Assembly: GCA_044451055.1 (NCBI GenBank)
Contig: JBIOJT010000003.1
Coordinates: forward strand, 1-38,078
Length of the DNA: 38,078 bases
Direction of reading: 5' to 3'
Source: Candidatus Methylomirabilales bacterium
GTDB taxonomy: Bacteria > Methylomirabilota > Methylomirabilia > Methylomirabilales > 2-02-FULL-66-22
The translations under genes and the position numbers were made by a program. A model generated the notes under the pieces. It saw only the letters and a list, made by a program, of their open reading frames with translations. It was not told the DNA's origin and did no database searches. Numbering within the stretch: the first letter of the stretch is position 1; the number at the start of each line of letters is the position of its first letter. Below, one piece after another: positions 1 through 38,078 of this stretch.

Positions 1-659
1 ATCGCGTCGGCCAACCGCGAGGTGATCAGCCGGATGGCGCGGATGGCATCATCATTGCCCGGGATGGGAAAGTCGATCTCGTCCGGATCGCAGTTCGTGT
101 CCACCACCGCGATCACCGGGATGCCAAGCCGGCGCGCCTCCTGGACGGCGATCCGCTCCTTCTTGGGATCAATGATGAAGACCGCGCCCGGAATCTGCTC
201 CATGGCCTTGATGCCCAACAGGGCATTGTTGAGCTTTTGCATCTCGCGCTCCATCCTGAGGACCTCCTTCTTGGAGAAGGCCTCGAACTTCCCCGTGGCC
301 TGCATATCCTCGAGCGACTTCAGGCGCGAGATGCTCTTGGTGATGGTCTGAAAGTTGGTCAGGGTCCCGCCCAGCCAGCGCCGGTTCACGAAGTACATCC
401 CGGAGCGGGTGGCCTCTTCCTGGATCGTGTCCGCCGCCTGCTTCTTCGTGCCCACGAACAGCACCGCCTCGCCGCGGGCGGCCGCATCGCGCAGGAAGGC
501 GTGCGCCTCCTGGAACATCTTCAGAGTCTTCTGCAAGTCAATGATGTAGATCCCATTCCGCTCCCCGAACAGGTACTTCTTCATCTTGGGGTTCCAGCGC
601 TTAGTCTGGTGCCCGAAATGAACACCGGCCTCCAGCAACTCCTTGATCGTCACCGTCAT
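1..659 (-). CDS. rpsB: 30S ribosomal protein S2 (3' end runs off the window)
   Basis: Not in the ORF track. Manual translation from ATG 659 gives [45 protein letters not shown], the S2 N-terminal signature. AAGGAG RBS upstream. Confidence 0.97.
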
Positions 660-675
660 TCGCCAGCTCCTTCCG

Positions 676-787
676 TGTGGGTTATTCCGCCGCGCGCCTC
701 AACTTCCATCGGGATCCCGCCCCTCGGCGCGACACCCTCGACGGAATCCGCGCGCGTGTGAAGTGGGTCCGCGCTCAGCGTGGACCC
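676..787 (-). ncRNA. rpsB 5' leader, t44/tff-like structured cis-regulatory RNA
   Basis: Minus strand shows CACAC...GGGTG...GAGGC...TAACCC in the order known for the rpsB leader. Stems: CGCGCG/CGCGCG, TTCCGTC/GATGGAA and a 5' GGGTCC/GGACCC hairpin. Confidence 0.7.
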
Positions 788-793
788 GTTGGC

Positions 794-822
794 GTTATAT
801 CATAGGGACTCACGGGCAGCAA
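794..822 (-). promoter_or_regulatory. sigma70-type promoter for rpsB
   Basis: TTGCTG-17 bp-TATAAC with extended -10 TG, directly before the leader. Confidence 0.65.
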
Positions 823-836
823 GGCCCCCGCCAACT

Positions 837-906
837 GTTCGAGCGTTCGGCTGTTCGGCAGTCCCGCAGTTCGAGGAAACCCCGATCAGCCGAACGGTCG
901 AACGCT
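837..906. repeat. Palindromic 8-bp-unit intergenic element, copy 1
   Basis: GTTCGAGC GTTCGGCT GTTCGGCA GTCCCGCA GTTCGAGG ... AGCCGAAC GGTCGAAC GCT. Confidence 0.85.
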
Positions 907-914
907 TTTTGCCG

Positions 915-2141
915 TCACGACCGATACCCTGCGTTGATCCGCACGTAGCCTTCGGAAAGATCGGTCGTCCACAGGCGCGCCGTCCTGCGGCCCGCATGCA
1001 GGTCCGCTACCAACACGAACTCCCGCTGCCGCAACCGGTGGTTCGCGGCCGCTTCGGCGCTGGATCCGAGACCCACGCCGCGGCGCACCACCGGCAGTTC
1101 GTCCACCGACAGGTCCACCGTCCCGGGGTCGAAGCGAGCGCCGGATCGTCCCAGGGCCGCCAACATCCGCCCCCAGTTGATGTCCTCTCCAAAGAGCGTG
1201 GTCTTGACCAAGGGGGAGGTGGCCACCGCCTCGGCCGCCAAGCGAGCCTCCCTGGTCGTGCGCGCCCCGCTGATCCGGACCTCCACCAGCTTCGTCGCTC
1301 CCTCTCCGTCCCGCACGATCATTTTGGCCAGGCTGAGGCACACCATCTCCAGCCCCACCTGGAACGTCCGGAAGGCGGGCGTGCCTGGGTGCAGCGCCGG
1401 CGTGCCGGAGGCCCCGGTGGCGAAGCACAGCGCCATGTCGTTGGTGCTGGTGTCCCCGTCCACCGTGATGCAGTGAAAGCTCGCATCCACCCCGAGCCGC
1501 AACGCCTTTTGCAGCGATCCCGCCCCCACGCTGGCATCGGTGGCGATCACGGCCAGCATGGTCGCCATCCGCGGGGCGATCATGCCGGATCCCTTGGCCA
1601 TCCCGCCGATCGTCACCCGCCGTTTCCCCACGGCGAAGGTGATGGCGGCCTCCTTGGGAGTGGTGTCCGTGGTGAGGATGGCTTGGGCCGCTCCGTTGCC
1701 TCCAGCGACCTCCAGTCGGGCTACGGCCTCCGCGATCCCCTTCCGGATCGCCTCCATGTCCAGCCGGCGCCCGATGACCCCCGTCGAGGCCACGAAGACG
1801 TGCCCGGCCGGCCGCTTCAGCACCCGCGCGACCTCCAGCGCCGTGGCCTCGGCATCGGTCAGGCCCTGGCGCCCCGTGCAGGCGTTGGCGTTCCCGCTGT
1901 TCAGGACGATGGCCGCGAACTTCCCTCCCCGCAGGTGGCGCCGTGAGAGCTGGACCGGAGCCGCCTGGACCCGATTCGTCGTGAACGTCGCCGCCACCGT
2001 CGCAGGGCCTTCCGACACGACCAGGGCGAGGTCCGGCTGGCCGCCCCGCTTCAATCCGCAGGCGACTCCCGCCGACCGGACTCCCTTGACGGCGGAGATC
2101 CCACCGGGAATCCCGAAAAGGTATGCGTCAGTCCCGCCCAC
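915..2141 (-). CDS. argJ: Glutamate N-acetyltransferase/ornithine acetyltransferase ArgJ
   Basis: Motifs NSGNANACTG, ASTGVIG, GMAKGSGMIAPRMATML, DGDTSTND, RDGEGATK. GGAGG RBS before GTG. Confidence 0.97.
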   Translation of the reverse strand: MGGTDAYLFGIPGGISAVKGVRSAGVACGLKRGGQPDLALVVSEGPATVAATFTTNRVQAAPVQLSRRHLRGGKFAAIVLNSGNANACTGRQGLTDAEATALEVARVLKRPAGHVFVASTGVIGRRLDMEAIRKGIAEAVARLEVAGGNGAAQAILTTDTTPKEAAITFAVGKRRVTIGGMAKGSGMIAPRMATMLAVIATDASVGAGSLQKALRLGVDASFHCITVDGDTSTNDMALCFATGASGTPALHPGTPAFRTFQVGLEMVCLSLAKMIVRDGEGATKLVEVRISGARTTREARLAAEAVATSPLVKTTLFGEDINWGRMLAALGRSGARFDPGTVDLSVDELPVVRRGVGLGSSAEAAANHRLRQREFVLVADLHAGRRTARLWTTDLSEGYVRINAGYRS

Positions 2142-2157
2142 CGTACCTCCTCATACC

Positions 2158-2257
2158 GTTCGGCGGTTCGGTTGTTCGACAGTTCGACGGTTCGGCAGTC
2201 CCGGGGGCCCGGCGGCTAGAACAGCCGAACGGTCGAACGGTCGAACCGTCGAACGCT
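2158..2257. repeat. Palindromic 8-bp-unit intergenic element, copy 2
   Basis: Five GTTCGRNN units plus GTCCCGGG, then five inverted units (GCTAGAAC AGCCGAAC GGTCGAAC GGTCGAAC CGTCGAAC). Confidence 0.9.
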
Positions 2258-2260
2258 CTC

Positions 2261-3328
2261 CTACGGAAACAGCCCCGGGATCCACAATCCGGCTCGCTCG
2301 TCCATCCCGGCCATCAGGTTCAAGCACTGGACGGCCTGCCCGGATGCCCCCTTCACCAGGTTATCGATGGCGGTCACGACGATGACCCGTCCCGTCCGGG
2401 CATCCGAGACGAGCCCGATGTCGCAGAAGTTCGAGTGGAGGACGTGCTTCGTCTCGGGGAGCTGCCCCTCGGCCAGGACGCGCACGAATGGCGCGTCGCG
2501 GTAAAACTTCCGGTAGAGCGCTAAGAGGTCGCCAGCCGCGCGCCGGCTCAGGAGCGAGACCGTGATGGTGGTCAGGATCCCGCGAGTGAGGGGGGCCAGG
2601 TGCGGCGTGAACGAGACCGTGACCTCGCGACCGGCCAGGCGTGAAAGCTCCTGCTCGATCTCAGGGGTGTGCCGGTGGGTGGCCACGCCGTAGGCCTTGA
2701 GGCTCTCGTTCACCTCGGAGTAGTGATACGGCAGCTCGACCTTCCGCCCCGCGCCCGAGACGCCGGAGATGGCGTCGATGATCACGGAGTCCGGATCCAC
2801 CTGGCCCTCGGCGATGAGCGGGGCCAGACCCAGCACCGCGCCGGTGGGATAGCAGCCCGGGACGGCTACCAGTCGCGCCCCCGCGATCTCGGCGCGATGG
2901 AGTTCGGGGAGGCCGTAGGCCGCTTCCTTCAGCAGGTGCGGGGCCACGTGCTCCACCTTGTACCACCGCGGGTAAGCCGCAGCATCCTTCAGCCGGTAAT
3001 CGGCCGACAGATCCAAGACCCGCGTCCCCCGCTGGATCAGGTCCGCGCCCACGGCCATGGAGGTCTTGTGGGGCAGTGCCAGGAAGACGAACTCCGCTTC
3101 GGCCGCCAGCTTGGCCGTATCCAGGGGAAGGCAGGCGAGATCCAGGAACCCGGCCAGGCTGGGAAACACCTTGCCGATGGGCTGGTTCGCATGCGTCTCG
3201 GCGGTGAGGGCGACAACCTTCGCCAGGGGATGCTGGAGGAGGAGCCGGAGCAGTTCCGCCCCCGTATATCCGCTGGCCCCGGCAATGGCCACACGGCGCA
3301 TCCGCTCGTTCTTTCCCACACCCGTCAT
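2261..3328 (-). CDS. argC: N-acetyl-gamma-glutamyl-phosphate reductase
   Basis: GASGYTG, DLSADYR, PGCYPT, SGVSGAGR, HRHTPEI, DNLVKGASGQAVQ. Start set at ATG 3328 (GGGAG RBS); 3337 and 3301 are alternatives. Confidence 0.96.
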   Translation of the reverse strand: MTGVGKNERMRRVAIAGASGYTGAELLRLLLQHPLAKVVALTAETHANQPIGKVFPSLAGFLDLACLPLDTAKLAAEAEFVFLALPHKTSMAVGADLIQRGTRVLDLSADYRLKDAAAYPRWYKVEHVAPHLLKEAAYGLPELHRAEIAGARLVAVPGCYPTGAVLGLAPLIAEGQVDPDSVIIDAISGVSGAGRKVELPYHYSEVNESLKAYGVATHRHTPEIEQELSRLAGREVTVSFTPHLAPLTRGILTTITVSLLSRRAAGDLLALYRKFYRDAPFVRVLAEGQLPETKHVLHSNFCDIGLVSDARTGRVIVVTAIDNLVKGASGQAVQCLNLMAGMDERAGLWIPGLFP

Positions 3329-3420
3329 ATCAGCCACTCCCGCCTGCCGCCAGAGATCTGGTCTCCGCCCCTCGTCATTCGGGGAGAAGAGCCCGGCACG
3401 CGCTCACGCCACCGCAGGCA

Positions 3421-3453
3421 TAAAAAAAGGGAAGAACCCGGAGGCCCTTCCCT
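3421..3453 (-). terminator. Intrinsic terminator after rplM-rpsI
   Basis: GGGAAGGGCC-TCCG-GGTTCTTCCC followed by T7 on the minus strand. Confidence 0.85.
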
Positions 3454-3474
3454 GTTCGTCTCTTGGCAAAACAA

Positions 3475-3870
3475 TTACCGCTTGGAGAACTGGAACCGGG
3501 CCCGCGCGCCCTTCTGACCGTACTTCTTTCGCTCCTTCGCTCGAGGATCGCGCGTGAGCAGACCGGCCTTCTTCAGCGCGGTCCGCATGGTATCGTCCAC
3601 CCGGACCAGGGCCCGTGCGATCCCCAGGCGAATGGCCCCTGCCTGGCCGGTAGAGCCGCCCCCGCTCACACTGGCCATGACGTCGTACTTCCCCTCCTGG
3701 CCGACGACCTTGAGGGGTTGCATCAGGAGCATCTTCAATGTGGGGTGGGTGAAAAACTCGTCCACTGGACGCTCGTTCACCTCGACCCTGCCCTCACCCG
3801 GCCGCAGCCAGACCCGCGCCACGGAACTCTTGCGGCGTCCCGTTCCGTACGCGCGCGATGTTGTTTCCAT
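3475..3870 (-). CDS. rpsI: 30S ribosomal protein S9
   Basis: [43 protein letters not shown]. Confidence 0.98.
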
Positions 3871-3888
3871 GCCTACCTCGTCTCCGAG

Positions 3889-4323
3889 TTACTTCGGGGC
3901 GACCATGGGTGCCGGCCGCTGTGCCGCGTGCGGGTGGGTGGGACCGGCGTACACCTTGAGCTTCCCGAAGAGTGCATCGCCCAGTTTCGTCTTGGGCAGC
4001 ATCCCCCGCACTGCCTTTTCCAGGACGCGCTCCGGCTTCTCCCGCAGCAGCTTGCCCAGCCGGATGGTTTTCAGGCCCCCCGGATGCTGGGAATGGTGGT
4101 GGTATTCCTTCAGGCGAAGCTTCCGGCCGGTCACCGCCACTTTCTCCGCGTTGATGATGACGACGAAGTCCCCCACGTCCGCGTGGGGAGCGAAGACCGG
4201 CTTGTTCTTCCCGCGCAGGATCATGGCCACCCGGCTGGCCAGGCGACCCAGAGTCTGCCCCTGGGCATCCACCAGGACCCACCGGCGGTCGATCTCACCC
4301 GCTTTTGGCTGATACGTCTTCAT
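3889..4323 (-). CDS. rplM: 50S ribosomal protein L13
   Basis: [43 protein letters not shown]. Confidence 0.98.
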
Positions 4324-4377
4324 GCAGACACGGACCTCACCGGGAAACAGTTGGAGAATGGCCTCCCGAACCGCGTT

Positions 4378-4406
4378 AAGATATGAACGTGGAGCGATTT
4401 TGTCAA
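4378..4406 (-). promoter_or_regulatory. sigma70-type promoter for rplM-rpsI
   Basis: TTGACA-17 bp-TATCTT. Confidence 0.7.
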
Positions 4407-4584
4407 GGGAAATGTCCCGCTTGTATCGCAGATTCTTCCGGCTCGGAATTCGCGACCTCCTTTACAGGCCTCGGCACGTGGCCTAGACTTCTGCCGCTAG
4501 GTCGTGAGCTACCCGGCCACCTGGTCGAGAAACACTGCCACCGCGCCGCCGCACGGCCAACGCTGAACACGAGGGGGAACAGCC

Positions 4585-5352
4585 ATGCCCACGGAGAAGA
4601 CGGTCTTGTATCGGACGGATGGCCGAATCGCGCGCATCACATTGAACAGGCCCGAGGTCCTGAACGCCGAGGACATGACGTTCCTGGCCGACATGACCGA
4701 GGCCATCCACGCGCTTCGCGACGACCGCGAGGCCAGGGTGGCCATCGTCACCGGTACGGGTCGCGCCTTCTGCTCCGGCGTGGATCTCAAGGCCCTCTCC
4801 AGCGGCCGCATCGATCCCTCGTTTTTCATCGGCCTCGAGCCGCTCTGGGACATCCTGGAGAATTGCGACAAGGCCGTGATCTGCGGCATCCAGAGCTACT
4901 GCCTGGGCGGAGGTCTCCAGATCGCCCTGGCCTGCGACCTGCGGATCGCGGCGGAGGACGCGATCCTGGGACTTCCGGCCGTGAAGGAATGTCTGGTCCC
5001 GGGGCTCGGGCCGTATCGGCTGCCCCGTTTGATCGGGATGGGCCGGGCGCGGGAGCTGCTCCTGCTCGGCGATACGATTGATGCTCGGCGCGCGCTGGAG
5101 ATCGGGTTGGTGAACGAGGTCGTCCCGCGGGTGAATCTGGAGGCAAGGTGTCAGGCGCTCGCGGAACGGTTCCTGACAGTGCCTCGCACGAGCATGGTTC
5201 ACATCAAGCGGCTCTCGAACCTGGCGTTTCAGAGCGACTTCGCCGACTTCATGCGGGCCTACGTCCCGGCGCAGCACGAATGCCTGGCCTCGCCGGAGCA
5301 CCAGGCCGCCATGGCCGCCTACCGCGCCGAGCAGGCGGCCAAAGAGAAGTAG
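4585..5352 (+). CDS. Enoyl-CoA hydratase/isomerase (crotonase) family protein
   Basis: ITLNRPEVLNA, GRAFCSGVDL, GGGLQIALACDLR, GLVNEVV. GAGGGG RBS. Confidence 0.92.
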   Translation: MPTEKTVLYRTDGRIARITLNRPEVLNAEDMTFLADMTEAIHALRDDREARVAIVTGTGRAFCSGVDLKALSSGRIDPSFFIGLEPLWDILENCDKAVICGIQSYCLGGGLQIALACDLRIAAEDAILGLPAVKECLVPGLGPYRLPRLIGMGRARELLLLGDTIDARRALEIGLVNEVVPRVNLEARCQALAERFLTVPRTSMVHIKRLSNLAFQSDFADFMRAYVPAQHECLASPEHQAAMAAYRAEQAAKEK

Positions 5353-5513
5353 AGGCAAATCTGGCAGGCGGGCGTCGCCATGCCGAACCCACCATCCCCG
5401 CGGAGGAGACCACGCGATTAGCTCTCGCGGCGCACCCACCACTTCAGACAGATATCACTGAACGTCGTGCCTCCCTGCATACTGCTATCGCGCCTCCCGC
5501 CACCGCCCCGCCG

Positions 5514-5786
5514 CTACCACCGGCCGACCACGGGCTTGTCTGTCGAATCCCCGCCCCACGAAAGGCACCTGCTGGTGCTCACACACCCATCGAAATGGCC
5601 GTTCCCGGTGAGGTCGAGGTACCAGGTGCCGTTCCGGTAGATCCCGACCTTGGTCTTCCCGTCACCGGTCCAGTCGCCGACGACCACCTGGTCCCCCGCA
5701 TTGCCTCCCCAGGAGAGGCACTTGCTGGTGGTCACACAGCCATCGTAAGTGCCATTCCCGGTGAGGTCGAGGTACCAGGTGCCGTA
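5514..5786 (-). pseudogene. C-terminal remnant of an FG-GAP/VCBS-like repeat protein (probably extracellular)
   Basis: Two 51-aa repeats GTWYLDLTGNG..DGCV.TS.CLSWGG...D..VVG.W. A 31-bp DNA identity links 5602-5632 and 5755-5785. The repeat pattern breaks abruptly at about 5786, with no signal peptide or credible start. Confidence 0.7.
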
Positions 5787-6064
5787 ATGCGGGACGATGT
5801 TGACGGAGTTGACTTTCCGCCATCTGGTGCACACGCCCCCAACGCAGGATGCAGTCGTTTGTGCTGGGGATCAGGCAACCTTATTGCCCAATTCGATTTC
5901 GACCAGAGATTCTCCTTAGGCGTCAAGGCCCTCATCGCCCGACTCGACGCCCTGTTCAAGGGACAGGGCGACGGTGAGCCCGCATCATAAGTCCCCCGCA
6001 AGCCGTCGATCCCAGAATTTCAACTCACAAGCCACCACGATCGGCGAAGGCGCAGCACGCAGGC

Positions 6065-6092
6065 AAAAAACAAAGCCGGGCCCCGGCGCTTT
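6065..6092 (-). terminator. Terminator-like hairpin with U-tract
   Basis: GCCGG-GGC-CCGGC then TTTGTTTTTT on the minus strand. Confidence 0.45.
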
Positions 6093-6162
6093 CGCAGGTC
6101 GCAGGAGGCAGTGGGCAGCCGACTACTGCCAGCGGGCAGTGTGCAGGAGGCAGCAGGCAGCG
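6093..6162. repeat. Degenerate 7-bp tandem array (NGCAGNN x10)
   Basis: CGCAGGT CGCAGGA GGCAGTG GGCAGCC GACTACT GCCAGCG GGCAGTG TGCAGGA GGCAGCA GGCAGCG. Confidence 0.8.
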
Positions 6163-6198
6163 AACTGCTTCAGAGAATCGCGTCTCCGGGAGTAGGTG

Positions 6199-6249
6199 AA
6201 AAAGCAAAACCGGGCCCCAAAGGACTCCTCGGTTCCTTTGGCAGCCCGG
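6199..6249 (-). terminator. Riboswitch expression-platform terminator
   Basis: CCGGGC-TG-CCAAAGGA...TCCTTTGG-G-GCCCGG then TTTTGCTTTTT. The 5' arm overlaps the 3' end of the aptamer. Confidence 0.8.
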
Positions 6250-6320
6250 CTTTCTCAAATTACGTGGGCGAGACCCGCGGCTTTCCGTCCACCCCTCGCG
6301 AGGTGTATGGCCTTTCGGGA
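6236..6320 (-). ncRNA. Cyclic di-GMP-I (GEMM-I) riboswitch
   Basis: Minus strand GAAAGGCCATACACCTC-GCGA-GGGGTGGACGGAAAGCCGCGGGTCTC...GAGAAAGCCGGGCTGCC. It has P2 with a GNRA loop, the GAC/AAAGCC junction and P3 with receptor. Confidence 0.9.
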
Positions 6321-6457
6321 ACTCTCGCTACATCCTGGGCTCCAGTGCTTGTCCTCCTTGCCAGCAGGAAGCTCTCACCCGCCGGTGTTGGCTACTCCGT
6401 CTGTCTCGTGCGCCCGGACTCCGAGAGTGACCCCACTAAATGGATGGGCACAGCCCT

Positions 6458-6500
6458 AAAACAACAACACCCTCTCCGGTCAATTCCGAAGAGGGCGTTG
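6458..6500 (-). terminator. Intrinsic terminator upstream of the riboswitch
   Basis: 15-bp stem CAACGCCCTCTTCGG/CCGGAGAGGGTGTTG followed by TTGTTTT. Its two G-U pairs work only on the minus strand. Confidence 0.75.
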
Positions 6501-6730
6501 AGACTTTCGCGGGGCCGGGGCATCTGCGCTGCCCCCCGTGTCACGGTTGAGGCCGCCTTGGTCCTTTATTCAATTATCGTATATCTACAAGCAACTTCTC
6601 ACGAAGCTCTCCGCCAGGTCAAGAAGGTTTTCCTGACCGCCCTTCCTTGTTGTGAACTACAGACAATCCCCAAACGCATCGCCAGGGACAAGCAGCAAAC
6701 TCACCCGTCTCGGTTTGTGCTTCACGTGGC

Positions 6731-6961
6731 CTACTTCCTGCGGAGCTTAGCGAAAGCCTCGGAAGTGAGATCAAGGTCGCGGAGGATTTGGCGGAGAAGG
6801 CCTCGGCCGATGTCTTCCCGTTTGTGGACAGGGACGATGGTTGCCCGTCCGTCCTCATGCTGCCAAAATGCGTGGCTACCCTTCTGCCGGATGAGGCGGA
6901 ACCCAAGACGGGAGAGGAGAGCTTGCAAGTCGCGCGGAGAGATCGGAGCCAGACGGCTCAT
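6731..6961 (-). CDS. hicA: HicA family mRNA interferase toxin
   Basis: 76 aa, basic. LGFRLIRQKGSH, VPVH, IGRGLLRQIL. Confidence 0.93.
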   Translation of the reverse strand: MSRLAPISPRDLQALLSRLGFRLIRQKGSHAFWQHEDGRATIVPVHKREDIGRGLLRQILRDLDLTSEAFAKLRRK

Positions 6962-7203
6962 GCGGGGATTTCGAGCTGCTGAACACCAACGAACTCGAGG
7001 GCGGGAAGCCTCACTTCTCCGCCGTCCTTGTGGACTTCAAGCCAGAGTTCCACGGCCTCACGGATGCGATGCATCACTTGATCCAACGTCTTTCCCTGTG
7101 TGTGACATCCATTCAGCGTGGGCACTGAGGCGACGTACAACCCGTCCTCGTCGCGCTCCAGAACGACCGTAAAACGCTGCACCTTCTGACGGCTCTTCTT
7201 CAT
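6958..7203 (-). CDS. hicB: HicB family antitoxin (short form)
   Basis: FTVVLERDEDGLYVASVPTLNGCHTQGKTLDQVMHRIREAVELWLE. ATG 7203 with AGGA RBS; ATGA overlap with hicA. Confidence 0.92.
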   Translation of the reverse strand: MKKSRQKVQRFTVVLERDEDGLYVASVPTLNGCHTQGKTLDQVMHRIREAVELWLEVHKDGGEVRLPALEFVGVQQLEIPA

Positions 7204-7265
7204 ATGGGTTCCTCTTGGCCCTTGGCTCCCTCGGGGCAAACGATTCCTGCTCGCAAACGAGTGGA

Positions 7266-7294
7266 ATTCTAACAACCCGCTCCTTTTGTGTCAA
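7266..7294 (-). promoter_or_regulatory. Near-consensus sigma70 promoter for hicBA
   Basis: TTGACA-17 bp-TAGAAT with extended -10 TG. Confidence 0.8.
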
Positions 7295-7334
7295 TTACCG
7301 CCAGGGGCGTGGGTCGCGGTACTCGGCGTTCGGA

Positions 7335-8099
7335 TTACTGATTCCGCTCGAAGAGGATGCGGAGGCCGGTGAGGGTGAGGAGCGGGTCCACGTGGTCCAC
7401 CGCGGTGGACTCGGCGAGCAGCAGTTGGGCCAGGCCGCCCGTCGCGATCGCGGTCGCCCGGCCGCCCAGCTCGACGCGCATGCGGGCCACCACGCCTTCC
7501 ACCAGGCTCAGATAGCCGTAGAAAAGTCCCGCCTGCATGCTGCCCACCGTGTTGCGACCGATGATCACCTTGGGCTGCGTGATATCCACCCGGGGGAGCT
7601 TGGCGGCGTGTTGGAAGAGCGCCTCCGCGGAGATCCCGATGCCCGGACAGATCGCGCCGCCGAGATACTCGCCGCGGGCCGAGATGGCATCGAAGGTCGT
7701 GGCGGTGCCGAAGTCCACGACGATGCACGGTCCCCCGTAGGCCTCGAAGGCCGCCACGGCGTTCACGATCCGGTCGGCTCCCACCTCTCTCGGGGATTCG
7801 TACAGGATGGGCATCCCCGTCTTGATCCCCGGGCCGACGACCATCGGCTCGACGCCGAAATATTGCCGCGCCATCTCCTCCAGCGGACCCTGAAGCGGCG
7901 GGACGACGGAAGAGATGATGAGGGCCGAGACCCGCTGAAAGTCCAGGCCCGCGAAATCGAACACGCCCTTGATGAGCATGGCGTACTCGTCGCGCGTGCC
8001 CTCGCGCCGCGTCGAGAGGCGCCAGTGCCGGAGGAGTACCTTGCCCTCGAAGACGCCGATGACGGTATTCGTGTTGCCTACATCCAGCGCCAGTAACAT
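7335..8099 (-). CDS. coaX: Type III pantothenate kinase
   Basis: MLLALDVGNTNTV, SSVVP, VGADR, VDFGTATT, GGAICPG, ATGG. GGGAGG RBS before ATG 8099. Confidence 0.96.
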   Translation of the reverse strand: MLLALDVGNTNTVIGVFEGKVLLRHWRLSTRREGTRDEYAMLIKGVFDFAGLDFQRVSALIISSVVPPLQGPLEEMARQYFGVEPMVVGPGIKTGMPILYESPREVGADRIVNAVAAFEAYGGPCIVVDFGTATTFDAISARGEYLGGAICPGIGISAEALFQHAAKLPRVDITQPKVIIGRNTVGSMQAGLFYGYLSLVEGVVARMRVELGGRATAIATGGLAQLLLAESTAVDHVDPLLTLTGLRILFERNQ

Positions 8100-8124
8100 G
8101 TTCCTCCCAAGGCGATCATGTCCC

Positions 8125-8937
8125 CTAGACCGCGGGCGTCCGGATCGAGACGTCACTGGCGATGACCCGGCGAAGCTCTCCACGCTCCTCCCGGACGAGG
8201 AGCGCCCCGTCAGCGTCCAGATCAACCGCGAGACCCTGCCACCGCTCCTCATCAGCGAGCACATCCACCGGCCGCCCCAGCGTGGCGCTTCGTTCCCGGC
8301 CGGCCGCGAGGATTGCCTCGATCTGTCTCTCGCGGAAGATCTGGTACCACCGGTCCAGGCCGTTGTAGACTGCCGCTGCCAATTCCCCTCGTGGGATGGT
8401 GCTGCCGGTCGCGAGGTAGAGTGAGGTCGCCGCCGGAAACAGCTCTTCCGGAAGGTCCTGCGGGCCGTGGTTGACGTTGATCCCGATGCCGATCACGATG
8501 TGGCCCACCTGCCCGCCGGCACTCGCCATCTCGGCCAGGATGCCTGCAACCTTGCGGCCCTCGACTAACACGTCGTTGGGCCACTTCAGGCGGGTTGCCA
8601 CGCCGGCAATCTCCTCGATCGCCTCGGCCACGCCGAGGCCGGCGACCAACGTGAGCAGCGGTACCCTGGCCGGTGATAGCTGGGGTCGCAGCAGGACCGA
8701 GGTGTACAAGCCGACGCCAGCCGGCGAGGCCCACGAGCGTCCACGGCGGCCTCGCCCGGCCGTCTGCCGATCCGCAAGGATTGCCAAGCCCTCGGCCCTC
8801 CCAGCGCGACCGGCCCCCATGACCGCATCATTCGTGGAGCCGATCTCCGCCACCACCTCCAGCGGCCGACCGATGACCCGCGTGCGAAGGGCTGCCTCGA
8901 TGACCGCTGGCGAGATATCCGCCGGTATGATTGCCAT
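8125..8937 (-). CDS. birA: Biotin-protein ligase (no N-terminal HTH)
   Basis: STND, QTAGRGRRGRSW, KWPND, KVAGIL, GIGIN. Confidence 0.95.
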   Translation of the reverse strand: MAIIPADISPAVIEAALRTRVIGRPLEVVAEIGSTNDAVMGAGRAGRAEGLAILADRQTAGRGRRGRSWASPAGVGLYTSVLLRPQLSPARVPLLTLVAGLGVAEAIEEIAGVATRLKWPNDVLVEGRKVAGILAEMASAGGQVGHIVIGIGINVNHGPQDLPEELFPAATSLYLATGSTIPRGELAAAVYNGLDRWYQIFRERQIEAILAAGRERSATLGRPVDVLADEERWQGLAVDLDADGALLVREERGELRRVIASDVSIRTPAV

Positions 8938-8952
8938 TCCTCTGGCCGAAAA

Positions 8953-9030
8953 GCGTTCGGGAGTTCGGTGGTTCGGGTGTTCGGCTGTTCTCGGTACGCC
9001 CGAACTCCCGAACCGTCGAACAGCGAACGC
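8953..9030. repeat. Palindromic 8-bp-unit intergenic element, copy 3
   Basis: GC GTTCGGGA GTTCGGTG GTTCGGGT GTTCGGCT GTTCTCGG TAC GCCCGAAC TCCCGAAC CGTCGAAC AGCGAAC GC. Confidence 0.9.
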
Positions 9031-9033
9031 CTT

Positions 9034-11841
9034 TCAGTGCTTCAGGTACGCTCCGATCCGTTCCAGGCTTTCCCGGAGCTTCACATGCGCGTCCTGCAGT
9101 TCCACCTGGATGGCCCGTTGCTGGCTCACGACGGCCGCCGGCGCCTTCCCCAGGAAGTCTTGGTTGGCCAGCTTCCGGTTGACCCGATCCAGCGCCTGCT
9201 CCACCTTGACCAGCTCCCGGTCTAGCCGCTCCCGTTCCTCGGAAAGATCGATCAGATCCTCCAGGGGCACGTGCGCCTCGATGCCCTGGACCACGGCCGT
9301 GGCCGCGACAGCAGGCCGGGCCACGTCCTGCCCCCACGTGAGATGTGACAGCCTCGCCTGGCTGGCCAGGTATCCCTGACAGGCCTCCAGGAGTTGGTCC
9401 TGGGTCGGGTTGAACGTGCGCAGGGTGAGGGGCAACCGCTTCGCCGGCGGGATGTTGTAGTTCGACCGGATGTTCCGCACCTCGCGGGTAATCTCCATGA
9501 GGGTGGCCATGGTCTCCACTGCCTCGGGCCAGTGGAGGGCGCCATCCGCCTGGGGCCAGGGCGCCCGCATGATGCTCTCGCCCTCGTGCGGCAGGCGCTG
9601 CCAGATCTCCTCCGTGATGAACGGCATGACCGGGTGCAGCAGTCGGAGAGACTGCTCCAGGACGTGGATGAGGAGGACCCGCCCGGTCCGCTGGGTCGCC
9701 GGATCCTCCGGCGCGGCCAGCCGGTCCTTCACGATCTCGAGATACCAGTCACAGTACTCGTGCCACAGGAACTGGTACAGGATGGAGGCCGCGTCGTTGA
9801 ACCGATAGGCCGTGAGCGCGTCAGTCACGCCCTGGGTCACCTCGGTCAGGCGGCTGAGGATCCAGCGGTCTGGCAGCGTCAGCGGAAGATCCGCCAGACG
9901 AGCCCGCCGGACTTCGTCCTCGTCGAGATGGCCGGCCACGAAGCGGTAGGCGTTCCAGATCTTGTTGCAGAAAAACCGGTAGCCCTCGATCCGCTTCACC
10001 GAGAGCTTCACGTCGCTCCCCTGGCTCGCCAGGGCGGCCAGCGTGAACCGAAGCGCGTCCGCCCCGAAGGCCGGGAACCCGTCTGGGAACTGGCGCCGGA
10101 TCCCCTCCAGGGCGCCGGGCGGCGCCCCGCCGCTCTTTGCGGCCGACAGCAGCTCGTCCAGGGTGGCCCCGTGGATCACGTGCAGTGGATCGATGACATT
10201 GCCCCGGGTCTTGGACATCTTCTCGCCCTGCTCATCCCGGATCAGGCCATGGATGTACACCTCCCGGAATGGGACGTCCCCCATGAAGCGCAGCCCCATC
10301 ATGATCATCCGGGCGACCCAGAAGAACAGGATGTCGAAGCCCGTCACCAGGCACGCGGTGGGATAGTAGACGCGGAGTTCTTGCGTCCGCTCCGGCCAGC
10401 CCAGGGTCGAGAAGGGCCACAGGGCCGAGCTGAACCAGGTATCCAGGACGTCGGTCTCCTGTCGCAGCGCGCCGCCGCATCGCGGACAGGCCGCGGGCGC
10501 CGTCCGCGATACGATGACCTCTCCACACGGATCGCAATACCAGGCGGGGATCCTGTGCCCCCACCAGATCTGCCGGGACACGCACCAGTCCCGGATGTTC
10601 CGCATCCACTCGTAGTAGGTCTTTCCCCATTGCGAGGGAATGATCCGGATCCGCCCCTCCTCCACCGCGCGGATGGCCGGCTCGGCCAGCGGCCGCATGC
10701 GGACGAACCACTGTCGCGAAAGGGTCGGCTCCACCACCGTCTGGCACCGATAGCAGTGGCCGACGGCATGGCGATGGTCCTCAATCTTTGTGAGGAGGCC
10801 GTCCCGCTGGAGGTCCTTCACCACCTGCTCGCGACAGGCGAACCGGTCCATGCCCTGGTAGCGCCCGGCGTTTGCGTTCATGCGGCCATCATCCGCCATG
10901 ATCTTCACCTGGGGGAGATGGTGGCGGAGGCCGCATTCGAAGTCCTTGGGATCGTGGGCCGGCGTCACCTTCACCGTCCCGGTGCCGAAGGCCCGATCCA
11001 CGTAGGCGTCGGCAATGATGGGTATCTCCCGATTCATGAGAGGAAGAATGACGGTCTTGCCCACCAGGTCCCGGTAGCGCTCGTCGTCGGGATGCACCGC
11101 GACGGCCGTATCCCCCAACATGGTCTCGGGCCGCGTCGTGGCCACCACCACCCCGCCTGTGCCCGAGGACAGGGGGTACCGGATGTGCCAGAGCTTCCCC
11201 TCCCGCTCCTGGTATTCCACCTCCAGGTCCGAGAGCGCCGTCTGGCAGCGGGGACACGAGTTGATGATGTAGTCGCCCCGGTACGTGAGCCCCGCCTCGT
11301 ACAGCTGGCAGAAGACCTCCTTCACCGCCTCGGACAGGCCCGGGTCCATGGTGAACCGTTCCCGGCGCCAGTCGCACGAAGCGCCCAGAGTCTTCAGCTG
11401 GCGGATGATGGTGCCACCGGAGGCTTCCTTCCAGCGCCAGACGCGCTGGATGAAGGCCTCCCGGCCAATCTGGTCCCGGCTGGAGCCCTCCTGGGCCAGT
11501 TGCCGCTCCACGACGTTCTGGGTCGCGATCCCGGCATGATCGGTCCCCGGCATCCAGAGGGTGTTGTCCCCCTGCATCCGGTGCCAGCGGATCAGGATGT
11601 CCTGGAGGGTATTGTTCAGGGCATGCCCCATGTGAAGGGAGCCCGTCACGTTCGGCGGGGGGATCACGATGCTGTACGGCTGGGACGGCGAGGTCTCATC
11701 CGCGTAGAACAGGCCCCGCTCCTCCCAGAACCGATACCAGCGCTCCTCCACGCCACGGGGATCGTAGCCCTGTTTCGGCGAGGCTCCCGCCTCGGATGGT
11801 CCCGAACGCTGAGAGCCATCTGTTTCGTGAACGTCGGTCAT
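9034..11841 (-). CDS. valS: Valine--tRNA ligase
   Basis: PPPNVTGSLHMGH, TTRPETM, SRQIWWGH, DVLDTWFSS, KMSK and a C-terminal coiled coil. Start set at ATG 11841 (GGAG RBS). Confidence 0.97.
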   Translation of the reverse strand: MTDVHETDGSQRSGPSEAGASPKQGYDPRGVEERWYRFWEERGLFYADETSPSQPYSIVIPPPNVTGSLHMGHALNNTLQDILIRWHRMQGDNTLWMPGTDHAGIATQNVVERQLAQEGSSRDQIGREAFIQRVWRWKEASGGTIIRQLKTLGASCDWRRERFTMDPGLSEAVKEVFCQLYEAGLTYRGDYIINSCPRCQTALSDLEVEYQEREGKLWHIRYPLSSGTGGVVVATTRPETMLGDTAVAVHPDDERYRDLVGKTVILPLMNREIPIIADAYVDRAFGTGTVKVTPAHDPKDFECGLRHHLPQVKIMADDGRMNANAGRYQGMDRFACREQVVKDLQRDGLLTKIEDHRHAVGHCYRCQTVVEPTLSRQWFVRMRPLAEPAIRAVEEGRIRIIPSQWGKTYYEWMRNIRDWCVSRQIWWGHRIPAWYCDPCGEVIVSRTAPAACPRCGGALRQETDVLDTWFSSALWPFSTLGWPERTQELRVYYPTACLVTGFDILFFWVARMIMMGLRFMGDVPFREVYIHGLIRDEQGEKMSKTRGNVIDPLHVIHGATLDELLSAAKSGGAPPGALEGIRRQFPDGFPAFGADALRFTLAALASQGSDVKLSVKRIEGYRFFCNKIWNAYRFVAGHLDEDEVRRARLADLPLTLPDRWILSRLTEVTQGVTDALTAYRFNDAASILYQFLWHEYCDWYLEIVKDRLAAPEDPATQRTGRVLLIHVLEQSLRLLHPVMPFITEEIWQRLPHEGESIMRAPWPQADGALHWPEAVETMATLMEITREVRNIRSNYNIPPAKRLPLTLRTFNPTQDQLLEACQGYLASQARLSHLTWGQDVARPAVAATAVVQGIEAHVPLEDLIDLSEERERLDRELVKVEQALDRVNRKLANQDFLGKAPAAVVSQQRAIQVELQDAHVKLRESLERIGAYLKH

Positions 11842-11920
11842 CCCGTACTCCGAAGTGAAACGGGGACGCCGCCCCCGCAGCGAGGGCGGCATCCCCGTGG
11901 CACGATAAAATGGGCCCAAC

Positions 11921-13909
11921 TCAGGAGGACTGTTTGCCTTCCGCCTGCAACCGGATCCTCTCAATCTCCTTGCTGATCAGGATCTCGGCCAGATCCGGGA
12001 CCACCTCCCACACAATCCGCTCGATGCGCCCGAGCAACTTATCACTGAGATCGCGCGCCAGTTCGTGCGCCACCCGCTCCGTGACTTCCTGGCGCATTGC
12101 GGCCATCTCGGGCAGGAGCGCCTCCGCGCCGCCAGGTCCCGGCGTTGCCGCAACGACCGGGGGCACTGCTGCCATTGTGGGCATCCTGGGCACGATCGGC
12201 GGGGCCGCGGTAATCTCCGGTGACGCGTCCGCCGCAGTTGGAACTTCCGCCAACCCGGCCCCCGCCCCCATTGCAGGACCAGAAGGCGGCACCACCGCAG
12301 GTGGCACCGGCGCCTCCCCTCCTGCCAGGGTAGCCTCGAGGTCGACTCTTTCCTCTGCTGTTAAACGAACCTCGGCCAGTTCCCCGAGGTCCAGGAGAAG
12401 CTCCGCAGTCGGGGCTGGCTCCGTTGCCGGCGCCTCTTCTGCTGACGGGCCAGAAATCGGCTCGAGCTCTAGCTCATGAAGTCCCATCATGCCGGCCCCG
12501 GTTGGAGCGGTCTCCTCCGTGGGCAGGAAATCCTCAACGCTCAGGGCAAGCGACTCTTCCGCTCCCACCTCGAGCGGGCGTGGAAGGGGCGGCTCCTGCG
12601 CGCTCGTCAGGTCGAGGACCGGCTCGCCCGCCAGTTCCTCCGGCGCTGTCTCCGGGCCCGGTGCGGAAGGCTCCAAGGCACCGACCTCAGCCGGAGGGGG
12701 CGGAGCGGACTCCGCCGAGGCCAGGAGATCCTCGATGGAGAGTGCCGGCGGCTCCCCGGTCCCGACCTCGACCAATGGCAACGAGGGGCCTCCCATCTCG
12801 CTCGTCAGGTCGAAGACCGGCCCCCCGGGGAACTCCTCCAGCGGCGCGAGTGCGGCCTCGGGTGCCAGAGGGGCAGCGGTCGGTTCCGCCGACAACAGCT
12901 CTTCCAGGGACAGGCTCTCGGGAAGCGCCCCCGCTTTCTCCTCCGGGGTCGGCGCCCTCTTCTTCTCTTGAACCGGCTCGGGCGCGAGCGACGGCATGTC
13001 CAACGACAGCTCCTCCGAGACGGGGGCCGGACCGGATGCCCCCTTTCCCGACTCCAAGTGCGCATCCCCCGGCCGACCAGGCGCCTCCGCCAGGGGCAGC
13101 GTGCTCAGGTCCGCGAGGATAAACTCACCGAATCCACCCGGCGCAGGCGAAGGGGGAACGCTCGGTGGCGGTTCCACCACGCGCCGCACGCGATCCTGCG
13201 AGATCTCTTCCGACGGCGGGGAGAGATCGAGTGTCCGTCCCGTCTTTGGAGGCACGATGGGTGGAGGCGGCGCCAGCTTTGCTGGCACCGGTCTTTCCGG
13301 AGGGATGGCCGCCATCGTCGGGCTCGGACCCGGCGGCACCGCCTGCACTGGCGCCGGCGGTACCGCTGGCTGGGGCGGCACTCTTCCCGCGCTGAGCGGC
13401 GGCGTCGTTGGAGCCGGAGACGGCGGGGCCACACCGCGGGGACCCGGACCCGGCGGGATGCCGGGCCGAGATGGTGCGGCGGGCGCGGGACGGGGCGCCT
13501 CTTTGGGCGGGGCGGCCTTGCTCGGCGCCATGTCCACCGTCTTGGCGAAGAGCAGTTGCTTGACCTTGCTGATCAGTACCTGGGACTCGAACGGCTTGGT
13601 CACGAAATCGTTCGCGCCGGCCTGGATTCCCTTGTCCTTGTCGAACGCCTCGAACGTCCCGGTGAGGAGGATGATGGGCACCGCGCGCAGCGTTGCTTCC
13701 GCCCGCAGCGCGGCGCAGACCTCGTAGCCGTTCTTGTCCGGCATGACCAAGTCCAGGAGCACCAGGTCGGGTCGCTCCTCCTTCGCTTTGCGGAGGGCCT
13801 CCTCGCCGCTCCGCGCCTGGACGAGGACGAAATCCTCCTTGCTGAAGGTCAACTCCACGACCTTCTGGATCGTCACGCTGTCATCCGCCACCAGAATCCG
13901 AGCGGCCAT
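11921..13909 (-). CDS. romR: RomR-like response regulator (receiver, Pro/Glu-rich linker, conserved C-terminal helix)
   Basis: N-terminal REC (ADDS, LLDLVMP, TKPF), long low-complexity linker, C-terminal IERIVWEVVPDLAEILISKEIERI matching the RomR-C pattern. Lies between a cheW-like gene and valS. Confidence 0.8.
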   Translation of the reverse strand: MAARILVADDSVTIQKVVELTFSKEDFVLVQARSGEEALRKAKEERPDLVLLDLVMPDKNGYEVCAALRAEATLRAVPIILLTGTFEAFDKDKGIQAGANDFVTKPFESQVLISKVKQLLFAKTVDMAPSKAAPPKEAPRPAPAAPSRPGIPPGPGPRGVAPPSPAPTTPPLSAGRVPPQPAVPPAPVQAVPPGPSPTMAAIPPERPVPAKLAPPPPIVPPKTGRTLDLSPPSEEISQDRVRRVVEPPPSVPPSPAPGGFGEFILADLSTLPLAEAPGRPGDAHLESGKGASGPAPVSEELSLDMPSLAPEPVQEKKRAPTPEEKAGALPESLSLEELLSAEPTAAPLAPEAALAPLEEFPGGPVFDLTSEMGGPSLPLVEVGTGEPPALSIEDLLASAESAPPPPAEVGALEPSAPGPETAPEELAGEPVLDLTSAQEPPLPRPLEVGAEESLALSVEDFLPTEETAPTGAGMMGLHELELEPISGPSAEEAPATEPAPTAELLLDLGELAEVRLTAEERVDLEATLAGGEAPVPPAVVPPSGPAMGAGAGLAEVPTAADASPEITAAPPIVPRMPTMAAVPPVVAATPGPGGAEALLPEMAAMRQEVTERVAHELARDLSDKLLGRIERIVWEVVPDLAEILISKEIERIRLQAEGKQSS

Positions 13910-13990
13910 GCGATCCTCCTCGGCGAAGGCGCCCCACGCCTCTGACTCGGCGCCTCACGTGCCCTGCCCCGGGCCGGCACGCGTCCCTGG

Positions 13991-14476
13991 CTACGCGAGC
14001 AATCTGATGGGCTCCGCCGACGTCAAGAGCTTCGTCTCATCCAGCCACACGACGGGTCGCCCACCGGCATTCGCCACGCCCCGGATGAACTCCGACCGGA
14101 TGCCGAAGACCCGGGGCGGCGGCGGCAGCACCTTATCCGCCGGCAATGACAATACGCGCACCACCTGGTCCACCATCAGCCCTACCACGGGATCCTGCCC
14201 AATCCCGGCGAGAAGCAGAATGGCCGGATTCTCGGGATCCGGCTCTTCCACTCCCAGCCGCTTGCGCAGGCTCAGCAGGGGAAGGTAGCGCCCCTTGTGC
14301 TGGATGATCCCTTCGACATACGGGGGGCGCCGAGGCGTCCGGGTGGGCGCCTGGTGGTCGAGAATGTGCTGGACCCGGTCCAACTCCACGGCGAACTGCT
14401 TGCCGGTCAGGAGGAACATGAGGACGGACGCCTCGTCGAGCGTCACGCCCGAAGTGACGGTTTCCGTCTGTGCCAT
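13991..14476 (-). CDS. CheW-like domain protein
   Basis: LMFLL..KQFAV, PPYVEGII, GLMVDQVVRV, FIRGV. Start at ATG 14476 or GTG 14509. Confidence 0.85.
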   Translation of the reverse strand: MAQTETVTSGVTLDEASVLMFLLTGKQFAVELDRVQHILDHQAPTRTPRRPPYVEGIIQHKGRYLPLLSLRKRLGVEEPDPENPAILLLAGIGQDPVVGLMVDQVVRVLSLPADKVLPPPPRVFGIRSEFIRGVANAGGRPVVWLDETKLLTSAEPIRLLA

Positions 14477-14505
14477 GGCATGTGTCCCGACCGGGTGAGC
14501 CACGC

Positions 14506-15015
14506 TCAAGCGCCGGTCGCATTGAACTGGACCACCTCGTCTAACGCGCCCAGACCGTCCTCGTTGACGAGGAGGACGATGCGGTCTTGCCGGGTGAACA
14601 GTCCCCGGAAGCAGGAGGGATCCAGGAGGGTCGCCAGGGCCGGGAGCGGCCCGATACGCGCCGGGTCCACCTCGGCCATTTCCAGGACCTCATCCACCAG
14701 GAGTCCGAGAGGGCGTGCCTGCCCCTGCGTCAAGAGCACACGCGCCGTCGGAAGGATTCCCGACGGGGATCCCTCGAATAGCGCTCTCAAGCGGATGACG
14801 GGAACTCTGCGACCGCGATGCTCGAGCGCAACGCACACGTGGTAGGGGGGAGAGGGCAGGAGCGTCACTCCGTCGGACAGCAACACTTCCCGCAGCCCCC
14901 GGAGTCCCATGCCGTAGGTTTCTTCGCCGACGCGGAACAGGAGGAATTTCTCCTGCGCCGTGGGACCCTTTTCCCGGGTGCGGGTCTGTCGCTTCGTCGG
15001 CGCGAGACGTTCCAA
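14506..15015 (-). CDS. CheW-like domain protein
   Basis: FLLFRVGEETYG, VPVIRL, GLLVDEVLEM, FRGL. TTG 15015 follows AAAGGGG; ATG 15060 is an alternative. Confidence 0.8.
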   Translation of the reverse strand: MERLAPTKRQTRTREKGPTAQEKFLLFRVGEETYGMGLRGLREVLLSDGVTLLPSPPYHVCVALEHRGRRVPVIRLRALFEGSPSGILPTARVLLTQGQARPLGLLVDEVLEMAEVDPARIGPLPALATLLDPSCFRGLFTRQDRIVLLVNEDGLGALDEVVQFNATGA

Positions 15016-15064
15016 GCATTCCCCTTTCGCTGTCGTCGGTCCTCCTCGGTGCGAATGCATGGCC

Positions 15065-15093
15065 ACAATAGCCACCGCCTCCAGGAATGTCAA
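15065..15093 (-). promoter_or_regulatory. sigma70-type promoter for cheW-cheW-romR
   Basis: TTGACA-17 bp-TATTGT. Confidence 0.65.
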
Positions 15094-15186
15094 GCCCTTT
15101 CCCCCTCGTGGCGCCTCCTGCCAGCCCCCGTAACCTCGCGCCGGCAACGACTGCGCGGCTTCGGACCATCGTCGCATCCTTCCCGC

Positions 15187-15215
15187 TTGACACCCTTCCC
15201 CCACTGGCGGTATGC
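15187..15215 (+). promoter_or_regulatory. Possible divergent promoter for the oxidoreductase
   Basis: TTGACA-17 bp-TATGCA (weak -10). Confidence 0.4.
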
Positions 15216-15377
15216 ATGATCGCTCCCCTCTGCTTCTCGTCCGCTTCTCGAGGGCTGTGTCATGCGAACCGACACCCGACCTACCCTTTCTGGCTGAGCA
15301 GGGCCCCGGGGCTCACCGGCATGGCACGGCCGAACTCCGGCCCGACGTGCGGGTGCCCCCAGCAAGGAGATCATCCC

Positions 15378-16544
15378 ATGGAGACCATCGGCATCGGTTT
15401 CATTGGATCGCGGTTCGCCGCCGACTTGCACGCCCACGCCCTGAGCAGGATTCGCGGCAGCAAGTGCGAAATCGTGGCAGTCTGCTCCAAGACGAAAGAG
15501 AGCGCAGAGGCCTTTGCCAGGAAGTTCAACGTCCCGCACGTCTACACCGACCATCACGCCCTCATGGAGCGGAAGGACATCCAGCTCGTCACGCTCCCCG
15601 TGGTGACGAGTCTCCACCACACGCTGGCCGTCGATGCCGCCAACGCCGGCAAGCATCTCATCATGGAGAAGCCGCTGACCGGCTGCTTCGTGGAGGCGAA
15701 TGCGCTGTCGCGCCAGGCCATGTTCGACGAGACCATGAAGAACGCCGATGCGGTGGTCGAGGCCTGCCGACGGAACCGGGTGATCATGGGATACGCCGAG
15801 AACTTCGTCTACGCGCCCCCGGTGGCCAAATTGCGGCGCCTGATGGATGCCAGCGGCGGGACGCTCCTCGACCTCAGGGCCGAAGAGAGCCACTCGGGCT
15901 CGCACGCCTCGTACTCCCGGCGGTGGGCCACTGCCGGCGGCGGCTCCATGCTGCGCATGGGGTCCCACCCCATCGGAGCGGTCATCCACCTGAAGCACTA
16001 TGAGGGGCTGAAGAAGTTCGGGAGGCCGACCCGGGTGAAATCGGTGATCGCGGACGTGGCCCAGTTGACCAAAATCGAGGCCGTCCGGAACGCGCCCCGC
16101 AAATGGCTGGTGACCGAGTGGGAGGATGTGGAGGATTGGTCGGCCGCGATCCTGACCTTCGAGGACGGGACCAAGGCGACGGTCATGTCCACCGACGTCA
16201 GCCTGGGCGGCGTAAAGAACCTGGTGACCGCGTATCTCTCCAACAGCGTGGTCCAGGTGAACATCAACCCCAACACCAGCGTGGTAGTCTACGCCCCGGA
16301 CGGCCAGGTCTGGGGCGACGAGTACCTCACCGAGAAGGTGGAGACGAAGGGCGGCTGGCAGTTCCCCAGCCCGGACGAGGACTGGATGCGCGGCTACCCC
16401 CAGGAGATGGAGGACTTCGTGGACGCCGTCCGGGAGGGCCGCGAGCCGCTATCTGGAGCCCTGCTGGCCCACGAGACGGTTGAGGTGATTTACGCCGCGT
16501 ACGTCTCGGCCCAGGAAGGACGAAGGGTTGCACTCAAGCGATAA
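15378..16544 (+). CDS. Gfo/Idh/MocA family oxidoreductase
   Basis: IGIGFIGS, AGKHLIMEKPL, GGGSMLRMGSH, VEDWS. AAGGAG RBS before ATG 15378. Confidence 0.92.
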   Translation: METIGIGFIGSRFAADLHAHALSRIRGSKCEIVAVCSKTKESAEAFARKFNVPHVYTDHHALMERKDIQLVTLPVVTSLHHTLAVDAANAGKHLIMEKPLTGCFVEANALSRQAMFDETMKNADAVVEACRRNRVIMGYAENFVYAPPVAKLRRLMDASGGTLLDLRAEESHSGSHASYSRRWATAGGGSMLRMGSHPIGAVIHLKHYEGLKKFGRPTRVKSVIADVAQLTKIEAVRNAPRKWLVTEWEDVEDWSAAILTFEDGTKATVMSTDVSLGGVKNLVTAYLSNSVVQVNINPNTSVVVYAPDGQVWGDEYLTEKVETKGGWQFPSPDEDWMRGYPQEMEDFVDAVREGREPLSGALLAHETVEVIYAAYVSAQEGRRVALKR

Positions 16545-16586
16545 TCCGGAAGAGGTTACAAGAATCATGCGTTTCGGACTTCCCCA

Positions 16587-16615
16587 TTGACAGGCGGACG
16601 CCACCCAGTTATCAA
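16587..16615 (+). promoter_or_regulatory. Possible promoter for the TRAP genes
   Basis: TTGACA-17 bp-TATCAA. Confidence 0.5.
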
Positions 16616-16717
16616 GGCACAGTCGAGAAGCACAAGCTCCACCTGCAGGCTGATGAGTGTCACAGCATCCGCGCTCGTCCGATTTCATCATCAATAACTA
16701 TCTGAGGAGGTTTCGCC

Positions 16718-17725
16718 ATGAGGAGAATCGCAACAGTCCTGCTGGGCGTGCTGATCGGTCTCGGCGCGATCGGTCTCGTACTGGGGACGGCCGAGGCCCA
16801 GGAGATGAAGATCACCGCGAAGATTGCCGACATCCTTTCCCCGGACCACCCCCACTCCACGACCATGCAATTCTTCGCCGAGAAGGTGAAGGAGCGGACC
16901 AAGGGCCGGGTGGAGTTCCAGGTGTTCCACAGCGCCCAGCTCGGGCAGACCAAGGACCTGTTCATGGGTGTGCAGACCGGCAGCATCGAGATGGCCAAGA
17001 TGCCGGCCTCCTTCGCCGGCGAGTGGATTCCCGAGGAGAAGGTCTTCGACCTACCCTACCTGTTCAACAGCCGGGACGAGCTGTGGCGGGTCATCCGCAG
17101 CAACGTGGGCAAGAAGTTCGTGAACGAGATCTTCCCAAAGCAGGGGCTCGTGGGGGTGTTCTGGGTGGATGACGGCGGCCGGAGCATCTATGCCAACAAG
17201 CCGGTGCGAAAGCCCGAGGACCTCAAGGGTATGAAGATCCGTGTCCAGCCCAGCGACATCCAGATCCAGGCCATCAACGAGATGGGGGGAATCGGCACCC
17301 CGCTGGCCTTCGGCGAGGTGTACCTGGCCCTGCAGCAGAAGGTCCTGGATGGGGCGGAGAACTCTCCGGTCCTCTATTGGACCTCCAAGCACTGGGAAGT
17401 CTCCAAGGTGTATTCGCTGACGGAGCAGTTCTGGTCGGTGAGCACGTTCATCGCCAACAAGAAGTGGTGGGACAACCTGCCCAAGGACGTGCAGACCGAA
17501 ATTGCGGCCGCCGGCCAGGACGCCGAGAAATTCTTCCTGGACGCCTACGTCTCGTTGGAGAACAGGGCCATCGGCATGCTGAAAGACAAGGGCGTCATGG
17601 TGGTCACGGATGTGGACAAGGTCACCTTCGAGAGGCGCATCCAGCCGGTGTACGACACCTTCGTGAAGAAGTATCCGTTCGGCAAGGAGCTGCTGGAGCA
17701 GGCCCGCGCGGCCAAGAAGAAGTAG
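16718..17725 (+). CDS. dctP: TRAP transporter substrate-binding protein (DctP family)
   Basis: Signal peptide ending AEA, then DLPYLF, DLKGMKIRV, EVYLALQQKVLDGAEN. GAGGAGG RBS. Confidence 0.94.
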   Translation: MRRIATVLLGVLIGLGAIGLVLGTAEAQEMKITAKIADILSPDHPHSTTMQFFAEKVKERTKGRVEFQVFHSAQLGQTKDLFMGVQTGSIEMAKMPASFAGEWIPEEKVFDLPYLFNSRDELWRVIRSNVGKKFVNEIFPKQGLVGVFWVDDGGRSIYANKPVRKPEDLKGMKIRVQPSDIQIQAINEMGGIGTPLAFGEVYLALQQKVLDGAENSPVLYWTSKHWEVSKVYSLTEQFWSVSTFIANKKWWDNLPKDVQTEIAAAGQDAEKFFLDAYVSLENRAIGMLKDKGVMVVTDVDKVTFERRIQPVYDTFVKKYPFGKELLEQARAAKKK

Positions 17726-17739
17726 GACGTACCTCCACT

Positions 17740-17782
17740 GGGGGAAGCGGTGGCGATCCACGAACTGCTTCCCCTTTTTTTT
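17740..17782 (+). terminator. Intrinsic terminator/attenuator between dctP and dctQ
   Basis: GGGGAAGCGG...CTGCTTCCCC followed by T8. Confidence 0.8.
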
Positions 17783-17806
17783 CGGTCTGCGTGTCGAGGG
17801 AAGACG

Positions 17807-18286
17807 ATGCTGAAGGAGGCATTTGACAATCTTATCGAAGGAGTCTGCGCGATCCTGATGGTCGCGCTGGCCGTGGTGGTCTTCATCCAGGTATTCAACC
17901 GGTTCATTCTTCAGACCCCTTTGGCCTGGTCGGAAGACCTGGCCATGCTCCTGTACCAGTGGGTGGTGTTTGTGGGGGCGGCGCTCGGGGTGAAGCGCAT
18001 GCGCCACTTCGGCATCGAGCTGGTTGTGAGGCAGTTCCCGGAACACTGGCGCCACCGGATCGAGATGGTGACCCCGCTGGTCATGCTGGTCGTGGCGGTG
18101 GTGATGGTCGTCCAGGGATATACCCTCCTCACCCTGAACGTGAACCGGACCTACGCCACCATGAATCTCTCCTACACATGGGCGTTCCTCCCGATCCCGC
18201 TTGGCGGCGTGCTCATCATCATCTATCTGATCCAAGTCGAAGCCCAACGCTGGAGGCAGGCGAAGGAGGAGGGCCCTCAGCCATGA
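17807..18286 (+). CDS. dctQ: TRAP transporter small permease
   Basis: Four hydrophobic segments; QVFNRF, WSEDLA, HFGIE. Confidence 0.92.
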   Translation: MLKEAFDNLIEGVCAILMVALAVVVFIQVFNRFILQTPLAWSEDLAMLLYQWVVFVGAALGVKRMRHFGIELVVRQFPEHWRHRIEMVTPLVMLVVAVVMVVQGYTLLTLNVNRTYATMNLSYTWAFLPIPLGGVLIIIYLIQVEAQRWRQAKEEGPQP

Positions 18287-19572
18287 GCACGATCCTGGTC
18301 CTCGTCGCCAGCTTCATCCTCCTCTTGGCCGTCAACGTGCCGGTCGCCTTCTCCATGGTGTTGTCCTGCATCGCAGCGTTTTCTTGGCAGGGCGCCATTC
18401 CCATGTCAACCGTCACGATGAAGCTGTACTCAGGAATCGACACGTTCCCTTTCCTGGCCATCCCTCTTTTCATCCTGGCCGGCGGCCTGATGGAGCAGGG
18501 CGGAATCTCCCAGCGGTTGGTGCGCCTGGCCTCGAACCTGGTCGGGCACATCCGTGGGGGGCTGGGCTTCGTGGTTGTCGTAGCCGAGATATTCTTTTCC
18601 GGGATCTCCGGCTCTTCCATCGCGGACGCCTCCGCCATCGGGGCCCTTCTCCTGCCGTCCATGGTGCGGGCGGGCTACCCGGCGTCCCAGGCGGCCTCGA
18701 TCGTCGCCGCCGCCACCGGGATGGGGATGCTGATCCCGCCTTGTCTCAACATGGTCGTCCTGGGGGCGATGTCGAACATCTCCATCGCCGGCCTGTTCAT
18801 GGGGGGCTTCCTCCCCGGCTTCCTCATGGCCGTGACCCTGATGATTCTCATCTACATCTACTCCGTCCGGGGGATCCTTCCGGGCGCAACGCAGGCGCGG
18901 CCGAGCGTCCGGGATGTCCTCATCTCCATCCGGGACAGCGTGATTCCCCTGATGATGCCGGTCATCATCTTCGGCGGGATCTTCGCGGGGATCTTCACGG
19001 CCACCGAGGCGGCGTCGGTCGCCACCGTCTACGCCTTCATCGTGTCGTTTTTCTGGTACAAGGAGATCAGCCGGCGCGACCTGTACAAGATCCTGGTGGA
19101 CACCGCCGTCATGACGGGGGTCGTCTCGCTCCTGGTCGGGGCCGCCACGGGTTTTTCCTGGATCCTGGCTACTCATCAGGTCCCGCGCATGATCGGCGAT
19201 TTCATCACTGGGATCGGTGGGGGCAAGACCATCTTCCTGCTCATGACGATCACGGTGTTCCTGGTGTTCGGCATGATCCTGGACGGCCTACCGGCCATCC
19301 TGATTTTCTTCCCCATCCTGTTTCCCATCGCCACGGCGGTGGGTCTGCATCCGCTTCACTTTGGGGAGCTGGTGATCGCCACGATAGGGGTCGCCATCAT
19401 CGCCCCCCCCATCGGGCTGTGCCTGGTGATCATCTGTAGTATCGCCAGGATCAAACTGTCGGACACGATCCAGCCGTTGATTCCGTACACGCTCATCTTG
19501 ATCATTGACCTGATCATCATGGCCTTCTGGCCGCGGTTGGTCCTCTTCCTGCCCGAGATGTTCAAGCTGTGA
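18283..19572 (+). CDS. dctM: TRAP transporter large permease
   Basis: LAIPLFILAG, SGSSIAD, LIPP, TATEA, PPIG. ATGA overlap with dctQ. Confidence 0.94.
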   Translation: MSTILVLVASFILLLAVNVPVAFSMVLSCIAAFSWQGAIPMSTVTMKLYSGIDTFPFLAIPLFILAGGLMEQGGISQRLVRLASNLVGHIRGGLGFVVVVAEIFFSGISGSSIADASAIGALLLPSMVRAGYPASQAASIVAAATGMGMLIPPCLNMVVLGAMSNISIAGLFMGGFLPGFLMAVTLMILIYIYSVRGILPGATQARPSVRDVLISIRDSVIPLMMPVIIFGGIFAGIFTATEAASVATVYAFIVSFFWYKEISRRDLYKILVDTAVMTGVVSLLVGAATGFSWILATHQVPRMIGDFITGIGGGKTIFLLMTITVFLVFGMILDGLPAILIFFPILFPIATAVGLHPLHFGELVIATIGVAIIAPPIGLCLVIICSIARIKLSDTIQPLIPYTLILIIDLIIMAFWPRLVLFLPEMFKL

Positions 19573-19652
19573 TCCAAGGACAGGGGGGCACATATCCCGT
19601 GTAACTCCGCAACGATCCGGCAGGACGCAGATAACATTCCGAGGTGAGGAAC

Positions 19653-20642
19653 ATGGCCAAGCTGAAGGTCGGCTTCATTCCCATCGAAGGCGGGCACTAT
19701 TACAAGGAGGCGCTGGAGGAGGTCATTCGGGGCGAGGATCTGGGGTTCGACTCCATCTGGATGGAAGAGCATCATGCCGTACCGAACCACTACTGGCCGT
19801 CGCCCCTCACGGTGCTGGCCGGCTTCGCCACGCGGACCGCCAAGGTCACCCTGGGCACCGACATCCTGGTGGCCCCCTTCTACCACCCGGTCCGGCTGGC
19901 CGAGGAAGTCGTGCTCCTGGATATCATGTCGGGCGGCCGCTTCGTGCTGGGCGCGGCCATCGGCTACAAGCCGGACGAGTTTGCCCTCTACGGGATCGAC
20001 CTGGAGAAACGCGGCGCCCGCTTCGTGGAGCAGCTGAGCATCCTGAAGGCCCTCTGGACGCAAGAGTCCGTCTCATTCAAGGGGAAGTACTTCAGGGTGG
20101 AAGGCAAGCTGGAGCCAAAGCCCATCACCAAGCCCCATCCGCCGGTGTGGATCGGGGGCTGGGGAGCGCTGACGCTCAAGCGCGCCGCCAGCCTGGGCGA
20201 CAACTGGATCCCCGGTCCCACGGCCGATCTCGCCCGCCTCCTGAACGGCAAGAGGCAGTTCCTGCAAGACCGCGTAGCCGCCGGACGCACGGCGCCCATC
20301 ACCGAGTGGCCGCTCACCCGGGACGTCATCATCGCCGACACCGACAAGCAGGCGCGGGACCTGGCCGAGCGGCACATCATGGACGCATACCGGAAGGAAT
20401 ATGCGGGAGGGTGGAAGCACCCGTTCATCGACGCCTCCATCGCCACGGACCTCGACGCCCTCATGAAGAATCGGTTTCTCATCGGCGGCCCCGATCAGGT
20501 CGTGCGGGCGCTCCGGCCATTCGTGGAAGAATACGGGATGACCCACCTGATCTGCCGCCTGTTCTTCCCGGGGATGCCCCACCGGCACATCCTGCGGGAG
20601 CTGGAACTTTTGTCCCAGCAGGTCCTGCCGGCCTTCCGGTGA
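19653..20642 (+). CDS. LLM class flavin-dependent oxidoreductase
   Basis: GFDSIWMEEHH, HPVRLAEE, LDIMSGGR, PHPPVWIGG. Start at ATG 19653 or GTG 19644. Confidence 0.92.
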   Translation: MAKLKVGFIPIEGGHYYKEALEEVIRGEDLGFDSIWMEEHHAVPNHYWPSPLTVLAGFATRTAKVTLGTDILVAPFYHPVRLAEEVVLLDIMSGGRFVLGAAIGYKPDEFALYGIDLEKRGARFVEQLSILKALWTQESVSFKGKYFRVEGKLEPKPITKPHPPVWIGGWGALTLKRAASLGDNWIPGPTADLARLLNGKRQFLQDRVAAGRTAPITEWPLTRDVIIADTDKQARDLAERHIMDAYRKEYAGGWKHPFIDASIATDLDALMKNRFLIGGPDQVVRALRPFVEEYGMTHLICRLFFPGMPHRHILRELELLSQQVLPAFR

Positions 20643-20684
20643 GACCTCGGCGTCGCGGGCGCGCGCCCCGTGCAGGGTTTGGCG

Positions 20685-20713
20685 TTGACAATTTCACCGC
20701 CCCTGGGTAGTGT
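20685..20713 (+). promoter_or_regulatory. sigma70-type promoter for ilvE
   Basis: TTGACA-17 bp-TAGTGT. Confidence 0.6.
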
Positions 20714-20755
20714 GAGGCTGCACCTGCGTGCAGGACGCCACGAAGGGGGACGCTC

Positions 20756-21667
20756 ATGCAGACCGTGTACTTCAACAAGCAGTTCATCCCGCTGTCTGAG
20801 GCCAAGGTGAGCATTCGGACGAATGCCTTGCACTACGGCAGCGGGGTGTTCGAGGGGATCCGCGCCTACTGGAACGCAGCCGAGCAGCAGCTCTTCGTCT
20901 TCAAGCTCCCCGAGCACTTCGAGCGCATGGTCGGTAACTGCAAAGTCCTTAAGCTCAAGCTGGACCACGACGTGAAGGAGCTCTGCGCCACCACCGTGGA
21001 CCTGCTCCGCAGGAACCGGCCCAAGGAGGACACCTACATCCGGCCCATCGCCTACATCAGCTCCGAGGGCCTGGGTCCGAAACTGGTCGGGTATGAGACC
21101 GGGTTCGCCATCTACACCATCCCGCTGGGTGAATACATCGACACCGCGGTGGGGATCAAGGTCGGCTTCTCCTCCTGGCGGCGGATCAGCGACAACACCA
21201 TTCCGGCCCGCTGCAAGGTGACCGGCGGGTACGTGAACTCGGCGCTGGCCAGGACGGAGGCGATGGAACAGGGCTATGACGAGGCGATCTTCCTCACGCA
21301 GGACGGCTTCATCTCCGAGGGATCGGCGGAGAACATCTTCATGGTCCGGAACGGCGGTCTGATCACCCCGGACCGCTCCCAGGACATCCTGGAGGGGATC
21401 ACCCGCGACGTCCTGCTCACCCTGTGTCAGGAGGAACTGGGCCTCACGGTCGTTGAGCGCCAGGTGGGTCGGACGGAGGTGTATGTGGCCGACGAGGTGT
21501 TCCTCTGCGGGACCGGTGCGCAGGTCTCTCCCGTGATCGAGGTGGACCGCCGCCCCGTCGGCAGCGGGAAGATGGGCCCCATCACGGCCCGGATCCAGCA
21601 GCTGTACTTCGAGGTCGTCAAGGGCAATCACGGGAAGTACCGCCACTGGTGCACGCCGGTGTATTGA
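20756..21667 (+). CDS. ilvE: Branched-chain amino acid aminotransferase
   Basis: LHYGSGVFEGIRAY, YIRP, KVTGGYVNS, EGSAENIF, LEGITR, DEVFLCGT. Confidence 0.95.
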   Translation: MQTVYFNKQFIPLSEAKVSIRTNALHYGSGVFEGIRAYWNAAEQQLFVFKLPEHFERMVGNCKVLKLKLDHDVKELCATTVDLLRRNRPKEDTYIRPIAYISSEGLGPKLVGYETGFAIYTIPLGEYIDTAVGIKVGFSSWRRISDNTIPARCKVTGGYVNSALARTEAMEQGYDEAIFLTQDGFISEGSAENIFMVRNGGLITPDRSQDILEGITRDVLLTLCQEELGLTVVERQVGRTEVYVADEVFLCGTGAQVSPVIEVDRRPVGSGKMGPITARIQQLYFEVVKGNHGKYRHWCTPVY

Positions 21668-21735
21668 CGCAGTGGACAGGGGTCGGGGGGTGGGGGGTCG
21701 AGGAAAAGCCTCGAACAGGTTGCAGGGAAAATGAA

Positions 21736-21774
21736 CGCGGCCCAGAAGATATTTTCCGGGCCGCGGTGTTGTTT
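21736..21774. terminator. Hairpin between convergent ilvE and romX-like genes
   Basis: CGCGGCCC/GGGCCGCG stem followed by GTGTTGTTT on the plus strand. Confidence 0.5.
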
Positions 21775-21811
21775 CAGGAATCCCCGGACGAGAGCGTCCG
21801 GGCCCCGTGCA

Positions 21812-22084
21812 TCACCAGATGTTCGACTCCACGTTCCCCCGTCCCTTCACCAGGATGTCCACGATCGCCTGATTGAAGTAGTCCGTCTGGGAAGCCACCG
21901 CCGGATCGACGTTCTTGTCGTAATACTTCCGCCCTTCCGCCAGCTCTTCCTCCAGCACCTGGAACAGGCTGTCGTTCTTGATCCCCTGGACGATCTTCTC
22001 CCGGTTGTAGAGGACGATGTCGCCCACGATCAAACGGGCGAGGCGCTTGGCGCGCTCGTGCGGGTCCTTCCGATCCACGGCCAT
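21812..22084 (-). CDS. romX: RomX-like small protein
   Basis: 90 aa. RAKRLARLIVGDIVLYNREKIVQGI..D.LF.VL.EEL.EGR..Y...V...YF..AI.DI......V.S.IW matches my recollection of Myxococcus RomX. AGGAGG RBS. Confidence 0.75.
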   Translation of the reverse strand: MAVDRKDPHERAKRLARLIVGDIVLYNREKIVQGIKNDSLFQVLEEELAEGRKYYDKNVDPAVASQTDYFNQAIVDILVKGRGNVESNIW

Positions 22085-22129
22085 GGGTCATGCGCCTCCT
22101 GCGGGCGCCGGCTGGCCCGCCGGCACCGG

Positions 22130-23524
22130 CTAGGGCTCGAACAGGCGGAGCTGGGCGAGATCCTCCATCGGGAACGCCACGGGATACTCCATGCTGAAGC
22201 AGGCATGGCAAAAGCCGCTGTCCTTCCCGACGGCTGAGAGCAGGCCCTGCATGCTGAGATACCCCAGGCTGTCGGCGCGGATGTAGCGGCGGATCTCCTC
22301 CACCGAATGGCTGGAGGCGATGAGCTCCTTCCGCGTGGGCGTGTCAATCCCGTAGTAGCACGGGGAGATCGTGGGGGGCGAGCTGATGCGCATGTGAACC
22401 TCGCGCCCCCCGGCCGACCGGATCATGCTCACGATCTTCCGGCTGGTGGTCCCGCGCACGATGGAGTCGTCCACCACCACCACCCGCTTGCCCTCCAGGA
22501 TCTCGCGCACCGGGTTCAGCTTGATCTTCACCCCGAAGTGGCGGATGTTCTGCTTGGGCTCGATGAAGGTGCGGCCCACGTAGTGATTGCGGATCAGGCC
22601 ATGATCGAAGGGTAGCCCCGACTCCTGAGCGAACCCCAGGGCGGCCGGCACCCCCGAGTCGGGGACCGGGATCACGAGATCCGCCTCGGCCGGCGCCTCT
22701 CGCGCCAATTGCCGGCCCAGCGCCTTGCGGACGGTGGCCACGTTCTGCCCGTACAGCAGGCTGTCGGGGCGGGCGAAGTAAATGTACTCGAAGATGCACT
22801 GGGCCGGCCGGCCCGCCGGCAACGGGCGATAGGATTTCAGTCCATGGGGCGTGATGTGGACGAACTCGCCCGGCTCCAGGTCCCGGACGAAGGTGGCATC
22901 GATCAGGTCGAAGGCACAGGACTCCGATGCCAGAACCCAGGCATCCCCGAGGCGCCCAAGGGACAGGGGCCGGAATCCGTGAGGATCCCGGATCCCCAGC
23001 AACTCGGTTTCGTTCATCACCACCAGGGAATAGGCGCCCGAGACCTGGCTCAGCGCCTCAGCCGTGGCCTCCACCAGGTCATCTCTGCCAGAGCTGGCGA
23101 TCAGGTGGACGATGACCTCGCTGTCGGTGGTGGAGCTGAAAATGGACCCGCGGCTCTCCAGCTCGGCCTTCAGCAGGTGGGCGTTCACCAGGTTCCCGTT
23201 GTGGGCCAGGGCCACCCCGCCGTGCCGGTACGTGGCGACGATGGGCTGGGCATTCTTGAGCTGGGAGCTGCCCGTCGTGGAATATCGGACGTGGCCGATG
23301 GCCAGGGAGCCCTTGAGTCGTCGGAGACGCGTTTCACTGAAGACGTCCGCCACGAGGCCCATGGCCTTTTCCAGGTGGAGTGTGTGGCCATCCGAGACGA
23401 CGATCCCGGCGCTCTCCTGCCCTCGATGCTGGAGGGCATAGAGCCCGAGGTACGTGAGATTGGCCGCTTCCACACGCCCCAGGATTCCGAAGATCCCGCA
23501 GGCCTCTCGAAACCTATCGAACAT
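22130..23524 (-). CDS. purF: Amidophosphoribosyltransferase
   Basis: Short propeptide then CGIFG; [32 protein letters not shown]. Fe-S cysteines present (CIFE, PCYYG, FCHAC). Confidence 0.97.
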
Positions 23525-23585
23525 TGGCCTTCCCCATCACCCCACGGTGGGGCATCCAGACCACCGGTGAATCCCTCGCCAATGA

Positions 23586-23651
23586 AAAACCGGCAACCGA
23601 TGACTGAAAACCGGCCTTGGGTCCAGTTGTGGCTAGTCAGTTGCCGGTTTG
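23586..23651. repeat. Palindromic 7-bp-unit intergenic element
   Basis: AAAACCG GCAACCG ATGACTG AAAACCG ... CAGTTGT GGCTAGT CAGTTGC CGGTTTG. Confidence 0.75.
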
Positions 23652-23671
23652 AACTTCTCCTTTGCCGCTTC

Positions 23672-24838
23672 TTACAGGATCCGCTTTATTCCCTGGATCG
23701 CCTGGCGCGTTCGGTGCTCATTCTCCACCAGGGCGAAGCGCACGTACTCGTCCCCGTACTGCCCGAAGCCGATGCCCGGGGACACCGCCACCTTGGCCCG
23801 CTCCAGGAGAAGCTTGCTGAACTCCAGGGAACCCATCATCCGGAACTGATCCGGGATCTTGGCCCACACGAACATGGTCCCTTGGGGTCTGTCGATCTTC
23901 CAGCCCACGCGCGTCAACCCCTCGCACAGGACATCCCGGCGAGAGGCATAGGTCTGCGCGATGTCTCCCACGCAATCCTGTGACCCGTTCAAGGCGATGA
24001 TGGACGCGATCTGGATGGGCTGGAACAGACCGTAGTCCAGGTAGCTCTTGATCCGGGTGAGCGCGGCGATGATCCGCGGGTTGCCCACCGCGAACCCGAC
24101 ACGCCAGCCGGGCATGTTGTAACTCTTGGAGAGCGTGAAGAACTCCACGCCCACCTCCTTGGCGCCCGGCGCCTGCAGGAAGCTGGGCGCCTGGTAGCCG
24201 TCGAACGTCAGGTCGGCGTAGGCGAAGTCGTGGATCACGATCAGGTCGTGGTCCTGCGCGAAGGCCACGATCTTCCTGAAGAACTCCAGATCCACCACCG
24301 CCGTCGTGGGATTGTGCGGGAAACTGAGGATCAGCAGCTTGGGTTGCGGCCACGACTCGCGGAAAGCCGCCATCAGGTTCTCGAAGAAATCTTCCCCTGG
24401 ACCCAGCCGCACGTGGCGCACGTCTCCACCGGCAATGATGACGGAGTAGGCGTGGATCGGGTACGTCGGATTGGGAACGAGGGCAACGTCCCCGGGCTCC
24501 ACGATGGCCAGGGCCAGGTGGGACAACCCTTCCTTCGCTCCGATGGTGGCGATGGCCTCGGTCTCGGGGTCGAGCTCCACGCCGTAACGCCGGCGGTACC
24601 AGTCGCAGATGGCGTGGCGAAGCTTGGTGATCCCTCGCGAGGCGGAATACCGGTGGTTGCGGGGGTTGCGCGCCGCCTCGCAAAGCTTCTCCACGATGTG
24701 GGTGGGCGTTGGCAAGTCCGGGTTGCCCATGCCGAAGTCGATGATGTCCTCGCCCCGCGCCCGCGCCTGGACCTTCAGGTCGGTCACGATGGCGAAGACG
24801 TACGGCGGCAGCCGCTTGATCCGCTTGAACTCTTCCAT
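23672..24838 (-). CDS. alaC: Class I/II PLP aminotransferase, AlaC/YfdZ-like
   Basis: [58 protein letters not shown]. Substrate inferred. Confidence 0.82.
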
Positions 24839-24858
24839 GCCCCCTCTGAACCCCTGAC

Positions 24859-24980
24859 AGCGTTCGGCTGTTCGACCGGTCGACTGTTCGGCGGTTCCCC
24901 TCTGCGAAATGACTCGAACGGCCGGGACCCACGGCGCCCGGCGCTGACCCACCGTCGTGGCGTGGCTCCCCCGAACGCTT
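24859..24980. repeat. Palindromic 8-bp-unit intergenic element, copy 4 (with internal insert)
   Basis: AGC GTTCGGCT GTTCGACC GGTCGACT GTTCGGCG GTTCCCCT ... ACTCGAAC ... CCGAACGCT. Perfect 9-bp terminal inverted repeat. Confidence 0.8.
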
Positions 24981-24989
24981 CTCCTGCCG

Positions 24990-25904
24990 TTACGCTGGAA
25001 CCCCTTCGACTTTGCGTGCGGTCAGCTCCGCGTGGTAACTGCTCCGGACCAGTGGGCCCGAATAGACACCCTTGAACCCCAGGACGTACCCCATCTCTTC
25101 CAGGGCCTTGAACCGATCGGGATGCACGAATTCCACGACCGGCAGATGCTGCTTCGTCGGCTGCAGGTACTGGCCGATGGTGAGGAGGTCGCAGCCCACC
25201 CCGCGCGCGTCCCGCATCAGCGCCAGCACCTCTGCCTCGGTCTCGCCAAGGCCCAGCATGATCCCGGTCTTGGTGATGGGTTGCCCGAGTTCCCTGGCGA
25301 TCCGCAGGACCTCGAGGGAGCGATGGTAACGAGCCTGGACGCGGACCTTCTTGGACAGCCGCTCCACCGTCTCGAGGTTGTGATTGAAGACGGTCGGCCG
25401 GCTTTCCACCACGGCGTGAATGCTCTCCCGGTTCGCCTTGAAGTCCGGGACCAGCACCTCTATTTGGGCTCCAGGATTCAGTTCACGGATGGCGCGGACC
25501 ACGGCGGCAAAGTGCGCGGCCCCACCGTCTCTCAGGTCGTCCCGGGCCACCGAGGTTACCACCACGAACCTCAGGCCGAGCCGGCGGCTCACCTCAGCGA
25601 CGTGCCTCGGCTCTTCCGGGTCGGGCGGAGCCGGCCGCCCGGTCGTGACAGCGCAGAACCCGCAACTCCGCGTGCAGGTGTCCCCCAGAAGCATGAAGGT
25701 GGCCGTCCCTCGGGTCCAGCACTCGCCCTGGTTGGGACAGCGGGCCTCCTCGCACACTGTATGCAGGCGAGACCCACTGAGGAGCACCCGCATGTCGTGC
25801 ACCCGCTCCCAGTGGCCCGACCTGGCGCGTAACCACGGCGGGAGCCGCCGCGCCGGCGGCGCGGGCGTCCCCATTCCCTCAATCTGCAAGAGCTCCAGTG
25901 TCAT
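24990..25904 (-). CDS. lipA: Lipoyl synthase
   Basis: [42 protein letters not shown]. Confidence 0.97.
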
Positions 25905-25938
25905 CGGCTCGCTATTTTTCGGCTATCGTCGGCCCGGT

Positions 25939-27333
25939 TCATGAGGCGCGCAGGCGGGCTTTGTGGATCGCCTGCCCGTGGACGTCGTGCATGGCCTCGC
26001 CCACGGCCTCGGGCAGCGTCGGATGGGAATGGATCGTCTCCGCCACCTGATGCACCGTCAACCCGTGGCGAACGGCCAGCACACCTTCCGCGATGATGTC
26101 GGTGGCGTGCGGCCCTACGATCCCAACCCCCAGGACCGTGTCCGTCTGAGCGTCGGCCACCACCTTCACCATGCCGGCCGTCTCCCCGATGCACATGGCC
26201 TTGCCCAGGGCGGCGAAGTTGAACCGGCCCACCTTGATCGTACGCCCTTGCTCCTTCGCCTGGGGCTCGGACAGGCCCACGCTGGCCATCTCCGGGTCGG
26301 TGTAGATGCAATTTGGGATCGCAGAGTAATCCATGGTCTCGTGGCCGCCCGTCGCATTCGCAGCCGCTACCAGCCCCTGCATCGAGGCCACGTGCGCCAG
26401 GAGCGAGATGCCGGTGACATCTCCGATGGCGTAGAGTCCGGAGACGGAGGTCTCCATCCGTTCATTCACCTGGATGGCTCCACGCTCCGTCTTCACCCCC
26501 ACGGTCTCCAGCCCGATCCCGTGGCTGTTCAGGCGCCGCCCCGCGGCGATGAGAACCCGTTCCGCCTCCAGGCTGGTGTTGCCACTCACCTGCACGCGGA
26601 CACCGGCGGGCGTGCGCTCCACCTTCTCCACTTTCGTATTCACGTGGACGGCGACGCCCTGCTTTTGGAGGGCGCCCTGGAGGACACGAACGAGCATCGG
26701 ATCCTCCATGGCGAGAATCTGCGGCAGCATCTCCACCACCGTCACCTCGGTGCCCAGGCTGCTCAACATGGAGGCGAACTCCATGCCGATGACGCCGCCG
26801 CCCACGATGAGAAAAGTCCTCGGCAGTTCGGGCAACTGCAGGGCCTCGGTGCTGGTCAGCACCCGCTCGCCGTCCACCTCCACGCCGGGAATGCCCGCCG
26901 GCTCGGAGCCGCTGGCGAGGATGATCGCCTTGCCTGTCACCGTCTCCGCAGTGCCGTTGGCGGGGACCTGGACAGTCCTGGCGTCCACCAGGCTGCCCAC
27001 GCCCTGCTTGACCACGACCTTGGCGGCACCCAGGAGCGTGTGGACGCCCTTCACCTGGGCGCCGACGACGTCATTCTTCCGGCTCTGGGCCTTGCCCCAG
27101 TCAAAGCTCCACTGGCTGGCATTGACGCCGAAGGCCCCGCCCTCCTTTGCTCGCTTCCACAGCGCCGCTGAATGGATCAGGGCCTTGGAGGGGATGCAGC
27201 CTCGGTTCAAGCACGTTCCGCCGACGACGTCCTTCTCGATGAGGCAGACTTTCGCCCCGCGCTGGGCTGCGCGCAGGGCGGCCACATAGCCACCCGGACC
27301 GGCCCCCAGGACCACCACATCGTACGCACTCAT
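25939..27333 (-). CDS. lpdA: Dihydrolipoamide dehydrogenase
   Basis: GAGPGGY, GGTCLNRGCIPSK, GGGVIGME, AIGDV, HPTLPE. Confidence 0.96.
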   Translation of the reverse strand: MSAYDVVVLGAGPGGYVAALRAAQRGAKVCLIEKDVVGGTCLNRGCIPSKALIHSAALWKRAKEGGAFGVNASQWSFDWGKAQSRKNDVVGAQVKGVHTLLGAAKVVVKQGVGSLVDARTVQVPANGTAETVTGKAIILASGSEPAGIPGVEVDGERVLTSTEALQLPELPRTFLIVGGGVIGMEFASMLSSLGTEVTVVEMLPQILAMEDPMLVRVLQGALQKQGVAVHVNTKVEKVERTPAGVRVQVSGNTSLEAERVLIAAGRRLNSHGIGLETVGVKTERGAIQVNERMETSVSGLYAIGDVTGISLLAHVASMQGLVAAANATGGHETMDYSAIPNCIYTDPEMASVGLSEPQAKEQGRTIKVGRFNFAALGKAMCIGETAGMVKVVADAQTDTVLGVGIVGPHATDIIAEGVLAVRHGLTVHQVAETIHSHPTLPEAVGEAMHDVHGQAIHKARLRAS

Positions 27334-27525
27334 TCGGCTCAGGCTCCCGTGATCTTTCGGTTCGTCCGCTCTCGGCTGCTAGAACGACGAAGCCCCCGAC
27401 CGGGGGCTTGACCGAGATCGACTCCAACCTGGAATGATGCCGGACTTCAGCGGGGCGAGCACTGGCGGAGTTTCCTTCTCCTCCACTGCGTCAAATCCTT
27501 TCGTCTCGCGATGTTGTATGCTGCG

Positions 27526-27554
27526 AGGCTAGCAAAGGAACCCCAGGGTGTCAA
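27526..27554 (-). promoter_or_regulatory. sigma70-type promoter for lpdA-lipA
   Basis: TTGACA-17 bp-TAGCCT with extended -10 TG. Confidence 0.6.
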
Positions 27555-27596
27555 CGTGTTTCTGCCCAAGATTTTTTCAGAGAACTTCGAACGAGA

Positions 27597-28427
27597 CTAG
27601 TCTTCAGCTCCCTGTCGCTCCAGCACTTCCAGGATCGCCGCGTGGAGCGCGGGAGTGGCCGCCGCCACGATGCTCTGGCCCTGCGTCATGGAGCGGATGG
27701 GCGCCAGCGGCCTGCCAAAGCGATCCGAAACCGTTCCGCCCGCCTCCGTGACGATGAGATACGCAGCCATGTAGTTCTCGGGGCTCAGGGTGTCGCGCAC
27801 GTCCACGTAGGCATCGGCACCCCCCGACGCCACGATGACGAATTCGAAGGCCGCAGTACCGAATCGGCGCGCATCCTGGATGCTCCTCAGCAGCGGGAAC
27901 AGCCGCGAGGCAATCGCGCTTCCCCTGAAATTGAAATCAATGGTGACCAGGGCATCGGACAGTTTGGTTGTGGCTGAGGGACGGATAGGCTGTCCGTTCC
28001 GCCATGCCCCGGACCCCTTCTCTGCCTCGTAGACCGTCCCACTGAAGATCCCCCCCACCAGCGCCGCGGTGACCGCTTCGGGACGGGGCATCTCCTCGCC
28101 GGGGAGCAGAGCCAGGGACACGGAGGAGAGTTCGTTCCCTCGGGCGAAGTTCTCCGACCCATCCACCGGGTCTACGATGAGCGTCCAGCGCGCCGGGCCC
28201 GACCGGGTGCGGACCTCGCCCCGCTCTTCGGTCAAGATGCGCACGGGATCAGGGAACTCACGAGCGCAGCAGTTGATGATCCGTTCTTCGGCGAGATAAT
28301 CGAACTCCTTGGTCACATCGCCCCGGGCGTTGGTCTGCACGATTGCAAGTTTCCGCAAGCCTTCCCCGAGGAGGAATTGCCGCACCTCCGCGAACATGGC
28401 CCGCAGAAGCTTTCGCATGTCGGGCAT
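27597..28427 (-). CDS. Inositol monophosphatase/FBPase (FIG) family protein
   Basis: FDYLAE, TEE, VDPVDGSENF, RRFGTAA. Start set at ATG 28427 (GAGAGG RBS); 28433 is an alternative. Confidence 0.88.
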   Translation of the reverse strand: MPDMRKLLRAMFAEVRQFLLGEGLRKLAIVQTNARGDVTKEFDYLAEERIINCCAREFPDPVRILTEERGEVRTRSGPARWTLIVDPVDGSENFARGNELSSVSLALLPGEEMPRPEAVTAALVGGIFSGTVYEAEKGSGAWRNGQPIRPSATTKLSDALVTIDFNFRGSAIASRLFPLLRSIQDARRFGTAAFEFVIVASGGADAYVDVRDTLSPENYMAAYLIVTEAGGTVSDRFGRPLAPIRSMTQGQSIVAAATPALHAAILEVLERQGAED

Positions 28428-28443
28428 TCGCATCCTCTCAAAT

Positions 28444-28523
28444 GCGTTCGAGGGTTCGGTGGTTCGAGGGTTCGAGGATTCTTGGTACGCCCGAACAACC
28501 GACCTCTCGAACATTCGAACGCT
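28444..28523. repeat. Palindromic 8-bp-unit intergenic element, copy 5
   Basis: GC GTTCGAGG GTTCGGTG GTTCGAGG GTTCGAGG ATTCTTGG TAC GCCCGAAC AACCGACC TCTCGAAC ATTCGAAC GCT. Confidence 0.9.
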
Positions 28524-28535
28524 TCTGGTTCCGAG

Positions 28536-30218
28536 CTACATCCGTTCGGGCGCCGACACCCCGAGCAGAGTGAGTCCGTTGGCGACCACTTGCCGCACCG
28601 CTGCGACCATCGCCAGGCGTGCCCGGCTGAGGTCGCGATCATCCGAGATCACCCGCTCTTCCGTGTCCTTGTATTTCGTGAAGTAGCCGTGGAAGCCGGC
28701 GGCCAGCTCCTGCAGATACGTGGTCACCCGGTGCGGCTCGTGGGCCAGCGCCGCGTTCTGCAGCATCTCGGGATAGACGGCCAGGCGCTTCACGATGGCC
28801 AACTCCTCGGGCACCGTGAGCCGCGACAGATCCGCATTCTCATAGGGTCCTGGCATCCCCGCCTCGGCCGCCTTGCGCCCCATGCTGCAGGCGCGGGCAT
28901 GCGCGTACTGGACGTAGAAGACCGGGTTGTCCATCGTCTGCCGCTTCGCCATTTCAATGTCGAAATCAAGCTGGGCCTCGGACCGGCGGGTGAGGAAGAG
29001 GAACCGTGCCGCGTCCATCCCCACCTCGCTCACGACCTCGCGCAGCTCCACGAACTCACCGGTCCGCTTCGACATCGGGACCGGGAGGCCACCGCGCAGG
29101 ACCTTCACCATCTGGAGCAGGATCACTCGGAGGATCTCCGGGTCGTGGCCGAGGGCCTGGATCGCCGCCTTCACCCGCGGGATGTAGCCCCCATGGTCGG
29201 CCCCCCAGATATTGATGAGGCGGTCGAAGCCGCGGCGAATCTTATTGGCATGATAGGCGATGTCGGAGGTAAAGTAAGTGGGTTCCCCGTTGCTCCGTAT
29301 CAGGATGCGATCCTTCTCATCCCCGAAGTCGCTGGCACGGAAGCCGACAGCCTTCCCCTCCTCGTAGAGGTAACCACCCGCGCGGAGCGTGGCCAGGACC
29401 GCCTCCACCTCTCCGGAGTCGTAGAGGCTCCGCTCCGAAACCCACGAGCCAAAGACCACGCCGAAGGTGCGGAGGTCCGCCTCGATCTCCCCCAGGAGGA
29501 TGCGGGACGCGCGCTCGGTGCAGGTGGAGATCGCCTGGTCCATTCCGAGATCGGACAGGCCGGGGACGGCCCCGGCGATCTCGGTTGCCAATTCCCGGAT
29601 GTACTCGCCGTGGTAGCCATTCTCGGGGAACTGGACCGACCGCCCGCAGGCTTCCAGATGCCGCGCCCAGACCGATTCCCCCAGGAGGCGCATCTGGCTC
29701 CCGGCGTCGTTAATGTAGTACTCGCGCTCGACGCGATAGCCCACCGCCTCCAGGAGGTTGGCGATGGCATCGCCCAGGGCGGCGCCGCGCCCGTGTCCCA
29801 CGTGGAGGGGCCCCGTCGGGTTCGCACTCACGAACTCCACCTGAACCCGCTGTCCCTGCCCGACGGTCGCGCGCCCGTAGGCGGCAGCCCCCGCCAGGAC
29901 CTCCCGGATCGCCTCGTGCCACCAGCCATTGGCCACGAAGATATTGAGGTATCCCGGGCCGGCAACCTCGATCTTCTCGACCAGCGCGGGGTCCGGGTTC
30001 ACCGCCCGCTGGATCGCCATGGCGACATCGCGGGGCGATCGCCGAACCTGTTTCGCCAGAGCGAAACTCACGGTGGTAGAAAGGTCGCCGAATGCCGGCT
30101 CCGGCGGATATTCCCAGGCGATCTCCGGCATGGACACAGGTGGCCAGCCCTGCTCTTGGCTCGCGCGGGTCACGGCATCCGCCAGGACGGCACCCAGGAT
30201 CTTCTTGAGTTGTTGCAC
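28536..30218 (-). CDS. argS: Arginine--tRNA ligase
   Basis: EFVSANPTGPLHVGHGR, EYYINDAG, GADHGGY, MSKR, YVQYAHAR, LGVSAPERM. Confidence 0.97.
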   Translation of the reverse strand: MQQLKKILGAVLADAVTRASQEQGWPPVSMPEIAWEYPPEPAFGDLSTTVSFALAKQVRRSPRDVAMAIQRAVNPDPALVEKIEVAGPGYLNIFVANGWWHEAIREVLAGAAAYGRATVGQGQRVQVEFVSANPTGPLHVGHGRGAALGDAIANLLEAVGYRVEREYYINDAGSQMRLLGESVWARHLEACGRSVQFPENGYHGEYIRELATEIAGAVPGLSDLGMDQAISTCTERASRILLGEIEADLRTFGVVFGSWVSERSLYDSGEVEAVLATLRAGGYLYEEGKAVGFRASDFGDEKDRILIRSNGEPTYFTSDIAYHANKIRRGFDRLINIWGADHGGYIPRVKAAIQALGHDPEILRVILLQMVKVLRGGLPVPMSKRTGEFVELREVVSEVGMDAARFLFLTRRSEAQLDFDIEMAKRQTMDNPVFYVQYAHARACSMGRKAAEAGMPGPYENADLSRLTVPEELAIVKRLAVYPEMLQNAALAHEPHRVTTYLQELAAGFHGYFTKYKDTEERVISDDRDLSRARLAMVAAVRQVVANGLTLLGVSAPERM

Positions 30219-30297
30219 AGGGAATCCTCAGACCTGCAACCTGAGGAACGGGTGTCACCTTCTCAGCAGCTCTGCGCGTTTCCGTTCCGCCTCACGC

Positions 30298-31503
30298 TCA
30301 CGGTTCACGCCTCTCGCCCGTTGCCTGCTCCCGGGGGAGGCCTTCGGGAAACTCGAATCCATGGATCTCCACCTGATCCAGGCCCATCTGCACCAGCTTC
30401 TCGATGTTGAGGCTGGCCTCGGCGGCTCTGACCTCTTCGACGTTGGAGACGGTCGCCGGATGCTGGGGGACAAACAGCCGGCAGCAGTCCTGGTCGGGGA
30501 TGATGGAGATCTCGTACGTCTGGAGCGCTCGCGCCTGTTGGACGATCTCTTCCTTGTCGCTACCGATCAGAGGTCGCAGGATCGGCATCCCCACCGCCTC
30601 CTCGATCACGGCCAGGTTGTCCAGGGTCTGGGAGGCGACTTGGCCCAGGCTTTCTCCTGTGACGAGGGCCTTGGCGTACTCCCGGCGGGCGATCTGTTCC
30701 GCGATCCGACCCATGAGCCGCCGGTACAGCACGACGCGAAGGGGGGCCGGAGCCCCGACCACGACCTCCCGCTGGATCTCCCCGAAGGGGACGAGGTACA
30801 GGCGGGACTGGTACTGGAAGCGAGTCAGGGCCCGCGCCAGATCCATGGCTTTGCTCCGGGACGTGCCGTCCAAGAAAGGGACGCCGTGGAAGTGGACGAA
30901 GATCACCTGGCACCCACGCTTCATCAGGCGGTGAGCCGCCACTGGCGAGTCAATGCCGCCCGACAGCAAGCAGACCACCCGCCCGCTCACGCCGAGCGGG
31001 AGGCCGCCGGGTCCCGCCTCGCGTCCACACGAAAAGTAGATGTCGCGCGGCAGAACCTCGACATGGATGGTGAGGTCGGGTCGCTCCAGATCCACGGCGG
31101 CGTGCGTCTGCCCCTGGATGAACGCACCCAGCTCGCGATTGACCTCCTCGGAGGTCTGGGGAAACTGCTTGAAGGCCCGCTTGGTGGCCACCTTGAACGA
31201 GCCGAATGACCGCCCCTGCAACGCCTTCCCCACCGCCGCCTTCAGCGCGACCATGTCGGGGTCCACCCGCTCCGCTAGGGAGAAATTGGCGACGCCGAAG
31301 ACCGAGCGGATCCGTTCGCGGATCACGTCCCAGTCGGCCTCACGCGCGAGGATGAGCACCAACCGGCCTGACCGCTCCTCCACCCGGCGCACGCCGGCCC
31401 CGGCCGTCGCCCGGAGGAGGTTGGCCTCCAGGCGCCGCACGAACAGAGGCTGATTCTTCCCCTTGAGCCCGATCTCGTTGTAATGGATCACCACACAGCG
31501 CAT
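30298..31503 (-). CDS. thiI: tRNA 4-thiouridine synthase ThiI (no rhodanese domain)
   Basis: EIGLKGKN, THUMP domain, GGLPLG, LLSGGIDSPV, TGESLGQVASQT, DCC. AGGAG RBS before ATG 31503. Confidence 0.95.
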   Translation of the reverse strand: MRCVVIHYNEIGLKGKNQPLFVRRLEANLLRATAGAGVRRVEERSGRLVLILAREADWDVIRERIRSVFGVANFSLAERVDPDMVALKAAVGKALQGRSFGSFKVATKRAFKQFPQTSEEVNRELGAFIQGQTHAAVDLERPDLTIHVEVLPRDIYFSCGREAGPGGLPLGVSGRVVCLLSGGIDSPVAAHRLMKRGCQVIFVHFHGVPFLDGTSRSKAMDLARALTRFQYQSRLYLVPFGEIQREVVVGAPAPLRVVLYRRLMGRIAEQIARREYAKALVTGESLGQVASQTLDNLAVIEEAVGMPILRPLIGSDKEEIVQQARALQTYEISIIPDQDCCRLFVPQHPATVSNVEEVRAAEASLNIEKLVQMGLDQVEIHGFEFPEGLPREQATGERREP

Positions 31504-31657
31504 GGCCTCTCCTGAGGGACAATAAACTACCATTCTCCCGCCACGAACCCAAGGAGAAAGTCGCTGGCGTCAGGCAGAAGCGGCCGACCTCCAAGAGGAA
31601 AGAGGGCGCGGAAACGAAAGGCTGCAGACCGCCATCCCGGGCACGGGAGGATCTAGT

Positions 31658-32260
31658 TCAGGTCACGGTTTCGGTGCTCCGCCAGAGGTACCAGCAAGCC
31701 AGGCTACAGTGGGGGTGCCACTTCACCCCCAACTTCTCCACTCTGGCCGGGGTGGGTAGCTTGCGGAGCCGATAGGCCCTCCGGACCGCCGACCGGATTC
31801 CCAGGTCCCCTGATGCCAGGATGTCGGGCCGGCGCAGAGCGAAGATGAGAAACATCTGTGCGGTCCAAACCCCGACGCCCTTGACGGCCGTCACGTGTTG
31901 GATCACCTCGTTATCGGATGCGGTCGCCAACCGCGAGAACGCGATGAGCCCCATCTCGGTCTTCTCCGCGAGATCGCGGATATACTTCACCTTCTGCCGG
32001 GAGAGACCAAGCCCTTGCATCTGCGCGGACGTCAGGGCCAGGACCTCCCGCGGTTTCATTCGCGAGCCATTTCCGAGGGCATCCTTGAATCGACCGAAGA
32101 TGGCCCGGGCGGCCTTGCCGTTGAGTTGCTGGAAGACAATGCTCCGGACCAGCGTCTCGAAGTCGGGTTCGGCGTACTGAAACCTGCATGGTCCCACCCG
32201 TTCGATGATCTCACCGAGAACAGGATCTGCCCGTTGAAGATGCCTCAGTGCCCATCGCAT
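31658..32260 (-). CDS. DNA-3-methyladenine glycosylase II (AlkA-like HhH-GPD)
   Basis: LVRSIVFQQL, GLSRQK, VKGVGVWTAQM, DLGIR, WYLW. Confidence 0.92.
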   Translation of the reverse strand: MRWALRHLQRADPVLGEIIERVGPCRFQYAEPDFETLVRSIVFQQLNGKAARAIFGRFKDALGNGSRMKPREVLALTSAQMQGLGLSRQKVKYIRDLAEKTEMGLIAFSRLATASDNEVIQHVTAVKGVGVWTAQMFLIFALRRPDILASGDLGIRSAVRRAYRLRKLPTPARVEKLGVKWHPHCSLACWYLWRSTETVT

Positions 32261-32273
32261 GAATCCATATCCT

Positions 32274-33002
32274 CTAATCAGGGGGTGCCTTCACTGTTCC
32301 TTCAAGGGCAATTTGCAGTGGAGACGCCAGGGTGTCCACACCCCAGGGTTCCGCAGGGTTCACCACATGCAGCTTCTCCCCTCTCAGGAAGGCTTCCAGC
32401 GTGGCATAGGCAATCCGCAGCATGTTCAACCCGGCTTCCCGCGTGTTATAGCCGATGTGCGGCGTGATCAGAACATTGGGGAGCGACCGGAAGACGTAAT
32501 CCTCTGGAAAGGGTTCTTCCTCGTGCACATCCAGGGCGGCGCTTGCGATCTTCCGCTCTTTGAACAGCGCCGCCAGCGCCTGGGTATCGACGATCTTCGC
32601 CCGAGCGGTATTGACGAAATATGCCGACGGCTTCATCCGGTTGAGTAGCCCTCCGGAAATCAGCCGTTCCGTCTGTGCGTTGTAGGCAAGGTGAACGGAG
32701 ACCACGTCCGCGCCGGAAAACAGCCCCTCCAGGGAGACCAGCCGGAGCCCGTGCTTGCCCCTCTCCGGCCTGGCGTTCCGCGTCCAGCCCATGACCTTCA
32801 TGCCGATTCCCGCTCCAAGCCGGGCCACCTCGGTGCCGATGGGGCCCAGCCCGACGACCCCCAGGGTTTTCCCGTGCAGCTCCCGACCCTGAAATCGGAT
32901 GGTTTCCCATTCGCCCTGTTGCAGGCTGTGATACCCGAAGGCGATGTGACGGGTGAGCGACAGGATCATCCCGAGAGCGAACTCGGCGACGGAGGTCGCG
33001 CC
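32274..33002 (-). pseudogene. N-terminally truncated D-2-hydroxyacid dehydrogenase (SerA-like)
   Basis: In-frame GATSVAEFALGMIL..., ELHGKTLGVVGLGPIG, VNTAR, LDVHEEEP, TPHIG. An in-frame TGA lies about 10 codons upstream of the homologous part, so roughly the first 100 aa are missing. Confidence 0.75.
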
Positions 33003-33004
33003 GG

Positions 33005-33033
33005 AAGCTACGACGGGCCTAGCCCATTGTCAA
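33005..33033 (-). promoter_or_regulatory. sigma70-type promoter abutting the truncated dehydrogenase
   Basis: TTGACA-17 bp-TAGCTT. Confidence 0.6.
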
Positions 33034-33154
33034 GAGGCGGCGCTGGGCAAGCATCCCGAGCTCCAGCAATACCCGACAGCCTGTCCTGTCGTGGCAAAGG
33101 GCACCGCCAATCCGGCTGGAGGTCGCGTGCGGGCCGCACACGGGTGTGGAAGGA

Positions 33155-34486
33155 TCAGGTGCGCAGGGACACGCCCTGCCTCCCGAGAACTGCCGACACG
33201 AGGCCGTGGGCCGTGGCCTCGGTCTTGAGGGCCGGCAGCCCGAGATGGGACCCGAGGTCCTGGAGGGAGAGATCGTCCAGGAAGACGTCCTCGTCCTCCT
33301 TCAGGGCCAGCGAGGGGATGAGGATGGCATCGCCCGGCCGGTCCCGCCGCCCGTCGAGGATCTTGACGACGTCCGTGCCGGTGAGGAGGCCGGCGCACGT
33401 CACCGACCCGCCGAAGAACTCGTTCACGACGGGAATCAGCTCCACCCTCAGGCCGCCGATCTGATTCAATCGTTCTATCGCGCCCTGCAAGACCGGAGTG
33501 GCCAGCATTCCCGAGACCACGGAAAGCTGGCGACCCGGAGAAACGGCCACAGGTAGGCGCCGCTCCAGACGGCGGAACTCGTCGAGGAACTTCCGGCTGC
33601 CTCCGACCCCGTTGCCGAGCTGTGCGTATCCCCCATACGTACGACCGGCCGGAAACGGCCGGCCCGCCAGGAGGTAGAACTCGTCCGAGGGGAAAGCGAA
33701 GCGCGTCCCAACCTCCCGGAGGAACCGGCGGCGCCAGCGCTCCGCCCAATCGAGGAGCGACCGCGCATACTCCGGGTCCGGGGACTTCAGCACCGGCAGC
33801 TTCTCGCGGTACTGCGTGAGTCCCACGGGGACGAGTGCCACGGTCTCGACGAAGGGGTGGAAGCGGGCCAGGTCCTCCAGGCTCTTGGCCAGGTGCTCGC
33901 CGTCATTGATGCCCGGGCACAGGACCACCTGGGTGTGCATGTGGATGCGCCCGGCGGCGAAAACGGCGATCTGCTCCAGGACGTTCGGGGCATTGGGGTT
34001 GCCGAGGATTCGGTTGCGGAGCGGCCAGTCGGTGGCGTGGACCGAGATGTAGAGCGGGTGGAGGCGCTGCTTCAGGATGCGGTCCACGTCCGCCTGGCTG
34101 AGATTGGTCAGCGTGGCGAAATTGCCGTTCAGGAACGAGAAACGGTAGTCGTCGTCCTTGAAGTAGAGGGCGCGGCGCATCCCCCGGGCGTTCTGGTGGG
34201 CAAAGCAGAAGGCGCACTTGTTGTTGCAGGCCCGCATCTTCAGCGGATCCACCTCGAGACCCAGGGGCAGGTCCTCCGGCTTCTCGAGGCGGGCGTGGTG
34301 CTCTTCTCCATTGCCATCGCGCCAGACCAGGTCCACCCGCCTCGCCGTCTCCATGAAACGAAGGTCCAGGGGGTCCTGCACCGCCCGGCCGTTCAGGCTC
34401 ACGAGGAGGGAGCCGGCTGCCACTCCCGCCTCTGCGGCGGGACTGCCGGGCTCCACAGCATGAATGGTGAGCGGCTTCGTCGTCAC
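33155..34486 (-). CDS. DUF512 family PDZ plus radical-SAM-like Fe-S protein
   Basis: N-terminal PDZ (VEPGSPA), CNNKCAFCF, KDDDYR.SFL.GNF.TLTN, VPVGLT, SDEFY, QLGNGVG, AGLLTG.D, FLDD. Confidence 0.9.
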   Translation of the reverse strand: MTTKPLTIHAVEPGSPAAEAGVAAGSLLVSLNGRAVQDPLDLRFMETARRVDLVWRDGNGEEHHARLEKPEDLPLGLEVDPLKMRACNNKCAFCFAHQNARGMRRALYFKDDDYRFSFLNGNFATLTNLSQADVDRILKQRLHPLYISVHATDWPLRNRILGNPNAPNVLEQIAVFAAGRIHMHTQVVLCPGINDGEHLAKSLEDLARFHPFVETVALVPVGLTQYREKLPVLKSPDPEYARSLLDWAERWRRRFLREVGTRFAFPSDEFYLLAGRPFPAGRTYGGYAQLGNGVGGSRKFLDEFRRLERRLPVAVSPGRQLSVVSGMLATPVLQGAIERLNQIGGLRVELIPVVNEFFGGSVTCAGLLTGTDVVKILDGRRDRPGDAILIPSLALKEDEDVFLDDLSLQDLGSHLGLPALKTEATAHGLVSAVLGRQGVSLRT

Positions 34487-34592
34487 GCGCGTCTCCCGGC
34501 GTGCCGGTATGTCTGGAGCGCCCGAATTGAGACAGGGAAGGCCGCGACTGCGGCAACCGCCACCCGCACTCCACAGCGCGTCTCCCCCGCCA

Positions 34593-35126
34593 TCACTGAT
34601 CGTTCAGGAGCCGCGCCCCCCGATAGATGTAGTCCAGGCCGGAGGTGACCGTGAGGGTCAGCGTGATCACGACCAGTGGAAGGATGGCGACCTTGAGGTC
34701 CGGAAAGAAGGTGTCCAGCATGGCGAACAAGACCGTGACCAGTTGGAAACCCGTCGTGGCCTTTCCCATCCATGACGGAGGCATGCCGATCTTGCCCAGG
34801 AACATGTACAGGATGACGGAGCCGCCGATCAGCAGGACGTCACGGCTCACGACGATGATCGTGAACCAGCGCGGCAACTCCTTGAGGATCGTGAGCGTGA
34901 CGACGGTTGTGGTCAGCAGCAGTTTATCCGCCACCGGGTCCAGCACCATGCCCAGCGTCGTCTTCTGCTTCCGCCAGCGGGCCACGAGCCCGTCCAGGGC
35001 ATCGGTGATCCCGGCGAGCAGGAACAGCGCCAGCGCGGCGGCCATCTGGCGATACAAGAGCAGGACCGTGATGACCGGCGTCATCAGGATGCGGAGGATC
35101 GTCAGGCGATTCGCCAGGGTCAGCAT
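34593..35126 (-). CDS. pgsA: CDP-alcohol phosphatidyltransferase (PgsA-like)
   Basis: ANRLTILR and the DALDGLVAR..G..LDPVADK signature; hydrophobic. Exact acceptor uncertain. Confidence 0.8.
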   Translation of the reverse strand: MLTLANRLTILRILMTPVITVLLLYRQMAAALALFLLAGITDALDGLVARWRKQKTTLGMVLDPVADKLLLTTTVVTLTILKELPRWFTIIVVSRDVLLIGGSVILYMFLGKIGMPPSWMGKATTGFQLVTVLFAMLDTFFPDLKVAILPLVVITLTLTVTSGLDYIYRGARLLNDQ

Positions 35127-35142
35127 GGGCTGTGGCCCGACC

Positions 35143-36249
35143 TCACGCGGTAGCCTCGGCGGCCCCGCGGGCGATGGCTCCTCCCGCGGTGGCGCTCCCG
35201 TTCAGACAGTATACGATCTCCTGGCGCAGCTCGTCCAGCCCGGCCCCCGTCTTGGCCGAGATGGCGACGCGACCGCTGCCCGGGCGCCACGCGAAAGGTG
35301 ACCGCCCGAGGCGGTCGATCTTGTTGAACACCAGGATGGTGAGCCGATCCGCCAGCCCCAACTCTCCCAGCACGGACTCCACGGCCGCCTGCTGCGCCTC
35401 CGCGTGGGGATGACTGATGTCCACCACGTGGAGCAGGACAGTCGCCTCCTGGATCTCCTCCAGCGTGGCCTGGAATGCCGCCACGAGCTGGTGGGGAAGC
35501 TTGCGGATGAAACCCACCGTGTCCGACAAGAGCGCCACCCGGTCGTCGGGCAGCGCGAGGCGGCGAAGCCTCGGGTCCAGCGTGGCGAAGAGCTGGTCCC
35601 GCACCACCACGCCGGCGTGGGTCAGCGCATTCAGGATCGAGGACTTCCCCGCATTGGTGTACCCGACCAGGGCCAGGATGGGAAACGGGACCTTCCGCCG
35701 CGGCCGCCGCAGGAGCGCGCGGTGCCGCCGCACCTGCTCCAGGTCCCGGCGGATCTTGGCCATGCGGGTCCGGACCCGCCGCCGGTCCGACTCCAGCTGG
35801 GTCTCGCCCGGCCCCCGGGTGCCGATGCCGCCGCCCAATCGCTCGAGGTGCGTCCAGGCGCCGGCCAATCGGGGGAGGAGGTAGTCGAGCTGCGCCAGCT
35901 CCACCTGAAGCTTCCCCTCCCGGCTCTGGGCCCGCTGGGCGAAGATGTCCAGGATGAGCCCGGTCCGGTCCACCACCCGCTTGCCCAGCAGCTCCTCCAG
36001 ATTGCGCTGCTGTGATCCGGACAGCTCCTCGTCCAGGATGACCAGGTCTGCGCCCGCGCAGCGCTGGCGGATTTCCAGCGCCTTGCCTTTCCCGATGAGA
36101 TACCGAGGGTCGAGTCGATCCCGCTCCTGCAGGACGGTATCGGCGACGCGCGCCCCGGCCGACCGGGCGAGCTGTTCCAGCTCGGCCAGCGAGTCCTCGG
36201 CCTCCCAGCGCGCCTGCGGGTGCCGGCAGACGCCCACCAGGACGGCCAC
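35143..36249 (-). CDS. hflX: Ribosome-splitting GTPase HflX
   Basis: ILDIFAQRA, GTRGPGE, GYTNAGKS, FATLD, DTVGF, NKID, SAK. Start uncertain. Confidence 0.95.
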   Translation of the reverse strand: MAVLVGVCRHPQARWEAEDSLAELEQLARSAGARVADTVLQERDRLDPRYLIGKGKALEIRQRCAGADLVILDEELSGSQQRNLEELLGKRVVDRTGLILDIFAQRAQSREGKLQVELAQLDYLLPRLAGAWTHLERLGGGIGTRGPGETQLESDRRRVRTRMAKIRRDLEQVRRHRALLRRPRRKVPFPILALVGYTNAGKSSILNALTHAGVVVRDQLFATLDPRLRRLALPDDRVALLSDTVGFIRKLPHQLVAAFQATLEEIQEATVLLHVVDISHPHAEAQQAAVESVLGELGLADRLTILVFNKIDRLGRSPFAWRPGSGRVAISAKTGAGLDELRQEIVYCLNGSATAGGAIARGAAEATA

Positions 36250-36274
36250 TTCTGGCTCACGACGGTTCAGCGTG

Positions 36275-37180
36275 TCACGGGCGATGGGGAATCTCCTCCC
36301 GGGCCATTCGGGCCCGCGCCAGGCGCGCGGTCAGGGCCTCGCCATCCCCGTCCCGGATGGCCCCCTCCAGCGCCGCCAGGACCTCGCGGTATGCGGTCAG
36401 CGCGCGCAGAATCGGGCCGCGGTTCATGAGGAAGATGTCCCGCCACATCAACGGATGGCTGGCGGCCACCCGCGTGAAATCGCGGAGCCCCCCGGCCGCA
36501 AACTGCAGCCGCTCTTCGCCCAGGGGCAATCCCAGGACGGCATCCATCAGGGCATAGGCCACGAGGTGCGGGAGGTGACTCACGGCCGCGAAGACCTCGT
36601 CGTGCCAGCCGGCCTCCATGGTGACGATCGTCGAGCCCACCCCGCGCCACAGCGCGGCAACGCGCTGCACGGCGTTCGCGTTCGTCAAGGCACTCGGCGT
36701 CCCGATCCAGTTCGCCCCCTCGAAGAGGTCCGGACGCGCCGCCGCCGGCCCCGACCGCTCCTGCCCCGCGATGGGATGGCCGGCCACGAACCGGCCGTCG
36801 GGAAAGGCGGCGTCCCCCGCGGCGAGGATCAAGCCCTTCACGCTCCCGACGTCGGTGACCAGGCAATCATCCGTCACGCGTCGGGCCACCTCCGGCAGCA
36901 GGGCCACGATCTCGGCCACCGGCACGGCCAGCACCACGAGGTCGGCGCGCGCCACGTCCGCGGTCAGCTCCCCCGCGACCCGATCCACCATCCCCATGGC
37001 GAGGGCCACCTTGCGGTGGGCGGGATCCGCATCCACCCCCGCCACCGTCTCGACCAAGCCGGCCTTTCTTGCCGCCAGGGCGAGACTGCCGCCGATGAGG
37101 CCCGCGCCCACGACGGCCATCTCGCGAAACAACGGCGTCGCCGAATGCGGATTGCGGAATCCGGAATGCGGAATGTTCAT
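36275..37180 (-). CDS. tyrA: Prephenate/arogenate dehydrogenase
   Basis: [24 protein letters not shown]...[14 protein letters not shown]. Start at ATG 37180, TTG 37132 or ATG 37120. Confidence 0.92.
37141..37175. repeat. 7-bp tandem array (CGGAATG x5)
   Basis: CCGAATG CGGATTG CGGAATC CGGAATG CGGAATG. Confidence 0.85.
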
Positions 37181-37192
37181 ATCGTCAAGAGC

Positions 37193-37211
37193 CGCCGAAC
37201 AGTCGAACGCT
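37193..37211. repeat. Half copy (copy 6) of the 8-bp-unit element
   Basis: CGCCGAAC AGTCGAAC GCT. Confidence 0.7.
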
Positions 37212-37216
37212 TCTTG

Positions 37217-38078
37217 TCAGAGTGTTCGCCCGATGGCCTCCGCCACTCGCTTGAGGTCGTCCATCATCCGCTGGAACCGCGCGGGCAAAAGCGCCTGGGG
37301 GCCATCGGAGAGCGCCTCCTCCGGCCGGGGGTGCACCTCCACCATCACCCCGTCCGCCCCGGCCGCCACAGCGGCCAGCGCCATGGGCGCCACCAGGTCC
37401 CACTTCCCCGTGCCGTGGCTGGGATCCACGAGGACGGGCAGGTGGGTGAGCTGCTTCAGGACCGGGATCGCCGACAGGTCCAGCGTGTTCCGCGTGGCGT
37501 CCTCGAAGGTGCGGATGCCCCGCTCGCACAGGATCACGTTGTAGTTGCCTTCCGACAGAATGTACTCGGCCGACATGAGCAGCTCGCGGATGGTCGAGCT
37601 CATCCCCCGCTTCAGAAGCACCGGGGTCTTCTGCATCCCCAGCTCCTTCAGCAGGCGGAAGTTCTGCATGTTGCGGGCCCCCACCTGGATCACGTCGGCG
37701 TACTGCAGGACCAGCATCGCCTCGCGCGGATCCATGAGTTCGGTCACGACGGGCATCCCCGTCTCCCGCCTCGCTTCCGCGAGATAGCGCAGGGCCTCCT
37801 CCCCCAGCCCTTGGAACGCGTAGGGCGACGTCCGCGGCTTGAAGGCGCCCCCCCGCAGAAGGTGCGCGCCGGCGGCCCGGACGTCCTTGGCCACGCTGAG
37901 GAGCATCTCCCGGCTCTCCACCGAGCACGGCCCGGCGATCACTGCCAAGCGCTGGCCTCCCACCTGGACCCCGCTGACTGCCACCACGGTGTTTTCCGGG
38001 TGGAACTCGCGGCTGGCCAGCTTGTAGGGCTTCAGGATAGGGAGGACTTTCTCCACCATCGGGAGGGCTTCGATGCCC
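37217..38078 (-). CDS. aroF: DAHP synthase, class I-beta (5' end runs off the window)
   Basis: [60 protein letters not shown]. The frame is open to the window edge. Confidence 0.95.

Follow-up and report, generated by a model that had tools for sequence, protein, structure and literature searches.

Post-stop palindromes of inverted GTTCG unit arrays in an NC10 genus and their link to four-helix-bundle gene cassettes

Introduction

Six housekeeping genes of a Candidatus Methylomirabilales bacterium end within a few bases of the same GTTCG repeat, and the locus raises two questions: what kind of element this repeat is, and what keeps its 5-bp core constant while the adjoining 3 bp vary. The window (the whole analysed stretch of 38,078 nucleotides from contig JBIOJT010000003.1, assembly GCA_044451055.1) had been given a sequence-only reading, which proposed a REP-like but architecturally different element whose left and right units could pair in any combination. 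REPs and other small palindromic repeats affect the stability of mRNA, polarity within operons, and the rearrangement of genomes, and to our knowledge REP-type repeats have hardly been described outside Proteobacteria. Essential operons, argCJ among them, contain GTTCG repeats, and other copies follow aminoacyl-tRNA synthetase genes; the repeats break assemblies, and they differ between close strains and could thus serve as strain markers. Each arm has about five cores of 5 bp that do not vary, set apart by 3-bp spacers that vary freely, a modular design unexplained by stem pairing alone, and the family ties gene-less hairpins to cassettes encoding S23p/Avd-like four-helix-bundle proteins.

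Results

Element build and copies in the window

Phased GTTCGRNN dimers (pattern GTTCGRNNGTTCGR) were matched 21 times in the window, compared to a mean of 0.09 in 100 dinucleotide-preserving shuffles, none of which reached 21, and the repeats were present at all six places first described (Table 1). The consensus build was AARRGC-(GTTCGRNN)4-GTTC-short loop-GAAC-(NNYCGAAC)4-GCYYTT, about 75-100 bp: the palindrome of the sequence-only reading was real, but its extent had been drawn too short, since the inverted ends AARRGC and GCYYTT carry it 6 bp further outward on each side. The host genes, encoding ArgJ, ArgC, ValS, LipA, ArgS, and DAHP synthase (aroF), were all located on the minus strand, and RGC-GTTCG began on the mRNA strand 2-12 nt past the stop at each window copy, the latter as had been noted; the co-directional gene context did not extend to an operon in the case of argJ, whose copy stood at the end of a unit because the next gene rpsB had its own conserved promoter-like stretch.

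Table 1. Coordinates of the GTTCG elements and of one array of another family in the window
Feature	Coordinates	Strand	Context
argJ full copy	831..912	-	argJ stop 915-917; upstream of rpsB promoter-like region
argC-argJ full copy	2152..2260	-	fills whole spacer; argC stop 2261-2263
valS full copy	8947..9036	-	between valS (stop 9034-9036) and birA
lipA composite copy	24859..24980	-	after lipA stop 24990-24992
argS full copy	28438..28529	-	argS stop 28536-28538; then co-directional inositol-phosphatase-like gene
half copy, two units	37193..37211	-	after DAHP synthase stop 37217-37219
other-family array, about five 7-bp units	37140..37175	-	GAATGCG-like on plus strand

The four intact window copies folded far better than shuffles (z -3.9 to -8.6): (i) the argJ copy (-41 kcal/mol, z -4.97), which had a partly decayed right arm; (ii) the argC-argJ copy (z -4.92), with stem onset 6 nt past the argC stop and its 3' end directly adjoined by the argJ ribosome-binding site; (iii) the valS copy (-52.3 kcal/mol, z -8.60), which took the valS UGA into the base of the predicted stem; and (iv) the argS copy (z -3.92). 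The lipA copy folded weakly compared to shuffles (z -1.61), because a second palindromic repeat (about 24918-24970) was nested inside and split its GTTCG arms; this nested repeat was also found on contigs C23 and C255 of the same genome, in relatives, and at the NC10-labelled loci L070, L074, and L126. The half copy had no inverted partner and formed no hairpin (fold z +0.42), and the other-family array lay directly 3' of it on the mRNA strand; period-7 GAATG arrays numbered 4+2 in the window's genome.

Genome-wide number and placement

The window's own genome, G000 (72% complete), contained 40 two-armed copies, all 40 of them intergenic and in spacers between protein genes rather than in 23S rRNA helix 25 or 45. 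Their flanking genes were co-directional at 32, convergent at 5, and divergent at 1 of 38 copies, although divergent spacers made up 19.7% of the intergenic length (binomial P = 0.0025). From stop codon to element end the median distance was 8.5 nt, with no more than 20 nt in 26/32 copies, and a facing stop was found within 20 nt for 30/37 copies; the post-stop enrichment first noticed in the window was thus genome-wide. Arm length peaked at five cores in G000 (31/80 arms), and in the related genome G012 arrays had five cores in 40/61 cases and never more. These data support a REP-like palindrome that is dispersed and extragenic, is modular in an unusual way, and strongly favours positions just after stops.

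Cores and spacers

The GTTCG core was near-invariant across 319 units, while the 3-nt spacers looked random. Arm-to-arm Watson-Crick pairs at the three spacer positions amounted to 51/34/21%, compared to 46/33/25% for random pairing; spacers of the two arms were not complementary beyond random, and the cores alone pair. Neighbouring units showed no spacer likeness above background (3.8% vs 4.0%; 10/208 vs 5.0%). Runs of three spacers were shared between loci no more than expected (1 vs 0.75 in G000 and 1 vs 1.02 in G012), and no two copies had common spacers among 40 in G000 or 34 in G012, and therefore no recent copying had occurred; with no recent copy seen, it is presence/absence that suggests mobility of the ORF-less form. 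Judged from sequence, the core/spacer pattern fits cores that are read sequence-specifically better than it fits a simply paired stem; the register slippage and the phased protein-binding site put forward in the sequence-only reading are both hypothetical. Cores held by sequence-specific selection, and not by pairing alone, would in turn imply that some trans-acting factor reads them.

Distribution and junction turnover

The family was detected in 18 of 21 genomes of one genus and in 3 of 230 genomes elsewhere in the phylum (Methylomirabilota, NC10), and it was thus almost confined to one NC10 genus. The pattern had 268 matches in G016 (96% complete), 127 in G022, 35 in G005 (98% complete), and none in G002, G009, and G015.

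The sequence comparison was also applied to orthologous junctions of the genus: (i) at the argJ junction, an orthologous GTTCG element was present in 7 of the 18 genomes read, G000 counted; (ii) the argC-argJ junction was empty in G003 and G020, which provided the empty sites that the sequence-only reading had proposed to look for, and was occupied by another unit-array family in G017, G016, and G001; and (iii) at the valS junction, a GTTCG element was present in 3 of 16 genomes, G000 counted. The argJ and valS junctions were either empty or occupied, by the GTTCG family or by arrays of other 7-9 bp units; the occupant of one junction switched word between close relatives, and at least five word families coexisted in one genome. 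Filled and empty spacers did not align, so that no target-site duplication or exact boundary could be read. Several short indels lay within or near the valS copy in metagenome contigs of related strains, and short direct arrays of other words occupied the same spacers in relatives.

Four-helix-bundle cassettes

GTTCGRNN arrays bracketed a four-helix-bundle gene in G013, G003, and G012, in agreement with the suggestion that copies might flank a small cargo gene; the G012 cassette also had a GCTCTT end and a GGAAGC-type 5' end. The G013 cassette was absent at the same junction in G014, G019, G020, G006, and G010, and it is an insertion relative to these five related genomes. The cassette genes belonged to TIGR02436/PF05635 (S23p of 23S rRNA intervening sequences, Avd-like), and the cassette protein matched PDB 2gsc (E 1e-10). 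Most genes at the 27 four-helix-bundle loci read were placed between inverted unit arrays, the arrays had 3-10 units and not always five, and a co-directional ORF preceded 24/28 cassettes.

Neither in the window nor elsewhere in G000 did a GTTCG-family copy carry a four-helix-bundle gene, and G000, at 72% completeness, had just two such genes, neither of them GTTCG-flanked. Sister families of G000 did enclose genes: (i) a four-helix-bundle gene between GTACGRNN x4 arrays on C306 and (ii) a PDDEXK_3 gene with two stop codons between CGCAGATTN 9-mer arrays on C173.

Orthologous four-helix-bundle genes were under purifying selection (dN/dS 0.04-0.15). Protein similarity tracked flank-word similarity across differing genomic contexts (Spearman 0.20, reached by 5/2000 permutations), while the outer-flank control gave -0.04; common descent of gene and flanks can suffice for this covariation, without binding. 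G016, G022, and G005 had no close homologue of the GTTCG-flanked protein (best matches 41%, 40%, and none, respectively), and therefore the cores were kept without that protein in these assemblies. Among related genomes, which are not independent samples, neither the association of a close homologue with many arrays (Fisher one-sided P = 0.063) nor the correlation of gene count with pattern matches (Spearman 0.36, P = 0.11) was significant.

Termination, RNA families, and transcription

A canonical intrinsic terminator was rejected for most copies: a T-rich tail (at least 5 T among the first 8 nt past the stem) was present in 2/39 copies genome-wide. The earlier statement that no copy has a U-tract was nearly right, the valS copy being directly followed by UUUU. 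A consensus terminator scan called no element, except one 5-pair stem on the plus strand of the copy at 837-906, and called canonical sites elsewhere in the genome. At gathering score, no Rfam family matched the elements, and the sole match in the window was a c-di-GMP-I riboswitch at 6237-6321. One RNA-library contig (n=1) spanned 2126-2364 and bridged the argC-argJ copy, which is weak evidence of transcription there, as such libraries can contain DNA.

Discussion

Proposed nature of the elements

With a probability of roughly 0.5, the copies are ORF-less REP-like or IVS-like inserts that are co-transcribed with the gene ahead and form post-stop RNA hairpins, the cores of which are read by a putative factor. 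They would represent the ORF-less form of a cassette class that is common in this NC10 genus and consists of inverted 7-9 bp unit arrays around a small four-helix-bundle gene, and both forms would insert in the few bases between a stop and the next ribosome-binding site or promoter. Since the elements are co-directional with the host gene, they would be transcribed along with it, and transcription is expected through all copies. Once folded, the RNA would form a long hairpin with regular bulges, its start 0-12 nt past the stop, as a 3' structure of REP/BIME or IVS-stem type; this hairpin could shield the upstream message, offer a double-strand processing site, and force the terminating ribosome to unwind its base. 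A REP that lies no more than about 15 nt from a stop reportedly lowers upstream-gene expression through ribosome stalling. The GTTCG cores would be kept by selection on sequence via a putative trans-acting reader, for which the cassette-encoded four-helix-bundle protein is the leading, unproven candidate; we know of no nuclease or recombinase activity of this four-helix bundle and of no role of S23p/Avd-like proteins outside diversity-generating retroelements.

Comparison with known systems

The GTTCG elements resembled REP/BIME/REPIN repeats in being short, high-copy extragenic palindromes of transcribed post-stop spacers that are rare in divergent promoter regions, form predicted RNA hairpins, and differ between related genomes. 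A REP is an imperfect palindrome with a conserved GTAG-type head and a single imperfect stem, whereas a GTTCG arm is a series of 8-bp units, in each of which a 5-bp core is invariant and the spacer varies freely; in addition, the GTTCG element displayed no RAYT association, and its gene-bearing relatives carried a four-helix-bundle gene instead of a transposase. The architectural difference from REPs claimed by the sequence-only reading was therefore borne out, but the build was not new: as described in part of PMC2700814, classes 1-3 of Geobacter metallireducens are paired inverted tandem-repeat sites, many per genome, in which each strand has one site made of 3-4 tandem repeats of about 8-9 nt, and they were proposed as sites of an IHF/HU-type global regulator. 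The GTTCG architecture matched that paired-site description in build; the Geobacter sites had other words and belonged to another phylum, and the part of PMC2700814 describing them mentions no stop-codon or four-helix-bundle link.

The intervening sequences (IVSs) of 23S rRNA in Coxiella and Leptospira shared with the G013, G003, and G012 cassettes an inverted-repeat stem around a PF05635/TIGR02436 ORF. According to the IVS account in PMC4990558, (i) in the Coxiella IVS, an S23p ORF preceded by 2-3 tandem heptamers, which vary in number, stands between terminal inverted repeats that RNase III cuts; (ii) IVSs occur in ORF-less and ORF-bearing forms and are called selfish elements; (iii) the Coxiella ORF is decaying; and (iv) the S23p family, for which a Xanthomonas structure is cited, forms a homopentameric ring. 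An enclosing stem was likewise found here, as the window hairpins (z -3.9 to -8.6) and as arrays on both sides of cassette ORFs. Unlike IVSs, which reside in helix 25 or 45 of 23S rRNA, GTTCG elements were located in post-stop mRNA spacers and had stems made wholly of unit arrays, and the NC10 cassette ORFs were under purifying selection, in contrast to the decaying Coxiella ORF (PMC4990558, the same account).

Alternative explanations

It is unlikely that the elements are ordinary selfish MITEs, whose inverted arrays would be multi-site terminal repeats for an unlinked conventional transposase, and whose four-helix-bundle and PDDEXK_3 genes would be passengers that landed in hairpin loops, with no gain for the host. 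Presence/absence at orthologous junctions, whole-cassette insertion, and a patchy, genus-restricted distribution with three genomes free of matches would suit such non-coding inverted-repeat inserts with gene-bearing relatives, but no target-site duplication could be read where filled and empty spacers fail to align, no transposase lay beside any array (Y1_Tnp being the sole family searched genome-wide), and the gene-bearing partner with the same ends encoded a four-helix bundle. The nested second repeat indicates that hairpins do receive insertions, and two unrelated cargo proteins with the same flank style fit passengers; against this, the four-helix-bundle genes are under purifying selection, and their similarity follows that of the flank words. 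The 40 and 34 copies without common spacers weigh further against MITEs, because without copying selection among copies cannot hold cores invariant while spacers randomise.

A speculative and rather unlikely extension of the preferred reading is that the arrays are wrap-around sites for a ring-shaped S23p/Avd-like homopentamer that operates an mRNA-structure switch behind the stop. Five GUUCG cores at 8-nt spacing would be bound one core per subunit, as in the triplet repeats of TRAP, which wraps a series of short invariant RNA cores with free fixed-length spacers round a ring-shaped homo-oligomer; the five cores per GTTCG arm would work alongside the homopentameric ring of the S23p family in a like manner. 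Whichever strand is transcribed, the palindrome would place a GUUCG array ahead of its inverted partner, and therefore protein on the 5' arm would compete with the hairpin. Many word families and matching paralogues would then be private post-transcriptional circuits grown from IVS-like selfish cassettes. Unlike TRAP sites, the GTTCG sites come as inverted pairs, cassette arrays range from 3 to 10 units, and binding is putative. If a protein reads the arrays, array design and protein role are both testable in one binding assay, and wrap-around reading, if true, would give a function to the long-uncharacterised S23p/IVS protein family.

Host regulatory sites at the DNA level, with the paired arrays bound by a global DNA-binding protein as in the Geobacter-type IHF/HU proposal, seem improbable. 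The elements do look like a protein-binding array, with cores that stay constant, spacers that vary freely, and a set number of sites per arm; the inverted arrangement gives the same word on both DNA strands, and a published proposal exists for the same build (PMC2700814, in the part on these sites). The copies, however, stand after stops, with just 1/38 in a divergent (promoter) spacer; the word at one junction changes between close relatives in a manner unlike a conserved regulon, many regulators would be needed for the five or more word families of one genome, and an 8-bp period would not keep to one face of B-DNA.

Still less probable are locally evolved terminator or attenuator hairpins grown by slippage of short units, microsatellite-like rather than a dispersed element. 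A T-run of at least 4 after the stem in 7/39 copies and the directly post-stop location recall terminators, but the canonical T-tract was confined to 2/39 copies in a genome with canonical terminators elsewhere; likewise, the direct arrays of other words in the same spacers of relatives and the short indels around the valS copy recall slippage, but adjacent units shared no spacers and so left no trace of it, arm length was fixed at 4-5 units with none longer in G012, and the same termini and word recurred at about 40 unrelated loci and also across species.

That a RAYT (Y1 HUH transposase) mobilises the elements as a classical REP/REPIN family is very improbable: the elements are high-copy extragenic palindromes after stops and G000 had three PF01797 (Y1_Tnp) matches (on C115, C33, and C287), but none of these genes had phased GTTCG arrays within 900 bp, the termini were AARRGC rather than a GTAG-type REP head, the arms were unit arrays without spacer complementarity, and the window's contig had no Y1_Tnp match, consistent with the earlier observation that the window contains no RAYT.

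Build, cores and spacers of the GTTCG elements

The best-supported account of the GTTCG element, a palindrome of GTTCGRNN 8-mers (left arm) and NNYCGAAC 8-mers (right arm), had three parts: the element would be (i) a form without ORF of cassettes akin to the S23p-bearing intervening sequences (IVSs) of 23S rRNA, (ii) inserted behind stop codons, and (iii) acting as a REP-like 3′ hairpin whose cores are read by some factor.

Re-reading of the window confirmed the repeats at all six places reported from sequence alone, and the GTTCGRNNGTTCGR pattern had 21 matches there versus a mean of 0.09 in dinucleotide-preserving shuffles, with 0/100 shuffles reaching 21. The window was contig C3 of its genome, G000 (4.5 Mb, 496 contigs, 65% G+C, and 72% complete), contigs of which were 78–91% identical over 2–5 kb to public Candidatus Methylomirabilis, Methylomirabilota, or NC10 loci. 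G000 contained 66 phased-unit clusters, 40 of them two-armed, this being a fragmentary assembly and assemblies tending to break at repeats. Copies oriented by the upstream gene gave the consensus AARRGC–(GTTCGRNN)n–GTTC–loop–GAAC–(NNYCGAAC)n–GCYYTT, the 6-bp termini being inverted to each other too. Among 319 G000 units, the core was near-invariant, position 6 was a purine, position 7 was rarely A, and position 8 was unconstrained; mimicry of the tRNA T-loop (GTTCGA) was considered, but G stood at position 6 in ~60% of units and there was no flanking stem. Of 80 arms in G000, 31 had five cores, 22 four, 25 fewer, and two more (six cores), while the 61 arrays at 34 loci of the related genome G012 had five (40), four (11), or fewer (10) cores and never more.

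The 3-nt spacers between cores held no shared information, as three tests showed: (i) left and right spacers in outer register formed Watson–Crick pairs in 51/34/21% at the three positions (46/33/25% at random) and were identical in inner register in 36.6% (36.3% at random); (ii) runs of three spacers common to different loci numbered one in G000 (0.75 expected) and one in G012 (1.02 expected); and (iii) adjacent units had like spacers in 3.8% of G000 cases (4.0% expected) and 10/208 of G012 cases (5.0% expected). There was thus no trace of recent copy-and-paste, slippage, or fold-back synthesis; fold-back synthesis of the second arm was ruled out, the arm spacers being non-complementary in both registers. 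Cores, termini, and arm length were nevertheless preserved at ~40 loci per genome, and since they were kept while spacers were random, sequence-specific selection probably acts on the cores. A plain selfish MITE was one rival reading. The A-less GTTCG core prompted the idea that adenine-specific mutagenesis, like that of diversity-generating retroelements, had randomized the spacers. This was rejected, since conserved A occurs on both strands in the right-arm core and in the sister words (repeated unit sequences) GTACG, CGCAGATT, and GCGATCA; the restriction of position 6 to purines was a second point against it.

The build of the element is described once before, in Geobacter metallireducens, where 'paired' tandem-repeat sites were proposed to bind a global regulator (PMC2700814, in the part of it available), a precedent for the rival reading as host DNA regulatory sites. 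The literature search found no paper on the GTTCG family or on Methylomirabilota repeats.

Placement behind stop codons and RNA-level features

All 40 two-armed G000 copies were intergenic; the home-made codon-score caller (stops exact and starts crude) marked 76% of the genome as coding. Gene orientation around copies was co-directional in 32, convergent in 5, and divergent in 1; of the total intergenic length, 19.7% was in divergent spacers (binomial P = 0.0025). Each window copy began with RGC-GTTCG 2–12 nt past a stop on the mRNA strand, as the sequence-only reading had it, and the post-stop position extended genome-wide: the element end lay at a median of 8.5 nt past the stop, within 20 nt in 26/32 co-directional copies, and the stop was closer than the next start in 28/32, distances to starts being approximate since starts were crudely called. 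The neighbouring genes were those reported (encoding ArgJ, ArgC, ValS, LipA, ArgS, and a DAHP synthase), and each was found to lie on the minus strand; one correction is that rpsB follows argJ. The valS stop codon lay within the base of the predicted stem.

Predicted RNA folds of the four intact window copies had z of −3.9 to −8.6. Terminators grown in place were another rival reading; of 39 copies read on the mRNA strand, only two had a canonical T-tract, while terminator-like sites with long stem and T-tract were called elsewhere in the window. No Rfam family matched the GTTCG elements in the window. The antisense fold was more stable in 21/32 co-directional copies, an unconvincing strand bias, and the element was near-symmetric. 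An RNA-library contig spanned 2126–2364 and bridged the argC–argJ copy, which hints at its co-transcription with its neighbours. RAYT-type REPs were a further rival reading; a RAYT link was rejected, none of the three Y1_Tnp genes in G000 having GTTCG arrays within 900 bp.

Distribution and turnover at orthologous junctions

Three-unit arrays were found in 18/21 genomes of the genus, G000 included (1–288 matches each); the three without, G002, G009, and G015, were 94, 87, and 98% complete, and all comparisons across the genus concern related genomes, not independent samples. Arrays occurred in 3/230 other genomes of the phylum (127 matches in one and 3–4 in two), and the reversed pattern had 0 matches in every genome. 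Among 185,579 species genomes, at least 120 loci carried the pattern; among the matches listed, 28 were palindromic, Methylomirabilota/NC10 palindromes carried identical termini, GGTTCGRR palindromes with different ends came from a Haliscomenobacter genome and Acidobacteriota genomes, and the other 92 loci lacked an inverted second arm within 170 nt.

Comparison of orthologous junctions, proposed with the sequence-only reading, showed that the argJ, argC–argJ, and valS sites held the GTTCG element, other arrays, or nothing. Downstream of argJ (18 genomes, G000 included), the element was present in seven, namely G000 and its six closest relatives read, with differing spacers, unit numbers, and nested-repeat positions; other junctions contained palindromes of CGCAGATT-, GTCGAW-, or GCCGAG-type words or an unrelated palindromic REP-like repeat, and four were empty. 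The argC–argJ spacer held the element in G000 and G012 only, at different offsets, with a 7-mer family in three relatives and no repeat in G003 and G020. At the valS junction (16 genomes), three had the element, at least nine other unit arrays, and three to four none, and the close pair G003/G012 differed. Public reads (four runs) yielded contigs of related strains, mostly 90–99% alike, in which uncovered stretches and small word shares were uninformative and 108 other letters replaced the argJ copy between well-matching flanks.

G000 arrays of at least three units comprised, on the two strands, GTTCG (period 8; 38 + 30), TCAGC (period 7; 18 + 15), GACAA (period 7; 12 + 10), ATCTG (period 9; 6 + 2), and GTACG (period 8; 3 + 4). 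The copy at 24859–24980 was divided by a second, nested palindromic repeat (see table). This repeat lay inside GTTCG elements, apparently adjoining a GTTCGG unit, varied in position between species at one junction, and was also seen in NC10/Methylomirabilota loci; it looks like an insertion into the GTTCG repeat. Short direct arrays of GAGAGCC 7-mers without inverted partner filled stop-to-start spacers at loci L201 (G014), L204 (G019), L252 (G020), and L264 (G009), the TGA stop lying inside the array in G020.

Relation to four-helix-bundle cassettes

PF05635 (four-helix-bundle) genes were found in 20/21 genus genomes, G000 included (1–16 matches each), and most of the 27 loci read were cassettes, with the gene between inverted arrays of 7–9 bp units, the word being particular to each; a co-directional, high-GC3 ORF preceded 24/28 cassettes, and orthologous four-helix-bundle genes had dN/dS of 0.04–0.15. 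G000 itself had a PF05635 gene between GTACGRNN ×4 and its inverse on contig C306, and a PDDEXK_3 cassette directly after a stop codon on contig C173. The suggestion that copies might flank a small cargo gene held for the related genome G013, where GTTCGRNN ×4 and NNYCGAAC ×6 bracketed an ORF for a TIGR02436 four-helix-bundle protein, but not for G000, where no GTTCG locus examined enclosed a gene; this included 12 one-armed loci read for 420 nt towards the missing arm, most with decayed second-arm remains by eye. The G013 cassette (~620 bp) was absent at the orthologous permease–oxidoreductase junction in G014, G019, G020, G006, and G010, leaving a spacer of 23–55 nt.

Homologues of the G013 protein differed in flanks: (i) those 54–67% identical, in other genomic contexts, all had GT[T/A]CGRNN flanks; (ii) those 47–49% identical had GTTCGAG 7-mer flanks; and (iii) those at most 45% identical had other words. 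Over 361 pairs from different contexts, protein identity correlated with flank 5-mer similarity (Spearman 0.20, reached by 5/2000 permutations; outer-flank control −0.04). A strict dependence of the arrays on a cognate four-helix-bundle gene was not supported: their association at genome level was not significant, and G016, G022, and G005 had many GTTCG arrays without a close homologue of the GTTCG-flanked protein. The shared-context four-helix-bundle genes L179 (G020), L180 (G017), L196 (G001), and L197 (G012) had saturated dS and dN of ~0.3, and their flanks differed in word and period (GTCCRANN 8-mers versus GTTCGAG 7-mers); either a concerted change of the word or its replacement accounts for this.

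According to the available part of PMC4990558, RNase III cuts the terminal inverted repeats of the Coxiella IVS, which also has an S23p ORF and two to three tandem heptamers whose number differs between strains; the IVS thereby shares inverted repeats, S23p ORF, and tandem short units with the cassettes. The same source cites Xanthomonas S23p as a ring-shaped homopentamer; that structure is PDB 2gsc, which the cargo protein matched (E 1e-10). PF05635 is also similar to Avd, a protein found in diversity-generating retroelements (PMC10053308, in the part available). As an arm has five cores and the ring five subunits, we suggest by analogy that the arm may be a TRAP-like wrap-around site for a pentameric four-helix-bundle protein. 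The literature search turned up nothing that connects dispersed unit-array palindromes with PF05635 genes; the present case adds the fixed five-core arm, core/spacer statistics, cassette insertion versus empty sites, and protein–word covariation.

Additional features

The rpsB gene was preceded by a promoter-like box and a structured-looking stretch, conserved in most of the genus and without Rfam match at gathering score, which may be an rpsB leader. The GTTCG half copy (two units) and the GAATGCG-like array adjoining it formed a hybrid of two array families without hairpin. Near the end of contig C328, at least three array families formed a mosaic that was repeated twice.

Coordinates of features in the window and on other G000 contigs
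Feature	Location	Strand	Details
rpsB leader candidate	window ~660–830	minus	upstream of rpsB (3–659), between argJ-side element and rpsB
Canonical-looking intrinsic terminator	window 3453–3428	minus	long stem and T-tract
c-di-GMP-I riboswitch aptamer	window 6237–6321	minus	Rfam 55.1 bits (gathering score 35)
Canonical-looking intrinsic terminator	window 6500–6465	minus	long stem and T-tract
Nested palindromic repeat	window 24918–24970		~50 bp, GGGACCCACGG...CCGTGGGTCCC type
Nested palindromic repeat, further sites	C23 ~3040–3095; C255 ~1545–1600; C128 ~7776; C184 ~2340
GAATGCG-like array	window 37140–37175		~five 7-bp units
PDDEXK_3 (GxxExxY-type) gene, locus L152	C173:6899–7231		two internal stops; between inverted CGCAGATTN 9-mer arrays
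Array mosaic	C328:4694–5000		GTTCG 8-mers, AGCTGCC-type 7-mers, and GACTCAA-type 7-mers
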